Source of the DNA: a virus | Taxonomy: Duplodnaviria > Caudoviricetes | Direction: 5' to 3' (one strand) | DNA: 54,629 nt | IMG/VR virus record: IMGVR_UViG_3300038696_000641 | Coordinates: 1 to 54,629 of that record | Part shown: piece by piece, positions 1 to 54,629 of the stretch | Position numbering within the stretch: the first letter of the stretch is position 1 | Layout of the letters: the number at the start of each line of letters is the position of its first letter | Program-made: the position numbers and the translations under genes | Notes under the pieces: model-generated | What the model was told of the DNA's origin: nothing | Database searches by the model: none | The model's input: the letters and a program-made list of their open reading frames with translations, nothing else

Positions 1-126
1 GTGAGCGGCACGGAAAGTCGGAATGTAGCGCATTCGGTAGCACGTCCGGCTGATCACAACCGTGCATGTTTCATTCAGGCGCCGCTCACCCTGCCCAAGT
101 ACCGCAGCCGATTCGACGTTGCAATG

Positions 127-351
127 CTACCGAGGACAGATCGCATTAAAAACGTCGATGAAGTTCGCGCCGCTTTCCAGCGTCTCGATGGTGTCATTGG
201 GTGAATAGGTCGGCAGATCGCGCCGCAGCTCACGGCACATTGTGCGTTCGGTTTCAGTCGTCTCGGAGGTGCCCAGCCCGAGACAGCCGCTCAAGAGGAT
301 CACCATCAGCACGGCGGGCCAGATCCGCGACTTCCTCGATGTTGCGCGCAT
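127..351 (-). CDS. putative outer-membrane lipoprotein spanin (Rz1-like)
   Basis: Hydrophobic stretch followed by lipobox LLSGC; overlaps the upstream TM gene out of frame, at the end of the lysis cassette. Start uncertain. Confidence 0.6.
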   Translation of the reverse strand: MRATSRKSRIWPAVLMVILLSGCLGLGTSETTETERTMCRELRRDLPTYSPNDTIETLESGANFIDVFNAICPR

Positions 352-484
352 TGCCTTGATCCCTTCGCGTCACTTTGGCCTGATTGCTCGCAGCACCCTT
401 CGCAAAGATGGATGCCGCCCAAACTGCCATACTGACCAAGGCCAAACCGATCACAGCCGCCCAAGCCTTGGTCTTGATCCACAT
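254..484 (-). CDS. putative inner-membrane spanin (Rz-like)
   Basis: N-terminal TM helix (AWAAVIGLALVSMAVWAASIF) then a charged helical tail; directly follows the endolysin. Confidence 0.55.
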   Translation of the reverse strand: MWIKTKAWAAVIGLALVSMAVWAASIFAKGAASNQAKVTRRDQGNARNIEEVADLARRADGDPLERLSRAGHLRDD

Positions 485-1113
485 TAGCGCGCTCGCTTCA
501 AAAGCAGATACCCGATGAACACCGCAGCAACGCCTACGGCGACCAGCTGGGCCGCAGGGGCCAAGTTGCCAAGCAGGCTAGATGCGGCGGGCAGATGCTC
601 GGCAGCGACCGCAGCCACGCCCGCAACGCCCGCACCAGCAGCGGCTTGCGCCTCACGGTCATCCTTGACGCTCTCTGGCTGACGGGGCGGCTCTGTGGGC
701 CAGCTTGTTGCAGTGACCGGCCAATGCGTGCCCCATGTCCGCGCGGGGCCTGTGTCGATGTGCATAAAGCCAGACTTTGGGTAGTATCCGAAGCCGGTGA
801 AGCCGCACGCGCGGGCCGCAGCCTCGAACTTGTGCGGATCATGGTTATCCATGCGCACATCGAAGGCGATACCTTCCATGTGCTTTGACCGCTTGGCACC
901 ACCAACACGCCGGTTGTGTTCCGGGCTGCGGTACGCCGATGTCAGGATCAGGGGCTTGCCCAGATAGTTCCGCAGTGCTTGCAGCTTATCCATGGCCTCA
1001 GTGTCGATCAGCAGGGAGCCGGTGCCCTTGCATGCAATCTCGCGCGGCGAAAAAGACGTCCAGTGCCAGTCCTTCGGATCGACATTCGTATAATGCGCGT
1101 AAACCTTGCTCAT
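484..1113 (-). CDS. endolysin, Peptidase M15A family, with hydrophobic C-terminal tail
   Basis: Motifs SAYRSPEHNRRVGGA, SKHMEGIAFD and FMHIDTG; start taken at MSKVY (1113), overlapping the upstream stop. Confidence 0.85.
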   Translation of the reverse strand: MSKVYAHYTNVDPKDWHWTSFSPREIACKGTGSLLIDTEAMDKLQALRNYLGKPLILTSAYRSPEHNRRVGGAKRSKHMEGIAFDVRMDNHDPHKFEAAARACGFTGFGYYPKSGFMHIDTGPARTWGTHWPVTATSWPTEPPRQPESVKDDREAQAAAGAGVAGVAAVAAEHLPAASSLLGNLAPAAQLVAVGVAAVFIGYLLLKRAR

Positions 1114-1385
1114 GTCACACCCCCTTGAGTGAATGCGTAAGCGACGCCAGCAGTAACAACGATCCAAAACACGCGCTCTGCGAACCGAAGCATCTGGCCA
1201 TTGCTGCCAACCTTGTTCTCAATCAGCGTGATGCGCCGGTTATGCTGAACCTGCTCTTGATCCAAGCTGTCCATGCGCTTGAAGAGCGTAATCATCCGCT
1301 CTTCCATTCGCGCCAATGCAACAATTGCCTGTCCAACTTCATCCAATTTCTTCTCTATCCGCTCAAGGCGCGTGTCGTCTGCCAT
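1110..1385 (-). CDS. putative holin or membrane protein of the lysis cassette
   Basis: Coiled-coil N-terminus and a single C-terminal TM (VFWIVVTAGVAYAF); immediately upstream of the endolysin. Confidence 0.5.
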   Translation of the reverse strand: MADDTRLERIEKKLDEVGQAIVALARMEERMITLFKRMDSLDQEQVQHNRRITLIENKVGSNGQMLRFAERVFWIVVTAGVAYAFTQGGVT

Positions 1386-1432
1386 TCGGTCGTCCTCTAG
1401 TGCCTTGGCGAATGCCGTGTATCACCTACAAA

Positions 1433-1479
1433 CTACATTATGTTGTGGTAATTGTGAACCAAAACACAACATGTGGTAT
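1433..1479. promoter_or_regulatory. tandem NrdR-box-like pair upstream of lysis cassette
   Basis: CTACATTATGTTGTGG (1433-1448) and ACACAACATGTGGTAT (1464-1479), 31 bp apart. Confidence 0.65.
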
Positions 1480-1624
1480 TTTTGGGATCAAACTACGCTT
1501 GATCGACTTTTCTAAGCAGCGCCTGCGCATCCTTGACGTCCGAAAGATGACTGCGCTCGCAGTGGCGTGGGTTGCGTTGCTATTCGGCCATCCTAGAGTG
1601 CTTTTGTGGCCACGTTGCCCTAAA

Positions 1625-2710
1625 TCACCTTTCACCCCTGATCCTCTTTCGATCTTTGATGAGGGGCGGCGGCACAAACCCGACTCCGCCCAGCACCTTG
1701 CCCCTGAGATTGTAGGTGTCCGCATGGCGCGCGTGCCCGACCCACGACATGATCACCGGGTCGATCTCATCCCAAGTTATCAATCCGCGATGGTACTGCG
1801 CCGCCATGCGCCTCATCTTCCGCTTCATCCTGTTGATGCTGTCTTTTCGAAGCGCCCTGTGCGTCGGCCAAATCCGATAGCCAAGGAAGTCCAAGGCGCG
1901 CCCACCGTCACCTATGGGGAAAACCTGCGTTTTGGAGTTGGTGCGGAGGCCAAGCTCGGCCCAGAGGAAGTCCTCGATCGTGCGGCGGATTTGATGCAGG
2001 TGGAACTTGTCGTGGTGAATGATCACAAAATCATCCATGTATCGCGCATACCGCGTCTCACGCAGCGTGTGTTTAACGAAGTGGTCCAGCTCGTGCAGGT
2101 AGATGTTGGCAAACATCTGGGAAGACAGATTGCCAATTGGGATGCCACGCGGGGTCAGTGCGTCGTGGTCCGCCGAGCTGTCAATTATGCTGTCGATCAG
2201 CCAGAGGGTTTCCTTGCATGCGATCTTTTTCCGGATCATGCGCTTGAGCGCATCGTGACAGATCGAGGGAAAATATTTAGAAATGTCAGCCTTGAGCGCA
2301 TAGACCGCACCATGCTTGCGCTTTACCTCGCGGATGTACCTCTGGACCGTATCGACACCCTTGTGGGCACCCTTGCCTTTCCTGCAGGCGAAGCTCTGGT
2401 CGATGAACTGCGCCTCGAATATCGGCTCAATTACGATCGTTAGCGCGTGCTGAACGACACGATCCTTAAGCGGGAGTGATGCAATCTCGCGGCGCTTTGG
2501 CTCGAATATAAAGAACCGATGATACGGGCCTGTCCGATATGTTTTATGGATCAAGCTCTGGTGTATCTCGATCAGGTTGGGCTCAAGGTTGGCGCGAAAG
2601 GCGATAACGTCACGCTGGCGCGTCCGGCCCTTGGCGGTCTTCGCCCAAGCATCGATCAGCGTCTGCCATTCGATGATCTGGGGCCAAAGCGTGTTGAAGG
2701 TCTTAGCCAT
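1625..2710 (-). CDS. brt: DGR reverse transcriptase
   Basis: Catalytic YMDD; GIPIGNLSSQ (DGR-type xGxxxSQ); DISKYFPSI; DFLGY; 361 aa with no maturase or endonuclease extension; adjacent to TR and avd. Confidence 0.95.
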   Translation of the reverse strand: MAKTFNTLWPQIIEWQTLIDAWAKTAKGRTRQRDVIAFRANLEPNLIEIHQSLIHKTYRTGPYHRFFIFEPKRREIASLPLKDRVVQHALTIVIEPIFEAQFIDQSFACRKGKGAHKGVDTVQRYIREVKRKHGAVYALKADISKYFPSICHDALKRMIRKKIACKETLWLIDSIIDSSADHDALTPRGIPIGNLSSQMFANIYLHELDHFVKHTLRETRYARYMDDFVIIHHDKFHLHQIRRTIEDFLWAELGLRTNSKTQVFPIGDGGRALDFLGYRIWPTHRALRKDSINRMKRKMRRMAAQYHRGLITWDEIDPVIMSWVGHARHADTYNLRGKVLGGVGFVPPPLIKDRKRIRGER

Positions 2711-2872
2711 AATTCCGCACCGGAGTGGCGGCCGGAGTGAGGGGTCGCTGCAAGCAGCTACTGCGACACCCCGGCCTGTTCATGTTTTTCGGCACATGGC
2801 CGAGGATTGCAGGTCCTTTCGAGGGAGCTCTGGACCCGGCCCCATAGGGCTTGGCCTTCTGGCGTTCCCCGG

Positions 2873-2992
2873 AAGCGGGGCGAAAGCCGATGTTCGTGTT
2901 CGCGTTCGACTGGGCATTGTTCAAGTTCAGGGCGAAGACCCCGGCCCTCGAGCCATTGTTCCAGTTGCCACCGCGGATCGGCAGACGCTCAT
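2873..2992 (-). repeat. DGR template repeat (TR)
   Basis: 120 bp colinear with 3419-3538; 17 mismatches, all at TR adenines on the coding strand; rich in AAC/AAT codons. Confidence 0.97.
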
Positions 2993-3339
2993 GCATGGCC
3001 CGCATCCCTTACCAGCGACTTGAACCAGCCGCCGATCATGCGCCCCACCTCATCCATGTGGCGGGACCAAATTTCATACTTCTTCAGGTCAATGTAGCGA
3101 AGGGCGAATGCCGTCCTGACTTGGCTGCGCAGCAGGTCAAGTTCTGCGTCCAGATCCTGCATTGTGGTTTTCTTGTGGTATCGCTTGTTCGTGATGATAA
3201 TCAGTCGAAGCACCCCCCACATCGCGTTGCGGATTTCAGCAGCAAGAACATGCCGCTCGAATTTAGGAAACTGCCGCAGCGCAACGTAGCCGTAGGCGAT
3301 CATCTCCTCGCACTTCTGCCTGATCTTCAAGTCTTCCAC
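2989..3339 (-). CDS. avd: DGR accessory variability determinant (Avd)
   Basis: 116-aa basic helical protein (FPKFERHVLAAEIR...EVGRMIGGW) between target and TR; GTG start; its TGA stop lies in the first bases of TR. Confidence 0.9.
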   Translation of the reverse strand: MEDLKIRQKCEEMIAYGYVALRQFPKFERHVLAAEIRNAMWGVLRLIIITNKRYHKKTTMQDLDAELDLLRSQVRTAFALRYIDLKKYEIWSRHMDEVGRMIGGWFKSLVRDAGHA

Positions 3340-3363
3340 GCGCTGCCTCTTTTGGAGTTGTAG

Positions 3364-3385
3364 GGCCCGCGCTATCGCGCGGACC
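3364..3385 (-). promoter_or_regulatory. DGR target-recognition hairpin downstream of VR/IMH
   Basis: Coding strand CCGCGC-GATA-GCGCGG (3367-3382), extendable by a G.T pair and two G-C pairs; analogous to the GC-stem tetraloop hairpin after the BPP-1 IMH. Confidence 0.75.
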
Positions 3386-3407
3386 TCAGATTACAGGTGG
3401 TCAGATG

Positions 3408-4445
3408 TCAGATTACGAAAGCGGGGCGAAAGCCGAAGAACGAGCGCGCGCTCGACTGGGCATTGAACAAGGACAGGGCGAAGACCCCGGCCCTCGAGCC
3501 ATAGGACCAGCGGCCACCGCGGACCGGCAGACGCTCATCACTTAGGTTGATGTAGAAGCCATCACTCTCAATCGGTGCGCCGGGCTGCATCAGGCCGAGG
3601 GCCTTGAGCCGATGGATCGCCGTCTCCGAGGTCCCGTGCGCAACCATGCTGGAGAGCGACGCGCCCGACCCGCACACCAGCGTTCCGTCCGCCGTGCCCG
3701 AGGTGGCATATTTGACGGCCCCCACGGTGCCGGGATCAACCAATGTGCCATCCGAAGCGAGGATGGCCTGCCACGGCCCTGCCGCACTCAGGTCAGTTGC
3801 AGAAAGAGCCGCGTCGTTATTTGGGATGATCTGGATTTCGCCATCAACGATCCGCATCCCCGGCGACCATTCCCAGACGTTTCCGTTCAAGTTCTGGATG
3901 CCAAAGGGTGTGGCTGGGTGGTTCCATGATACCGGGCCTGAGCCTGCACGAATTGTCGTGTGGCCCGATCCGCCCGAGGATGGGTTGCCGCTATCGTTGA
4001 CCCCAAATTCATCGAATGCGTTGTATGCACGGCCGTTGTTGTTGTTGCCGCGAGGGAAGCGGAAGGCGGCGCGGCATTGAAGGGCGATGGCCGCGTACAT
4101 GGCGTTGGTGGCTACGCAGAAGCCGGGGCCGGTGTTGCGCGCCAGCGTGATCGCCTGATCGTGATTGATGGTTGCGCGAGGCACGAGGCCTGCTTGGCTG
4201 ACCATTTCGCCATTGACCTCGGCGGCTTGGTGCACGCCTATCAGGATTTCATCCTTTTCCACGCCACCAACAATGAAGGCGGGGTGCGCCCCTGTGCCGA
4301 AGCCCGCTCCGAGGCTATCGAGCGTGAACTTGCGCAGGCGGTAAAAATAGCTTGGCTGACCCTTGGCGGTGAAGCGCACAGTCAACTGGCCGTTGGACAT
4401 GGTCTCGATCTGATTGCGCAGGGCGGTTTGTATTGCAATGCTCAT
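3408..4445 (-). CDS. DGR target protein, CLec/FGE-sulfatase-type fold; probable receptor-binding protein
   Basis: NLNGNVWEW and C-terminal RGGxW...GFRPAF motifs; VR at the 3' end; downstream of the tail fibre. Confidence 0.9.
   Translation of the reverse strand: MSIAIQTALRNQIETMSNGQLTVRFTAKGQPSYFYRLRKFTLDSLGAGFGTGAHPAFIVGGVEKDEILIGVHQAAEVNGEMVSQAGLVPRATINHDQAITLARNTGPGFCVATNAMYAAIALQCRAAFRFPRGNNNNGRAYNAFDEFGVNDSGNPSSGGSGHTTIRAGSGPVSWNHPATPFGIQNLNGNVWEWSPGMRIVDGEIQIIPNNDAALSATDLSAAGPWQAILASDGTLVDPGTVGAVKYATSGTADGTLVCGSGASLSSMVAHGTSETAIHRLKALGLMQPGAPIESDGFYINLSDERLPVRGGRWSYGSRAGVFALSLFNAQSSARSFFGFRPAFVI
3419..3538 (-). repeat. DGR variable repeat (VR)
   Basis: Encodes ERLPVRGGRWSYGSRAGVFALSLFNAQSSARSFFGFRPA versus TR ERLPIRGGNWNNGSRAGVFALNLNNAQSNANTNIGFRPA; 11 residues differ. 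Confidence 0.97.
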
Positions 4446-4771
4446 GCTGTGGGCTCCTCTGCATCCGTCGTCGCAGTCTCTGCTGCAATGAAGAAGCTGT
4501 AGATCAGGGCGTAAATATCACCCTGTGTGACGGTCTGGCCAGTAGCCTCTCCGGTCTCTGGATTTAGGACGGGGACGGCTGCGGCCTGATCAAATGCAAG
4601 CTCGCGTGGCGAGATGGGTTGCGCGAACGCCGCCCCATCGGCAAGGCCGATGACCTGCTCACGATGGAAGGCGACGTTAGGGGGGTGCCCTAGGCGGTTG
4701 TCGATCACCACCTGTGAGCATCGGATATAGGCCTCGCCCGCAACGGGCTTCTGGTCGAGCTTGTAGGTCAT
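4442..4771 (-). CDS. hypothetical tail-associated protein
   Basis: 109-aa ORF between tail fibre and DGR target; 4-bp overlap with the target start. Confidence 0.6.
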   Translation of the reverse strand: MTYKLDQKPVAGEAYIRCSQVVIDNRLGHPPNVAFHREQVIGLADGAAFAQPISPRELAFDQAAAVPVLNPETGEATGQTVTQGDIYALIYSFFIAAETATTDAEEPTA

Positions 4772-4775
4772 AGCG

Positions 4776-6191
4776 TCATGCCTCCTTGATTGTGCCGTAA
4801 ACAGTGATCCCGCTGGCGGTAATGCGTAGCCGTTCCGATCCAGCGATGGCCACAGACAGGGTGTCTGCCGCCGATGAATAGATGCCAGCCGACCCGATGC
4901 GCAGGGCGGGGTCGGCCAATGTGCCGCCCTTGAGCGCGATTTGACCGCCGTTGATCTGGTCGGAAAGCTGGCCGATCAGCGAAAGCGCTTCGAGTAGCGT
5001 GCGAAGGGTGTAGACGTCGCCCTCTCGGGCAAGACTGAGGCGCTCGACCTCCCTATAGACCTGCCCTAAAGTGGCAGCTAGTTGGCCGATGTTGTTAATC
5101 GCGCCCCCAAGGGACGATTCGGCTTGAACTGCGCTTGCAAGGGCGGCTGCTTCACTCGACCCCGCATTGCTGGCAGATGTGGCGGAAGCAGTTTCGCTTG
5201 CTGCCGCCGCAGACGCACTGGCTGCCGCCGCCGTTTCCGCCGCTTCCGCCGCAGTCGCGCTCGATGCCGCCTCGGTCGCGCTGGACGCTGCATCAGATGC
5301 GCTTCCGGCTGACTGGCTGGCACTGGCCGCAGATGATGTAGCGGATGTAGCAGCGGACGATTCACTGGCACTGGCCGCCGTTGCCGCCTCTTGGGCCGCT
5401 GTTTTGGAGGCTTCCACGGTCGCTGTGCTGGCCGCTGCGTTGCTGGCGGAGGTTGCCGCTGCCGTTGCATCAGAAGCCGCAGCCGTTGCTGACGTTGCCG
5501 CCGCTGTTTGCGCCGTAGATGCTGCCGACGCCGCTGTCTGCGCGGTCCCTGCGTGTGTCGATGCCGTATCCCGCGCTGCTTGCGCCGCGCTGGCCGCGCC
5601 TTGGGCCAAGCCACGATCTGCCGCCGCCTGTGTGCTTGCCGCCTGAGCTTGTGTGAGCGCTGACGACGCACCGGTTTCACTCTGTGCCGCTGATACCTGA
5701 CTGTCAGATGCCGCGTCACGGCTTGCAAGCGCCGCCGCCGCCGATGCCGCAGCACTGGCCGCAGATGTGCTTGCGCCTGATTGAGACGCCGCCGCAGCGG
5801 TTGCACTTGTCGCAGAGGCCGCCGCCGCCGTGTTCGCCCCGTTGCGGGCCGTCTGGGCGTCGACGACCGCCTGTTGCGCCGCGTCAAGCGATGCAGGTGC
5901 AGGTAGATCGATCAGTTGGGCCAGAAATGCCGTGGAAGCGTCCGGCACTGTAACCGTGAACTTCCCAGATCCTTCGCCAGAGTAAGCCGCAACCTTGTAG
6001 GCGCCGGGGATCAACTCAACAGAGAATGTCCCATCCGCGCCCGTGACAACCTCGAAGGGCTCCGGCAAAACAAGCGTGTTGCTTGATCGCGTCACCAAAT
6101 TGGGCTGTAAATAAAAAGTGAGAGTTGCGCCCGCAGATGGGGTGAGCCCCACATCAGCAACGCTACCAGACACATTGCAAACATCTACCAT
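4776..6191 (-). CDS. tail fibre protein, Ala/Ser-rich shaft (Stf-like)
   Basis: N-terminal VTGADGTFSVELIPGAYKV segment, long AASA-type shaft, C-terminal GTLADPAL...ERLRIT segment. Confidence 0.75.
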   Translation of the reverse strand: MVDVCNVSGSVADVGLTPSAGATLTFYLQPNLVTRSSNTLVLPEPFEVVTGADGTFSVELIPGAYKVAAYSGEGSGKFTVTVPDASTAFLAQLIDLPAPASLDAAQQAVVDAQTARNGANTAAAASATSATAAAASQSGASTSAASAAASAAAALASRDAASDSQVSAAQSETGASSALTQAQAASTQAAADRGLAQGAASAAQAARDTASTHAGTAQTAASAASTAQTAAATSATAAASDATAAATSASNAAASTATVEASKTAAQEAATAASASESSAATSATSSAASASQSAGSASDAASSATEAASSATAAEAAETAAAASASAAAASETASATSASNAGSSEAAALASAVQAESSLGGAINNIGQLAATLGQVYREVERLSLAREGDVYTLRTLLEALSLIGQLSDQINGGQIALKGGTLADPALRIGSAGIYSSAADTLSVAIAGSERLRITASGITVYGTIKEA

Positions 6192-6210
6192 GAGACACGA
6201 CCCCTCAAGA

Positions 6211-6247
6211 AAATAGGCACAACATATTGTGCATGTTGCGCCTATTT
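6211..6247. terminator. long inverted repeat after the giant gene, overlapping an NrdR-like box
   Basis: AAATAGGCACAACAT-7 nt-ATGTTGCGCCTATTT, 14 of 15 positions paired. Confidence 0.5.
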
Positions 6248-6264
6248 AACACATTATGTGGTGT
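6217..6264. promoter_or_regulatory. tandem NrdR-box-like pair upstream of tail fibre/DGR block
   Basis: GCACAACATATTGTGC (6217-6232, near-perfect palindrome) and ACACATTATGTGGTGT (6249-6264), 32 bp apart. Confidence 0.7.
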
Positions 6265-6298
6265 CGTGATAGCCCGCCCGCGCGGGATTGGCCCCCAC

Positions 6299-9200
6299 TT
6301 ATTGCGAGATCATCGGCGCCATATTCCCGCGAATGTAGTCCTCTAGGTTTGTATTGAGCAGCACACCACCCGTCATTCGCTGGCTGGTTCGCAACCGCGC
6401 CCTGTAGGATCGCATGATCGTATCATCATCAATTCTGTAGGTTGGCGGGTACTTGGCATTGAACTCCTGCATCCGGCGCAAGGCGCGCTTGCTGATAGGC
6501 TCGCCTTCGCGCATGTATCGCGTGATATCTGAGAGGATTGCTCTGCGCTCGTCCTGAATGGCAGTTTGCATGTTCATCATGCGCCGGTTGGTCTCGTACC
6601 GCTCACTGACGCGGGCCGGTGAGAAGCCAATGGCCTGCACGACTGCATCATGCGCCGAAACGTCATCGAGCAGCGGATCGCCTTTGTAGGTCGTCACGCC
6701 TTCATTGACATACCGGACAGATCGCATTTGGTCGCGGATCGCTTTGGGCACCATCAATTCTGCGCCACGCCAAACCTCGCCGTCGGCCACCAAACTGACG
6801 CCGCGCAGCATATTCAAGCCGATTGCGGGCACAGCACCGAGAAGCTGGTCAACCATGTAGTAATAGGCGTCCCTGCCCTCCAACTGCCGATTTGGGCTGC
6901 GGAACCAAAGCTCGGGCATACCAATCCGCGCGGTCATATCTGTGCCGGTAAGGGTGCCGGGTACACCTTTGAGGATCATGCCGCCTGCGCCGGTCCCGAA
7001 CAGGCCAACAATCGCGCCTTTAAGCTCTTCTTCGGCCTCGTCGGAACCGCCGTCAAAGAACATACCCGCCAAGAGCATCGTTAGGGCATAGCCCCATGTG
7101 CCGGTGATCCCCGCGTGCAGCATCATCGAGCTTGTGATACCAATCAACTGCGTACGCGCCTGCTTGCGCACCTCTGGGCTTTCCCCCTTAAATGCTTGGT
7201 GCGTATCGCGGAAAAGGCGATAGAGCATGTTCACCTGAAACTGGCGAAAGACGAAGGCCACGCGGGTCCAGTCGTCCTGCATGAAGCGCGGACGGGACCA
7301 GTTTTCATAGTTAAAGTGCGTATCCCACGTCAGATCACCAGCTTTCTTCACGGCGGCTTCCTGATCCATTCCCGAATTTTTCGCCATCCGGTAAGCGGCA
7401 AGGAATGTCACCTCACGGTTCAGGCGCTCGGCATGGTGGAACAGGAAAGAAATTGGCCGCATGACTTTTTCGCGCACGGGTGAGTATTGCACGCCGCCGT
7501 CTTGTATTCCGGCAAGATCGTGCGACTCGCTTTTGTCCAGCGCGCCAGACAAATAGGCTTGCTGCAATGCTGCCCGTTCATCGTCTTTCAATCGGCCACT
7601 TGTCAGCGCGCCTCGGCTCCACTCTGCGTCCCCTTTGGAAAGACCCGCTGTGAAGTCTGCCAGCGCACCAGTCAGTGCCTTTGATGCCTTGGCGACCGTC
7701 GCACCTTTGATGCCGGCAACCAAGATCGGGATGCCGACAACGGTTGTCTGGGTCAGGTTTACCACCGCCGCCGCCGGTGTCAGGCCGAGATACCAGACAA
7801 ACGCGCCAGACGTCGCCCAGGCGCTCCACTGCGCGCCGGTGGGGTTCATCGACCAATCATGGCGTTTTTGCATTTCATTGGCGATTGCACCGGCCCGCGT
7901 TGGGTCAGGCGCGTTCTTCGCCTCACGCCGCGCATTTTCAACGTGCTTTGTCAGGTCCATGGCATGCCGCAAGCGTGTCAACTGGTGCGCGCCGTGGAAC
8001 ATGCGGCTACCAAACGCTTTGATCGCGTCCCTGTCGAAGCCGGGTACGCCCTTGCGGTGGATATTGGCCTTGCGGACCGAGAATGAAGGCAGGGTTTCCA
8101 GATACCTCTGGTAGATTGCATCGAGGATCTGGCCGTCCATAGCGACTTCGCCCAGTGCCTCTGCAATATCGGCCACAAAGTTGGGATCAACGAACCGGCT
8201 GACGTCATCTTCGGGCTTCATCACGCCCTTTTCGACCACAAGCCCCTGATCCTGCATCTCCGACGCAATGCGCTGCTGTGCGCCCGCCGTGGATGCCCGC
8301 TCAAAGTGAACCAGCTTGCCCTTGGCGTCCCGCGCCGCGACAAAGAATTGCCCAAAGCGCATCAGCGGGAAGTAGGGCCCGTCGATCCGGTTGCTTTCAT
8401 AGGTCAGGCGCATCTTGCGAATACGCGCGTTCCGGCTGAACTCAAGCATCTTGATATCTTGGTTGTACCGCGACCGCGCCTTCTTGCGCGCCTGCGTTGC
8501 CTCAGCGCCCGTCAGGCCGTCTTCAATGATCTGCTGCAACTCGCCTTCATACCGCGCCTTGAGGCGTGAGGATTGCAATTCCATGGCCTTGGCCACCGCA
8601 TCAACCATCGCGTTGATCAGATCTTCATCGAAAGCCCGATAGCTATCGCGCGCCTTGCGGTAGATATCCTGCATGGCCTCTGGCAACGCATTGAACTTCT
8701 GCTGCATAGACGCATGGCTGCTGCGCTTTTCTTCCACGAAATTCATATATTTGCCGGTGGTCATGTCGGCGGGCCGCTTGGGCCGCTTAAACTTCTCCGA
8801 TGGGTCCATTCCCTCAATCGTGGATTCGTGCATCAGATCGTGCAGCTTTCTGCCGTTCTCTTTGTCCTTGGCGTAGTGACCCTGCCACTCCCGCGCCAAC
8901 ACATCGGCCTCAGCGTGCATTTCCTGCCGCTCCGCCGTCATTTGCCGCATGCTCTGAACCCACTTGGCCGCAGACGGCAGGGCCTTGCCCAGATCACGGA
9001 ACAGCACTTCGCCCGGCACAAGCGCAAGCGAGTTGTTCTTATCGCTGGAAGCCATGGCGTTGGTAAGAAGGTTGCTGACGAAACTGGCCTCTTTCTTGTC
9101 CAATGCCGCATCGGTCTTTGCAGCCTTGGGCGACCACATCTTTGAGATAGACGCCATCAAGGCTGGGTTGTCTGCCGGATCAGCGTTGACCGTATCGAAC

Positions 9201-12200
9201 GTGCCCGATGGGTCTGGATCACGCCCGCCGACTTCGCCTGACCGCACCCGCTCAAAGACTGACGCCGCAGTGTTCATGCCGTTACCTGTCAGGACATTGA
9301 TGATTGCATCCAGAATGTCCTTGAGCTTCTGCATGGCACCGCGCTCCGCTGCCGTCAGGCCGGTATCACGCCCGTCCGCCCACTCGCGGTACATCTCCGC
9401 CACGATTTCCTCGATCTTTGTGGCCTCGGACTTGCCTGCATAGAACTTTTCGACCTGTGCGCGCAGCCGCTTGTTCTTGCGCGCCGCCGCAACAAGTGTG
9501 CGCCATTCCTGTTTGGTGAATGCCCCGTTTTCGCCACCAAACACGTCTTTGCTTCTCAGCGCATGAATGACCTCATGGCGCGCAATGCCCAATGGTCCAT
9601 CCGGTGCCGCCATGGACACGCCGATCACACCGTCAAGGAAGTACCCATCAAGGCTCTCATAGCCTTTCCCGAAGTTGTAGGCTTCATCGTTGAGCGTCAG
9701 CGCAATGCGGCCGCCGGTGGCTTTGCCCACTTCGCGCTCGATCTGGCGCACCGTCTTGTTGATATCGCGCTTTGCTTGTGTCGCGTCTTGGAATGAAGCG
9801 GTCGACGGCTTGGACTGTGATGCACGGAAGTTAGCGCCGCCATCATCATCGAGACGCATTTCCATTGCGTCTTTCGGTGCTGGCGCGCGATCTGGCGCGA
9901 CGGCCTGAGCAACAGCTTCAGCATCATAGATGTTCAGCACGCTCCAATTTGACGTCTGATTGCCTTCATCATCCTTTGTGGCGTTCTCTTGCGCCTCAAT
10001 GATGACAGCCTCACCGGTATCCATGTTTTCTGCTTCAAAGATAGCAATCCGGCCTGTTTTATCAGTCCCTTCAATGCGTCGCGTGCCATTAGGCGCACCC
10101 CAGTCAGATACATACGTCTGGCCAGCGTTCTTGAACTGGATGTTCTCAGTAATTGGTTGGGCTGTATCGTCAGCAATAAGATCGCGCCCTTTGTCATCGC
10201 GTGCAGCAAAGTAGTTTTCGCCAAGCGCGGCATTCTCAGACGCAAACTTGACTTCCTCGACACGCACCAGCGCAGACAGGCGGGCAAGGCGTTCTTCAGC
10301 GTCAATTACCTTTGAACGGTCTACGCCAACATCGAGCAGGCTTTGCATCTGTGGTTTCAGCTCGGCGTGCCGGTTTTGCTCCTTGCTAAAGCGATTTGCT
10401 GCGGCTTCGGCCCGCATAGCAATGTTTTCCGGCGACAGCGCGCGCAACAGCTTGTCCGACTTTCTGAAGTCTTTGGCGGTTATGGAGAAATCATCAGAAA
10501 TGGAAATTTCGTAATCTGCGTTGGGCGGCATCAGGAACGAACGATATCTTACCGCGCCAGTTTGTTGTTTGTCAGCCATCATCGCCACAGACCATCCACC
10601 GCCCATGGCGATGTTGAACCGCTTTGGTTCGGAGTATGTGTTTTCTTGAGCGTCCTTCAGAACATCGTATACTTTGCGCTCCCACCCGCCACTAGGACGG
10701 TCGGTCCAACGTGTCGGGGCAGTTGGCATTTCCGGCAGTTTTTCTTGCTCTTTGCGTGGCTTGCCCTTGTTTCGCTCTCGGATTTCGTCGGCCAGCGCCT
10801 CAAGGCGGGCCTTCTCTTCCCGATACGCGCCTGCTTGAGCGTCCCAGTCGGCCAGGTAGCTGTCAGCGCCATCACCGATCTTATCAACGGAAAAACCTGC
10901 ATAATCATCTGCACGCTCTTTCAGCACACGCTGCCTGCCATCATAGGACTTCATGAAATCCTTGGCTTCGGACAGGTTCCGCAGCTTTGAAGCAATTTCG
11001 GCGCGGGCATTATCCCGGTCTTTCTCGGCCTGCATTTTTTGGAGGAAGATTTCCTTGCCCGTCGATTGCGCCATGAACTCTGCGTATTGGTCGGCGTCAC
11101 CACCTTCTTCAACAATGGAATCGGTAGCCGCATTCATAAACGTCTCGATTGCGGATGCCTTCCGTTCGAGCACCTGCCACTGAACAACGTCAGCGGTTTG
11201 CTCAGTCGAATAGGCGATGATTTCCACTTCAAAATTGTCGGGATCGGCCTGATAGAACTCATTGCCTTGCCGAATAATGCGGCCTTCACGCTGCTCCATA
11301 TCTGATGGACGCCATGGCGCATCGATGTGGTGCAACGCCACCAGCTTCTTTTGCGCGTTTGTACCGGCCCCCATCTTCTGCGTTGATCCAAGAAGCACGC
11401 GGACACGACCTTCATTGACGGCCTCAAAGAGTGCGTTTTTCTGAATGGTGGTGTTGTAATCATGGATGAAGGCAATCTCGTCTTCTGGAACACCCTTTTC
11501 GATCAGCGCTGCGCGCATGTCGTCATAGAACGAAAAGCCGGTGTCTGCCGTGAACATGGATGCCGCGGCATCTTGTGCTGCTTCGCTTTCCATAAATTCA
11601 GTCAGGCTGTCACGCTTCCGTGTCGTCGTGTCGAGGTCATCAATTGCATTTTCGATTTCACCGAGAAGATCGCCCCATATTTCAGCGTAGGTTTTGCCTT
11701 CGCTTTGCTTCAAGCGTGCAGTCAAGTCCGAACCTTTGACGCCAAGCTTCTCATATGCGGACTTTATCACGCGCTTTGCGTCACGTTCCGCAGCCTTGGA
11801 TGGCGCGCTCATGTCGCAGAATACCATCTGCGCGCCTTTGCGCTCTTTGTTCTCTTCCCAAATGCGGAACACTTCTGCTGACGATCGGTCGACCTTCGAT
11901 CCTTCTTCGCGGCCCAGTGTTGGATCGATTGTACGGATATCAACGGACGCCTTGCGCGCGTCTGTGAGTACCCACAAGGCGTTATCGACGGACATATAAT
12001 CCTTGTTGCTCTTGTTTGCCTTGATACCGGCCATGCGCATCACAAGGTATCTGACAAACTCTGTCATTTTCGGCGTCGGTGGCGCCAGACTGATCCTGCG
12101 TGCGCCACCCTTGATTTTGGGTGTCGGGAACCGCGTTGAAACCTGCTTTGCTGGGTCTGGCTGGGCCGCGTTACGCGCCTCCATTTGCTCGGTATACATG

Positions 12201-15200
12201 CGCTCCACGTCAGGCCGCATGACGATATCGCTGAATGAGCGGTAAAGCTGGGACAGCGGGCCAAGGTTGATCATGCCGGACATGATGTTGCGCTCTTTGA
12301 GCTGCATCGATGCCGTGTATTCAAACCGGCTTTCATCCTGAATGAAGCCCGCCTTCCAAGCGTCAAAGCTGCCAATGCCCATAGACTTCAAGGATTCTGG
12401 TATCAGGTACTTCATCATCGAGTAGATTTCGACCAGTGAGTTAGAGATTGGTGTGCCTGTCAGGAAAGCGACACCGGACCCCTGTTGTTCCTGCAATGTG
12501 CGAACCTTCATCAGCATGTCAAACGCGCGCTGGCTGCCGCCAGGGGGGTTCATGCCGACAAGCCGCGAGGCAGTGGTCGTGTATTCAAGGTTCTTGAACA
12601 GGTGCGCCTCGTCAACGGCGAGATAATCAACACCCAAGTCCTTCCATCCAATGATGGAACTGTCCGCCTTTTCGGCCAGCTTGTCATTGAGCTCTTTCAG
12701 CTTGTCGGTCAGTTTATTGAGGCGTGACCCCATCTGGCCTACGCTTCTCCTGCTTTGTCCGCTGGCTCTTGCTTCCTGCATGGCGGCATTGAGCTCTTCA
12801 ATTTGCTCATTGAGATACTTGCGCGATGTGTCTGCATCATTTTCGATCTTTGTGAGCTGCGAGTGACCAATGATCACGGCATCATAGTCGCCTGTCGCGA
12901 TACGGTTGATCAGCTTCGAGCGATTGGCCGGCGCAAAGTCTTTCTCGGTTGGCACAAGAATGTTGGCCGCTGGGTAAAGCTCAAGCCATTCACGGCCCCA
13001 CTGGCCAGTCAGGTGGTTTGGAACCGCGACAACAGCTTTGCGTGTCAGGCCCATACGCTTGCGCTCCATGATCCCTGCAATAGCCGTGAACGTTTTGCCT
13101 GCGCCGACAACGTGATGAAGCAACGTCACCTTGTCTTGGATCATGCGCCATGCGCCATTCTTTTGACTGTTGCGAAGATCAATCTCTGGCGAGTTTCCGA
13201 CCATGCGCAGATAGCGCACCCCTTCATACTTGCGCTCCGTGACCACGTTCATTTTTGCATTGAAGGCATCGATAACCATGCCTGCCCGCTCAGGATTGGC
13301 ATAAGCCCATTCGGGAAACTCTTTTGACATGCGCTCGTATGCGGCGACGGCCTCTTTCGTGGCTTCTTCGTTTTTTACCCGCCTATCACCTTCGGGCGTT
13401 CTGATTGTGTCATATACGACCGGTATCTTGCCTTTGATCGCGTGCTCAAAAATACGACCTGCATCCATGCGCTCGGTCGCAAACTGCTGCCCGAACTCTG
13501 TAAGAGCACCGATCGACCCTGTTTCGACCGAAGCCATGCCAACGGTTTCCTGAATGCTCACTTTCGCGCTGGGGTAGCCCAAGGCTTGCAAGAATGATGA
13601 GAACACCTCTTTTGGTATCCACAACGACCGGATCGATGGTGTGATTTGGTCCTGTCTTTTTGCGGGCGGCATTGCTTTGTTAAGGTGTGGCACATTCTGA
13701 TACATGCCCGCGCTTTCCGCGTCCTTAATCCGCTCCGCCAAGTTTCCAGACAGATAGACCTCTGCAAGCTCATATCGCCCTGTTTTGGGGTTCTTGAAGG
13801 CCATCGGGTCTTGCCCTGCCGTCATTTCCTTTACAACGTCTTCGGTCGATTTCCCTGACAACTCTCCGATTAGGATAGGATCAACATGCCCGCGCTCTGC
13901 CATGGACACATGCAGGCCATCTGCGACGCTTTCCACGCTGTCCGGCATCTTGTGCGGGTAAATCACGCGCTTGCTCAGGATCGGCGCATCTTTGGCCGTT
14001 TCATCATTGACGCCCTTCTTTGCGGGCTTGTAGCCAATCTCCAATGCAAGCTCTGTTCCCACATCGCCCCGCAGAACAGCCTCGTTCTTTGAATTGTTGA
14101 GGTATCCATGCGCCTTTTTGAATTTGCGATACGTTTCACGCAGGGTCCGTCGTTTGCCTTCGAGGATCTGCGGCTCGGCGTCGGCGCGCTCAAGTCCGAT
14201 CAGCTCTTTGGTCTTTTGGCGTAGATCAAGCATAGCGGACAGACGTTGGAAACCATCTGAACCCAGGCGCTTCCGATTCACCTGCTTCTCATAAGTCTCA
14301 AGAGAAGACATAGCCTCCTTGGTGGGCTTTTCCGCAAAGAGAAGGTTGGACAGGTTGTCAGCCATTGCTGCTTCATACTTGGCCTTCTGGGGCATCGGCT
14401 CACTGGCCAGATCGATCAAGCCTGCATCTACGGCGGCATTCTTGGCGCGCTGTTCGATGTTGATCCGGTCCTCAAGCGAAACCTTGGAACGTGCTTTCTT
14501 GGCCGAAATTAACGCGCGGACCTCTTGCACAAGGCGGCCCTTTGCCTCGGCTTCATCCTGCCAGAACGTGTCTTGTGTGACTTCCTCAACGAATGATCCG
14601 TCTCCATCGTTCCGACCGCGTAACACCTTGCCTTTGGCGTCGAGCATCATCTTACCATCGGCAAGCGTCGATGACGTGTCCTGCGCAGTGGTTGCCGCCT
14701 CAAGCGCTTCTTCACGGCTAGGAAGGGTGGCAGTGATACTATCAATCGCCTGATCCAGCGATGCCTGCATATCGCGGCCATCATCATGCAGGGTAAATTC
14801 ACCCTTGCCATTCGGATCGCGCCCACCGGCATACATGGTCCCATCCATGGCCGGACGGCCCAGCATCATATCTGGGTTTGCCGCAAAGTAGCTGTTGATG
14901 CGCGTCCCGTTCGGGCCTTCGACGCCGGTATCGAGCCAGCTTGTGTCGCCCTCGCCTTCGCCTGCTTTGCGTTTCTGAAAAAACACAATGTCGGTTGTGA
15001 CTTGCGTGTTGGCGTTTGCCTCAAACGCTGTGTTCGGAAGGCGGATTGCGCCTAGGAAGTTAAAATCAGGCGCAATGCCGCGACGTGCATCACTGTTGGG
15101 TGTGTCGAGGAAGCGGCTTGTGACCACCATGCTCATGATCCCGCCTTCGCGCAAAAGCTGGCCAGTCTTTGCAATGATGAAGTTGTGAACCTTCATCTTG

Positions 15201-18200
15201 CCCAGATCGGGGTGCATCTTCTTGTTGCCTATTTGCTCCGCGCCAAATGGCGGGTTGCCGATAGCCACATCAAAGGTTGCGCTGCGGAATGGCGCATCCT
15301 GAAAGCCAGTACCGTCAAAGACATTGGCTTGCGGGTACAGGTTCTTTGCGATCATGCCGGTGATCGGGTCGAGCTCGGACGCATACCATTCGGTTTTGGC
15401 TGACAGGTCCGCCGGTTGCAGGCCCAAGAAATTGCCCGATCCGATTGTGGGCTCCAATGCGCGACCACCATCAAAGCCGAAGTTGCGCATGGCGCGCCAC
15501 ATCGCCTTAACCACGACACGCGACGTATAGTGCGCGTCATTGGTGGAACGCATGGCAGCAACGTACTGCTCGCCGCTCAATAGCTGTTTCAGCTCGGCCT
15601 GTGCCTTGCCCCACTGGGTGTTGGTTCCCTTGTGCTTTTCGTCAAAGAGGGTTTTCAGGCCACCCCAGCCGACCCAACGGGCAAGAACGTCTTGTTCTTC
15701 GCGCGTGGCGTAGCGGTTTTCACTTTCGAGTTGAAATACAAGGCGCAACGCCGCCATGTTGGCGGCCAGCTTTTGACCGTCAGTCCCTTCGCCCAGGGCG
15801 AAGTCGTCGGAAATTACATAGTTCGGTTGAGGCGTGCCATTGGGGGCTGATCCGGTGCTGTCAGCACTTGATCCCGGACCGTCGCCCACGCTTCCGCCCT
15901 CGTCATCGACGGCAGGCTCTCCCGCGCCGTCTTCATCATCTTCTCGGCGTCCATCGTTATCCGATCCACTGTCAGGCTGTCCGTCTCCGTCCATTCCTTG
16001 TTCGGTGACTTCGCCTGTAGGTTCTCTTTGACCGCCATCTTGATTTGTAGATTGTTCATCTGGGCCCTCATTTGCGGCCTGATCGGCCTCGCCTGCCTCT
16101 GGTGTATCCGATTCCGTGTCATTTTGCGAGATGGTTTGCTCTTCGGCCAGTGCTGCGCGCACCTCGGCCATAACAGCGGACGCATCATCCATGCCTGAGA
16201 TGTCTTCACCGGCTAGGTCCATGTTGTCGCGCACATGGTTGTAGGCCGCGCGCATGGGCTCTTGTGCCTCACGCATGGAAAGGCCGGTTGTTTCTGCGAA
16301 GTCACGCAGCATTTGGCCGAATTTCTTTGCGCCGCCTTCGATGTAAAGGGCGACAAGCTCACCGCCAAGGATGATGTATTCAGGATCAAGGCCGCTGCTG
16401 GCCTGATTGCGTACCTTTGCGGCAAGTCGTGCTTTCAACTCGGCCGCACGATCCTGCTTTTCCTGTGAAAGACCGGATAGAAGGCCGCTGGTTGCGGGTG
16501 CTGTATCCGCGATAACTGGGCTGTTTGAGGTGTTTTCTGTTTGCGTTGCCGCAGGTGCTTCCGCCCCCTGATCCGTAGCTTTCTCGCGGTCTTGCAAGAT
16601 ATCTGCACGAGCAGAATAGATCCAACCCAGCAAGTCAGGACGTGCCGTTTCGATGTAATCTGTCAGTCCGTCGAGCATGTCGGCGGGCGCGGCCTCAAGC
16701 ACGCGATACACGTCTTGAGAGCGCAGCTTATCAACGCTGTCGGCCGCAACGTTGATCAAGGTTTCATTGGTCGGCTTCGGCTCTGGCGCGGCCTTCTTCT
16801 TAAACGGGAAGTCCAGATTGCCAGAAACCGGCTTGGTGCTGTCGAAGTTGCTGTCAGACGTGCTTTCCAGCCATGCCTTGAGCTGGGCAACGCTGCCCTC
16901 GAAGAATGCGCCAATACGCTCGTCAGCGCGACCATCATTGAAAGCGCCACGATAGGCTGTCAGTGCGGCCCCGCGCGAAGGGAAGCCAACCATGATCTTG
17001 TGTTCATCAAACTTGCCGCTGTCCGCGTCCGCCTGGTCGATCCACATGACGTAATCAGCATCGGGTGCCTCGCCCATGTAGAAATCAACATGCTCGCCGT
17101 CTGCACCTTCGGTCTGCTTGAAATAGCCATAGTGCGCGGGCATGGTCACGGACCACGTTTCGCCGTCCTGATCGGTCCCGCTGCGCTCACTGCCCTTGGC
17201 GTTCTCGATAGTCAGGTTCATGCCATTCCAGATGATATGGCCCTTTTGATAGTTTCCGGCTTCTTTCTGCCCGTCCGTTGGGTTCGGGTCGGCATCAGCC
17301 GCCGCTGCATCGACATCTTCTTTGGCGGGTGGCGTGAGGGGCTGCCCAATACGCTTGCGACCGCCCCGCTCACCACGATTGGCCTGCTCTGCGGGATCAT
17401 CAAAGAGCATCGGCACACCGTCGCGGTATGTCAGGGTAGGATCGCGCTCGATCATGTCTATGAGGCTGCCAAGTTGCTCGTCACGCAGGTTTGCCGACGA
17501 TGCAATCAATGCGCCCATATCGCGCGCCAGTGTTTCCAGCTTTGCGCTGTTGATTGAGAGACGCGCTATTGCGCCATCCAGCTTGGTCACTTGCAGCTGC
17601 TTTGGTGTGACCTTCAGGACCGTCCCATACCCGGGCAACACGTCGCCTTCTTTGGCGTTGGCAAGCGCGATATTGCCAAGGCTCAAGTCGCTGCTGTCAC
17701 CAATGCCGTTTACCGGCGCATCGACGCGGGCTTTGCTTATGCCCAGCTTGCGGTTGGGGTAATCAACAGAACCAGAACTGTCCTTTACTTGATTTTTGCC
17801 AGTATCGTTATTATCTCTCTTTGTGCCGCGCCCGGGCAGCGGAGCCATGCTGCCCCATAATTCACTGAGAGTGCCTGTAAACTTTTCAGCGAGACGCGGC
17901 GCTCCTTTATCGTATGAACCAATTAACCACGCGCCTGATTGCCCATCCCAGTCAAGGCGAACACCGGCACGATCTGAGTCGCTTTCAAGCTGAATGCGAT
18001 TTTCGGTTTTGCTTGTAACTGTCATGCGTGAAATACGCCCTTGCAGGTCATCCAGAACCTCTGGGTGCCACGCAATCAACTTAGATAGCCCGTATCCATC
18101 ACTACGGCGCGTTCCGGCCTTGCCCCAAACGAGCGATATATCCCCTACATCGCGGTGATTAAGCGCGCCTGTTGCCTCACCAGTCTGCCTGCGCTCCAGC

Positions 18201-21046
18201 TCTAGTGCAGCCCCCTTCCAGTCCCCTTTATAACCAGAAATAACAGGTCCGAATGGGCCTGTTGCGTTGTCTGACGCATTAGATGCACTTGGCGTTTCTG
18301 CCGCAAATTTGTCTGCGCGGTCCTTGCGAATGAACGTCCCGCCCTGAAACGCAAAGCCGCCGGTATCGAACCCGGTAATATCGGCAGGCTTGAACCCTTT
18401 GAGGACATAGCCTTTCAGCTTCTTGCCCTTGCGGGTGGTGTATTCGACCTCGCCTGCTGCAATGGCATCGGCCACCGCCTTGCGCAGCGGGCTGGTTTCT
18501 TGATCAGCGGGAGCGGTTTCGGGCTGATCCGGCGCAACGTCTTGTTCTGGCGGCGTCTCGTTCTTGATCGGTTCTTGATCCGGCGCGGTGTCCGGCTCAA
18601 ATTGTTCATCAAGAGCCTGGCGGATTGCTGCATCAAACGATCCAAACTCCGAGTGCCCGTTCGGGGTTCCGTTTTCGTCAAGGTAAGTCAGGCGGAAGCC
18701 ACCCGGCTTTGACATATCCGGACCCGCGATTGCCCGCTGGCCTGTGCTTGAAGTAAGCCGCACCGGCTTTCCGCTGGCCGATAGTGTTTTTGCAATTTCT
18801 TCCTTACGGGCAATGCTTTCCCTCGCCTTGGCCCGCAAGTCTTGCAATTCACTTGTCGGTGTTTGTTCTTGATCCGGCGCGGCTTCTGCGACCGGTTCGG
18901 GGCTTGGCGGGGTTTGCCCGCCAGTCAGTGTCTCTTCTGGTGCTGCGGCCTCTGGATCGCCTGTAAATGCGTCTTGGGGTCTGCTGGCCTCTAGTGCGGC
19001 TACGTCAACGTCAGGCGCGTCCTGTGCCTGTTGACGGACGCCAATAAACCCGCCGCCAAAGGGCTCGACGGAATAGCCTTCGCCAAGACGGCTTTCAGCA
19101 ACCCGTTGCGTTGGGAAAATGACTGGATCGCCATTATCGTCAGTGAACATGGCTTCATCAATGCGGCTGGCTTCTTCGCTGCGCTGGCGCTCTTGTTCGC
19201 GCGCATTTTCGGCAAGCTCGGCCACGTCATCGCGCGTCTGCGAAAGCGTGCGCTGCAACGTCGCCATATAGGCGTCGTCCGGCGTCATGCCTTCGTCACG
19301 CACCATTGCGTCCACGGTATCCATGAACTCGTCAGGATCAACGCCTTGCGGGATTGGTGGCAGGTTTTCGACTGGCGCTTCTGGCGCTGGCTGTGCGTCT
19401 GGTGTTTCTGGCGCGGCCACATCTGGCTGCTTGGCAAGTGCTGGTGTGACGATCACAACGCCATTGGCAATGTCTGCCAATTCAACGTCGGCATCTGTGC
19501 CGTCCGCCCCGCGGAACTGCGCAAAGCCTGACGCTGGGTCTTCACCCAAAAATGTCGCGTCCATCGGGTCGCTGATTTCGCCCGTCTCTTGGTCAACGAG
19601 CTGGATCTGCACCGGCTGGTCTGCCCGAAACCCACCCAAAAGGGCATCAGGCGCGTCTGCGGCCACATCTGACAGCGGTGAGGGTGTTGCCGGTTGCGTT
19701 GCGTCGCCGGACGGTCCCTGCGGTGACAGCGCGTCACCGGTTGGCGTTGGTGCCCCCTGCGCCCGCTGGGAGGAGGTAGCAGGCATTGGGGGCACCGCAC
19801 CAGAACCCGACGCCGTGCCGGGAGGAACACCAACGTCGCCGGTGCCTGGTTCGTTAAGAAGGTCGATGTTTGTTTCTTGGTCATTACTGTCATCGTCGCC
19901 GTTGCGGTCATTACTGTCATCGTCGCCGTTGCGGTCATTACTGTCATCGTCGCCGTTGCGGTCACGGTATGCCTTGGCACCACCGCCGACACCGCCCAAA
20001 GCACCGCCAAGAAGGCCCGCGGCAACGCCAACTTCAATATACTCTTTCACGGCATCTTCAGTATCGAGCGGAAGGCCAGCCTGCATACGTTCGAGCATTG
20101 ACTGCCCGATTTCAGTTGGCACCTCCATCAAGACGCCTGCCCCAGCGCCCTTTCCAGCCCCAACCAGAACGCGCTTTGTAAGTATACCGCCACCTTCAGC
20201 TGCTATCTTGGCGCCGACCCCCAGGCCTGAAACGGTAATTAAGTCAGTCACAACATCTAAGGCCGCTTGAGGGACAGCGGTAAGCAGGGCGGCTCCTTCA
20301 TTGACTTGAACAGGAGTGCCGGCTTCTTCGGCCACGTCTTTCTGTCGCTCTCGGTTTTGCCCATAAAAGAACGGAAGGTTTACAGCCAGACCGCCAATGG
20401 CTGCGCCTACAGCCGTCCCGACAACTGGGACAACCGAACCAATAGCGCCACCAGCTGCTGCGCCAGCCAACGTCGAACCCATTTGTGGTACTTGCTGACC
20501 GGCCACCTCAGATGCATACCTGCCGAAAGAGCCAAGGCCATCGACGTCATCAAGTCGTGTGAACCCTCGTGACTTCTCTTGTGCTTCGGCTTCGTTTCTA
20601 TCGGCTACCTCGCGACCGTATTCCTCGACCCCATCAAGGCCAAGCATGCCGCCAACGCCCTCCACGGCAGAGCCGTAGCTTTGCTGGATCGTATCGGCCC
20701 CAACGCCAATCGCCTTGCGAAAACCACCTTCCGGCTGCGGTTCTTCTCTTGGCGTGCCATAAATCTGCGCACGAAGGTTTGTGGCATAGTCCCCGAATGC
20801 CCGCCCCTCGTCTTCCCCGAACAACTCTGAGACAATCGCATTTGGGTCTTCACCGGCTTTGAACCGTGGGCCGACTTGCTGTCCGCGCTGGCGAGCAATT
20901 GCCAAAAGCTCTTGTGGCGTCTGCGCCCCTTCAAGCTCGGCGGATGCGTAAAGCACCTCAATCGGCGTCCCTGTTTCAATGGCAATGTCTTCAAGTGCGG
21001 TTTTTGTTGAAACGGGATCAGTACCGAAGATGGGCATATCGCTCAT
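6299..21046 (-). CDS. giant (4915 aa) DarB-like polyvalent internal virion protein
   Basis: Gly-rich hydrophobic N-terminus; BECR-type nuclease-like segment (LVWGKAG..GYGLSKL, ~17900-18250); inorganic pyrophosphatase-like domain (HYGYFKQTEGADGEHVD, FDEHK, ~16870-17290); N6-adenine MTase (LEPTIGSGNF ~15440, NPPF ~15250); SNF2 helicase (VGAGKT ~13100, DEAH ~12605, QREGRIIRQGN ~11280); HEVIH zincin motif (9563-9577); PLxRFG motif (~8360). Confidence 0.9.
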   Translation of the reverse strand: MSDMPIFGTDPVSTKTALEDIAIETGTPIEVLYASAELEGAQTPQELLAIARQRGQQVGPRFKAGEDPNAIVSELFGEDEGRAFGDYATNLRAQIYGTPREEPQPEGGFRKAIGVGADTIQQSYGSAVEGVGGMLGLDGVEEYGREVADRNEAEAQEKSRGFTRLDDVDGLGSFGRYASEVAGQQVPQMGSTLAGAAAGGAIGSVVPVVGTAVGAAIGGLAVNLPFFYGQNRERQKDVAEEAGTPVQVNEGAALLTAVPQAALDVVTDLITVSGLGVGAKIAAEGGGILTKRVLVGAGKGAGAGVLMEVPTEIGQSMLERMQAGLPLDTEDAVKEYIEVGVAAGLLGGALGGVGGGAKAYRDRNGDDDSNDRNGDDDSNDRNGDDDSNDQETNIDLLNEPGTGDVGVPPGTASGSGAVPPMPATSSQRAQGAPTPTGDALSPQGPSGDATQPATPSPLSDVAADAPDALLGGFRADQPVQIQLVDQETGEISDPMDATFLGEDPASGFAQFRGADGTDADVELADIANGVVIVTPALAKQPDVAAPETPDAQPAPEAPVENLPPIPQGVDPDEFMDTVDAMVRDEGMTPDDAYMATLQRTLSQTRDDVAELAENAREQERQRSEEASRIDEAMFTDDNGDPVIFPTQRVAESRLGEGYSVEPFGGGFIGVRQQAQDAPDVDVAALEASRPQDAFTGDPEAAAPEETLTGGQTPPSPEPVAEAAPDQEQTPTSELQDLRAKARESIARKEEIAKTLSASGKPVRLTSSTGQRAIAGPDMSKPGGFRLTYLDENGTPNGHSEFGSFDAAIRQALDEQFEPDTAPDQEPIKNETPPEQDVAPDQPETAPADQETSPLRKAVADAIAAGEVEYTTRKGKKLKGYVLKGFKPADITGFDTGGFAFQGGTFIRKDRADKFAAETPSASNASDNATGPFGPVISGYKGDWKGAALELERRQTGEATGALNHRDVGDISLVWGKAGTRRSDGYGLSKLIAWHPEVLDDLQGRISRMTVTSKTENRIQLESDSDRAGVRLDWDGQSGAWLIGSYDKGAPRLAEKFTGTLSELWGSMAPLPGRGTKRDNNDTGKNQVKDSSGSVDYPNRKLGISKARVDAPVNGIGDSSDLSLGNIALANAKEGDVLPGYGTVLKVTPKQLQVTKLDGAIARLSINSAKLETLARDMGALIASSANLRDEQLGSLIDMIERDPTLTYRDGVPMLFDDPAEQANRGERGGRKRIGQPLTPPAKEDVDAAAADADPNPTDGQKEAGNYQKGHIIWNGMNLTIENAKGSERSGTDQDGETWSVTMPAHYGYFKQTEGADGEHVDFYMGEAPDADYVMWIDQADADSGKFDEHKIMVGFPSRGAALTAYRGAFNDGRADERIGAFFEGSVAQLKAWLESTSDSNFDSTKPVSGNLDFPFKKKAAPEPKPTNETLINVAADSVDKLRSQDVYRVLEAAPADMLDGLTDYIETARPDLLGWIYSARADILQDREKATDQGAEAPAATQTENTSNSPVIADTAPATSGLLSGLSQEKQDRAAELKARLAAKVRNQASSGLDPEYIILGGELVALYIEGGAKKFGQMLRDFAETTGLSMREAQEPMRAAYNHVRDNMDLAGEDISGMDDASAVMAEVRAALAEEQTISQNDTESDTPEAGEADQAANEGPDEQSTNQDGGQREPTGEVTEQGMDGDGQPDSGSDNDGRREDDEDGAGEPAVDDEGGSVGDGPGSSADSTGSAPNGTPQPNYVISDDFALGEGTDGQKLAANMAALRLVFQLESENRYATREEQDVLARWVGWGGLKTLFDEKHKGTNTQWGKAQAELKQLLSGEQYVAAMRSTNDAHYTSRVVVKAMWRAMRNFGFDGGRALEPTIGSGNFLGLQPADLSAKTEWYASELDPITGMIAKNLYPQANVFDGTGFQDAPFRSATFDVAIGNPPFGAEQIGNKKMHPDLGKMKVHNFIIAKTGQLLREGGIMSMVVTSRFLDTPNSDARRGIAPDFNFLGAIRLPNTAFEANANTQVTTDIVFFQKRKAGEGEGDTSWLDTGVEGPNGTRINSYFAANPDMMLGRPAMDGTMYAGGRDPNGKGEFTLHDDGRDMQASLDQAIDSITATLPSREEALEAATTAQDTSSTLADGKMMLDAKGKVLRGRNDGDGSFVEEVTQDTFWQDEAEAKGRLVQEVRALISAKKARSKVSLEDRINIEQRAKNAAVDAGLIDLASEPMPQKAKYEAAMADNLSNLLFAEKPTKEAMSSLETYEKQVNRKRLGSDGFQRLSAMLDLRQKTKELIGLERADAEPQILEGKRRTLRETYRKFKKAHGYLNNSKNEAVLRGDVGTELALEIGYKPAKKGVNDETAKDAPILSKRVIYPHKMPDSVESVADGLHVSMAERGHVDPILIGELSGKSTEDVVKEMTAGQDPMAFKNPKTGRYELAEVYLSGNLAERIKDAESAGMYQNVPHLNKAMPPAKRQDQITPSIRSLWIPKEVFSSFLQALGYPSAKVSIQETVGMASVETGSIGALTEFGQQFATERMDAGRIFEHAIKGKIPVVYDTIRTPEGDRRVKNEEATKEAVAAYERMSKEFPEWAYANPERAGMVIDAFNAKMNVVTERKYEGVRYLRMVGNSPEIDLRNSQKNGAWRMIQDKVTLLHHVVGAGKTFTAIAGIMERKRMGLTRKAVVAVPNHLTGQWGREWLELYPAANILVPTEKDFAPANRSKLINRIATGDYDAVIIGHSQLTKIENDADTSRKYLNEQIEELNAAMQEARASGQSRRSVGQMGSRLNKLTDKLKELNDKLAEKADSSIIGWKDLGVDYLAVDEAHLFKNLEYTTTASRLVGMNPPGGSQRAFDMLMKVRTLQEQQGSGVAFLTGTPISNSLVEIYSMMKYLIPESLKSMGIGSFDAWKAGFIQDESRFEYTASMQLKERNIMSGMINLGPLSQLYRSFSDIVMRPDVERMYTEQMEARNAAQPDPAKQVSTRFPTPKIKGGARRISLAPPTPKMTEFVRYLVMRMAGIKANKSNKDYMSVDNALWVLTDARKASVDIRTIDPTLGREEGSKVDRSSAEVFRIWEENKERKGAQMVFCDMSAPSKAAERDAKRVIKSAYEKLGVKGSDLTARLKQSEGKTYAEIWGDLLGEIENAIDDLDTTTRKRDSLTEFMESEAAQDAAASMFTADTGFSFYDDMRAALIEKGVPEDEIAFIHDYNTTIQKNALFEAVNEGRVRVLLGSTQKMGAGTNAQKKLVALHHIDAPWRPSDMEQREGRIIRQGNEFYQADPDNFEVEIIAYSTEQTADVVQWQVLERKASAIETFMNAATDSIVEEGGDADQYAEFMAQSTGKEIFLQKMQAEKDRDNARAEIASKLRNLSEAKDFMKSYDGRQRVLKERADDYAGFSVDKIGDGADSYLADWDAQAGAYREEKARLEALADEIRERNKGKPRKEQEKLPEMPTAPTRWTDRPSGGWERKVYDVLKDAQENTYSEPKRFNIAMGGGWSVAMMADKQQTGAVRYRSFLMPPNADYEISISDDFSITAKDFRKSDKLLRALSPENIAMRAEAAANRFSKEQNRHAELKPQMQSLLDVGVDRSKVIDAEERLARLSALVRVEEVKFASENAALGENYFAARDDKGRDLIADDTAQPITENIQFKNAGQTYVSDWGAPNGTRRIEGTDKTGRIAIFEAENMDTGEAVIIEAQENATKDDEGNQTSNWSVLNIYDAEAVAQAVAPDRAPAPKDAMEMRLDDDGGANFRASQSKPSTASFQDATQAKRDINKTVRQIEREVGKATGGRIALTLNDEAYNFGKGYESLDGYFLDGVIGVSMAAPDGPLGIARHEVIHALRSKDVFGGENGAFTKQEWRTLVAAARKNKRLRAQVEKFYAGKSEATKIEEIVAEMYREWADGRDTGLTAAERGAMQKLKDILDAIINVLTGNGMNTAASVFERVRSGEVGGRDPDPSGTFDTVNADPADNPALMASISKMWSPKAAKTDAALDKKEASFVSNLLTNAMASSDKNNSLALVPGEVLFRDLGKALPSAAKWVQSMRQMTAERQEMHAEADVLAREWQGHYAKDKENGRKLHDLMHESTIEGMDPSEKFKRPKRPADMTTGKYMNFVEEKRSSHASMQQKFNALPEAMQDIYRKARDSYRAFDEDLINAMVDAVAKAMELQSSRLKARYEGELQQIIEDGLTGAEATQARKKARSRYNQDIKMLEFSRNARIRKMRLTYESNRIDGPYFPLMRFGQFFVAARDAKGKLVHFERASTAGAQQRIASEMQDQGLVVEKGVMKPEDDVSRFVDPNFVADIAEALGEVAMDGQILDAIYQRYLETLPSFSVRKANIHRKGVPGFDRDAIKAFGSRMFHGAHQLTRLRHAMDLTKHVENARREAKNAPDPTRAGAIANEMQKRHDWSMNPTGAQWSAWATSGAFVWYLGLTPAAAVVNLTQTTVVGIPILVAGIKGATVAKASKALTGALADFTAGLSKGDAEWSRGALTSGRLKDDERAALQQAYLSGALDKSESHDLAGIQDGGVQYSPVREKVMRPISFLFHHAERLNREVTFLAAYRMAKNSGMDQEAAVKKAGDLTWDTHFNYENWSRPRFMQDDWTRVAFVFRQFQVNMLYRLFRDTHQAFKGESPEVRKQARTQLIGITSSMMLHAGITGTWGYALTMLLAGMFFDGGSDEAEEELKGAIVGLFGTGAGGMILKGVPGTLTGTDMTARIGMPELWFRSPNRQLEGRDAYYYMVDQLLGAVPAIGLNMLRGVSLVADGEVWRGAELMVPKAIRDQMRSVRYVNEGVTTYKGDPLLDDVSAHDAVVQAIGFSPARVSERYETNRRMMNMQTAIQDERRAILSDITRYMREGEPISKRALRRMQEFNAKYPPTYRIDDDTIMRSYRARLRTSQRMTGGVLLNTNLEDYIRGNMAPMISQ
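19879..19964. repeat. perfect 27-bp tandem repeat x3 inside the giant gene
   Basis: GGTCATTACTGTCATCGTCGCCGTTGC x3 plus GGTCA; encodes (DRNGDDDSN)x3. Confidence 0.95.
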
Positions 21047-21097
21047 GTGGGGGCCTCATAGCAAAAGGGACCGACGCTATTTGCGTCAGCCCCTCAT

Positions 21098-21144
21098 ATA
21101 CCACATTTAGTCTCTCTTGAAACTACGGACACCACATCTTGTGT
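21098..21144. promoter_or_regulatory. tandem NrdR-box-like pair upstream of the giant gene
   Basis: ATACCACATTTAGTCT (21098-21113) and ACACCACATCTTGTGT (21129-21144), 31 bp apart. Confidence 0.65.
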
Positions 21145-21146
21145 AT

Positions 21147-23165
21147 TTACCCGCCAAACGTCGGGACTGGCTGCCCGTTTGATCCGCCCTGCACAACGCC
21201 GACACCACTTGCAGCACCCGGCTGTGGCTGTGGCAGGTCGGGCCGTGATGATCCGATGTACTGGCGGACGGCTCTGTCTGCTTCTTGCCGCTGTTCCGGC
21301 GTGAATTGCTGCATCGTGGCACGGTCAAAAAACCCATCTGGGAACAGCAGCTCCATTGCCGCATCATAAGCTGAGGTAAACTCCTCGGCATCGGAGACTT
21401 TCTGGGCGAGTGCTGCATTAACACGCTCTCTCTGGCGCTGGTATGCGGCAAGCGGCGACCCCCAGTCGGAAATCCCATTGAGGACGTTTTGCATCCCCAT
21501 GTATTCCTGCTCGATGGTTTCGCCCGACTCCTTGTTGGTCATGGACAAAACAGCACCAACCGGTTGGCCGTTGGCGCCTTCGATCAAGCGCGTACCGGCG
21601 CGGTCCACTTGCCACAAGCCATCTGGCTCGTAGGCTCGCACCATTGCATCCAATGAGGCACTGAATGCCGTAGTATCTCCCGCATTCGCGGCGACGGTCG
21701 CGCGCCCCATGTGCGTGGCACCCTGGCTCGCTTGTTCGCCGTCCAGAAACTCGCGATATTCCCTTGCTTCGGTCAACATCCCCTTTGACACCAAGGCTGC
21801 GACCACTTCGTCACCGCGCGACAAGATATAATCAAGGCTGCGCTTTCCACCCTCATTCAGTGATCGCTGTGTGGCGCGCCCACTTTGAACAGCGCTACCA
21901 TCTGACATTGCGTAGGAGCGCGTGCCTTGCGTGACGGCATCCGTGACAGACATGCTGGCTGGATATTGCAGGCGCGGCTTTCCGTCATTGCTTTGCCCGG
22001 GCTTGGTGCGAAGCTCTGGGGTTTGGGGGTCAGGGTTTTGCTCGCTGGCTGTGGCGTTGCGGGCCTGCTGGGCTTGCGCAGCCGCGCCTGCTGTATCACC
22101 GGCGGTAATCTTTGCTCCCATGCTGTCACGGGCATCAGTGATCCCGTTTTGGCGGCGCAGGTTTGCCGCTTCAATCGCGGACTCCATTGCGGCGCGTTCT
22201 GCGGCGTCACCACCGGCGTTCGGGTCTGTGTAGGCTTTGCTTCCACCGCGAAACGCGCGGTTTACGGGGGCTCCTGCATCTGGGGAAAAGAGCGAGATAC
22301 CTTTGGCAAAACCTTGACCAAGATAGTCTGTGGCAGCGCCAAGCGCATTGCCCGCCCCACGCACGCGCTCGTCAAAATACTCAGCGATCCCTAGCGCGCG
22401 GCCAACTGCATTCCGCTGTATGGTCAGCGCCTCGCGCATGGCGTCATCGATATCGGGATCGAGGAGGCGCTGTGTCAGCTCTTCGTACTTGGATACCTGT
22501 TCCGGGTCTGCATCGGCTGGGATTTGCGGCTCTTGCGCACTACCCTGCCCGCGCGTGCGCTGGTTGGACTGCTGCATTTCCTGATCTGGGCTAACGCGCG
22601 ACGAACCTGTGCCGCGGCGGCGCTGATCTGTGCCTGTCTCCGATGATTGTTGACCATCTGGCCGTTGATCTTGCTCCATCGCATTGCGCACGGCTGGCGT
22701 ATTGAGCTCGGTTGCGCCCATAGTTGGAGGCTGATAGCCGTTACTGGCTGCGCGCCGTGCCTCTTGATCTGACTGCGCCCGTTCACGCGCCGCTACACGC
22801 TGCGCCTGATTTTCAAAGGCCTCTCTTGGGTCAGTCATGCCAAGAGGATCGTCAAAACGATCAACGCGACGTGTGGTGCCATCAACGACTTCTGGCGCGG
22901 CATCTGGCGCGGCAGGCTGTGATACCCGCATTGGTGCCGCCGTTGGTGGCCGCATATCGGTCGCACCGCCACCGCGCTGGCCTTGCTGTAAGCGAGAAGG
23001 CACATCGAGGCGCGACGTTTCACCCGTTGGGTCAGGATTGCGGCGCGGATCAGCACCCGGCCCTGTAGCGAGAACCTTTTGGATTGCGGCCTTCATGACC
23101 TCTTGCGGCGTGCCTTGCGGAAAAGACGCAGTTGAGCCATCTGGCAGTCGGACTTGAATTGTCAT
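21147..23165 (-). CDS. putative internal virion (ejection) protein
   Basis: 672 aa, low complexity, Q/A/R-rich; N-terminal VRLPDGSTASFPQGT; position in the internal-protein cluster. Confidence 0.6.
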   Translation of the reverse strand: MTIQVRLPDGSTASFPQGTPQEVMKAAIQKVLATGPGADPRRNPDPTGETSRLDVPSRLQQGQRGGGATDMRPPTAAPMRVSQPAAPDAAPEVVDGTTRRVDRFDDPLGMTDPREAFENQAQRVAARERAQSDQEARRAASNGYQPPTMGATELNTPAVRNAMEQDQRPDGQQSSETGTDQRRRGTGSSRVSPDQEMQQSNQRTRGQGSAQEPQIPADADPEQVSKYEELTQRLLDPDIDDAMREALTIQRNAVGRALGIAEYFDERVRGAGNALGAATDYLGQGFAKGISLFSPDAGAPVNRAFRGGSKAYTDPNAGGDAAERAAMESAIEAANLRRQNGITDARDSMGAKITAGDTAGAAAQAQQARNATASEQNPDPQTPELRTKPGQSNDGKPRLQYPASMSVTDAVTQGTRSYAMSDGSAVQSGRATQRSLNEGGKRSLDYILSRGDEVVAALVSKGMLTEAREYREFLDGEQASQGATHMGRATVAANAGDTTAFSASLDAMVRAYEPDGLWQVDRAGTRLIEGANGQPVGAVLSMTNKESGETIEQEYMGMQNVLNGISDWGSPLAAYQRQRERVNAALAQKVSDAEEFTSAYDAAMELLFPDGFFDRATMQQFTPEQRQEADRAVRQYIGSSRPDLPQPQPGAASGVGVVQGGSNGQPVPTFGG

Positions 23166-23169
23166 GCGT

Positions 23170-23604
23170 TTACTCCGGGATTAGACCGCGTTGCGGATCA
23201 TAGACGTAGTTTGTGACGGCCCCATCCGCATTGGGCAGAGACATGCCTGCTGCGGGTGTGGTGTTGCGCCCGAAGCTCAATTGTGTAGAGCCTGTTTCCA
23301 GTGGTTGCGGATTGCCCGTTGCATTTTGCACTGACATAGACGCTGCGACCGGCGGGCTGTTGTGAACCTCAGCTTGCACGTCAGCGATCGTTGGGCGATT
23401 GCCCCGCGCTGCCGCCCTGCGCATCTGCGCCAGCCGTGCTTCATGCATTTCCTGCGCACGATCTTCGCCCGCACCCGCCCAGTCATGGCGCTCGCCGGAC
23501 CGCTCGAAGTCTTTGTCTTCCATGGCGCGCAGACGCTTGTTGTTGTCCATGGTGTCGCGGAAAGTCGCGCCCCGCATTGCGCCGTCTACAAATGCACCCA
23601 ACAT
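23170..23604 (-). CDS. hypothetical virion-cluster protein
   Basis: 144-aa ORF packed between its neighbours. Confidence 0.55.
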   Translation of the reverse strand: MLGAFVDGAMRGATFRDTMDNNKRLRAMEDKDFERSGERHDWAGAGEDRAQEMHEARLAQMRRAAARGNRPTIADVQAEVHNSPPVAASMSVQNATGNPQPLETGSTQLSFGRNTTPAAGMSLPNADGAVTNYVYDPQRGLIPE

Positions 23605-23616
23605 GTCTGTGCTTCC

Positions 23617-24669
23617 TTATGCTGTGGCGCGCTGCTTTGGCGCGTCCATTTTGTCTACTTTTGCGGCCAATTCCTGCACCGCGCCCATGGTGATCCCGAC
23701 GGCATCGATCACGTTGATCTCTTTGCCGTTGCCAAGGCCGGTCGCCTTCTGGAAGTCTTCAGCGTAAGGCCCGACGTGTTTTTTGCCGCCACCGTCACCC
23801 ATGCCGCGCTTATACTCCCACTCTTCAACCGGCATATCGCGCACGGCATCGAGGACCGACATGGGCTTGCGCTTGTTGGTCTTGTATTCCTTGGATGACA
23901 TCATCTTGAAGCCAACCGCCGTACCTGCGGCCCCTGCGATATCGCCCCAGAAAGCGTTATTGGCCTCATACCCTGCCATCTGTTGATTGAACTGGGTGTT
24001 GAGGCCATTGATCATGCCTTGCTGGCCGGACATGGCTGCGCTTGCGCCGCCTGCTGTCATGGCGTTTGCACCGCTAATACCGTTCATGGCCGCTGACATG
24101 CCGGTGCCGCCCGCTGACGTGCCCATGCCCATGCTGGTTGCCGGATTGACGGCAAGACCTGCACCGAGATTGATTGCCTGCGCGCGAAGCCCGCGCCCCT
24201 CGCTCTCGATCCGGCGCCGGGCACCATTGGCGGCCCCCGCAGATGCAAGCGCTTCAGTGGTCTGCGCGCGGTTGGATTGGGATTGCGACCGGCCAGAATT
24301 GGGGTTCACGCCCATTGCGGCGTTCTGACGGGTGCGCTGCTGTCGGCCAAGGGCAAACTGCTGGCGCACATCGGCAACCGCCTCGGTAGATGCAGCCTCC
24401 TTGCGCTCGTCACTGGCGTAGTTTTGCGCTTCATCAATGAACCGGTCTTGCAGTGGGACAAACGTGTCCTCGTAGCGCCCGCGATCATCCGCAGCCCAGC
24501 CGTCAGTGACCGCCGCCCTGCCCTGCATCCAGTCCAGATACTCTTGGCTTTGATCTAGTTGCAGCTGCGAGAACCGTTCAGACGCTTCTTGTGCGCGCAT
24601 CCCGATTTCGGCCTGCATGACTGCGGCTTCACCGATCCGCGCGTCCGGCTTTGGTGGCTTTCTTCCCAT
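23617..24669 (-). CDS. internal virion protein with C-terminal Peptidase S74-like chaperone domain
   Basis: Gly/Ala/Met-rich body then SSKEYKTN..VLDAVRDMPVEEWEYK..HVGPYAEDF. Confidence 0.65.
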   Translation of the reverse strand: MGRKPPKPDARIGEAAVMQAEIGMRAQEASERFSQLQLDQSQEYLDWMQGRAAVTDGWAADDRGRYEDTFVPLQDRFIDEAQNYASDERKEAASTEAVADVRQQFALGRQQRTRQNAAMGVNPNSGRSQSQSNRAQTTEALASAGAANGARRRIESEGRGLRAQAINLGAGLAVNPATSMGMGTSAGGTGMSAAMNGISGANAMTAGGASAAMSGQQGMINGLNTQFNQQMAGYEANNAFWGDIAGAAGTAVGFKMMSSKEYKTNKRKPMSVLDAVRDMPVEEWEYKRGMGDGGGKKHVGPYAEDFQKATGLGNGKEINVIDAVGITMGAVQELAAKVDKMDAPKQRATA

Positions 24670-24673
24670 CGTA

Positions 24674-25096
24674 TCAGTCCTTTTCGAGCCAGCGGCATTC
24701 GTCCCGGGTCATGCCAAAGCATACACCATCCGTGCCGTCATGGGCACCACATTTTGTGGCTCCCTCAATTCTCCACCCAATATGTAGGCATGCCGTCAGT
24801 GCGCGGATGTTCCAATGCGGGACAACGGTTTTGATCTTCGTCACCCCAAGGTGGTCAAAGGCATAGGCCCCGAGAACCCTCAAGACACCCCGCGTTGCCC
24901 ACCGGCGCCCGCCATTGCTGGCAATGTGGAAGTCGCATGAGTGCGCACACTGGTTGTCAATCGTCACCACGGCCTGCAACCTGCCTTCGACGTCCACAAC
25001 GCCCAATGCGATGCTATCAGCCCGCATGGCGTCCTGACCGTGCCAGATCGCCGCTTGCTGCAAAAGCCCGGCTTGGTGTTCCATCGTTACGCGCAT
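24674..25096 (-). CDS. GNAT-family acetyltransferase-like protein
   Basis: YAFDHLGVTKIKTVVPHWNIRAL..GWRIEG resembles RimJ/RimL-type GNAT; start taken at MRVTME. Confidence 0.7.
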   Translation of the reverse strand: MRVTMEHQAGLLQQAAIWHGQDAMRADSIALGVVDVEGRLQAVVTIDNQCAHSCDFHIASNGGRRWATRGVLRVLGAYAFDHLGVTKIKTVVPHWNIRALTACLHIGWRIEGATKCGAHDGTDGVCFGMTRDECRWLEKD

Positions 25097-25098
25097 GA

Positions 25099-25467
25099 TT
25101 ACTCCGGCGGCGTGGGCCAAACCACACTTGCGGGGAAGCCCTCTTGTGCCGGAATGTCCCGCAACGCTTGGCGGTAGATTGCCCATGCGGCTTGATCGAC
25201 GGGCGCATCTGCAACCTGCGTCCAGTCGGATGCGGTGAGGAGGTTGTCACGTTTCGCGCGGGTTTCGGCGGCCAGAACTTCAGCTGGGTCTGGCGTTGGT
25301 GGCGCAATGAATGGCTCGGCTGAGTGTTCGAGGTTAGCAAAGAGCTCGCGACCCAATGGTTCCACATCATTGGGTGACGCCGTGAACGGTATCCATCCGT
25401 AGGAGGGATGATTGATTTCGCAGTCAATAGTGGCCTGCGAGGTATAGATCGGGTTGCGCGTTTCCAT
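25099..25467 (-). CDS. tail fibre assembly chaperone
   Basis: RAKRDNLLTASDWTQVAD...WAIYRQALRDIP..GFP..WP; TAATG stop/start coupling with the upstream fibre gene. Confidence 0.85.
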   Translation of the reverse strand: METRNPIYTSQATIDCEINHPSYGWIPFTASPNDVEPLGRELFANLEHSAEPFIAPPTPDPAEVLAAETRAKRDNLLTASDWTQVADAPVDQAAWAIYRQALRDIPAQEGFPASVVWPTPPE

Positions 25468-26348
25468 TATGAAATCCTTAGCCAAAGCGTTGCACTGGTA
25501 TACACTGTGTCGGGCCCTGAATCCTCATCTCTTACGGTAGTGTCTGCAAACCCAAGGCAACGCCACGTTCCAGCGGGACTTGACCCGTTGAATGTACCTC
25601 TTGAGTTTGAAGGCTCTAGGCTTGATCCTGCCCTTGTTGTCCCAAATGGGATGTCGCCTACAACTTGGAAAAACCCATACGTCCCAAATGGGATGTCGCC
25701 TACAACTTGGAAAAACCCATACGTCCCAACTGCGCCCGCTGTAGCGCCAGCAATAGCTGACAACACATCAGGCGTGGTTGGTGGTATCTGGGCTGGACTT
25801 AGAGCCTCAACAGCAGCCTTCACCTTAGCCGGACTCAGAACGCCCTCTTGTGTGCCCGTGCCCGCTTCCCATGCGGCTATGTCCTGGGTCGCGCCGCTGA
25901 TCCGCAAAGAGCCATCTACAAAATCAACGCTCAGGCCGGTCCCTGTAAGAATGCTACCTGTTTTGCTATCCAGTTGCGCTTGAATAGGGCTGGTCACGCC
26001 ATCGAGGTGGTTCACTTCTTCTGTCGAGACTGTCGCGCCGTCCAAGATGTTCAATTCATCAGTGGTTGCCGTCAGGCCAAGGTTTTCCAGCGCGGCATCG
26101 CTATCAGCCAAGTCGGACAGGTTTGCGGACTTGGCGGCGGCACCATTGGCGGCGGCTGCAATTGCCGTAAAAGACTGTTCGAGCGGATAGGCTGGCAAGC
26201 TGGTGAAAGCCGTTGTGCCATCCCCAATGCGCAAATTGCCGGTGTCGGTTTCCCATGCGGGTTCTCCATCCAGCAACACAGGGTTTGCTGCCGTCCATTC
26301 GGCGGCTGTGCCACGCCGCAAAAGGATGCGTGCTTTAATGTCGGCCAT
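25467..26348 (-). CDS. second tail fibre protein with Mtd_N-like N-terminus
   Basis: LRRGTAAEWTAANPVLLDGEPAWETDTGNLRIGDG; C-terminal GTWRCLG...LWLRIS; followed by a chaperone gene. Confidence 0.75.
   Translation of the reverse strand: MADIKARILLRRGTAAEWTAANPVLLDGEPAWETDTGNLRIGDGTTAFTSLPAYPLEQSFTAIAAAANGAAAKSANLSDLADSDAALENLGLTATTDELNILDGATVSTEEVNHLDGVTSPIQAQLDSKTGSILTGTGLSVDFVDGSLRISGATQDIAAWEAGTGTQEGVLSPAKVKAAVEALSPAQIPPTTPDVLSAIAGATAGAVGTYGFFQVVGDIPFGTYGFFQVVGDIPFGTTRAGSSLEPSNSRGTFNGSSPAGTWRCLGFADTTVRDEDSGPDTVYTSATLWLRIS
25639..25729. repeat. perfect 42-bp tandem duplication in the second fibre gene
   Basis: GTCCCAAATGGGATGTCGCCTACAACTTGGAAAAACCCATAC x2 plus GTCCCAA; encodes (GTYGFFQVVGDIPF)x2. 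Confidence 0.95.
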
Positions 26349-26363
26349 GTTCTTCTTCCTCGT

Positions 26364-26717
26364 TTATCTGCGGATCGCCCATGTGAGCGTCGGGTGTGTT
26401 TCGTTTGGCACGTTGAATGTGGTGGACCCGTCACCTGCGCCGTAAGTTGTGCCGATTGCTCTGAACAGGATCACGTATGCTGACCGAGACACGGCGCGAC
26501 CATCTGCGGGCACCCAGCCCTTCGGGACTGTACCTGCAAAGAGCTGCATTGCGCCGACGGCAGGCGTCAACTCCGCCACAACGGACAGGATCGTGTCGTT
26601 CAATCGCTGCTCGTCGGACTTGCGCATAGCGGCTTGCAGGGCGGCTTTAGGCCGTTCCCCGAGCAGCACACTCAGCTTTTCCAACATGCCAGGCGGAAGT
26701 CGTTCCATGTCGGGCAT
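26364..26717 (-). CDS. phage tail-collar domain protein
   Basis: VGAMQLFAGTVPKGWVPADGRAVSRSAY..LFRAIGTTYGAGDGSTTFNVP. Confidence 0.85.
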   Translation of the reverse strand: MPDMERLPPGMLEKLSVLLGERPKAALQAAMRKSDEQRLNDTILSVVAELTPAVGAMQLFAGTVPKGWVPADGRAVSRSAYVILFRAIGTTYGAGDGSTTFNVPNETHPTLTWAIRR

Positions 26718-28432
26718 CAGGCCACCGCCAATTCTTCGAGCGTCTGCCCGATCGATATGGATGTAACCTCGGCGCTGCCTTCGATTTCAATCTGCCATTC
26801 CTTTGAACGGAAGCCGGAGGGCAATCGTTGCGGTGTGTTGAATTTGTCCGTTTGATGCACAAGCTTGCCGTCTGCGAATATTCGCGTCGTAAGAACGGTT
26901 TGGGCAGGCGTCGTGTCGGCCTCGACCATGATCGCGGCAAATGAAACCGGCGAAGGGGTGTAGAATGCCTTGGACCGCCATCTGTATGTCGTTGTCGGGC
27001 GCGAGCGATTGTCGAATTGCCGGACTTCTGTGGTGTTGGACAAGAAGTACAGATTGCCATCGGCAGGATTGAGGAAGAATGCGTCTGGTGAACCTGCAAA
27101 TTCGGGATCAGTGCGCAAGAAGTATGGCTGCTCTCCGGTCAGGTCGATAAACCCAATGGCGTTGATTGCCGCTTTGGTGAGAGGCGAGCCACCATCGTAA
27201 TTGACGAAGCCAAGCAATGATGAACTCGGGCCGCCGCCGTTGTAGCTGTCGGGGTTTGCGGGATCGAGGACAGCTTCACCCCCGTTGAGGCTATCAATGG
27301 CACCATCGGAATATCCAAAGGCGTAGCGGCCGTCATAGCTGGCCGCGAACATGGTGCTGGGGGATAGCTCGCGCCAGTCGTCACGGGTAAAGAGGTTGCG
27401 TGATGCGAGCTGCGTCCCACTTGCCGAGATGACAATGAGCCCGTCTGCGGACGGATACGCCGCGGCATAGCCCAGATCCACGACGCCACGACGGGACACA
27501 CACGGCAGGTTGGCTTCCATGCGCTGCATGATCATGTTTTCGGGTGCTGTGCCTTGAATGATATAGGGGGTGGCTGTGGTCAGCACGGCCAGCGTTGATC
27601 CAAAGGCAGACAGCGCCACAATGTCGTGGTCGACCGTCAGGCTGTACTTTTGCGGCCATGCATGCGGAATGTAGGGCTCGCAAAAGAACACTTCACGCCC
27701 AGAAAAGCCTGCCATCATGCCGTTTGACATGGCAGTTAGCCCGTCGAGGGTGTCAACCGGCGGGTCAAAGTCGGCAGACGGCAGCACTTCTTGCAGCGGG
27801 TTGGCCTCAAGATCATGCGTGTAGGTGGTGTTTGCGACCGGTATCTCTGCTACGAAATACAAATCTGTGATGCCGGAAGCGCTGGTCTGCGAGCGATAGA
27901 TGCGGCGACGGTCGATTCCTCTGCCAGTCGGCGCGGCGTCCATGTCTGACAATGATACTGTGTTGCCCGGGCTCCATAGGATTGCGTCCGAGGCGGGCGA
28001 CGGGGCGCTTTCTTCGTCAAACTCGGTGACGAATGTGTATGCGTAGACGAAACTCTCTGCCAATTCGGTATCGAGGGTTCCCACCATGGCTGCTGTTGGT
28101 GCGTTGGCAGGTGCCGCAAGGGCCAAGGGATAGTCGGCATCATTGGCGATCACACGCGGGGCACCTGTCAGGGTCGTGTAGTAGAGGCGATCTTGCGCGA
28201 CGGGGCCCGTGGCGATATCGGCCTGCGCCGCAAATGATAGCCATGTGTCATTGTGAAGGTAGATCGTGGACGCTGCGCTTTGCAGGGTTTCAATCAAGGC
28301 GCTTTCGCGAAACGGTGTTACATTGCCATCATCAAGACGTGCATTGCTCGATACCATGGCGACATTGCCACCCAGAAGGCGGTCTGCGCGCCTTGGGATT
28401 TCGCCTTTGAAGTCTGCAATGCGTATCTTCAT
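26717..28432 (-). CDS. tail nozzle/tubular structural protein
   Basis: 571-aa, likely beta-rich protein after the adaptor genes; call rests mostly on position. Confidence 0.6.
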   Translation of the reverse strand: MKIRIADFKGEIPRRADRLLGGNVAMVSSNARLDDGNVTPFRESALIETLQSAASTIYLHNDTWLSFAAQADIATGPVAQDRLYYTTLTGAPRVIANDADYPLALAAPANAPTAAMVGTLDTELAESFVYAYTFVTEFDEESAPSPASDAILWSPGNTVSLSDMDAAPTGRGIDRRRIYRSQTSASGITDLYFVAEIPVANTTYTHDLEANPLQEVLPSADFDPPVDTLDGLTAMSNGMMAGFSGREVFFCEPYIPHAWPQKYSLTVDHDIVALSAFGSTLAVLTTATPYIIQGTAPENMIMQRMEANLPCVSRRGVVDLGYAAAYPSADGLIVISASGTQLASRNLFTRDDWRELSPSTMFAASYDGRYAFGYSDGAIDSLNGGEAVLDPANPDSYNGGGPSSSLLGFVNYDGGSPLTKAAINAIGFIDLTGEQPYFLRTDPEFAGSPDAFFLNPADGNLYFLSNTTEVRQFDNRSRPTTTYRWRSKAFYTPSPVSFAAIMVEADTTPAQTVLTTRIFADGKLVHQTDKFNTPQRLPSGFRSKEWQIEIEGSAEVTSISIGQTLEELAVA

Positions 28433-28440
28433 GGCCTACC

Positions 28441-29103
28441 TCAAAAATCAACGTAGCGGGTGCGGCGCTTGGCGCGCTGCTGGCCGGTGAGACTGACCGA
28501 GAAATGATCATTCATGGCCCGCTCGAACCGCTGGCCGTGCATCATTGCCAAGTCTGGATTGGTCCAAGGCTTGTTCGGCTGCATGGCAAGGCGCGCAATG
28601 GCCCCGCAGGCGATGTGTTCGGCGTGCATGGTGTAGAGGAAGTCAGGCACGGCGTCATACTCGTCTGCCACGACGCCATCGGCCCCCAGCGTCATATCCA
28701 TGCCATTGACCGGCTTGAGAAAGAGCGAAAGGGTCAGCTTGCCTTCTTTAAACGGTAGCACGCGGATGCTGTTGTAGGCTTGCTGTGTGATGTGGCGCGG
28801 GTCTTGGCCCAGTTGCTCGGCAAAGTTGGCCTCATCCACGTCTGAGAACTGGATCGGTTCCAGCGTGGTTTCATCATCAAACACGGCCTTTTCGATCTGG
28901 TGGATCGCGGCGTAGTAGGGCGCGGCAAGGTTCTGGCCGTCACGGGTGACATTGAGCGTGGTCATGTGACGCCAGCATTTCGTGCGCTCACAAAACTCGA
29001 TAGCAGCCAGCCGCAGATTGAATGTGGCAATGGTGTGCGGGCACTCTTTGACGTGCGGCAACACCAGCGGCAAGAACTTGGTCAGGGCGATTGTGGGTGT
29101 CAT
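28441..29103 (-). CDS. head-tail adaptor-like structural protein
   Basis: AAIEFCERT..WR and PNKPWTNP segments; position in the morphogenesis operon. Confidence 0.55.
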   Translation of the reverse strand: MTPTIALTKFLPLVLPHVKECPHTIATFNLRLAAIEFCERTKCWRHMTTLNVTRDGQNLAAPYYAAIHQIEKAVFDDETTLEPIQFSDVDEANFAEQLGQDPRHITQQAYNSIRVLPFKEGKLTLSLFLKPVNGMDMTLGADGVVADEYDAVPDFLYTMHAEHIACGAIARLAMQPNKPWTNPDLAMMHGQRFERAMNDHFSVSLTGQQRAKRRTRYVDF

Positions 29104-29109
29104 GTCTGC

Positions 29110-29793
29110 TTATCCCTGATTGGTCGTGTTGACGTTTTGCGCGCCCTCAATGTCTTGCCGGATGCCCAGTGCGCTCTGGAACAGGCTGTAGTGTGCCTGC
29201 GCCCGCTGCGTGGTGCCGCTCAGGATCGCGTCTTCGGCATAGCAGCGGTAACAGACGTAATCGGCCAGCGCGTTGGCGTAGGACCGGTCAAGCGGTGCCT
29301 GTGTGCTGGCTGTGATGGTTCCGGTGATCGGGTCAGGGATCTGCGCCATGATGGCTTCAACAATCCCGCTGCCGGTGTTGCCCGGGAACACATAGAACTG
29401 GCGCGGCTCGAACTCGTCGGCAATGACGTGTTGGACGTCTTTCGAGAATGGAATGGTGGCCGGATCGTGCCAGTCGATGAACTGTGCATCGAGTATCTCA
29501 CGATCTGTCGGGGTGATTGAACGGCCACCTGTGCGTGCTGTGGCCCCTGCGGCGCTTGTGACGTTGCGCACCATGCGCAAGAGGCCTGAATAGGCGTCAG
29601 GGACGGTTTGCAGCGTGCCGGCAGCCAGTGCGAGCTCAACGGTGCGGGAAAAGGCGGTGGGCTTCTGGACAGAGATTTCCAAAAGCCCATCGTTGAAATA
29701 ATCCAGCTTGGTATCCGCAGTCCAGCGGACCTCATCAACGTCGCTGAGGGCCTTGGCTGCGCGTGTCAGAACCTCGGTGACGTTGACTGGCAT
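29110..29793 (-). CDS. head-tail adaptor protein
   Basis: VRWT..KLDYFNDG, FYVFP and ALADYVCYRCY motifs; position after the capsid genes. Confidence 0.6.
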   Translation of the reverse strand: MPVNVTEVLTRAAKALSDVDEVRWTADTKLDYFNDGLLEISVQKPTAFSRTVELALAAGTLQTVPDAYSGLLRMVRNVTSAAGATARTGGRSITPTDREILDAQFIDWHDPATIPFSKDVQHVIADEFEPRQFYVFPGNTGSGIVEAIMAQIPDPITGTITASTQAPLDRSYANALADYVCYRCYAEDAILSGTTQRAQAHYSLFQSALGIRQDIEGAQNVNTTNQG

Positions 29794-29796
29794 GGG

Positions 29797-30240
29797 TTAT
29801 TCCTCTGGTGCTTGCTCGGACGCCTCGCGGATGCGCTCGATGATGGTTTCGGGGCTGGCGCGGTGATGTGGCTTTGAGCCGATCACGTCCTGATAAAGCT
29901 CTTTAAGCTCGTCGATGGGCAGCTCTTCCAGCGGCGTGATAGAAGCCTGTGCGGGCTCTGGCTCCGGTGTGGGCCCAGCTTGCGGTTCTGGCGCTGGCTG
30001 TGGCTCTGGTGCGGGCTCTGGCGCGGGGGCCGGTGCGGGAGCAGGCTCTGGTGCGGGCTCTGGCTTCGCATCGGGATCGTAAATCTCAAACCCGTCGATG
30101 CTCAAGAACCGCTTGATATGTGTGGGATCATCAACGGTGCAGACGTGATGGCCTGCGTTGTTGGGGGCGAAGTGGTAGTTCATACCTGCGATTTCGTGGT
30201 GCGAACCGCCTTCGCGGATAAGTGTGGTTGCGATCTTCAT
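29797..30240 (-). CDS. hypothetical protein with Pro/Glu/Ala linker and short helical C-terminal domain
   Basis: PEPAP repeats followed by IDELKELY..IGSKPHHR..ETIIERI. Confidence 0.55.
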   Translation of the reverse strand: MKIATTLIREGGSHHEIAGMNYHFAPNNAGHHVCTVDDPTHIKRFLSIDGFEIYDPDAKPEPAPEPAPAPAPAPEPAPEPQPAPEPQAGPTPEPEPAQASITPLEELPIDELKELYQDVIGSKPHHRASPETIIERIREASEQAPEE

Positions 30241-30311
30241 TCCAGTGTTCCTCTGTGAAATGGGTGAAGGGGCGAGACGTACTGCCTCACCCCTAGTTTG
30301 TGTTTCGTCGC

Positions 30312-30752
30312 TTACGCGATGAAGTCGATCTTGACGGTCAGCTTTTTGGCGGCACCGGCTGAGACGTTTGCCGCGATGGTCGCACCAATGGCGCGGTGCG
30401 CTTGGTACGGTGCAACGGCAAGGCAGTCAGCCAGATCGGCATTGGCTTCGTTGTTGTTGACCGAGATGGCGTCAAACAGCTCGTCACCAACGGTGCGCTC
30501 GCTTGTTGCGTCGGACGGCTCGCCGGTCATGATGCCAATGTCAGCGGTGGTAGCGCCAAGGCCTGCACCAATAACGGTGGCACCAACAACCTGCGTACCG
30601 GCAGGCAGCAAGCCCAGCTCGATGACGTCTGTTGCGGCGGTGTAATCGGCATCGAATGTGTATTCGAACACCGCGCTTGTCACGATACCGGCTTGGTAAG
30701 CGGTTGGTGTCGCTTTCCGGCCAGTCGCGTTTTGCGTTTGGAAGGTAGTCAT
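30312..30752 (-). CDS. putative capsid cement/decoration protein
   Basis: 146-aa, likely beta-rich ORF directly after the major capsid (DVIELGLLPAG). Confidence 0.55.
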   Translation of the reverse strand: MTTFQTQNATGRKATPTAYQAGIVTSAVFEYTFDADYTAATDVIELGLLPAGTQVVGATVIGAGLGATTADIGIMTGEPSDATSERTVGDELFDAISVNNNEANADLADCLAVAPYQAHRAIGATIAANVSAGAAKKLTVKIDFIA

Positions 30753-30770
30753 GGTCGTGTCCCTCTCTCA

Positions 30771-30823
30771 TGAATAGGGGTTTTGGGAGTAGCTGGGCCG
30801 CCTCACGCGGCCCTGCCTATTCA
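30771..30823. terminator. nested inverted repeats between capsid and cement genes
   Basis: Inner GGGCCGC-CTCAC-GCGGCCC (30795-30813); outer TGAATAGG...CCTATTCA. Confidence 0.45.
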
Positions 30824-30830
30824 GTCGGGG

Positions 30831-31922
30831 TTAGACTGGCAGTGCGTATGTATCCAACGCCATCACGCCGAAGTCGCGGTTGTTGAAGCGTGTCTTTTTG
30901 ACACCCATGATGACACCTGCAACAACGGTTGGCTCGTTGTCGTAGTCTTCCATCTCTTCTTTCCACATGTAGCGCATGCCGCCCGGCGTACCGAACGCAA
31001 CCACACCGGCCTGACGGCCAAGGAAGAGCGCGCGTGCTGCGGGCAGGTTTGCACCCGAACCGTAGTCGTTGAAGCGGATCACATGCTCATGCTCGTGCAG
31101 CACGACATTGTTGATCATGCCCATTGTGCCTTTGAAGATAGGCGACTTGCGGCCCTCTGCGGCTGCGGCGGCCTTTTGGAAGTCCAGCCACTTGGAACCG
31201 GCACCGGTACGCATGGTGTGCGCTTGGTACGGCGACATCACGGTGACGAAGTGCTTTTCACCTTCAACGTCGACCGGCATCATGTCGGTGGCGTCTGGGT
31301 CATTGGCACGCATCATCTTAGCGCGTGTGGCGGTCTTTTCGATCAGGTCTGTCGACATGACGTCGGCAGTCGTGACGTTGGCCTTGGCTGTTGCTGTGCC
31401 ACCAAAGATCAGGTGTGCAGCATCAGGTGCTTGCAGCGCGTTGGAAGCAAAGCCCGAGTAATCGGCGGTTTCGATAAACTCTTCGTTGATGCCGCGCGCA
31501 CCGGACAGGTAGATGAAATACATCTCGTCGATGTACTGCGTCCAGTATTCGGCAAGGCGATCCTTGGCGATCTTGCGCATGTCATGCAGCGTGCGCTTGC
31601 GGCTCATGCGGCCACCGGCAGATACAGGGTGACGCATCTGGTCGATCACAACTTCATCAGAGAAGAAGCGCAGGTTTTCTTCCTTGCCCTTCACGCGGGA
31701 ATCGCCAAACGTCGGGCGCTGGCGAAGCTTTACGGACAGGTCGAAGGAAATCCGGTCGCCAGCATCGCTGGCAAGGTCCATCTTTTCTTCGATGATGTTG
31801 TTTTCGCCTTTGCCAACAAACTTCTTGTTGAAGTAGCTGTTGCGGTTGACTTGCGTGGCGAGAGTTGCGCCCCAGCGCTTAACAGCGCGCGGATCACCCC
31901 AGTTCAGGATGGTTTGTGTCAT
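30831..31922 (-). CDS. major capsid protein, N4-gp56/DUF4043-like
   Basis: AGDRISFDLS..L, IDQMRH, RALFLGRQA and GVKKTRFN motifs; start taken at MTQT behind a GAGGA RBS. Confidence 0.88.
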   Translation of the reverse strand: MTQTILNWGDPRAVKRWGATLATQVNRNSYFNKKFVGKGENNIIEEKMDLASDAGDRISFDLSVKLRQRPTFGDSRVKGKEENLRFFSDEVVIDQMRHPVSAGGRMSRKRTLHDMRKIAKDRLAEYWTQYIDEMYFIYLSGARGINEEFIETADYSGFASNALQAPDAAHLIFGGTATAKANVTTADVMSTDLIEKTATRAKMMRANDPDATDMMPVDVEGEKHFVTVMSPYQAHTMRTGAGSKWLDFQKAAAAAEGRKSPIFKGTMGMINNVVLHEHEHVIRFNDYGSGANLPAARALFLGRQAGVVAFGTPGGMRYMWKEEMEDYDNEPTVVAGVIMGVKKTRFNNRDFGVMALDTYALPV

Positions 31923-31990
31923 GGTAGTCCTCATCGACTAAAGAAAACGAGGCGGACTTCCATGCCCTAAGTATCCGGCATCCTGCCGTT
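31923..31990 (-). promoter_or_regulatory. capsid 5' leader with four GGA motifs (candidate CsrA sites)
   Basis: Hairpin CGGC-AGGAT-GCCG (31976-31988), GGA (31974-31976), ATGGA (31959-31963), GAGGA RBS (31928-31932). Confidence 0.55.
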
Positions 31991-32001
31991 AATGCTTATA
32001 T

Positions 32002-32047
32002 ATACCATATCTTGTGTTGGTTTGCCAATATGATCTATATGTTGTGG
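32002..32047. promoter_or_regulatory. tandem NrdR-box-like pair upstream of major capsid
   Basis: ATACCATATCTTGTGT (32002-32017) and GATCTATATGTTGTGG (32032-32047), 30 bp apart. Confidence 0.7.
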
Positions 32048-32048
32048 T

Positions 32049-32213
32049 TTATTTGTCGGGCGCTGCGCTTGGCAGGCGCTCGATGTTCAGGTTGCGCGGC
32101 GCATCGATCGCAATCTTTATGGCGCGACTGTTGCTTGGTTCATCACGAACGATCAGCTTTATGCTGTCGCCAATCATCAAGCTATCGCCTGCTTTCAATT
32201 TGAGTGTCAGCAC
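32049..32213 (-). CDS. csrA: CsrA/RsmA-like protein (54 aa, absent from the ORF track)
   Basis: Manual translation MLTLKLKAGDSLMIGDSIKLIVRDEPSNSRAIKIAIDAPRNLNIERLPSAAPDK; fits the CsrA pattern ML.L....G..LMIGD...I.I.AP....I.R; GTG start with AAGGA RBS. Confidence 0.8.
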   Translation of the reverse strand: MLTLKLKAGDSLMIGDSIKLIVRDEPSNSRAIKIAIDAPRNLNIERLPSAAPDK

Positions 32214-32228
32214 CGCGCAGTATCCTTT

Positions 32229-33236
32229 TTAAACGTCCATGGAAGCGAAGGCTTCGGCTTCTTCTGGTGGCATCTGATCTATGATCCGCTCGTATTCGAA
32301 CGCATCAGCGCTTTTGAGACGCTGGGCCAGTGCCGAGTATTTGCCATCGGACACCGAGGTTTGCTGCGCGGCTGGCACGTTTGCCAATGTGCGCGGCGCT
32401 TTGTCCCCTGCCCGCTTTTTGGGTGCGGGCTTGGGTGCTGGCTTCAGGTCTGCCTTGGCCTCTGCTTTGGGTGCTGTTGCCTTGCTCTTGAGGGCTGGCA
32501 CCTCGATGCCATCGTCCAGTGCATCGGCGGCATAGAGGCGATGGGCCTTTTCCAGCATTTGCTGGTGCGTCTTGTTGGCCATGCGCGGATCTGCGGTCAC
32601 TTCCTCCACAAAGAGGTTGAAGTTGTCCTTGTGCGTTGCGTCTGCAAGCTCTGGATAGGCTTTGAAGTATTCTCCGGCAGTGTTCATGAACGCGGACAGG
32701 ACTTGATCGTTCTGGCGTTCCAGCACGGCTTTTTCGGCAATCAGGTCTTTGCTTTGGTTATCGACCTCTTTGACCTTCGCCATGTATTCCTCACGGGTCA
32801 GGTTGCCTTCTTCCCAGTCATCGAATGCGGCTTCTTTTGCCTTTTCGAGCGTGTCCATTTCAGTATCGAACACCGAAAGGTCCATGATCTGCGTGGATGA
32901 TGCAGGCGCGGCTTTGTCCTGGTCATCTTCGGCTATATCACCGGCACCTTCTTGGGCTTCTTCGGCTCCCTGTGCTTCTTGGGATTGAACTTCACCGGCT
33001 TCATCGGCATCTGGATCATCCCCTTCACCGTTTTCGTCTTCACCGAGCAGGGCTGCGCGCTCTTCATCGCTGAGAAGGCGCATGTCTTCTTCGGTAAATC
33101 CGTCATCGTCATCGGCTCCGTCTTCTGCATTCAGATCAAGCGTGTCCTCGCTTTCGGTTTCTTCACCGTCAGTCTGGTCTTCTGCTTTCACCTGATCGTC
33201 AGTTGTCAGGTCGTCCTTGGTGTCTTCTTCGGCCAT
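32229..33236 (-). CDS. putative scaffolding protein
   Basis: Highly acidic, coiled-coil-like 335-aa protein between portal and capsid. Confidence 0.65.
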   Translation of the reverse strand: MAEEDTKDDLTTDDQVKAEDQTDGEETESEDTLDLNAEDGADDDDGFTEEDMRLLSDEERAALLGEDENGEGDDPDADEAGEVQSQEAQGAEEAQEGAGDIAEDDQDKAAPASSTQIMDLSVFDTEMDTLEKAKEAAFDDWEEGNLTREEYMAKVKEVDNQSKDLIAEKAVLERQNDQVLSAFMNTAGEYFKAYPELADATHKDNFNLFVEEVTADPRMANKTHQQMLEKAHRLYAADALDDGIEVPALKSKATAPKAEAKADLKPAPKPAPKKRAGDKAPRTLANVPAAQQTSVSDGKYSALAQRLKSADAFEYERIIDQMPPEEAEAFASMDV

Positions 33237-33245
33237 GGTGTCCTC

Positions 33246-33440
33246 CTATGGCGTGGGTTGGTGTTTTTGGGTGAACTGGTCGACTGCTTGCGCATGCACC
33301 CATCCGTCGCGCCAGTTGGCGTGATCGCCCGGCCAGTCGTCGGCGTGGAAAGGCGCTGTGCGCTCATGGGGATTGGCAGACGCATCGAGATTGTCCCGAT
33401 ACGCCTGCTGTCCTGCGTGGAATGGCGTCAGGTTATCCAA
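33246..33440 (-). CDS. hypothetical protein
   Basis: 64-aa ORF overlapping the portal stop (NPH...W.DGW). Confidence 0.5.
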   Translation of the reverse strand: MDNLTPFHAGQQAYRDNLDASANPHERTAPFHADDWPGDHANWRDGWVHAQAVDQFTQKHQPTP

Positions 33441-35769
33441 TCGGCATGCCTTCCTGTGGCATTGGCTGCTGTGGTTGGTCCTGTGCCTGCATGGCCTGCT
33501 GTTCCGCTATAGCCTGCTCTTGTGCGGCTATGGCTTGCTCCTCGATCGCCTGCTGTTCTGCGGCTGCGGCTTGTGCGGCTTCGTCCTGCGGTGACAGATA
33601 CCCTGAGCGATTCAGCACGTTGTCCACGACTGGGATCGCGGGCTTGGCGTTGATAATGCTGAGAGCCAGCTCCAAAGCGTCCTTTTGCGTCTTGATGTTG
33701 TCTTGCGGCATGCCTTTGAGAAGCTTTTGCGCCTCGGCCATGGTCTTTTCGGCGCGTGCCTGCTTTTCGGCGGCCTCGCCTTCGACCTTTGCCAGATTTG
33801 CCATGGCTGCACGCTGTTCCATCTCGCCTTGCGCCTGCTTGGCCTGTTCGCGGGCCTCGCGCTCTGGGTCTGGCGTATCGGGATCGGCGTCGGGGTCTTC
33901 CATGCCGGTCATCTGGCGAATGCGGTTTACGACTTCCTCGCCTGCGGGCAGGTCCATCATTTCAACAATGAGGTCGAGCAACACCATGACGATCTGCGGT
34001 GCGACTGGGCCGACCTGCGTGAGAAGCTGCATAAACTGGTCGACGGCTGCTTGGCGCAGGCTGGCGCTCCATGCGTCCTCTGAAATGATGTAGTCTGCCT
34101 TGCTGCGCACAATGTCGTTTTCTGGCAGGCCGTCGTTGACAGTCACGTAGTCAGGCGAACCGCGGCGGTTTGTGATCCGGAAGGTCTTTTCCTCGGTCAT
34201 AAACTGTTCAATGAGGCTGAGGGTCTTTTCGCCGTGTATCTGGCGGGCCAGACGCAAGTTGTCGAACATCTTGGCTGTGGACATGGCACCTTGGCTCTGG
34301 CGCGCCTCGATGGCCTTGCCGCTGGTGGCGTTGGTGGTGCGCCCCATGGCTTCGTCTGTGATGCCTGACAGGGTTTGCACCATCGACATGGACAGGTTCA
34401 TGATATCAAGATGCGCCGATGCTAGTTCGCGGTCGCTGTTGATTTCCAGATGCTTGCCCGGGTTCTTTACGATGATCGCGTCAGCGCGGCCGATTTCTTC
34501 CTCAAACTCGTCCAGATCATCCACGGCGCCCTTGTCCATGATCACCTTGTTGGAGTTGATGATGGATAGAGCCTTGGACAATCGCTTGTTGAGGTCTTTC
34601 TGGGCGCTGATCATGCCGCGAATGATGCCGTATGGCGTGCCGTCTGATGACTTCCGGTATCCCCATAGCGGCGTGAACGGGTATCTGTTGTGGCGGTATG
34701 GGCTGGGTGACAGCCAAAGCACGCCCTTAAGGGTCATGATCATCACGTACATGCGCTGCGTCAGGCGCTTTCGGACTTCGCCAAAGCCGGATGCAACCGA
34801 GGCTTGGTGGCCGATGCTTTCAGGATCAAAGATTTCGCCTGCAAACTCGCCGCCTGCCATGCGGTCTTCCATGACGGGTATCTTGAACCATGCCTCTATC
34901 AACCGCACGCGGTCGCGTGAGAACGATGGGTTATCGATGGTGTGGTATTGCCCGCCAGCAAGGTCGCCAAGCTCTTCAATGCTATCCATGGGATCATCGC
35001 CGTGACGATCACCGAATGCGCCCCACTCAAGGTGGCTTGATGTGCTGGCCTCAACGATGCCTGACCGCTCGGGGAACATGGCGCAGGCAGTATCGACGTC
35101 TACCCACTTTGTGCGAAAGATGAACCGCGCGTCTGACAGGTCCAGTTCCTTGGCTGATGTATCGTAGATGACATTGCGCCAGCTTTCATACCGCTCATAG
35201 ATCGGCTCGCCTTCGCTATCGTCCTGCAATCCGCTTTCAATCCAGCCCAGTCCGACCTTTGCCTGTTCTTCAAACGACCGGCTGATATGAAACTCGGTGC
35301 GGTTGACGTCGGACAGGTACTTGAGAAGCTGGCTCTTGCGTTCGGCACTCTGGCGGGAATCCTTGCTGCGTGGCAGGATTTTGTAATCAACGCGGGTCCG
35401 GCGCTCGGTTCCAAGCACCCAGTTGATGCTTTGCGCGATGACGTTGTAGGTCAACGGCTCTTGCCCGCGCGCTTGCAGGACCGCCATGTCCTCTTGTGAC
35501 CACTGCTCATGGTCGTAGTAGGCTTCATCCTGCTCCATGAGGCGGCGTGACTGGCCCTGTGCGTCCAGCTCGCGCAGATAGTGGCTGATCATGCGCTGGT
35601 GCAGCTCTGTGGCGCGCACGCTGTCCATATCGGACTTCACGGCCTTTTCGACGTCACCCATCAACAACAGGTTTGCCGATGGCACCTTGAAACGGTCTTC
35701 GGGGCGCTGGTTTGGCTTGGTATAGCTGTCAATCTGGCTTGGGATTGCGTCGTTGTATTGATCAGGCAT
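33433..35769 (-). CDS. portal protein (P22-like)
   Basis: YYDHEQWS..RGQEPLTYN, PYGIIRGM..QKDLNKR and long C-terminal helix; follows terL; start 35769 or 35808. Confidence 0.88.
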   Translation of the reverse strand: MPDQYNDAIPSQIDSYTKPNQRPEDRFKVPSANLLLMGDVEKAVKSDMDSVRATELHQRMISHYLRELDAQGQSRRLMEQDEAYYDHEQWSQEDMAVLQARGQEPLTYNVIAQSINWVLGTERRTRVDYKILPRSKDSRQSAERKSQLLKYLSDVNRTEFHISRSFEEQAKVGLGWIESGLQDDSEGEPIYERYESWRNVIYDTSAKELDLSDARFIFRTKWVDVDTACAMFPERSGIVEASTSSHLEWGAFGDRHGDDPMDSIEELGDLAGGQYHTIDNPSFSRDRVRLIEAWFKIPVMEDRMAGGEFAGEIFDPESIGHQASVASGFGEVRKRLTQRMYVMIMTLKGVLWLSPSPYRHNRYPFTPLWGYRKSSDGTPYGIIRGMISAQKDLNKRLSKALSIINSNKVIMDKGAVDDLDEFEEEIGRADAIIVKNPGKHLEINSDRELASAHLDIMNLSMSMVQTLSGITDEAMGRTTNATSGKAIEARQSQGAMSTAKMFDNLRLARQIHGEKTLSLIEQFMTEEKTFRITNRRGSPDYVTVNDGLPENDIVRSKADYIISEDAWSASLRQAAVDQFMQLLTQVGPVAPQIVMVLLDLIVEMMDLPAGEEVVNRIRQMTGMEDPDADPDTPDPEREAREQAKQAQGEMEQRAAMANLAKVEGEAAEKQARAEKTMAEAQKLLKGMPQDNIKTQKDALELALSIINAKPAIPVVDNVLNRSGYLSPQDEAAQAAAAEQQAIEEQAIAAQEQAIAEQQAMQAQDQPQQPMPQEGMPIG

Positions 35770-36238
35770 GGTCTTTGACCTCACGGTGGACTTCTTGTCC
35801 GGTGTCATTGTTGGTGATGATCAGGTCGGCTGCGACTTCCATGCCTTCGCGTGGCATTGGCGGCAGGGCCAGCAATTCGCCCATCAGGTCGCGCACGATG
35901 CTGACGATCTTGATCACGTTCTTGATGTTGTTGGGGTTGAACCCGAGATTGGCGCAGAAGATCGCGGCTGTGATGGCAACGTCACCTTCGTCGCCTGTCT
36001 CTTCGGCCCACCGCCAAGCGTCGTCTTGCAGGATCACGCAAGGCGTGATGCGCTCATGGTTGATCCGGTCCACACGCGGGGTCAGCACCATGCAACGCTG
36101 GCCGGTGAGAAAGTTCCACGTCAGCCAGATCAACACGTCGCCACGCGAATAGACGGCATGGTTCTTGGTCAGGTCGTATGGGGCTCTGTATTCGCTGCCA
36201 CCCGCGTTTGAATGGCCGATTGATTGGTGCTGTGTCAT
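35762..36238 (-). CDS. hypothetical protein between terL and portal
   Basis: ORF coupled to both neighbours; start taken at MTQHQ. Confidence 0.6.
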   Translation of the reverse strand: MTQHQSIGHSNAGGSEYRAPYDLTKNHAVYSRGDVLIWLTWNFLTGQRCMVLTPRVDRINHERITPCVILQDDAWRWAEETGDEGDVAITAAIFCANLGFNPNNIKNVIKIVSIVRDLMGELLALPPMPREGMEVAADLIITNNDTGQEVHREVKDHA

Positions 36239-37839
36239 ACCCACATGCCTCCCTTTGGTCTGTTTCTGCGGCGCGGACGTGTCGGGCCTGAGATGATGGT
36301 TGGGTCGTAGCCTTGGGCCCACTGGCGGAATGCGTCAGCGGCCTCTGAATGGCCTGTCAGTTTCTCTGGCTCGTTTGTGAAAACGCCGAGTGTCGAGTTC
36401 CATTTTTTGCGGTAAAGGCGCAGGTGTTCGAGCCCATCTTTGCAGCCTTCGGCGTCGAACCATGCTTCATTGAATTTTGCGCGCGTCTGGTTGATGCCGT
36501 GCAGAAGCTCGTGGACCCGCGGAACAACATTGAAATGCCAGTCGGGTGCGAGCTGCCGCAGGTCATCGATAGGGGCCCGGACACCATCCATGGTCTGACG
36601 TTTGTTTTCGGCATCGTGCGGCAGGTAATGCGCGCCGAAGAGAAAGCCTGTCTCGCGCAGTTCCTTGATGAAATGAGCGTAACCGAGCGACCAACCCTCG
36701 ATGTACCGCAAGAACCGGTGCTGTGCGCCGACATGCTGCATGATCCAGACGCCAGTGCCATCCGATGCGCCGATGTCCCAAAAGGTATGACAAAGAATGC
36801 CTTCGATGTGGGGTATTGTCGTGATGCGGCGCTCTTTTCGCAGCATGACGAACTGTCTGGCAAAGAACGTGCCTTCGGTGGACTTCTGCCAGCACTCTTT
36901 GCTGGTCGACGGCATTTCCCGCCACATCTGCTCTTGATCGCCCGCGAAGTCGTTCTCGCGGCGCAGGACATACCATGCGCGCTGTCGTAGGCTGATCTTT
37001 GCGCCCGTTTCCGCCTCGACCTCGGCAAAGTATTCGTGATCAGCGTCCGTGAATGTCACGCCTTCAGGATTGGACTCGTATTCGCCTGCCTTCCACCAGG
37101 GGAAGAAGTGGAAGGCCCACTCTTCCCCCTTGAGCTTTTCACCTGAATCGAACAATTCCTCGGCGCGGGTTGTCATTTCATAGAAGGCACCCTCGCTGCC
37201 CTCTGCGGTGCTTTCGATCACTGCGACGCCTTTACTGGGGACAGATGGCAGTGAGCCTGTGACGATCTCTGCGGCTTTCTGGGGTTGCTTGGCGGCAACC
37301 TTGCCCATCTCGGACACGTGCAGCCTGTGAAACGTGCCGGATCGCGCTGATACGGTCACTTCGATCGCGCTGTTGTTATGCTCGAACACCAGCTCTTCGG
37401 CTGACTGGCGCAATAGGCCCATAGCGCCATCTCGCGCCCATTCCGGCATCCGGTTGTAGGCAAACAAAACCTTGTCACGCAGGATGCGCTCTGCGGCGTT
37501 CTTGGTGTGGGCGATGATGCAGCAACGCTGGTCTGCATTGAATAGCGCATGATCGAGCCAAAGGATCGCTATGAGCGTTGTGAACCCGAGCTGTCGAGCT
37601 TTAAGGATGATGTTGCGATAGTGCAGCTTCTTGAGGAAAGCGCGTTGTGACTGGTTGGGGATGAATGGCATGACGTATGCTGTGCTGTCGTCGTCGCCTT
37701 CGTCCTCTTTGGCCATGATGCAGTAGAGCTGGCCTGAGAAAATTCGCCACTCCCAGCAATTAAGGCACGCAACGATTTCATCATGCGTCTTGGGAATGAA
37801 TGACGGATCAATCTTTGGAGGCGAAGCGAGCGCGTTCAT
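36235..37839 (-). CDS. terL: terminase large subunit
   Basis: Walker A KARQLGFTT, Walker B LHVSE, ESTAEG, nuclease WDIG..D and SEAADAFR. Confidence 0.92.
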   Translation of the reverse strand: MNALASPPKIDPSFIPKTHDEIVACLNCWEWRIFSGQLYCIMAKEDEGDDDSTAYVMPFIPNQSQRAFLKKLHYRNIILKARQLGFTTLIAILWLDHALFNADQRCCIIAHTKNAAERILRDKVLFAYNRMPEWARDGAMGLLRQSAEELVFEHNNSAIEVTVSARSGTFHRLHVSEMGKVAAKQPQKAAEIVTGSLPSVPSKGVAVIESTAEGSEGAFYEMTTRAEELFDSGEKLKGEEWAFHFFPWWKAGEYESNPEGVTFTDADHEYFAEVEAETGAKISLRQRAWYVLRRENDFAGDQEQMWREMPSTSKECWQKSTEGTFFARQFVMLRKERRITTIPHIEGILCHTFWDIGASDGTGVWIMQHVGAQHRFLRYIEGWSLGYAHFIKELRETGFLFGAHYLPHDAENKRQTMDGVRAPIDDLRQLAPDWHFNVVPRVHELLHGINQTRAKFNEAWFDAEGCKDGLEHLRLYRKKWNSTLGVFTNEPEKLTGHSEAADAFRQWAQGYDPTIISGPTRPRRRNRPKGGMWV

Positions 37840-38414
37840 CAGTCGTCGTCTTCCGCCGTCGCAATCGGGGCTGCGCTGCCGCGCTTGGATATCTCCTGAA
37901 TTGCGAGAGCAAGGCGATCAACGACTTCGTTCTTAGACGTGTCGCTCATGCCAAGATATGTGCCCAGCTTCTCAAGTGCCTTGAGCCGGTCCATTGGCTT
38001 GACCTTGACGGTAATGATTTCCTTGTCGGGCTGATTTTGGTCGCCTTTCCCTTTGCCGGGTTCGCGTCGGATGACTGCTGTTGTGTCTTCAAGCAGGTCC
38101 AGTTCTTCCTCGGTGCAGTCGGACAGGTCGATTACAGGAAGACCTTCATCATCCACGCGGATGAATTTGCTCATGCCTGTGAAGGCGATTCGCTCATACT
38201 CCGCAATGACGTCATCGAGTGTCTTAGCCGCTCGCTTCGCCCCTTCTTCGGAAAGCTGCTTAACGCGGGCTATGACCTTTTCATTTCCTTTCAGGCGGGA
38301 TGCGTTGCCATCGTTCTTCTTAAAGCCTGCTTCAACGTATGCGGCGCTGGCAGATAAGCCCAAAGCCATGCCCTGTGCGAACTTTTCATGCTTTGGATTG
38401 GATAGAACGCCCAT
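37839..38414 (-). CDS. terS: terminase small subunit
   Basis: NPKHEKFAQ..AY..AG..NASRL and DRLKALEKLG..LGM motifs; directly upstream of terL. Confidence 0.88.
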   Translation of the reverse strand: MGVLSNPKHEKFAQGMALGLSASAAYVEAGFKKNDGNASRLKGNEKVIARVKQLSEEGAKRAAKTLDDVIAEYERIAFTGMSKFIRVDDEGLPVIDLSDCTEEELDLLEDTTAVIRREPGKGKGDQNQPDKEIITVKVKPMDRLKALEKLGTYLGMSDTSKNEVVDRLALAIQEISKRGSAAPIATAEDDD

Positions 38415-38417
38415 TTT

Positions 38418-38474
38418 ATACCATATCTTGTGTCTGATGCCCGCTTATGGGGTCACATATACAACATATAGTAT
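38418..38474. promoter_or_regulatory. tandem NrdR-box-like pair immediately upstream of terS
   Basis: ATACCATATCTTGTGT (38418-38433, identical to the capsid box) and ATACAACATATAGTAT (38459-38474), 41 bp apart. Confidence 0.7.
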
Positions 38475-38501
38475 CTTCAATAAAGCATTACCGTTTGAAT
38501 G

Positions 38502-38531
38502 AAAAAACCCGCCTCACATAAGTGGGCGGGT
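38502..38531 (-). terminator. rho-independent terminator separating accessory genes from the late region
   Basis: CCCGCCTCAC-ATAA-GTGGGCGGG hairpin followed by T6 on the minus strand. Confidence 0.75.
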
Positions 38532-38597
38532 CTTGATGTATTCCGCACTCAATACGACTGCGGCGGATAACTGCTGTTAGGCTATGGCTTCATGCAA

Positions 38598-38840
38598 TCA
38601 GTATTGCTCCCAAGCATCACGGTCGCAGTGAAGGTTTTGAGCCAGTCCTTCCGCGCAGATGCGGGCGGCGTCATAGGTTTCATGATCAGCTTCATTGTTT
38701 ATATCAAATGATTGCTCTGGGTCGTCTGGCGTATCGACGCGAATATACGTTGACCACCCATCAGCCTGCTTATGGTTATCTGTGTATTCGGTTGAACCAT
38801 CAGGCAGTGCTTTGAAGGCGTGCATATGAACGGTAATCAT
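38598..38840 (-). CDS. hypothetical protein
   Basis: 80-aa acidic ORF with ATGA coupling. Confidence 0.55.
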   Translation of the reverse strand: MITVHMHAFKALPDGSTEYTDNHKQADGWSTYIRVDTPDDPEQSFDINNEADHETYDAARICAEGLAQNLHCDRDAWEQY

Positions 38841-39349
38841 TCCGATACCTCCATATCCAAAGCCAGCAAATTTGCGGTTTCTAAGGCCTTCTCAAGCGCC
38901 TCTGCTTCTGCTTGCTTTTGCGCGTACCGCAAACGATCTGCAATTTGGGCTTCTTCCCACTGTGCAACGGTCATGTATTCATGGCCTTTGTCGCCGTAGT
39001 ATGCCCGCAGCTCTTCACCAGTCTCAATGTCATAAGGTAATGCGCTGTCTTCGGCTCCACAATTTCCGCAGAAGCTATCGCCCGACGGATCGCCGTCGCT
39101 TTCATATGATTGCGTTTCATCGTCAAATTGGGTTGTGGAGTCCCAATACACCCAGCCTTCCGCCTCGTCGCAGTTGCGACATTTGTATGTGATCTTGCGA
39201 CTGTCCGAGCTTGGTGTAAGCCGGTCGATCTGGGCGATGATATCCGCGAGGCTTTTATCCTCCGCATCAGTCGTCATGTCTGTGCGCTCTGCATTCCAGT
39301 GAAGGGCACGCAAGAGATTGGCTTGTTCAAGTGTGATGCGAATGTTCAT
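38837..39349 (-). CDS. hypothetical protein with two CxxC motifs
   Basis: CRNC and CGNC; coupled ORF. Confidence 0.6.
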   Translation of the reverse strand: MNIRITLEQANLLRALHWNAERTDMTTDAEDKSLADIIAQIDRLTPSSDSRKITYKCRNCDEAEGWVYWDSTTQFDDETQSYESDGDPSGDSFCGNCGAEDSALPYDIETGEELRAYYGDKGHEYMTVAQWEEAQIADRLRYAQKQAEAEALEKALETANLLALDMEVSE

Positions 39350-39810
39350 GATGCCACCTCGACCATTCCTGCCAGTGGCGAGAAGATCATCTGGGGCTCA
39401 TGTGGCGTTTCGCAATGATCGGGATTGTCCCATGCCTCAATGAAGTCCGCCAGCCAGTTTACAATGCCGAAATCGGCAAGCTCATGGTGCGTTGTCGCAT
39501 AGTATTCCGCAAGAACCTCGTCTGCGCTGATGCACGGCAGGCCATGCAGGTTGCAGAAGGCATTGAGCATGTCGGACATTTGATCCAGAACAAGATCACC
39601 GGCGGCGTTGTGCGGCGCATCACAGTGATCGAGAGATACCATGGTTACATCGGCCTCGTCGGGGTTCTTGAAGTGCGCTTGAACACCCAGTGACATGTGG
39701 TGCTTTGCCATCATCTTCTGAACGGGCGTGAAGCCGCTAACCTCAAGGAATGCTTCCAGCGTTGATACCTGCGGGTCACATCCATCAATGAAAAGTGCGA
39801 TATTTGTCAT
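39346..39810 (-). CDS. hypothetical protein
   Basis: Coupled ORF; start taken at MTNIAL. Confidence 0.55.
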   Translation of the reverse strand: MTNIALFIDGCDPQVSTLEAFLEVSGFTPVQKMMAKHHMSLGVQAHFKNPDEADVTMVSLDHCDAPHNAAGDLVLDQMSDMLNAFCNLHGLPCISADEVLAEYYATTHHELADFGIVNWLADFIEAWDNPDHCETPHEPQMIFSPLAGMVEVAS

Positions 39811-39812
39811 GA

Positions 39813-40160
39813 TTACAGGCCCTTTTCTTCGAGTTTCGCTGCCACCATCTCGGCACCAACGATGATGCTGCGGGCCCATGGTGTGTCGGTCATATCGCTG
39901 ATGACTTCGGACGGCAGGTTGCCATGCACCAAGAAGATCGCCGCATGCAGATCGCCGTCACGGACACGCAGGGTGGTTTCATCTGTTGCGGCGACTTCGG
40001 CGGTGATGGCTGCATAGTCATCGGAGCTGCGGATCGCGAACTCTTCCCCGTCATGCACGCTGATCGTGCAGCCAATAGCCAGTGCGTCTTTGATCAGGCG
40101 GTCGATAACCTTGCGCTCATTGCGGTCAAGGTGATCGGGATATGCGGCGTTTTTGGTCAT
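39813..40160 (-). CDS. hypothetical protein
   Basis: 115 aa (ISVHDGEE...LVHGN...ISD); first gene of the accessory operon, with GGAG RBS. Confidence 0.6.
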   Translation of the reverse strand: MTKNAAYPDHLDRNERKVIDRLIKDALAIGCTISVHDGEEFAIRSSDDYAAITAEVAATDETTLRVRDGDLHAAIFLVHGNLPSEVISDMTDTPWARSIIVGAEMVAAKLEEKGL

Positions 40161-40276
40161 TCTTTAATCTCCGGCGTTGCGGTTGTTGCGTTGTCGTGTG
40201 ATAGGGCATATGCGATATATGTTATACACGTCAATACCGCATATGTGAAATATGTTAAATATGTTAGGAACCATCC

Positions 40277-40435
40277 ATGGGACGAAAGCCGACGCACCCT
40301 ATCAAGAGGCAAATTTCCTTTGATCAGGACATGATTGACCGCATCGATGATTGGCGCAGGACGCAAACGCCAATCCCGAACTTCTCCGAGGCGCTGCGCG
40401 CACTGGTGGATATGCAACTGGCGTCAAACCCCTGA
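40277..40435 (+). CDS. ribbon-helix-helix regulator (52 aa, absent from the ORF track)
   Basis: Manual translation MGRKPTHPIKRQISFDQDMIDRIDDWRRTQTPIPNFSEALRALVDMQLASNP; AGGA RBS; divergent from the accessory operon. Confidence 0.7.
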   Translation: MGRKPTHPIKRQISFDQDMIDRIDDWRRTQTPIPNFSEALRALVDMQLASNP

Positions 40436-40438
40436 GCA

Positions 40439-40648
40439 TCACAGCCGCCAGTCCAGTTGGCGATCTTCAATCTCGCGCATGAGGTCATCGGCCTTTGGAT
40501 TGCCGTGCCTCTCTGCCGTCTTGTAGCAGTTGAGCAGGTATTCGTCGGACATGTCCTCGATCCAGACAATGCCGTCATGTGACATCCACCTGTCGCGCGG
40601 CAGGCCCTCTTGGGGGTCGTATTCGGGCGTTGACGCAGGCTTACCCAT
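40439..40648 (-). CDS. hypothetical protein
   Basis: W..HDG..IEDMSDEYLLN segment; start taken at MGKPAS. Confidence 0.5.
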   Translation of the reverse strand: MGKPASTPEYDPQEGLPRDRWMSHDGIVWIEDMSDEYLLNCYKTAERHGNPKADDLMREIEDRQLDWRL

Positions 40649-40814
40649 CGTCCTGCTCCATAGCCCTGTAAACACGGTTGGTCATTGCGCTGATGCCCGA
40701 TCTGGACAGCCCAAAGGTCTTGGCAAGCTGTTGCGTTGAAATACCCAGCGCGCGACCTTCCAAAAGGCGAAGAAGGCGCTCGTCTTCCTCTCTGGTTTTG
40801 GGCTGGATGCTCAT
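40641..40814 (-). CDS. small HTH-like protein (57 aa, absent from the ORF track)
   Basis: MSIQPKTREEDERLLRLLEGRALGISTQQLAKTFGLSRSGISAMTNRV...; ATGA overlap with the MTase stop. Confidence 0.55.
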   Translation of the reverse strand: MSIQPKTREEDERLLRLLEGRALGISTQQLAKTFGLSRSGISAMTNRVYRAMEQDDG

Positions 40815-41983
40815 GCCATGTCCTCAATCATTTGAATGCGCGTTCCGATCCAGCGCATGCAGTTGACGGCCATTGAGTTGCCTAGTGCCTTGTAACGCGG
40901 CCCGCCTGGGCATTGATCCGCAGGCTTGCCGCACCAAGGTATCTGTGTGTGGTGGTCTGGAAAGCCCTGGAGGCGCTCGCACTCCACGGGCGTCAGGCGG
41001 CGCACAGCCCATGCAAAATCCGCAGCGAAAGCAATGGCCTGCGTTTGCGGGGATGATGCCCCCAGCGGGCCAGTGCGATCACCAGTCACTTCAGGGTCTT
41101 CTCTGCTGTTGAACGCGATCAGGTCCGTTGCGTCCTTGTGGTCGCGGGCCTTTACCGTTGATGCCGTGCCATCATCAGAATATTCGCCAAAGGCGGTCAT
41201 GCGAGCGGCAATCACAGGGTCTTGCCCTCTTGTGTCTCCGGCGCGTTCAACACCTCGGCCACTTGCTGTAAGGCTTGGCGCAATGTTGGCGGCAAGTCCT
41301 TTCCCCGCTTTTCGGCACGGTTGAGTATCCCAGCGCAGGCTTTCTGGCTCAAATAGTACCGCTGCGGAACGGCGCCAGTCACCAAGATATCCGACAACGA
41401 ACACACGCCGGCGTCTTTGAGGGACAGCCCGTCCAATCCCGTCCACTCGCACGTATTGAGCGTCAAGCACGCGGTAGGCAAGGCCGTAGGCGTCACCGAT
41501 ACCTGCAACGATTCCGCTGTTCTTCCATCCTTCGGCTGGGACTGCGACTTTCGTCCCGCTGAGGTCGCCCAGAAATCGCGCAAAGTCTCGTCCTTCGTTA
41601 CTGGACAAAACGCCGGGGACGTTTTCCCAAACGATCCAGTTGGGGCGGTATCGAGCAGCAGTCTCGATATAGGTAAGGGTGAGGCTTCCTCGATCGCCAG
41701 CCATGCCCGCGCGAAGTCCTGCCACGGAGTAATCTTGGCAAGGGGTTCCTCCAACAAGAACGTCGATTGCATGGTCGGGCCACTCCTTAAAATTTGTCAT
41801 ATCACCGTAATTCGGGACACCGTTTCCGGTCACAGGTTCATCCGGCATGTTGCTGCCGTAGTGATGCGCCAGAACAGCCGATGGAAACTTTTCGATTTCG
41901 CTGAAAAACGTGGGAGTCCACCCCAGTGGGGACCATGCTTGAGAAGCAGCCTCAATCCCCGAGCATACAGATCCATACCTCAT
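40811..41983 (-). CDS. DNA cytosine-C5 methyltransferase
   Basis: Motifs SVCSGI, GGTPCQ, WENV, QRRRRVF, RRLTPVECERLQGFP, YKALGNS. Confidence 0.93.
   Translation of the reverse strand: MRYGSVCSGIEAASQAWSPLGWTPTFFSEIEKFPSAVLAHHYGSNMPDEPVTGNGVPNYGDMTNFKEWPDHAIDVLVGGTPCQDYSVAGLRAGMAGDRGSLTLTYIETAARYRPNWIVWENVPGVLSSNEGRDFARFLGDLSGTKVAVPAEGWKNSGIVAGIGDAYGLAYRVLDAQYVRVDGIGRAVPQRRRRVFVVGYLGDWRRSAAVLFEPESLRWDTQPCRKAGKGLAANIAPSLTASGRGVERAGDTRGQDPVIAARMTAFGEYSDDGTASTVKARDHKDATDLIAFNSREDPEVTGDRTGPLGASSPQTQAIAFAADFAWAVRRLTPVECERLQGFPDHHTQIPWCGKPADQCPGGPRYKALGNSMAVNCMRWIGTRIQMIEDMA
41212..41772 (-). CDS. nested alternative-frame ORF in the MTase gene (M.EcoHK31I beta-like)
   Basis: 186 aa with CSLSDIL..P.RYYLS..AC.GIL.RA..RGK.LP..L..AL. 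Confidence 0.55.
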   Translation of the reverse strand: MQSTFLLEEPLAKITPWQDFARAWLAIEEASPLPISRLLLDTAPTGSFGKTSPAFCPVTKDETLRDFWATSAGRKSQSQPKDGRTAESLQVSVTPTALPTACLTLNTCEWTGLDGLSLKDAGVCSLSDILVTGAVPQRYYLSQKACAGILNRAEKRGKDLPPTLRQALQQVAEVLNAPETQEGKTL

Positions 41984-42693
41984 GCGCGCGCCGCCTTCGG
42001 CCCCACGGCTTCAATGATAGCCACCTGACGCTTCTCGAATGCGGCGACTTGTTCGATTGCCTTGTCGATATCGCGCAGGACGCCCTCAGCCTGCTCAAGG
42101 TGAATGCGGGCATTGTGGGCATCTTTCTCTCTTGACACCCGCCATTCACGCATTTCGGCCAAAAGCGTTTCCATTTCGTCGTTTGATCCATCCGGCCCGA
42201 ACAGATCCTCACGGATTGCCGCGACCCAGCCGGGCATGACGTTGATGCCGATGGTTTCTGCCACGGTCTTGTCGGTCTCTTGGCCGCGATACCGCTTGCG
42301 ATCATCGTCGTAGACGTCTTCAAGGATGCCGATGATCTGGCGTTTCTGAACCGGTGTTGGCTGGCGCAAGTCTGTAACGCTGGCTGACTGGGCTGGTTTT
42401 GCTTTCAGTGTTGGTTTTTGCATTGGTGTCTCCGGCTTCAATGTCACGTTGTTGGTGTTTTTGCGTTCGTTCTCGCATGTCGGGCAGCGCAGTTTTTTCT
42501 TAACCAGCGCCCATCCAGCGGCTTCAATTTTGCGGATAGCCTGACCTTCCTTGGCCAAGCTCATTATCGGCCTGCCGCTGCCACCCGAGTTGCCGCCATG
42601 CGCGGCCCGCACCTCCTCGGTGGTGCCGCAGTCGGCGCAGGTGCAGCGTGCAAGCTCTTGGCCGCGTGGGCCCTTCATCGGTTTGATGCTCAT
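41980..42693 (-). CDS. hypothetical protein with Zn-ribbon motifs
   Basis: CADC and CPTC; start taken at MSIKPM. Confidence 0.6.
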   Translation of the reverse strand: MSIKPMKGPRGQELARCTCADCGTTEEVRAAHGGNSGGSGRPIMSLAKEGQAIRKIEAAGWALVKKKLRCPTCENERKNTNNVTLKPETPMQKPTLKAKPAQSASVTDLRQPTPVQKRQIIGILEDVYDDDRKRYRGQETDKTVAETIGINVMPGWVAAIREDLFGPDGSNDEMETLLAEMREWRVSREKDAHNARIHLEQAEGVLRDIDKAIEQVAAFEKRQVAIIEAVGPKAARA

Positions 42694-42697
42694 GCTG

Positions 42698-43219
42698 TTA
42701 TCCAGCCTCCCCAATGGCCGGAAACTTCTTTGCACTAACGCTTGGCAGGTGGCCGTATCCCTTCTCGGCAAGGATCGCCTCACGTTGCTCCTTGGTCGCA
42801 CGGGGCTCCGCCGCGACCTGCTGCTTGTCCGGCTGCTCACCCATCTGGGCTCGGCGCAACGCCAGTGCTTTCTGCCGTGTTGCCAGAATCACGCTTTTGA
42901 TCGAGCCTTCGTGGGGCATGCTTTTGGCGTTTGGATTGTCCATGAGCCATTGGCGACACGCCGATTGCACCTCGGACAGCGGATAATCCTGCAATGCGTC
43001 CATCCAGTCCGTGATCACGCGGTCGTGCGCGGCACTGCCACGGTCGCGGTCCCAGCCGAACCGGTCCAGCTTCTTAGCCATGACCTCAAGCTCGACCGAT
43101 ACCATCGCCCGATGCCGCACCAACTCCTGCGAGCCTAAGAATGTTCTCAAGGGCAGGGTCAGGCCGGTCTTTTCGTCCTTGGGGTGTTCCGCTGCTCTGG
43201 TTTCCAGTTGATTGGTCAT
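42698..43219 (-). CDS. putative replication accessory protein (helicase loader-like)
   Basis: DWMDALQDYP..EV..AC..W segment; follows the initiator; true start may be 43105. Confidence 0.5.
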   Translation of the reverse strand: MTNQLETRAAEHPKDEKTGLTLPLRTFLGSQELVRHRAMVSVELEVMAKKLDRFGWDRDRGSAAHDRVITDWMDALQDYPLSEVQSACRQWLMDNPNAKSMPHEGSIKSVILATRQKALALRRAQMGEQPDKQQVAAEPRATKEQREAILAEKGYGHLPSVSAKKFPAIGEAG

Positions 43220-43961
43220 AGTTTCCCTCCATGATTTTTGTGAAATTTGCGGGCTTGATCAGCCAATCGAAGCCAAAGCCCTGCCATGGGCGTTCAGTCC
43301 GGCCGCATAGAAAATCCGATCGTTCCGCTTTTTGAATTGCCGTGCGCCAGCCATCGATGCCACCTGCATCGGCCAGCCTTGCCTTGAGGCTTTTGGTTCT
43401 GGTCGGATTCATTTTCTGAACCGCTGGCCACTGGGCCCCGATAGCCGCCTGATTGAAAATCTGGACGGCGGCGGCCACGTCGCTCGTCGGTGAAGCCGAC
43501 AAGGATACGCTAGTATCCTCTTTCTCCTGAATTACATCTTGTATTAAACCCTTATTAGGTTTGTCCCGCTGCTGTCCCGCTGCTGTCCCGCTGCTGTCCC
43601 GCTTTTTGGATTTCGCTGTCCCGATTTGGTTCGGCGCGTTCTGATATTCGTCATATTTACAAATGGTTATGACGTTTATACCTGTCCCGCTTTCTGTCCC
43701 GATCATGTCCCGATTTTCGAGACGTTTAATAAACCTATCTACTTTGGATTTTGACCATCCCCATGCCTCCGCCATAAACCGGACAGACGAAGCGAGCTGG
43801 CCACGCTCGGTGTCAACCCACAGATTACCGACCGGCTTTGACCGCGCCTTGTATGACGCCTCCATGATCATCCACAGCCAAGCCTCGCGCTCTGTGAACG
43901 GCTCAGGCTTGAACGCGGTATCGTCAAACAGGTTACGAGATACATTGATCGTGCCCGTCAC
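43086..43961 (-). CDS. replication initiator (lambda O-like)
   Basis: EREAWLWM..A, RGQLASSVRFMAEAWGWS wHTH, FDWLIKPANF.KI.EGNY; internal iterons. Confidence 0.8.
   Translation of the reverse strand: MTGTINVSRNLFDDTAFKPEPFTEREAWLWMIMEASYKARSKPVGNLWVDTERGQLASSVRFMAEAWGWSKSKVDRFIKRLENRDMIGTESGTGINVITICKYDEYQNAPNQIGTAKSKKRDSSGTAAGQQRDKPNKGLIQDVIQEKEDTSVSLSASPTSDVAAAVQIFNQAAIGAQWPAVQKMNPTRTKSLKARLADAGGIDGWRTAIQKAERSDFLCGRTERPWQGFGFDWLIKPANFTKIMEGNYDQSTGNQSSGTPQGRKDRPDPALENILRLAGVGAASGDGIGRA
43562..43712. repeat. iterons of the probable replication origin
   Basis: Eight TGTCCCG copies at 43562, 43573, 43584, 43595, 43617, 43683, 43695, 43706; near-11-bp phasing; adjacent AT-rich tracts. Confidence 0.8.
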
Positions 43962-44323
43962 AATATCACCTCAATTGTTGCGACGACTGCGCCGCCTTTG
44001 ATTACGTCGCCCTTCTTGAGCGAGAGTCGGAAGTTGCTGTCATCCACCCCCAGCACATCAGACAGAGAATCTAGGCCAGCCTTGAATGCGCCCAGCATGC
44101 CGTCCAGATCCCTGCGGCGCCTGTCAGGCGGCATGAACGTCAGGGCCACATCCATGGCCGCTGACGGGTCGTTGTGACGCCGGACGCCCTGCACCTTGGC
44201 CTCCCAGCCGCAAAGCGTGCGATAGGCCTTTGTGGGCCCCGCATACTTGCGCCAATGCGACCGACGCTTTGCGTTGGGCGATAGGCAGGCTGGGGGCCAA
44301 GGGAAGGTGACAGTGTGGGGCAT
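43958..44323 (-). CDS. RusA-like endodeoxyribonuclease
   Basis: FPWPP..LSPN and PPDRRRRDLDG...K..LD....VDD motifs. Confidence 0.8.
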   Translation of the reverse strand: MPHTVTFPWPPACLSPNAKRRSHWRKYAGPTKAYRTLCGWEAKVQGVRRHNDPSAAMDVALTFMPPDRRRRDLDGMLGAFKAGLDSLSDVLGVDDSNFRLSLKKGDVIKGGAVVATIEVIL

Positions 44324-44820
44324 TAAAATGGAATTTCGTCGTCTGGCCCGTCGCCGCCGCCATAGCCGCCCTGCCCACCGCTATTTGGGTTCTGGTGTCC
44401 GGGATCGTAGTGCCCACTGCCCTGCCCGCCGCCTTGGTCGCCGCCATAACCACCGCCGCCGCCTTGACCGCCGCCCTGACCAGACGATGGTAGCATGACA
44501 AGTTTTCCATCATATCCTTGCAGCACGACCTCGGTGCTATAGCGATCCGCACCAGACTGGTCCTGCCATTTACGGGTTCTGAATTTGCCGCTTACAAAAA
44601 CCTTACTGCCCTTTTTGAGATATTGCTCAGCAACTCTCACAAGTCCGTCCTGAAAAATTGAAACAGGAATCCATTCGGTTTTTTCTTGTTGTTCGCCTGA
44701 TTGATTTTTCCACTTTTCACTGCATGCAATCCGCAGGTTGCAGACCTTGTTGCCGTTAGTGAACGTGCGGATTTCAGGGTCAGCCCCCAAATTCCCAATA
44801 AATTGACATTGATTAAGCAT
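44323..44820 (-). CDS. ssb: single-stranded DNA-binding protein
   Basis: IGNLGADPEIR, YLKKGSKV, Gly-rich linker, C-terminal DDEIPF. Confidence 0.96.
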   Translation of the reverse strand: MLNQCQFIGNLGADPEIRTFTNGNKVCNLRIACSEKWKNQSGEQQEKTEWIPVSIFQDGLVRVAEQYLKKGSKVFVSGKFRTRKWQDQSGADRYSTEVVLQGYDGKLVMLPSSGQGGGQGGGGGYGGDQGGGQGSGHYDPGHQNPNSGGQGGYGGGDGPDDEIPF

Positions 44821-45310
44821 TTTTCGCCCCTTTAGAAATAAGTCGCGCTTTGGAAGACCCTGTTTTTATCCAGTACCCAACTGTGCCTGAGCCAAGCCCC
44901 AGTGTGCGCTCGGCCTCGTTCTGGCTTTCAAAATACTGACCCAAGACTAGGACCTGGTTCGACTGGCTCGGGCGCTTGAAGGTCTTTCCGTAATTTGCGT
45001 GATTTTCACCCGACGGCATCCTCCCGCGCTCTTTGGCTTCGGCCATATTCTCGGCGTGGGTGCCGGCGCGAAGGTGATCTGGGTTGACGCAGTGCCTAAC
45101 GTCGCAAGAATGAAGGACTTCCATACCGTCTGGGATTGGGCCCTTGTGCAGCTCGTAAGACAGTCGGTGTGCGGATACCGCCTTGCCGAAAACCTTCAAC
45201 CAGCCATACCCATTTGGGTATTTGGCTCCTTCCCAAACCCAACAGCCTGTGTCGGGGCATTCAGTATAGCCCCTCATGAAACGTAAATATGGAGCCTCTC
45301 TTGCAGCCAT
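44813..45310 (-). CDS. HNH endonuclease
   Basis: CWVWEG..GYG..AHRLSYE..VLHSCD..CVNPDHL..GT..EN. Confidence 0.9.
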   Translation of the reverse strand: MAAREAPYLRFMRGYTECPDTGCWVWEGAKYPNGYGWLKVFGKAVSAHRLSYELHKGPIPDGMEVLHSCDVRHCVNPDHLRAGTHAENMAEAKERGRMPSGENHANYGKTFKRPSQSNQVLVLGQYFESQNEAERTLGLGSGTVGYWIKTGSSKARLISKGAKNA

Positions 45311-45795
45311 TACGCCCGCCCCTCTGCATTCATTGCGGCGCAAGCGCGGTCCCAAATGTCATCGCCCAGCTCTTTGACGAAGCCTTTCAGCGCATTGAAT
45401 TGCTGGAGGTCGCGGTTTGCGCTGATTTCAATGCGCTTGGTCTTTTCGCGCTCTTTGATATCAATGACGGCCTGCTCATGCGCGTGCTGCTCGGCTTGGC
45501 GCTGCCGCTTTTCCTCGCGGTTTTCTTTATCCTTCGTTTGCTGCGGGGCCAGCTCTTTTGGCAAGCTTTTCAAAAGCACGTTGATCGCATTGCAGCGCCC
45601 TTGCAGGAGGCGGCGATAGGTCGTTGCCTCAAATGCCCATGTGTCGCTTGGGGGCGTTGCATCGCCATTTGATACCGCGTCGAGCTGGTCGCGGATCATG
45701 ATGATTTCCGCAATCAGCTCTTGTTGATGCGCGGTCGCTTCTGCCTTGTTGTCGGGCAGCGGAAAATCCAAGTCTGTGAATGTCCAATCATACAT
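45310..45795 (-). CDS. hypothetical protein
   Basis: 161-aa helical ORF abutting the HNH start. Confidence 0.55.
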   Translation of the reverse strand: MYDWTFTDLDFPLPDNKAEATAHQQELIAEIIMIRDQLDAVSNGDATPPSDTWAFEATTYRRLLQGRCNAINVLLKSLPKELAPQQTKDKENREEKRQRQAEQHAHEQAVIDIKEREKTKRIEISANRDLQQFNALKGFVKELGDDIWDRACAAMNAEGRA

Positions 45796-45840
45796 ATTGG
45801 CTCGCTTTCTCTTTGATGTTGTGGGTTGATATTGCGGCCT

Positions 45841-46083
45841 TTAACGCGGCCATTGCATTTGTGATCGGGCCGCCAGCAATGCGCCCTCGATCCGGTCTTT
45901 GACTTGCTTGTGCGCTTTTGCGTTGTCGCTGCCACGCGGCTCCGACCTGGCAACGATCCGCGCGAGTAGGTCAAAACCCGCGCGGTCCATTTCAAAGGCG
46001 ATCAATTCGCCCTTGGGCATTGCTTTGAGGTGTTCGCGTTCCGCCATGATATCAGCCGGAAGCCGCTGGCTGTGCATCAGCAC
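45841..46083 (-). CDS. hypothetical protein
   Basis: 80-aa ORF in the operon. Confidence 0.45.
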   Translation of the reverse strand: MLMHSQRLPADIMAEREHLKAMPKGELIAFEMDRAGFDLLARIVARSEPRGSDNAKAHKQVKDRIEGALLAARSQMQWPR

Positions 46084-46288
46084 ATTGCGACAAGTCCATG
46101 GAATAGCGTGCGAAGCGTTTGCCGCTCACGCGGTCATGGACCGTTTCCTTGTCGATCTTGTGACCTTCACTCTTGAGGTCATGGACACGCGCACCGAGGC
46201 GGAAGCACCCGTATTTGTTCAGTGCCTCAATGGGTGTGATGCTTTTGCCCGAAAGAAGGTGAGATAGAATTGCAGCGTTTTGAGACAT
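46052..46288 (-). CDS. winged-HTH protein
   Basis: Q...IL.HL..G.SIT.IEA...YGCFRLGARVHDL...G. Confidence 0.75.
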   Translation of the reverse strand: MSQNAAILSHLLSGKSITPIEALNKYGCFRLGARVHDLKSEGHKIDKETVHDRVSGKRFARYSMDLSQCADAQPAASG

Positions 46289-46290
46289 GA

Positions 46291-46581
46291 TCACATCCCC
46301 AACGCTGACATATACATGTCCATGACGGCTTCTTCCTCGGCCAGATCATTGGCGTCACGCTTGCGGATGGCGACAATCTTGCGCAGCACCTTGGTGTCGT
46401 AGTCGCGCCCCTTGGCCTCGGCCATGACTTCCTTCTGGGCGTCTGCGGCGTCTTTCTTTTCCGCCTCAAGACGCTCGTAGCGCTCGATGAACTGGCGCAA
46501 TTCTTGGGCGGCTGCTGTCATGACTTGATCTTTGACGGCGGCATCCTCTGCCGTCTGCTTCATGGGCGTGTGTGCGTTCAT
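46291..46581 (-). CDS. GapR/DUF2312 family DNA-binding protein
   Basis: LRQFIERYERLEAEKK....KEVMAEAKG..YDTKVLRKIV..RK.....EEEA..D.Y..ALGM. Confidence 0.9.
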   Translation of the reverse strand: MNAHTPMKQTAEDAAVKDQVMTAAAQELRQFIERYERLEAEKKDAADAQKEVMAEAKGRDYDTKVLRKIVAIRKRDANDLAEEEAVMDMYMSALGM

Positions 46582-46705
46582 TGCAGGCCATCCATTTTGA
46601 GGTATTGATTGTAGGCTTTATCCGCGAGCTTGCGGTAACGACGGAATGCGCGGTGAGACCGCGCTTGGTAAAAGCGAGCCGAAAGGTGAATGAAGAGACG
46701 CTTCA

Positions 46706-47038
46706 TTATTCGCGGCCCTCGATCTGCTTGAAGACGATTTCAGCACCGGCGACGGCAAGGACGGCAGCGACATACTTGAGGCTGGCGTCGTTCTCCTCAC
46801 GCAACCAGTTGCGCACCTGACGCGCACTTACGCCAAGGACAGGCGCAGCCTTGTTGGCCAAGTCGTTTTCGGATTGCGAAGGGAAAGCACGCCACAGGAG
46901 GTCACAAAACCAGCGGCGCGATTTAGAACCAGAGATCGAATTGGAAATACTTTTCCGATCCGGTCGGATACTTTCGACACATGAATCATATCTTTCGATA
47001 CGCGACAGGTGAATGCGGGGAACGTGTTGGTAGCTCAT
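46706..47038 (-). CDS. HTH-containing protein at the CII-like position
   Basis: KAAPVLGVSARQVRNWL HTH. Confidence 0.6.
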   Translation of the reverse strand: MSYQHVPRIHLSRIERYDSCVESIRPDRKSISNSISGSKSRRWFCDLLWRAFPSQSENDLANKAAPVLGVSARQVRNWLREENDASLKYVAAVLAVAGAEIVFKQIEGRE

Positions 47039-47520
47039 GCGGCATCTCCGGTGGGCTTTGGTTTTTCAGTGCTTTCACCAACAAGGTCGCGCATCTTGCT
47101 GCGGACCTTTTCGACGGTTTCAGGCCAGACACGCTTGCCAGAGCGAAGGCGTTCATAAAACTTACCGCCCTGTCCCACACGGGCTCCCATAGTCGTAATG
47201 GAGATACCGAGGCCGCTAGCTGCCGCCTGCATTTCATCAGCCAAAATGGCGGACACCGCGTTCGGTTCGGCTGGATCGACGTTTCGAATGGCGCGATGCT
47301 GGATATTGTAGCGAGGTTTTTCGGTCTTAATCGCCAACGCCTCCGCGGCGAGCGCAGCATTACGGCAATCGAACCATGTGATTTCAGACCGGCAAACCAA
47401 TGCGTGCCAATCGACCCGCGCTTGATGCTCTTCTTGGCGCTGCTGCAACCTGCAAGTCATACCGATGTAAAGAAGCGCGCCATCTTTATCGAAGTGGCGA
47501 TAGAGGGAGACTCTGGTCAT
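47035..47520 (-). CDS. GIY-YIG-like domain fused to a C-terminal HTH-like domain
   Basis: SLYRHF....LLYIGMT....R...H, E..AI..EKPRYN; then GISITTMGARV......RLRSG.....ETVEKV. Confidence 0.65.
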   Translation of the reverse strand: MTRVSLYRHFDKDGALLYIGMTCRLQQRQEEHQARVDWHALVCRSEITWFDCRNAALAAEALAIKTEKPRYNIQHRAIRNVDPAEPNAVSAILADEMQAAASGLGISITTMGARVGQGGKFYERLRSGKRVWPETVEKVRSKMRDLVGESTEKPKPTGDAA

Positions 47521-47726
47521 GCCGCGCCCTCTTTTTTTAGCCATGCGGCGGGCGGAACACTACCGCCCGTCGCGTCATTAATCTTGGTGATGGTTTTCCA
47601 ACCCGGAGTAGCCGCGCCACTCAAAATCTCAGACAGATAGCTGCGAGAGATACCAAAGACCTCCGCCCACTCTTCTTGAGTGCGCTTGATTTTGGAGTTT
47701 GTGATGTATTGGTTCAATGTCTGCAT
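47517..47726 (-). CDS. Cro-like XRE HTH regulator
   Basis: TQEEWAEVFGISRSYLSEILSG; divergent from the repressor. Confidence 0.8.
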   Translation of the reverse strand: MQTLNQYITNSKIKRTQEEWAEVFGISRSYLSEILSGAATPGWKTITKINDATGGSVPPAAWLKKEGAA

Positions 47727-47734
47727 GACGGCTT

Positions 47735-47784
47735 TGTCGAACATAACGACAACTCTGTCAAGACGAGTGTCGCTATTAGCGAAG
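47735..47784. promoter_or_regulatory. immunity operator/promoter region
   Basis: TGTCGAACATAACGACA (47735-47751); imperfect TGTCGCTATTAGCGAAG (47768-47784); TTGACA on the minus strand at 47756-47761. Confidence 0.7.
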
Positions 47785-47819
47785 CGACACGGGGTGAAAG
47801 TCGGAGTAACTATTAGAAC

Positions 47820-48116
47820 ATGGGATTAAGAATCAAAGAACTCCGCAAAGCAGCCGGACTGAGCCAGCAGATGCTAGCTGAGAAGTCAGGGATATCGCGA
47901 TCGCAGCTTTCGGAAATCGAAACCGAAACAAAACCGGCGAACACTTACCGGCTCAACGCGCTTGCAAAGGCGCTCAACGTAGAAGTTGACGAGCTATTTG
48001 TGAGAAATGCGCAAGAAATATTCATTTCCGAACTGCGGGACATCCTTGAGGATGTGAACGATGCGGATCGTGCCGCGATCCTTCAGCTGGCGCAGTCACT
48101 CGCTCGGCGCGGATAG
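47820..48116 (+). CDS. CI-like XRE repressor (no S24 peptidase domain)
   Basis: RIKELRK..GLSQQMLAEKSGISRSQLSEIE; 98 aa. Confidence 0.85.
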   Translation: MGLRIKELRKAAGLSQQMLAEKSGISRSQLSEIETETKPANTYRLNALAKALNVEVDELFVRNAQEIFISELRDILEDVNDADRAAILQLAQSLARRG

Positions 48117-48305
48117 CGCGAGCATATGCCACAACCTGATACAGATCAGCAACGCTAAGTACGTCAAGGCAATCGGGCATCGACTGCGCTCCATCAACTG
48201 TTTCCAGTTTCACCCCCAATACTCCTTTTGTTCCCGAATTGTTCCGTATTATGGACATTTAAACCCACCCTGCAAGCGTGAGTTGCTAAAGTGACGCAGT
48301 TTATT

Positions 48306-48355
48306 TGTCGTTATTTGCGACATTCACCTTGACAGATTTGTCGTTATACTCGACA
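48306..48355 (+). promoter_or_regulatory. operator pair and promoter for the rightward early operon
   Basis: TGTCGTTATTTGCGACA (48306-48322) and TGTCGTTATACTCGACA (48339-48355) flank TTGACA (48329-48334). Confidence 0.75.
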
Positions 48356-48392
48356 TTCTCTCCCAATAGCAATTTTGCCTTGGGAGAATACA

Positions 48393-48626
48393 ATGCACCC
48401 CGACACTTACAACGGACGGCACGACTTGGGCCGGAACGCCGCAAACTTTGAGCGGGTCAATGATGATGCGCCGGTTGGCCTGACGTTGGCCCAGCGGTTT
48501 GCGCTGGTCACACTTTTCGCTGCTATTGGCGTGGCTATCACGCTGATGTTTGGACTGGCTGTCAATGTCTGGCTGGCGAAAGCCGCATACCTTCACGCAA
48601 ACCCTTTGGTCGGTCAGCCATGGTAG
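48393..48626 (+). CDS. hypothetical membrane protein
   Basis: One TM segment; GGAG RBS. Confidence 0.5.
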   Translation: MHPDTYNGRHDLGRNAANFERVNDDAPVGLTLAQRFALVTLFAAIGVAITLMFGLAVNVWLAKAAYLHANPLVGQPW

Positions 48627-48787
48627 TCCGCGCCGACACGGATACATGTGCCGCCCTGCGATTGGCGAACAACGCGATCTACAATGCTGCGCGCCTTGCC
48701 CGCAAAGCGGGCGATCCCCGCGCTGATGAACTCAAGGCCTTGGCTTTGAAGTCTGACGATCTTGTTGATCGGGGGGCGCAGTCATGA
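48620..48787 (+). CDS. hypothetical protein (55 aa, absent from the ORF track)
   Basis: MVVRADTDTCAALRLANN...; overlaps both neighbours. Confidence 0.4.
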   Translation: MVVRADTDTCAALRLANNAIYNAARLARKAGDPRADELKALALKSDDLVDRGAQS

Positions 48788-49593
48788 GCGATATAGAGGC
48801 AGCACCAAGTCAGGAAGCTGAAAAGCCCGCTCAGACGGGGCTTGATCTTCTGCGCGCGCCGTTCCCTGCTTCCGCTATTTCAAGGCTTCCAAAACCTACG
48901 AAGAAGCAGACGGATGACCTTCGGGCAAATCGAAGCCTCGGCATTCGATGTGATCTATGTAAAGGCTGGCATCACCGAGACGTTGTGCATCTTGACTACG
49001 TTGGCCACGCGGCGATTACAGATCGATTGCTTGAGTGCGACCCAACATGGAATTGGGAGCCGGTTTCGTACAATGCTGATGGCAGCCCCGCCATTGATGG
49101 CAATGGCGGCATGTGGATCAGGTTGACTGTGTGTGGCGTCACGAGGTTGGGCTACGGCGATGCTGACGGCAAGCGCGGTGGCAATGCGGTTAAGGAAATC
49201 ATTGGCGATGCTATCCGCAATGCGGCAATGCGCTTTGGCGCTGCGCTAGATCTCTGGCACAAGGGAGATCTGCATCCGCAAATTAGCTCTGAGCCCCCCG
49301 AACCAAATGGCCAGACTCTTGAGCACGCCCAAGGCACTCAGCAAAAGCCTACCCTCATCAACGGCGACCAATTCATTAAATTGCGCGATATGGCCGATGC
49401 GGCTGGGGTAGACCACGATAAGGTTGCTGAGACCTATGGTGTCTCGTCTTTAAACGAATTGCGCGCCACTGATTTCGCCCGTGCGATGAAAAAGTTGGCT
49501 GCGACAATCACCAAAAACACACAGCCGCCCCCGAATGCTGGGGAGAACCCATACATCAACAATCAATACCAAGGAGCAGACAATCATGCTTGA
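48784..49593 (+). CDS. Rad52/Sak-like single-strand annealing protein
   Basis: LDYVGHAAITDRL..DP.W.W, LTVCGVTRLGYG, KE.IGDA.RNAAMRFG. Confidence 0.75.
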   Translation: MSDIEAAPSQEAEKPAQTGLDLLRAPFPASAISRLPKPTKKQTDDLRANRSLGIRCDLCKGWHHRDVVHLDYVGHAAITDRLLECDPTWNWEPVSYNADGSPAIDGNGGMWIRLTVCGVTRLGYGDADGKRGGNAVKEIIGDAIRNAAMRFGAALDLWHKGDLHPQISSEPPEPNGQTLEHAQGTQQKPTLINGDQFIKLRDMADAAGVDHDKVAETYGVSSLNELRATDFARAMKKLAATITKNTQPPPNAGENPYINNQYQGADNHA

Positions 49594-50284
49594 TGAAAAC
49601 CCGCGCGCGGCGATTGGCGACAACAACCCGCCAACGCCGATTGAGGCCGTTTCAGAGGAATGGTCGGACGTTATCCAAGAGGCCCAGAATTGGACCGATG
49701 GAGAGCTGGTGCAAGACACCGGGCAGATGGAAGCCGTCGACCTCATTATCAGGGACTTCACAAAGTATTTGACCGCACTTCGGGCTGCGGGAGCCGAACA
49801 GACTGGGCCACTGCATAAGGCCTGGAAAGCAGAAGTTGCGAAAGTCAAAGTTTACATTGACGATGCGGAAATGATTAAAGCATCGCTGGTTAAGACAGTG
49901 GGGCCATACAAAAAGAAGCTAGCTGATGAAAAGGCGGAAGCAGAGCGCCTTGAGTGGGAAAAAGTCAATGCAGCAAGGCGCGAGGCAGAAATTGCAGCGT
50001 CTCAATTAAACGAGGCTGACATTGATGCGCAGCGCGATCTTAAGGCCAAGCGCAAGGCGGTGATCGAGGCCGAAAAAGAGGCCAAAACCGTCGCGAAAGA
50101 TAAAGTGAAGCGCATGCGGACGGTGAAAACCTATAAGATCTTCGATCACAGGGCCGCACTGAACTGCATCGCGCGAAGCAACCCCGATGCGATTACCGCA
50201 TTCATCGATGACTACGTGCGTCAGAGATTCAAGTCCGAAGCGATCGATGGCGTCACAGTCAGCGAAAGCAAGGAGCCGTACTGA
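49586..50284 (+). CDS. hypothetical coiled-coil protein
   Basis: Start MLDENPRAAIGDNNPP with AGGAG RBS. Confidence 0.6.
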   Translation: MLDENPRAAIGDNNPPTPIEAVSEEWSDVIQEAQNWTDGELVQDTGQMEAVDLIIRDFTKYLTALRAAGAEQTGPLHKAWKAEVAKVKVYIDDAEMIKASLVKTVGPYKKKLADEKAEAERLEWEKVNAARREAEIAASQLNEADIDAQRDLKAKRKAVIEAEKEAKTVAKDKVKRMRTVKTYKIFDHRAALNCIARSNPDAITAFIDDYVRQRFKSEAIDGVTVSESKEPY

Positions 50285-50932
50285 TGCTGACCGACAAACA
50301 GCGCCGCGTATTGGTCGATCTGTCTGATGGGGACTGGCAACAGCTGGTCCCACATCACAGCCGCTCTGTCGTGGCCTCTCTTAACCGCATGGGCTGCATC
50401 CGACCCGATCACACGCACATTCCATATGAGGAGCGGATCTGGACCATCACCCCTATTGGATTGGAATGCTTGGAGGCAACAGCATGAGCGTTTTGGATGA
50501 CATTAAATCGAACCTAGCAACGCAGTCAGAAGGCTATGCAGTCGTCAATGACGGTATATTGGTCACATCATCCGTCGATACATCTCGGTCGGGCGCTGTC
50601 CAGCTTTTTGCAGCTATTACGCATTTGCCAGAAGCCCTGCTTTTTATGGCCTTGTGCGGCAAAGATGAATGCGGTTGCTGCGAGAGGTTTCTCAAAAAAA
50701 TCAAGCCGACGGCGAAAATTGTTTCCGTGAAGGTGCAGGTGCAGCCATGAAGACCTGCGCCATCCCAGACTGCCGCAAGAAGGCCATCGCAGGCGTGACT
50801 GGCCTTTGCGCCAAGCACCAGCACCGCAAAGGCTACTGCAAGTGCAAGAAGTGCGCAGAGAGCCGCAACCACGTCACGTTGAAGCCCGCCCCTTGGGATG
50901 CTGTTCCAAATTCAATAGGAGGGCATCGCTGA
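50284..50932 (+). CDS. three small hypothetical genes (50284-50487, 50484-50750, 50747-50932)
   Basis: Chain of start/stop-overlapping ORFs; the last is Cys/His-rich. Confidence 0.5.
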
Positions 50933-51387
50933 TGCCCACAAAAATTGTTCGCAAGCCGGAACACGTCAAGGCTCTCGCAGATATACTCCGCAAACGTAAG
51001 CTGCCGCTGACAGTAACGTGGACGCAAGGTGCACCGCGCACAAAGTCGCAGAACAGGCTGGCGCAGCGTTGGTTCAGTGACATTGCGATGCAGATGGGCG
51101 ACCGGACGCATGAAAATGTACGCGCAGAGTGCAAGCTCATGTTTGGCGTGCCGATAATGCGCGCAGCAAACACGGCTTATGACCTGTCATACAGCAAGGT
51201 GTTTGACAGCCTGACCTATGAAGAGTCGCTGCAAGCAATCGAGGTGCTACAGCTTCCAGTCACGCGCTTCATGCTCGTTCCACAGATGAATGAATTTATG
51301 ACCAAAATGAGTGAATACTGGACGCGCAATGGCGTTCGTCTGACCGATCCAGAAGCATTCAAGTACGAGCAGGAGTTTCAAGACTGA
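50932..51387 (+). CDS. NinB-like recombination protein
   Basis: RTKSQNRL...W..DIA and T..M...QM.EF...M motifs. Confidence 0.65.
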   Translation: MPTKIVRKPEHVKALADILRKRKLPLTVTWTQGAPRTKSQNRLAQRWFSDIAMQMGDRTHENVRAECKLMFGVPIMRAANTAYDLSYSKVFDSLTYEESLQAIEVLQLPVTRFMLVPQMNEFMTKMSEYWTRNGVRLTDPEAFKYEQEFQD

Positions 51388-51752
51388 TGGCGCGTAGAGA
51401 GTTTCCAATATCCGTAAAGCGCTCAGCTTATGACCGCTCAAAAGGTATATGCGAATGTGGCTGCGGCCAACCATTCACAGACCACCCAAAAGAGCGGCCA
51501 GTGTATGACCACATTGTGCCTGATGCCCTTGGGGGGGAGCCGGTGCTGGATAACTGCGCGGCGATCCGCAAGGCTTGCCATGACGTCCGCACATTTCAGA
51601 AGGGCGGCGACATCACCAAAATTGCAAAAGCGAAGCGCGGTGAGCGCGGCAGGTTGGGGCTTGAAGGCAAGAAGTCGACCTTGCCGGGTGGAAGGGGCAG
51701 CCGTCTCAAGATGAAAGTTGACGGAACCGTTGTATTGAGGGACGCAGAATGA
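51387..51752 (+). CDS. HNH endonuclease
   Basis: CECGC...YDHIVP..LGG....NC......CH. Confidence 0.85.
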   Translation: MARREFPISVKRSAYDRSKGICECGCGQPFTDHPKERPVYDHIVPDALGGEPVLDNCAAIRKACHDVRTFQKGGDITKIAKAKRGERGRLGLEGKKSTLPGGRGSRLKMKVDGTVVLRDAE

Positions 51753-52714
51753 CCGCCCGCAGCATCATCGAAGCTCGTCTGGGCCGCAAATGGCCCGCCA
51801 CACGCGCTCTTTCACGCGATCAGCGGACAGCAATCAAGAATTTGGCAATCCAGCTTATCAAGAATGCGGCCGCGCGCCGCGCGGGCAACCCCGCCTGCCC
51901 GCCCTGCAATTCAATGTGCAATCAGGGCCGCGATTGCCCCGCACGCCAGCGAAAAGGATAGCGGAATGTTTGAAGGACCAATGCCTGATCATTCGCCGCG
52001 CCACCTCGCCATTACCGCGCGTTTCGCCTGTGAACAGGACGCCCTGACCCAGCTTGCAGAAGCCTGTGAACCCGACGAGCGCACATATCTTCAGGACTGC
52101 GCCAAAGATAGCAGCGATGCCCTGCAATTCGCATGGAACGGATGGTGGTATCGCCATGAAACAGACCGGCCTTGGACGCCCGCGATGACGGAGTACCAAA
52201 AAGCCCTACTGGCACTGCGGTCAAGCGATCAGGGCGGCATCGATTGCGATGCGGCATTCCCGCGGGGGAACAGTGGATACCTTGGAAGGAAGACAAGATG
52301 ACAGACCAATCACAATGGGACTGGTTTTACGCCGCGTCCGAAGAAGGCCCCTATACAGGCCAGTTTGACAGCCGCGACACGGCCATATCAGAGGCCCAAA
52401 GCGATTATGGTGCCGATGGGTTTTGGATTGGCGAAGCAAAGAACCCACCAGTCCGCTTGGCCGACTGGATCGGGGCTGACCGGATACTCGAACTCGCAGG
52501 CGAAAGCCTTTGGGACAATGATCGCATTTCCTCGGAGTTTGACGATGGCGATGTGTTCGTTTGCACCAAGGAGCAGGAAACCGACCTGATCACGCGCATG
52601 AAGGCCGCCTGTGATGAATGGCAGGCCGCGCACGGTCTTATTTTCAGGACATACACGTTTGAGCAGATGCGCAATGTGGAGTTCATCGAGGCGAAAGAGG
52701 GCAGCGACACATGA
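51749..52714 (+). CDS. three hypothetical genes (51749-51961, 51966-52301, 52298-52714)
   Basis: Closely packed or overlapping ORFs on the early strand. Confidence 0.5.
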
Positions 52715-52772
52715 CCGACAAACCAATCACAACAGCGCCATCCCCTGCCTACCGCCCAAGGAGGACTATCCT

Positions 52773-53402
52773 ATGAAAACCCTAACACGCAACCACTCAG
52801 AGCTAACGCTTGAGGTCAAATCCCACATTGAAGCCGATGCGCTGATTAAAGGCGAATACTGGAATGGCTCAAAAGGCTGCTTTATTGGATGCCTAACGCA
52901 TTCCAGCAACCCCAAGCCCGCATTTAAGCGGTTCGGATTGCCAGAGCCATTAATGCGGATTGCAGAGAACATCTTTGAGGCGCTTCCAGACGATGAAGGC
53001 CGCGCGTTTTTTGCCGCGCTACCTGCAGCTGTTGCTTGCGACGGTAAAGACCTGTCGCGAGTTCATTGGGCTTTCCTTGCCGCTGAACTGAAAACATTGC
53101 CCGATTTACCGGATAACGTGCAAGCAACAATTGATCCAGTTATAGTTGGTATGGACCTTCTTGCTGATGGCGGTGATTGGCCAAAAGATGCTGCCGCCCG
53201 TGCCGCCTCCGATGCCGCCCGTGCCGCCTCCGATGCCGGCGATGCCGCAGACTATGCCGCCCGTGCCGCCGCCTATGCCGCCCGTGCCGCCTCCGATGCC
53301 GCCGATGATGCCACATACTATGCCGCCGCTGCCCGTATTCGTCAGTGCAATACCTTGCTTCGCCTGATCTCAGAAGCACCTGTATTGGAGGAAACACAAT
53401 GA
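52773..53402 (+). CDS. hypothetical protein with AARAA/ASDA repeats
   Basis: AAGGAGG RBS; KGCFIGC motif; 21-bp near-tandem repeats at ~53190-53300. Confidence 0.65.
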   Translation: MKTLTRNHSELTLEVKSHIEADALIKGEYWNGSKGCFIGCLTHSSNPKPAFKRFGLPEPLMRIAENIFEALPDDEGRAFFAALPAAVACDGKDLSRVHWAFLAAELKTLPDLPDNVQATIDPVIVGMDLLADGGDWPKDAAARAASDAARAASDAGDAADYAARAAAYAARAASDAADDATYYAAAARIRQCNTLLRLISEAPVLEETQ

Positions 53403-54629
53403 CCGACACACCAATCACAACAGCCGCACAGATGCAGGAAGCGGCGGCGCGTGTCGCAAAAAATCAAGAATGCAAGCGCCGTCCATTTGACGATTGGGAC
53501 AAAGGAAATAACAGCGCAGTAATAGGAATTTGTGCAGCCATCCGCGCCATCCCCGTTACCGAGCCTGACGTTCAGGTGAAGGAATTGGAGTGGGACGCAT
53601 TAGACGAGGACGAGTACGGCCTTGCTGCAATAGCTGATGGAATGGGCATAACATACGAGGCAGGCATCGACGCAGATGGGTTTGCCTCCTGGTGTGAACA
53701 TAAGACAATCGAAGGGCGATATGTTGTTGTTGAAGGTAACGAAATGGATGCTATGGCCGCAGCACAAGCCGACTTTCAGAGCCGCGTCAGGGAGCGCCTG
53801 AAATGAGTGATAGAGCAATCGAGCCAAGCGATGTTGAACGCGGCGAGTGGCCTGACACAACGAGAAATTATGTGGAGTGGCTAGAAGCCCAAGCCGCCCG
53901 CATTGAGGAGTTAGAGGGGGCTGCTAAAGCGGTTGAGGACTGGTGGTTGGACACTGGAATGCACAATCAAAAGGGCGCTCCATACTGTATATTTGCCATT
54001 CGCGCAGCCCTGAAAGGCGGTGACACATGAGTGATACGCCACAAATCGAATGGCCACGCGAAATCTGGATGGCAGAGCGCGAAGACCACGACCAAGGTGT
54101 TGTCAGCGCGGTGCTTTCCGAACACGCCACGATTGCCCGCTGGGAAGGCGACAAAGAGCGCGACCGCGACTTTCACAAATACGTCGATGGCGACATTCAT
54201 GACACCGCAGAGCGTTACTACCAAAGCATCATTGAGGCAGAGCGCAACAGCGTCGCCAACCTCAACCGGTGCCTGCGTGAAAAAGACGCCGCCATGACAC
54301 AACTGTTCCGTCTGCTGGACAAGCATGGCGTCGATTACAGCCACCTGATTTCGTGAGGGAATAAATATGACTGATCACATTCCAAAAAATCGTTGGGTGA
54401 AGGTTGTTCAAGCCGACACGCTTATGGACCTCTTGGAAGCATACGCCCGTGTGATTGTGCGGACAGAACAGGAGCAGCAATGACCCACCTTTCCTATGAC
54501 ACCGCCCGTTGCCTCAAGACCGACGACAACTGGGATTGCCCGCTTGCGCGTTACTGCCTGCGCCGGACCGACAAGGGACGCGCCGAATATCAGGCGTTTA
54601 CCGCGTTCAAGGGCGGCGCTGACTGCGAT
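53399..54629 (+). CDS. cluster of hypothetical genes (53399-53806, 53803-54030, 54027-54356, 54367-54483, 54480 to window end)
   Basis: Mostly ATGA-coupled ORFs; the last runs off the window. Confidence 0.5.

Follow-up and report, generated by a model that had tools for sequence, protein, structure and literature searches.

The repressor NrdR is generally viewed as serving ribonucleotide reductase (RNR) genes exclusively. In the published mechanism, an NrdR tetramer binds two DNA boxes only when it is loaded with ATP and dATP, and the NrdR boxes described so far coincide in part with the site occupied by RNA polymerase. The accessible parts of two articles give C4, A6, A8, T9, T11 and G13 as the conserved critical bases of the 16-bp box (PMC13584703) and report tight binding at spacers of 14-17/18 bp, with a second optimum at 24-27 bp (PMC12051234). 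According to the accessible part of a preprint with a genome-wide search, box pairs in E. coli and P. aeruginosa are found only at RNR operons, and single NrdR-like boxes, whose function is doubted, are found at Shewanella dnaA and at Pseudomonas topA (bioRxiv 2025.03.28.645925).

The window analyzed here is the whole stretch of DNA, a 54.6-kb provirus record with no host flanks. Its source is probably a temperate phage of the P22-portal type with a Rhodobacterales host. The prophage host is given as a salt-lake alphaproteobacterium. The RNR operons nrdAB, nrdHIEF, nrdDG and nrdJ contain the same 16-bp partial palindromes with C4, A6, A8, T9, T11 and G13 as the phage. They likewise have two boxes, separated by a 14-17-bp spacer or by one helical turn more, and their boxes lie on the promoter, as the phage boxes are predicted to do. 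The downstream genes differ: the operons encode RNR, whereas the phage pairs are at packaging, head, tail, DGR and lysis genes, with six pairs in 37 kb. The dnaA and topA boxes are also NrdR-type sites outside RNR operons, but they are single, while the phage has full, canonically spaced pairs.

NrdR boxes were reportedly observed before phage nrd genes in a 2013 survey. Phage ORFs are annotated as NrdR in the accessible parts of two papers. These cases share phage DNA and the NrdR system with the present locus, but here neither gene is present, and the units behind the boxes are late structural and lysis ones. In phage T4, the sliding clamp, gp33 and gp55 couple late transcription to replication. 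The proposed logic is the same, in that late genes would be expressed only once the genome replicates. However, T4 uses its own sigma-like factor and a clamp on replicating DNA, whereas the proposed sensor here is a host repressor that would read dATP/ATP or be titrated, and there is no sequence or protein relationship between T4 and this phage. LexA boxes in temperate phages represent a host repressor co-opted by prophages. There too, the operator of a conserved host repressor lies on phage promoters, and host physiology gates phage development. LexA gates induction or early genes on DNA damage, whereas only late promoters are concerned here and the nucleotide pool would provide the cue.

Box Pairs in the Late Region

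All ten 16-mers described in the initial annotation are present at their coordinates by direct reading. The pair spacings (31, 32, 31, 30 and 41 bp) are correct, and so are the sequence ATACCATATCTTGTGT shared by the capsid and terS proximal boxes and the TGGTATA that three proximal boxes, those of terS, capsid and giant gene, carry on the coding (minus) strand. The five pairs reported at late blocks all exist, but a sixth pair (24744/24775) had been overlooked; it sits within GNAT gene 24674-25186, at the 3' end (Table 1). Early regions had been described as free of such pairs, and indeed the score of the host matrix (described below) never exceeds 3.4 across 38.6-54.6 kb. The late genes run exclusively on the minus strand, which makes the box with the lower coordinate the promoter-proximal member of its pair. 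A repeat search of the window revealed no long repeat spanning the pairs; thus, the pairs are not copies of one duplicated cassette.

Table 1. NrdR-type boxes and putative late transcription units in the window. Distances in the distal-box rows are centre to centre within the pair.
Feature	Sequence	Positions	Strand	Host-matrix score	Core bases	Context
terS proximal box	ATACCATATCTTGTGT	38418..38433		16.0	6/6	3 nt between box end and terS start codon (38414, minus strand)
terS distal box	ATACAACATATAGTAT	38459..38474		14.6		41 bp (25-bp spacer); directly downstream of terminator at about 38500-38535
Capsid proximal box	ATACCATATCTTGTGT	32002..32017		16.0		Same sequence as terS proximal box; 3' end (minus strand) continues into TGGTATATA, an extended -10-like element
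Capsid distal box	GATCTATATGTTGTGG	32032..32047		8.7	6/6	30 bp (14-bp spacer)
Sixth-pair proximal box	GCACCACATTTTGTGG	24744..24759		17.2 (16.0 in another scan)		75 nt upstream of gene 23617-24669
Sixth-pair distal box	ACCCAATATGTAGGCA	24775..24790			6/6	31 bp; degenerate outside core
Giant-gene proximal box	ATACCACATTTAGTCT	21098..21113		9.4		51 nt upstream of 4915-aa ORF start (21046)
Giant-gene distal box	ACACCACATCTTGTGT	21129..21144		20.4		31 bp; top host-matrix score of all boxes
Tail-fibre/DGR proximal box	GCACAACATATTGTGC	6217..6232		11.9		25 nt upstream of ORF 4776-6191 start
Tail-fibre/DGR distal box	ACACATTATGTGGTGT	6249..6264		10.2	5/6	32 bp
Lysis proximal box	CTACATTATGTTGTGG	1433..1448		9.9	5/6	47 nt upstream of ORF 1110-1385
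Lysis distal box	ACACAACATGTGGTAT	1464..1479		17.3		31 bp
Late region		484..38414	-			Six putative transcription units, one box pair heading each
Putative unit 1						terS, terL, P22-like portal, 335-aa acidic protein, CsrA
Putative unit 2						Capsid through GNAT
Putative unit 3						23617-24669 through 21147
Putative unit 4						4915-aa protein
Putative unit 5						Tail fibre and DGR
Putative unit 6						Lysis genes

The genes downstream of the pairs are terS, the capsid gene, genes for virion proteins, the tail fibre/DGR genes and the lysis genes. Gene 23617-24669 encodes a virion structural protein with a Peptidase_S74 domain. ORF 1110-1385 shows weak holin-like matches and is followed by the endolysin/peptidase gene 484-1167. 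Profile searches detected no PF02867, PF13597, ATP-cone or TIGR00244 in the window, in agreement with the initial annotation that neither nrdR nor RNR is visible there. Because no RNR gene lies downstream, the pairs are classified as NrdR-type operators in a new context and not as an RNR regulon.

Similarity to NrdR Boxes

A host matrix was obtained de novo by palindromic EM from 29 Rhodobacteraceae nrdJ upstream regions, giving CCACTACATGTAGTGG, with the family standing in for the host. Scoring against host nrd boxes, proposed earlier as a check, sustained the resemblance. The ten claimed boxes and 24744 occupy ranks 1 to 11 in the window (scores 20.4-8.7; next 5.4). All of these scores lie below the host median of 23.1, and five of the boxes reach no more than 8.7-11.9. 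The background is 20 sites of at least 8.7 per 1.34 Mb, or ~0.8 per window length. In the reciprocal scan, four Rhodobacterales genomes containing the nearest terL relatives were checked with the phage-derived matrix, and in all four it detected boxes upstream of host RNR genes at a distance of 31 bp from each other. Each of these genomes encodes NrdR above the curated cut-off. The phage boxes mostly show ACAC or ATAC at one end and GTGT or GTAT at the other, whereas host nrdJ boxes favour CCAC...GTGG, and the two matrices correlate poorly at columns 1, 5, 7, 10, 12 and 16. Rhodobacteraceae nrdJ has one strong and one degenerate box, while each phage pair consists of two good sites.

By direct reading, the six critical bases are complete in 10 of the 12 boxes. 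Boxes 1433 and 6249 retain five of six; their core position 6 is T in place of A. Spacer lengths in the six pairs are 14, 15, 15, 15, 16 and 25 bp, all inside the two ranges of NrdR binding in vitro. By itself, the six-base core shows no enrichment in the window (14 sites, with 11.0 +/- 3.3 expected). Pairing was evaluated with strict pairs, defined by the published core and a centre-to-centre distance of 30-33 or 40-43 bp; four are seen, whereas 500 shuffles gave 0.012 on average and never more than 1. A degenerate NrdR consensus, used with up to three mismatches, matches 12 sites in the window against 2.54 +/- 1.46 in shuffles, and none of 100 shuffles reaches 12. It recovers eight of the ten claimed boxes, missing 1433 and 32032, and also matches 24744 and three unpaired sites (12107, 16988 and 45237). 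The host-derived matrix, the critical positions and the spacer rule support the view that the boxes would behave as NrdR-type operator pairs.

Promoter Geometry

The proximal boxes end 3-74 nt from the listed start codons. The linker of the capsid pair contains TTGGCAA, a -35-like element invariant in four aligned phages, and the distance from it to TGGTATATA at the capsid promoter is 17-18 bp. A consensus scan found a sigma-70-type promoter at none of the pairs. Outside the capsid promoter, the -35 and -10 assignments are weak and should be read as candidates. Except for the capsid -35-like TTGGCAA, we infer the overlap of boxes with promoters from the sequence.

Conservation in Relatives and Recurrence in Other Phages

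Conservation in related phages had been suggested as a further check, and there the paired boxes are kept while flanks and linkers diverge: the palindromic arms are conserved and the linkers drift. Relatives with terL 73-81% identical retain pairs before terS, the capsid gene and the homologue of 23617. The spacing of the terS pair is 41 bp in all four related loci covering that site, and that of the capsid pair is 30-31 bp. Box 24744 has an identical copy in relative G067, and an equivalent pair is present in G065. The pairs are absent from more distant relatives (terL <=56%) and from relatives of the giant protein; L001 has a weak pair only. Conservation thus appears limited to one close clade.

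The strict tandem pattern itself matches 97 IMG/VR stretches. Among the ORFs beside these pairs are genes for portal, large terminase and prohead protease; three of the gaps measure 6-44 nt, and some pairs lie immediately upstream of portal or terminase genes. RNR is absent from 14 of the 17 near-complete records with the strict pattern, and the other strict-pattern phages mostly have one or two pairs each. In host chromosomes, pairs of two strong boxes were found in 1 of 301 genomes, and the reversed control also gave 1. The initial annotation did not see similar pairs before packaging genes of unrelated phages.

Proposed Regulation of the Late Genes

The explanation we consider best, with slightly better than even confidence, is that the twelve boxes constitute six host-NrdR operator pairs heading late units and serving as a replication- or dNTP-coupled late switch. 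The motif is that of host nrd operators, the pairs have the geometry and positions described above and are conserved, and the phage has no nrdR or RNR. Binding by NrdR, repression and the trigger are deduced from the sequence and are described here conditionally. As no NrdR is encoded by the phage, the boxes are probably bound by the host NrdR tetramer. NrdR loaded with ATP and dATP would sit on each pair, with the proximal box on or next to the -10 and the -35 in the linker, and because of this arrangement, bound NrdR would occlude RNA polymerase. Occlusion would silence the genes for packaging, head, tail, DGR and lysis. The trigger would be phage replication lowering dATP, or the 12 boxes per genome multiplying past the NrdR supply. 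Upon departure of the repressor, the late genes would fire together with the host RNR genes. The system may function, as the initial annotation proposed, as a dATP or copy-number timer, or as an NrdR sponge.

NrdR repression of nrd genes is modest, and it would seem hazardous for a lysogen to leave its lysis genes to NrdR alone. Therefore, another control layer may exist. In S. pneumoniae, the NrdR regulon is strongly induced in lytic infection by phage SpSL1, according to the accessible part of the report (PMC6755750), indicating that in at least one system NrdR is released while a phage grows. As the initial annotation had it, a literature search found no published description of NrdR as a phage late-gene regulator. 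With canonical pairs heading every late unit of an RNR-less phage, the NrdR regulon would come to include viral development, and there would be a simple candidate explanation for the coupling of late transcription to replication in the many temperate phages without a recognisable late activator.

Alternative Explanations

It is also conceivable, although unlikely, that a phage-encoded late regulator or another host factor binds a site with a chance resemblance to the NrdR box. As the initial annotation allowed, the motif would then be a late-promoter element of the phage. A single motif common to all late promoters is what phage late regulators classically leave behind, and the outer positions of the phage boxes are unlike those of host nrdJ boxes. 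Six early ORFs without family assignment (38598-40827) lie between the replication module and terS. One of these encodes a 170-aa zinc-ribbon protein with CxxC...CxxC (38837-39349). A 78-aa ORF (40439-40675) is kept in both relatives covering its region. However, the zinc-ribbon ORF is poorly conserved, with 39% identity over 54 aa in one relative and no counterpart found in the other, and no phage protein is similar to NrdR, even with E-values of up to 10 admitted. Any regulator without relationship to NrdR would need all six NrdR contact bases and both spacer classes, and a box touching the start codon or the -10 region is unfit for an activator. Moreover, the same pairs occur in unrelated phages with other morphogenesis modules, and therefore a universal host protein is the easier explanation.

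With a somewhat smaller probability, NrdR binds but the boxes are decoys first: the 12 strong boxes per genome would titrate NrdR and derepress host RNR, which would supply phage DNA synthesis, and the late position would be secondary. The phage has no RNR gene and therefore relies on that of the host. Each phage pair combines two good boxes, as opposed to the strong and degenerate boxes at host nrdJ, and host chromosomes almost never contain pairs in which both boxes are strong (1/301; reversed control 1). On the other hand, a pure decoy needs no exact placement heading late units, no contact with start codons and no -35-like linker, and one or two pairs, as in most strict-pattern phages, would give little titration. 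A decoy role is compatible with host-NrdR operators at the late units, not exclusive of them.

It is very improbable that the boxes are AT-rich promoter sequence (-10-like TATNNT, extended TGn) resembling NrdR boxes by composition and not protein sites: the AT-rich box centre overlaps -10-like hexamers in several proximal boxes and the core alone is not enriched (14 vs 11.0), but the palindrome, with its C4 and G13 arms, recurs in the distal boxes 30-41 bp further upstream, pairs at allowed spacers far exceed chance (4 vs 0.012), and relatives retain the arms even though their linkers have drifted.

A Possible Role of Host NrdR in Other Phages

Host NrdR operators may have a wider use. We regard it as a possibility, at a little less than even chance, that host NrdR is a widely used, phage-independent developmental timer across many unrelated RNR-less phages. 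Canonical NrdR pairs would then sit on packaging, late or antirepressor promoters, and a fall in dATP brought about by the phage's own replication, or titration of NrdR by genome copies, would start the next stage. If so, the present six-pair prophage would be the most complete example, the NrdR regulon would not be RNR-specific, and dNTP sensing would be a general input to phage timing. The wider scan suggests that the phenomenon extends beyond this phage, and NrdR pairs could predict late promoters in annotation. With respect to antibacterials against NrdR, inhibition might affect such prophages.

Six pairs of NrdR-box-like sites

Each of the six late units in the window is headed by one pair of 16-bp palindromic boxes, and, judged by sequence, these sites are very likely to be NrdR-type operator pairs. 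The initial annotation listed ten boxes in five pairs, all of which were confirmed in position and spacing (Table). The late genes run on the minus strand, and in each pair the proximal box is therefore the one with the lower coordinates. The symmetrised matrix built from the ten boxes (the phage matrix) has the consensus ACACAATATATTGTGT. It scores the ten boxes at 11.5-23.0, an unlisted site at 24744 at 16.0, and all other sites in the window at 10.9 or lower. The partner of 24744, box 24775 (ACCCAATATGTAGGCA), was found 31 bp off by a scan for pairs of the six-base core; it has all six core bases and is degenerate elsewhere. A degenerate NrdR consensus, with at most three mismatches, gives 12 matches in the window versus 2.54 +/- 1.46 in shuffled sequences, and none of 100 shuffles reaches 12. 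That scan misses boxes 1433 and 32032 and gains three unpaired sites. An origin of the pairs as a duplicated cassette was ruled out, since no long repeat spans them.

The pairs can be compared with published rules. In work by Sjoberg and colleagues, six positions of the box are highly conserved, namely C4, A6, A8, T9, T11 and G13, and binding needs both boxes (PMC13584703). For NrdR from four species, tight binding is reported at a spacer of 14-17/18 bp, with a second optimum at 24-27 bp; centre to centre, the boxes are then three or four helical turns apart (PMC12051234). All six spacers in the window are within these two classes. Pairs of full-core boxes at permitted distances number 4; chance predicts 0.012, and no more than 1 turned up in any of 500 shuffles. 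In the two remaining pairs, one box each has T at position 6.

Box pairs and other features of the window, in descending order of coordinates
Feature	Position	Strand	Remarks
HTH_3 repressor-like gene	47820		Divergent
GapR-like DNA-binding protein, phage-encoded	46291-46581	-	Early region; PF10073, E 1.4e-29; 77-82% conserved in two relatives
11-nt units (TGTCCCGCTGC)	43562-43603, 43695-43714		Three exact in tandem, one diverged copy; within O-like replication initiator gene
Strong terminator	~38500-38535		Between early region and terS
terS pair	38418/38459		Spacing 41 bp, spacer 25 bp
CsrA homologue, 54 aa	32049-32213	-	PF02599, E 2.6e-10, above cut-off; ends 1 nt before distal capsid box
Capsid pair	32002/32032		Spacing 30 bp, spacer 14 bp
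Capsid leader	31922-32001		~80 nt; conserved in relatives
Hairpin CGGCAGGATGCCG	31976-31988		In capsid leader; GGA motif
Tail-fibre-like gene	25467-26348	-	Exact 42-nt tandem duplication inside, 25639-25722
Sixth pair	24744/24775		Spacing 31 bp, spacer 15 bp
Giant protein pair	21098/21129		Spacing 31 bp, spacer 15 bp
4915-aa single ORF	6299-21046	-	Own box pair; between virion genes and tail fibre
27-nt repeat in 4915-aa ORF	19879-19964		3 exact copies
Tail fibre and DGR pair	6217/6249		Spacing 32 bp, spacer 16 bp
DGR, complete	1625-4445	-	Target protein 3408-4445, Avd 2989-3339, reverse transcriptase 1625-2710
DGR template/variable repeat pair	2870-2992, 3416-3538		123 nt, 85% identical
Lysis pair	1433/1464		Spacing 31 bp, spacer 15 bp

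Comparison with host NrdR operators

Among isolate genomes, terL has its nearest relatives in two members of the Rhodobacterales, Roseinatronobacter (62%) and Frigidibacter (45%). NrdR is encoded above the curated cut-off in all four Rhodobacterales genomes reached via terL loci. A search for nrdJ in 61 Rhodobacteraceae genomes matched 59, and the best 30 were taken as loci (L136-L165); L138 was left out because its upstream sequence was too short, leaving 29 regions of 450 nt. De novo palindromic EM on these regions converged on CCACTACATGTAGTGG from 11 of 12 refined seeds. Rhodobacteraceae nrdJ has one near-perfect palindromic box ~145-250 nt upstream of the start codon, and most regions have a conserved yet degenerate partner box (cTACGtCAgtTTGTGg) 31 bp further upstream of it.

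The initial annotation had proposed scoring the window with an alphaproteobacterial NrdR matrix. With the host matrix from these regions, the ten boxes and 24744 occupy ranks 1 to 11 (scores 20.4-8.7), and the next site scores 5.4. The score of 8.7 is reached 20 times in 1.34 Mb of unrelated loci, or ~0.8 per window length. Reciprocally, the phage matrix finds boxes upstream of RNR genes in the four Rhodobacterales genomes reached via terL. The two matrices agree near-perfectly at positions 3, 4, 6, 8, 9, 11, 13 and 14, well at 2 and 15, and poorly at 1, 5, 7, 10, 12 and 16. Host nrdJ boxes favour CCAC, whereas phage boxes favour ACAC or ATAC there. Due to the direct match of the de novo nrdJ motif, LexA, CtrA, DnaA-box, Fur-type and P2 Ogr (TGT-N12-ACA) sites were set aside as the identity of the boxes.

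The strict pattern of two strong boxes was found in 1 of 301 host genomes, and the reversed control likewise in 1. Two-strong-box pairs are rare in these host chromosomes, and the scan shows nothing beyond that. A 2025 preprint reports that in E. coli and P. aeruginosa box pairs occur only at RNR operons (bioRxiv 2025.03.28.645925).

Conservation in related phages

The conservation of the pairs in relatives, another check proposed at the outset, was observed: five IMG/VR fragments whose terL is 73-81% identical have pairs at the same places. The spacing is 41 bp every time before terS and 30 or 31 bp before the capsid gene. A phage matrix score of 13 is reached 21 times in 118 loci (1.43 Mb), 14 of them in the five related loci. 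In alignments of the relatives the box arms are kept and the terS linker diverges; TTGGCAA in the capsid linker is invariant. Among whole records of relatives, G065 carries one more pair, its third, in the position equivalent to 24744/24775, and G067 has a box identical to 24744 plus another pair elsewhere. The comparison covers the terS, capsid and 24744/24775 pairs; the five closest viral fragments stop short of the giant gene.

Matrix scans of loci and records found no pairs in the relative at 56% terL identity or in more distant ones. Among genome-contig relatives by terL (at most 62% identity), the only pair is a weak one in the Roseinatronobacter prophage L001, made up of a single fair box and, 32 bp from it, a half-site, between a terminator and terS. 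Distant IMG/VR relatives of the N-terminal part of the 4915-aa protein (46-49% identical over an internal stretch) have no pairs.

Paired boxes in other phages

The strict pattern (CAC.A.AT.T.GTG, 17 free bases, the same again; 20 fixed bases) matched 97 IMG/VR stretches, where a rough chance estimate is well below one match in the collection. We examined 80 of them as loci, behind which are 78 records. A class I/II RNR large-subunit gene is present in 7 of the 78 records. Among the 17 records at least 90% complete, none has this gene, 3 have NrdD and 14 have neither.

On each side of every pair cluster, the flanking ORF was the longest one with a start between -40 and +350 nt and a length of 90 aa or more, a crude rule which takes in spurious frames. 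Pfam matches among the resulting 97 ORFs were portal (5), ATP-cone (5), MazG (4), Terminase_6C (4), AntA (3), ANT (2), NRDD (2) and DUF3102 (2), and single matches include prohead protease and tail chaperone. Twenty ORFs were checked singly. They include three portals (6 and 44 nt from the pair; the start of the third is ambiguous), three large terminases (13, 149 and 200 nt), one prohead protease, one glycosyltransferase, two DUF3102 proteins and ten proteins of no family. These phages range in G+C from 0.40 to 0.69, and they encode portals of another family than the P22-type one of the window. Most have one or two pairs, and the highest number encountered is the six of the window.

Some viral contigs carry in-phase arrays of four or five NrdR-type boxes (L184 10700-10858, L194 7612-7770, L203/L211/L241, L205 and L234), spaced by 31, 41, 31 and 40 bp or by 31, 32 and 32 bp. 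L203, L211 and L241 have their array 149 nt upstream of a large terminase gene. In two phage sets with G+C of ~0.38-0.40 (L188, L218, L228, L237, L240; and L181, L227, L249), the same strict pair has a 90-96-aa ORF on one side and, on the other, a gene that is either DUF3102 or unassigned. Near-complete members of both sets are 41-45 kb, and some are proviruses. AntA/ANT antirepressor and MazG genes flank pairs in other phages. Thus, the targets in phages are not confined to late genes.

Promoter geometry and leaders

The distance from the proximal box end to the start codon is 3 nt for terS, 25 nt for the tail fibre and 47-74 nt for the other units. The true start of the capsid gene is probably 12 nt downstream of the listed one, after a conserved GAGGA. 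At the capsid promoter, TTGGCA is 17-18 bp upstream of GTATAT/TATATA, and TGG precedes the latter. This spacing and the TGG indicate a putative extended -10 where the proximal box has its 3' edge, with a -35 in the linker. The same layout is described for nrd promoters, where NrdR boxes overlap the RNA polymerase site. The -35 and -10 assignments at the other five promoters are weak. Consensus promoter and terminator scans of the window found nothing at the pairs, with fewer promoter-like matches than in shuffles.

Compared with relatives (L041, L046), the window is 9 nt shorter from the proximal box to the ATG of terS (38414-38433). In relatives, the box leads straight into a perfect extended -10, TGGTATAAT, at 9 nt from the ATG. 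From the sequence, terS mRNA would be leaderless or almost so in both the window and its relatives.

GGA motifs are typical of CsrA sites. The capsid leader contains them in a hairpin (Table), in CATGGAAG, and in GATGAGGAC over the ribosome-binding site. With the CsrA homologue encoded in the window, this leader suggests that phage CsrA regulates capsid translation. CsrA is also encoded in G065, G066 and G067.

Candidate regulators and proposed mechanism

It had been noted that no nrdR or RNR is visible in the window, and profile searches bore this out: neither an ATP-cone nor any RNR of class I/II or class III was found, and NrdR gave no match up to E = 10. No late activator, sigma factor or antiterminator is assignable among the early ORFs of the window. 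The ORFs at 38598-40827 matched nothing in Pfam and PHROGs except a sub-threshold zinc ribbon, and in a protein atlas the 170-aa and 78-aa ORFs had sub-threshold neighbours only.

With moderate confidence, we consider that host NrdR would keep the six late units repressed until replication depletes dATP or NrdR is titrated. In pneumococcus, lytic phage infection is reported to induce the NrdR regulon strongly (PMC6755750). As the initial annotation stated, a role of NrdR in phage late genes appears undescribed: the accessible text of the papers found holds no NrdR boxes on phage structural or lysis genes, and an earlier mention may exist. A weak point of this mechanism is lysogen safety, as the lysis genes would rest on a metabolite-sensing host repressor. 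We speculate that the two-strong-box design keeps phage operators occupied while host nrd operators are already free.

The main alternative, which we regard as unlikely, is that the boxes serve another factor, phage-encoded or not, whose site resembles that of NrdR. A decoy role of the boxes is compatible with repression by host NrdR and may be additional to it; as the main account of the boxes, a decoy is somewhat less probable still. An accident of composition is very improbable: the six-base core alone says little, as its count is near chance (14 versus 11.0 +/- 3.3), but full-core pairs at the permitted distances are almost absent from the shuffles.

Gene layout and origin of the window

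The 54.6-kb IMG/VR provirus has no host flanks, and its minus strand carries all genes from 484 to 47544. In order of transcription, the early region comprises a GIY-YIG gene, a small HTH gene, the GapR homologue, an HNH gene, SSB, RusA, an O-like replication initiator with iterons, a DNA methyltransferase, and six ORFs without family. The 11-nt repeats in the initiator gene are probably the origin iterons. The late genes after the terminator are terS, terL, a P22-type portal, a 335-aa acidic protein, the CsrA homologue, the major capsid protein, virion proteins, a GNAT gene, three more virion genes, the 4915-aa ORF, the tail fibre with DGR (target, Avd, reverse transcriptase), a holin-like ORF and an endolysin/peptidase. 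Megablast of the window against GenBank phages found no near-identical records, and a salt-lake DNA metagenome, which may be its source sample, is the sole sequencing run containing its DNA; no RNA run is listed as containing it. The DGR shares its putative transcription unit with the tail fibre.

What the first reader, a model, noticed from the sequence alone, without database searches (positions are those of the whole stretch)
31923..32213. csrA-like gene directly upstream of a capsid leader rich in CsrA-type sites
Seen: a 54-aa CsrA-like ORF (32049-32213) missing from the ORF track, retaining LMIGD, AP and the Arg equivalent to E. coli R44. The capsid leader just downstream has a CGGC-AGGAU-GCCG hairpin (CAGGAUG core), two more GGA motifs and a GAGGA RBS. 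Established: CsrA dimers bind GGA in hairpin loops and at the RBS to control translation; csrA is generally absent from alphaproteobacterial chromosomes, and csrA-like genes have been noted in Bcep22-like phages. Inference: a self-contained phage translational switch that sets capsid timing or stoichiometry, stacked on the NrdR-like boxes in the same intergenic region.
Basis: partly seen in the sequence, partly recalled or inferred. Interest (0 to 1): 0.75.

Follow-up and report, generated by a model that had tools for sequence, protein, structure and literature searches.

The report
Phage CsrA gene and capsid-leader switch
A prophage carries a small CsrA-type RNA-binding protein gene just ahead of its capsid gene, and the capsid message starts with conserved hairpins that can instead pair with and hide the capsid start site, which looks like a built-in translational switch.

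Summary
Window 32213-32049 (-) encodes a 54-aa CsrA-family protein (Pfam PF02599, 40.5 bits against a cut-off of 27).

The gene is not new. The same slot is annotated "CsrA-like regulator" in Bcep22. It lies next to the capsid gene in 96 of 130 dereplicated relatives.

GGA count alone is not significant: 4 observed against 2.2 expected, P=0.09.

What seems new is the leader.
- A second hairpin, GGGC-AUGGAA-GUCC (31967-31954), belongs to a motif (mostly GCGC-ANGA(N)-GUGC) found about 50 nt upstream of the capsid ATG in 98 of 130 relatives. That is about 250 times the background density.
- Its loop and 3' arm are complementary to the SD/AUG region, and this pairing co-varies between lineages.
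- The window's minimum-energy fold buries SD and AUG.
- The host order lacks csrA: found in 1 of 121 genomes, and that one is the prophage copy.

Best reading (0.45): the phage CsrA-like protein binds these hairpins and controls capsid translation, more likely by opening the start site. Binding, transcription start and direction of the effect are untested. Only 50 of 109 hairpin loops contain GGA.

The parts
33433..35808 (-). Portal gene, first gene of the head module shown here
   Evidence: PF16510 P22_portal E=3.2e-183
32229..33236 (-). Acidic 335-aa protein, scaffold-like by position and composition (inferred). Its stop lies 15 nt before the csrA-like start
   Evidence: ORF list; phrog_8246, unknown function, E=3.7e-26; no Pfam match
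32049..32213 (-). CsrA-family gene, 54 aa, GTG start, AAGGA about 9 nt upstream
   Evidence: PF02599 40.5 bits, cut-off 27; same slot in relatives
32023..32028 (-). TTGGCA, -35-like hexamer (read by eye)
   Evidence: Conserved in the window and in L014, L019, L010, L098 and L020. The consensus scan tool reported no promoter here
31999..32015 (-). Box ACAAGATATGGTAT (32015-32002) overlapping an extended -10-like TGgTATATA (32007-31999)
   Evidence: Box repeated 9 times in the window against 0.93 expected. -10 read by eye; GGTAT is invariant in 8 close sequences
31976..31988 (-). Hairpin 1, CGGC-AGGAU-GCCG, with GGA in the loop. Would lie within a few nt of the predicted 5' end
   Evidence: Folds in the MFE structure, loop P(unpaired) about 1. 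Stem 96% paired, and GGA kept in the loop in all 7 distinct rows
31954..31967 (-). Hairpin 2, GGGC-AUGGAA-GUCC: the window's version of the family-wide leader motif. It resembles the CsrA SELEX consensus (CA..GGA..GU, 4-bp stem, 6-nt loop)
   Evidence: Invariant core in the clade. Family motif in 98 of 130 leaders. SELEX consensus from PMC7652899 (passage read)
31948..31964 (-). Anti-start strand CAUGGAAGUCCGCCUCG (overlaps the loop and 3' arm of hairpin 2)
   Evidence: Pairs with 31936-31920 in the MFE, -24.3 kcal/mol against -19.2 for the local-hairpin fold. Duplex energy -17.7 against -10.7 for non-cognate start regions
31920..31936 (-). Capsid translation start region CGAUGAGGACUACCAUG (SD GAGGA 31932-31928, AUG 31922-31920)
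   Evidence: P(unpaired) near 0 for GGAC and AUG. 86% of cells paired in 7 distinct close sequences against 24-50% when partners are slid
30831..31922 (-). Major capsid protein gene
   Evidence: PF13252 E=1.2e-65; 61% identical to the Bcep22 major capsid protein

Best explanation
The ORF is a genuine, diverged CsrA-family RNA-binding protein. It is a core gene of the head module of Bcep22-like phages (portal, scaffold-like gene, csrA-like gene, capsid), not a casual passenger.

The capsid mRNA has its own promoter-like element and a leader that can fold in two ways. In one fold, short local hairpins display GGA (family-wide: A-N-G-A) in their loops. In the other, more stable fold, the loop and 3' arm of hairpin 2 pair with the Shine-Dalgarno-to-AUG stretch and close the start site.

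I propose that the phage CsrA-like dimer binds the hairpin loops. In this window these are hairpin 1 and hairpin 2, whose GGAs lie 22 nt apart. Binding would hold the leader in the open form, so the capsid protein is translated efficiently only once the late operon that also makes portal and scaffold has produced the regulator.

Shown: family membership, synteny, motif conservation, complementarity and its co-variation, and the predicted occlusion.
Inferred: that the protein binds this RNA, that the element acts as RNA, the transcription start, and the sign (activation about 60:40 over repression).
For: 1. Family membership. Pfam CsrA 40.5 bits. 75 of 96 phage homologues hit PF02599 on their own. 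Their profile hits RsmE 2jpp at E=2.6e-13 and CsrA 1y00 at 4.2e-11. Basic residue at position 7 in 80 of 96, R/K33 in 72 of 96.

2. Core-gene behaviour.
- A CsrA-like ORF lies no more than 260 nt upstream of the capsid gene in 96 of 130 leader-dereplicated loci, down to 44% capsid identity and across alpha-, beta-, gamma- and deltaproteobacterial records.
- Of the 23 loci with none within 2.5 kb, 14 have one elsewhere in the record or genome, 2 of these adjacent but weak.

3. Leader motif.
- 98 matches in 98 of 130 loci within -75..-25 of the capsid ATG: 14.8 per kb against 0.059 per kb elsewhere.
- Stem variants include changes on both sides: GCGC/GUGC 82, GGGC/GUCC 9, ACGC/GUGU 2, CCGC/GUGG 1.

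4. Switch.
- Cognate hairpin-to-start duplex -15.5 against -10.6 kcal/mol for non-cognate partners (Wilcoxon p=2e-16), -8.0 shuffled.
- 54 of 109 loci have at least 7 contiguous pairs, against a mean of 20 (maximum 28) in 50 partner permutations, in 39 distinct helix sequences.
- Start-region accessibility 0.27 against 0.45 with the upstream part shuffled, p=1e-16.
- Window MFE buries SD and AUG.
- Paralogous copies within phage POI1126 show a compensatory C-G to U-A change.

5. CsrA-site likeness. Short stem of 4 bp or fewer, CA..G(G)A..GU frame, 4-6 nt loop, compared with the SELEX consensus RUACARGGAUGU (PMC7652899, passage). Hairpin-to-SD spacing is 21-38 nt, inside the 10-63 nt bridging range given in the same passage.

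6. No host CsrA or sponge is expected. PF02599 hit 1 of 121 genomes of the order, and that is the prophage copy. In 5 related host genomes the only hits are next to the capsid gene.

7. Precedents for CsrA opening a closed start site: ymdA (PMC7492729, abstract) and phz2 (PMC3933668, abstract).
Against: - No binding, expression or transcription-start data exist.
- The first G of GGA, which was 100% conserved in the CsrA SELEX ligands, is free in the family motif. Only 50 of 109 loops have GGA.
- GGA is only modestly enriched in leaders (z=3.5, rank 8 of 64 trinucleotides). The window's count is not significant (P=0.09).
- R46, the R44 equivalent, is Arg in only 41 of 96 homologues in the MAFFT columns, with a further 29 having Arg one column earlier.
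- Three genomes have the hairpin but no detectable CsrA-like gene: L130, L136, L137.
- G-U against A-C mismatches in the long helix (75 against 57, p=0.07) do not settle RNA-level against DNA-level selection.
- My hairpin finder required pairing and an A-start loop, so its 109 of 130 is partly circular. The sequence-only pattern is the fairer count.
- Loci are dereplicated by leader similarity only, so lineages are not independent.
- Within the close clade there is no co-variation at all.
- Published ideas differ: moron, possible virion component, host or CRISPR manipulation (PMC9144972, PMC8450108).
- I could not read Gill et al. 2011 or any supplements. These may already discuss the gene's position.
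Confidence: 0.45

Rival explanations
1. The CsrA-like protein works mainly on host transcripts (takeover or lysogenic conversion, as the literature proposes). The capsid-leader switch is served by something else. Adjacency to the capsid gene reflects operon history only.
For: - Published readings: 'moron' in JC1 (PMC9144972, passages); manipulation of host processes including CRISPR-Cas (PMC8450108, passages; PMC11879866).
- In a host without CsrA, any GGA-rich host leader would be exposed to it.
- The family motif often lacks GGA.
- In the Rhizobiales clade and in POI1126 the gene is not next to the capsid gene.
Against: - A moron is usually patchy and self-contained. This gene sits 15 nt after the scaffold-like gene's stop and keeps its slot in 96 of 130 lineages, down to 44% capsid identity.
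- It is only 16-60% identical among the phages, so the recruitment is old.
- Where it has moved, it stays with portal and scaffold, and in three of the loci examined (L175, L183, L185) a motif copy follows it within 25-51 nt.
Confidence: 0.2
2. The leader is a protein-free device. The weak 5' hairpin forms first during transcription and keeps the start open only on young transcripts, after which the stable closed fold takes over. The same fold could also act as a thermometer or stabiliser. The CsrA-like protein plays no part in it.
For: - The local hairpin is weak (4 bp, one of them G-U) and the closed fold is about 5 kcal/mol more stable in the window.
- The motif and the pairing persist in 3 genomes with no detectable CsrA-like gene.
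- Kinetic control of this kind is known for the phage MS2 maturation gene (recalled, not checked here).
Against: - It does not explain the sequence conservation of loop positions (C6 and A7 in 108 of 108; G9 and G13 at 90% or more).
- It does not explain a GGA kept in the hairpin-1 loop while the other loop letters and the register change.
- It does not explain the near-universal co-occurrence with the CsrA-like gene.
Confidence: 0.17
3. The motif acts as DNA: an oriented operator or promoter-proximal site for a late transcription factor just downstream of the -10 element. The complementarity with the start region reflects a second, inverted half-site.
For: - In POI1126 all 5 copies lie about 10-20 nt after a TATAGT-like hexamer.
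- G-U is not significantly favoured over A-C.
- In 6 loci the reverse complement of the start region itself matches the motif pattern.
Against: - In loci with a csrA-capsid gap of only 42-57 nt the motif keeps its distance to the ATG, not to any promoter.
- The partner always covers SD-to-AUG, which is a translational landmark.
- All copies are on the coding strand: 5 forward, 0 reverse and 0 control matches in POI1126.
- The local stem shows compensatory changes.
Confidence: 0.08
4. The protein is a structural or assembly component of the head that merely keeps a CsrA-like fold.
For: - It lies between the scaffold-like and capsid genes.
- One unique peptide was found in JC1 virions (PMC9144972, passage).
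- A CsrA-like gene is embedded among structural genes in Bacillus phage Dartukuta.
Against: - The JC1 authors themselves call the single peptide inconclusive.
- Basic residues of the RNA-binding face are kept.
- A 54-aa protein has no known role in P22-type heads (my knowledge).
Confidence: 0.05

Closest known systems
CsrA-like regulator of Bcep22-like phages (Bcep22 gp54; 'carbon storage regulator' of JC1, DC1, GP4 and many Ralstonia phages)
   Same: Same family, same size class, and same slot between the scaffold-like gene and the major capsid gene. The capsids are 61% identical. The Bcep22 leader also has the hairpin, GCGCAGGAUGUGC, which is complementary to GCACAUCC just before its AUG.
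   Different: - The window protein is only about 31% identical to the close Bcep22 relatives L104 and L092.
- Its host is a Rhodobacterales bacterium.
- Its leader has two GGA hairpins and a 6-nt loop version of the motif.
- In the papers I could read, the gene is called a moron or host regulator. No link to the capsid leader is made (searches; Gill 2011 not held).
CsrA activation of ymdA (E. coli) and RsmA activation of phz2 (P. aeruginosa)
   Same: Two upstream sites in a leader whose default fold blocks ribosome binding, and binding destabilises that fold (PMC7492729 abstract; PMC3933668 abstract). The window shows this arrangement: GGA loops upstream and a closed SD/AUG.
   Different: Those are single host genes under a global regulator that is titrated by sRNAs. 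Here regulator and target are neighbours on a phage, in a host without Csr. The leader design is conserved across a whole phage family. Nothing has been tested experimentally.
CsrA protection of the flhDC 5' end from RNase E
   Same: Two sites at the extreme 5' end of the transcript (PMC7652899, passage). Hairpin 1 would lie a few nt from the predicted start.
   Different: The transcription start is not mapped here. Protection alone would not explain the complementarity to the start site.
Classical CsrA repression (glgC type): upstream hairpin plus SD site bridged by one dimer
   Same: Hairpin loop site plus GGA in the SD. Spacing is 31 nt from hairpin 2 and 53 nt from hairpin 1, within the 10-63 nt range.
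   Different: The start site is already predicted closed without any protein, so a repressor would add little. This is why I rank repression below activation.
Phage translational regulators such as T4 RegA or the MS2 coat protein (recalled, not checked here)
   Same: A small phage-encoded RNA-binding protein acting on phage start regions or hairpins to time or balance late protein synthesis.
   Different: Unrelated folds, and those are repressors. Neither uses a CsrA-family protein.

Membership tests
CsrA/RsmA family (Pfam PF02599) | Sequence match above the curated family threshold | tested here: met
   40.5 bits against a cut-off of 27, E=2.6e-10, residues 1-46 on model positions 1-44 of 53. 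Whole-record search 34 bits, over the cut-off.
CsrA/RsmA family (Pfam PF02599) | Key RNA-binding residues L4 and R44 (E. coli numbering; PMC7652899 passage) | tested here: met
   The window has L4, and R46 in the VxIxR context after AP (alignment by eye and profile alignment). Across 96 phage homologues: L/I/V at position 4 in 73, Arg at column 46 in 41 and at column 45 in 29.
CsrA/RsmA family (Pfam PF02599) | Strand-swapped homodimer forming two RNA-binding faces | not testable with these tools
Needs a size measurement or a solved structure.
CsrA/RsmA family (Pfam PF02599) | Specific binding to GGA in hairpin loops | not testable with these tools
   Needs a gel shift or footprint. Candidate sites are listed under parts.
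CsrA/RsmA family (Pfam PF02599) | C-terminal alpha-helix after beta-5 | tested here: inconclusive
   Only 8 residues (LPSAAPDK) follow R46, so a helix is unlikely. A 49-residue truncated CsrA chain exists in the PDB (5z38_E), so the helix may not be required. No fold was made.
CsrA-opened, start-sequestering leader (ymdA / phz2 type) | Default fold occludes SD and/or AUG | tested here: met
   Prediction only. Window MFE -24.3 kcal/mol with GGAC and AUG paired. Family accessibility 0.27 against 0.45 in controls.
CsrA-opened, start-sequestering leader (ymdA / phz2 type) | Regulator sites lie on the strand that masks the start site | tested here: met
   The GGA of hairpin 2 (31961-31959) lies inside the anti-start strand 31964-31948. 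Family-wide, the loop and 3' arm are the pairing partner.
CsrA-opened, start-sequestering leader (ymdA / phz2 type) | Protein binding shifts the fold and raises translation | not testable with these tools
   Needs toeprinting, structure probing or reporter assays.
Rfam families | Match of the leader to a curated RNA family | tested here: not met
   No relevant match in window 31700-32300 at E up to 10. None in 12 related loci at gathering score; only two tRNAs were found.

The most novel reading that the evidence does not exclude
The CsrA-like protein of Bcep22-like phages is a dedicated late-gene translational activator, and the leader hairpin motif is its recognition site. Together they form a portable post-transcriptional late switch that works without any host Csr system. 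It would cover a small regulon in some phages (capsid, virion proteins, the giant DarB-like protein and lysis genes in POI1126). It may use a relaxed A-N-G-A specificity that has drifted from the canonical GGA.
Probability: 0.3. Interest if true: 0.85.

Novelty: new variant of a known kind. Interest (0 to 1): 0.65.

Why it matters
- Phage-borne csrA genes have been catalogued for years and called morons or host-manipulation tools. One 2025 paper states that their role in the phage life cycle had not been tested before it (PMC11879866, passage).
- The comparative evidence here points to a concrete and cheap-to-test alternative: the gene is a core part of the head module and sits beside a conserved RNA switch on the capsid message.
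- If that is right, it gives a function to a widespread phage gene family.
- It would also be a natural example of CsrA-type activation with the regulator and target encoded side by side.
- It would show how CsrA specificity can drift from GGA to A-N-G-A.
- It would supply a compact protein-RNA part for controlling translation in hosts that lack Csr.
- If the protein turns out not to bind, the leader switch itself is still an undescribed, family-wide control element on the most abundant phage protein.

Tried and rejected
- tblastn of the 54-aa protein against the phage collection found nothing. The capsid protein and a relative's CsrA-like protein did find relatives.
- The consensus promoter/terminator scan found no promoter in 31700-32500 and one terminator-like site that lies inside the scaffold-like gene. 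The promoter in my model is read by eye and supported only by conservation.
- Rfam: nothing relevant.
- Dimer prediction for two copies of the protein with alignment A2: no verdict, score 0.31 against a mark of 0.42. This counts neither for nor against.
- Sequencing runs: one DNA holder, which may be the source sample, and no RNA holder listed. Transcript ends therefore could not be examined, and read laying was not used.
- GGA count as a statistic: not significant for the window, modest for the family.
- G-U against A-C test for RNA-level selection: 75 against 57, p=0.07, not decisive.
- Second upstream GGA-loop hairpin as a family-wide trait: 9 of 109 against 6.4 expected, rejected. The relaxed version gave 25 against 14.1. 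It is clade-specific (window clade; L150, L153, L154, L156, L168).
- Other near-matches to hairpin 2 in the window (35833-35846 before the portal gene; 45115-45128): both lie in coding sequence (MEV codons) and I dropped them.
- Co-variation within the close clade: none, because the pairs never vary.
- The MAFFT alignment of 108 leaders (A4) puts the window clade's 3' arm and the start regions out of register. I therefore did not run pair counts on it and used anchored scripts instead.
- Bcep22's second motif copy lies inside the DarB-like gene and may be chance.
- Whether phage PTXU04, whose csrA knock-down gives small plaques, belongs to this capsid family could not be established.
Gill et al. 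2011 is not held. Supplements are closed, so the phage lists of PMC7366521 and PMC8450108 were not seen.
Full report
**What is there**

The window is a 54.6-kb provirus record. The region of the finding is read on the minus strand. The gene order is:
- portal, 35808-33433 (PF16510, E=3e-183);
- an acidic 335-aa scaffold-like protein, 33236-32229;
- a 54-aa ORF, 32213-32049;
- a 126-nt gap;
- the major capsid gene, 31922-30831 (PF13252, E=1e-65).

The short ORF starts with GTG, 15 nt after the preceding stop. It scores 40.5 bits on Pfam CsrA, against a curated cut-off of 27.
- the CGGC-AGGAU-GCCG hairpin at 31988-31976;
- further GGA motifs at 31976-74 and 31961-59;
- GAGGA at 31932-28.

**Is it more than chance?**

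By count, no. Four GGA in 70 nt compare with 2.2 expected (P=0.09). By conservation, yes.

In the six distinct closest relatives (capsid 85-88% identical, from Yoonia-type contigs and viral contigs) the stem GGC/GCC is fixed. The 5-nt loop reads AGGAU, UGGAU, UAGGA, UGGGA or UGGAA, so it always contains GGA, in two registers. The GGA at 31976-74 is not conserved.

**The gene is a core gene of a large phage family**

- The capsid is 61% identical to that of Burkholderia phage Bcep22, where the gene directly upstream of the capsid gene is annotated "CsrA-like regulator".
- I fetched 171 related loci, which with the window's own locus makes 172, located the capsid start in each and searched for CsrA-like ORFs with an iterated profile.
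- 130 of the 159 loci with at least 500 nt of upstream sequence have one.
- After removing near-identical leaders, 130 loci remain: 96 have the gene within 260 nt of the capsid start, 8 further away, 23 not within 2.5 kb, and 3 cannot be judged.
- A whole-record search of those 23 found a CsrA-like gene in 14. Two are adjacent but weak, and the rest lie 3-38 kb away or on another contig. Two of the 23 are short fragments. Seven have none.
- Of 96 aligned homologues, 75 hit Pfam CsrA individually. Their profile finds RsmE (2jpp, E=2.6e-13) and CsrA (1y00, E=4e-11).
- They are only 16-60% identical to the window protein.
- The gene keeps its slot down to 44% capsid identity, in records labelled as alpha-, beta-, gamma- and deltaproteobacteria.

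This is not how a moron behaves.

**The host lacks csrA**

In five Rhodobacterales genomes that carry such prophages, the only Pfam CsrA hits are the copies next to the capsid gene. In a sample of 121 genomes of that order, only 1 has a hit, and that is the prophage copy itself.

**The leader holds a family-wide motif**

Downstream of hairpin 1 lies GGGC-AUGGAA-GUCC (31967-31954). Its core is invariant in the close clade. In more distant relatives it appears mostly as GCGC-A-N-G-A-(N)-GUGC.

- A sequence-only pattern finds it in 98 of 130 loci within -75..-25 of the capsid ATG: 14.8 per kb against 0.059 per kb elsewhere in the loci.
- A stricter finder, which requires a 4-bp stem and is therefore partly circular, finds it in 109 of 130. 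Stems are GCGC/GUGC in 82, GGGC/GUCC in 9, GCGC/GCGC in 7, GUGC/GCGC in 4, with rarer ACGC/GUGU and CCGC/GUGG. Several of these are changes on both sides.
- Loops contain GGA in 50, UGA in about 38 and AGA in about 20 of 109. C never occupies that position.
- The form resembles the CsrA SELEX consensus RUACARGGAUGU: a stem of 4 bp or fewer, the CA..G(G)A..GU frame, and a 4-6 nt loop. In that consensus ACA and GGA were invariant, hairpins mostly had four or fewer pairs, and loops mostly had six bases (PMC7652899, passage).
- The window clade, with GCAUGGA(A/U)GU, is closest to the consensus.
- No Rfam family matches. The motif strings occur in no relevant paper.

**The motif is one arm of a switch**

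- In the window the minimum-energy fold keeps hairpin 1 but pairs CAUGG.AGUCC.G.CUC (31964-31949) with GAG.G.GGACU.CCAUG (31934-31920), burying the SD and the AUG. This fold is -24.3 kcal/mol, against -19.2 for the fold with the local hairpin 2.
- The same logic holds across the family with different letters. Examples: GGAUGUGC/GCACAUCC (Bcep22), GGAGUGCUCC/GGAGCACUCC, CAUGACGUG/CACGUCAUG, CAUGAUGU/ACAUCAUG, GGAGCUGCCU/GGGUAGCUCC.
- Cognate duplexes average -15.5 kcal/mol. Hairpins matched with other phages' start regions average -10.6 (p=2e-16). Shuffled hairpins give -8.0, and an equally long upstream segment gives -5.8.
- 54 of 109 loci have at least 7 contiguous pairs, against 20 on average (maximum 28) in 50 permutations. 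These fall into 39 distinct helix sequences.
- Predicted accessibility of -13..+3 is 0.27, against 0.45 when the upstream part is shuffled. 67 of 109 loci are below 0.3, against none of the controls.
- The 3' arm GUGC can pair either with GCGC (locally, through a G-U pair) or with GCAC in the start region. The two folds therefore exclude each other.
- Whether selection acts on RNA rather than DNA is not settled by the mismatch spectrum: G-U 75, A-C 57, p=0.07.
- Three things favour RNA: strand specificity, the fixed distance to the ATG even where the csrA-capsid gap is only 42-57 nt, and the fact that the partner is the start site.

**More than one target in some phages**

- Ochrobactrum phage POI1126 has five copies, all on the coding strand (control pattern: 0). 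Each lies 20-45 nt before a late gene: capsid gp10, virion protein gp21, gp26, the 14.5-kb gp30 and gp32. Each follows a TATAGT-like hexamer.
- The gp26 copy reads CAUGAUGUG, with GCAUCAUG at its likely start. The capsid copy reads CAUGACGUG with CACGUCAUG. This is a compensatory change within one genome.
- Itty13 has a second copy 30 nt before a peptidoglycan-binding (lysis) gene.
- In the window itself I found only the capsid copy. Other near-matches lie in coding sequence.

**How it most likely works**

The capsid protein is the most abundant virion protein, yet its start site is predicted to be closed by default. This calls for an opener.

The neighbouring gene encodes a dimeric RNA-binding family whose sites are short hairpins with G(G)A loops. 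The window offers two such loops 22 nt apart. The family-wide distance from the loop to the SD is 21-38 nt. Both spacings fall within the 10-63 nt bridging range.

I therefore propose that the protein binds the loops and holds the anti-start strand in its local hairpin. This would license capsid translation once the operon that also makes portal and scaffold has been expressed. CsrA does this at ymdA, and RsmA does it at phz2 (abstracts read).

Repression, by bridging a hairpin to the SD, remains possible. I weight activation 60:40. Every step from "binds" onward is inference.

**What argues against it**

- GGA is not required in the family motif.
- The equivalent of R44 is not uniformly Arg.
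- Three genomes keep the hairpin without a detectable gene.
- Lineages are not independent.
- There are no transcript data.

**Literature**

- Phage csrA genes are catalogued in PMC7366521 (passages).
- The gene is called a moron, with one virion peptide, in JC1 (PMC9144972, passages).
- It is proposed to manipulate host immunity in PMC8450108 (passages).
- In phage PTXU04, knock-down reduces plaque size, and the authors say the role "has not been previously tested" (PMC11879866, passages).
- I found no statement linking the gene to the capsid leader. Gill et al. 2011 and all supplements could not be read.

**Verdict**

The gene is a new member of a known phage CsrA-like family. The conserved capsid-leader switch, and its proposed coupling to that protein, appear undescribed and can be tested directly.

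Noticed in passing
window 1466-1479(+), 6251-6264(+), 21098-21111(-), 21129-21142(-), 24744-24757(-), 32002-32015(-), 38418-38431(-), 38459-38474(both): A box ACAANATRTGGTAT occurs 9 times against 0.93 expected, with none of 100 shuffles reaching 9. By eye it comes mostly as two boxes roughly 30-40 nt apart, overlapping -10-like elements ahead of the giant gene, a tail-region gene, the capsid gene and the terminase region. They look like a phage-wide promoter or operator element. The binding protein was not examined.
   Followed up: partly
window 6299-21046 (-): A single 4915-aa ORF. By size and position it resembles the DarB-like giant protein of Bcep22 (gp75) and gp30 of POI1126. Its leader begins GGGGC, which can pair with GCCCC between its AUGAGG ribosome-binding site and its AUG. 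That is a similar 5'-end-to-start-region design without the hairpin motif.
   Followed up: no
window 38414-38431 (-): The ATG of the 191-aa ORF 38414-37839 lies 3 nt after a -10-like box (…ATATGGTATaaaATG). This suggests a leaderless or nearly leaderless message, or a wrongly called start.
   Followed up: no
L105, L109, L110, L115, L118, L122, L123, L128, L130 (about 120-128 nt upstream of the capsid ATG, opposite strand); L175-L186: In a clade of prophages, mostly in Rhizobiales-labelled records (L105 is labelled Stakelama), an inverted copy of the motif heads a divergent leader upstream of the capsid gene. In seven of these records (L109, L110, L115, L118, L122, L123, L128) a CsrA-like gene lies about 28-38 kb away on the other strand, and where examined (L175) it follows portal and scaffold-like genes. 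In three of these loci a motif copy lies 25-51 nt after csrA with no evident gene behind it. This suggests a rearrangement with breakpoints in the leader.
   Followed up: partly
L003 / L189 (phage POI1126) 5920-6114 and 6500-7000: POI1126 gp06, annotated 'hypothetical protein', is CsrA-like (E=1.1e-11 with the phage profile). Two tRNA genes and three small reverse-strand genes separate it from the capsid gene.
   Followed up: partly
L150, L153, L154, L156, L168 capsid leaders: These gammaproteobacterial-type prophages carry two hairpins in tandem, each with an A-N-G-A loop, about 25-45 nt apart. This is an independent parallel to the two-hairpin leader of the window clade.
   Followed up: partly
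L193 (Bacillus phage vB_BspP_Dartukuta) 1792-1986: A CsrA-like gene about 52% identical (over 40 aa) to one of this family (L167) sits among structural genes of a phage recorded on Bacillus. It overlaps both neighbouring genes and has no leader.
   Followed up: no
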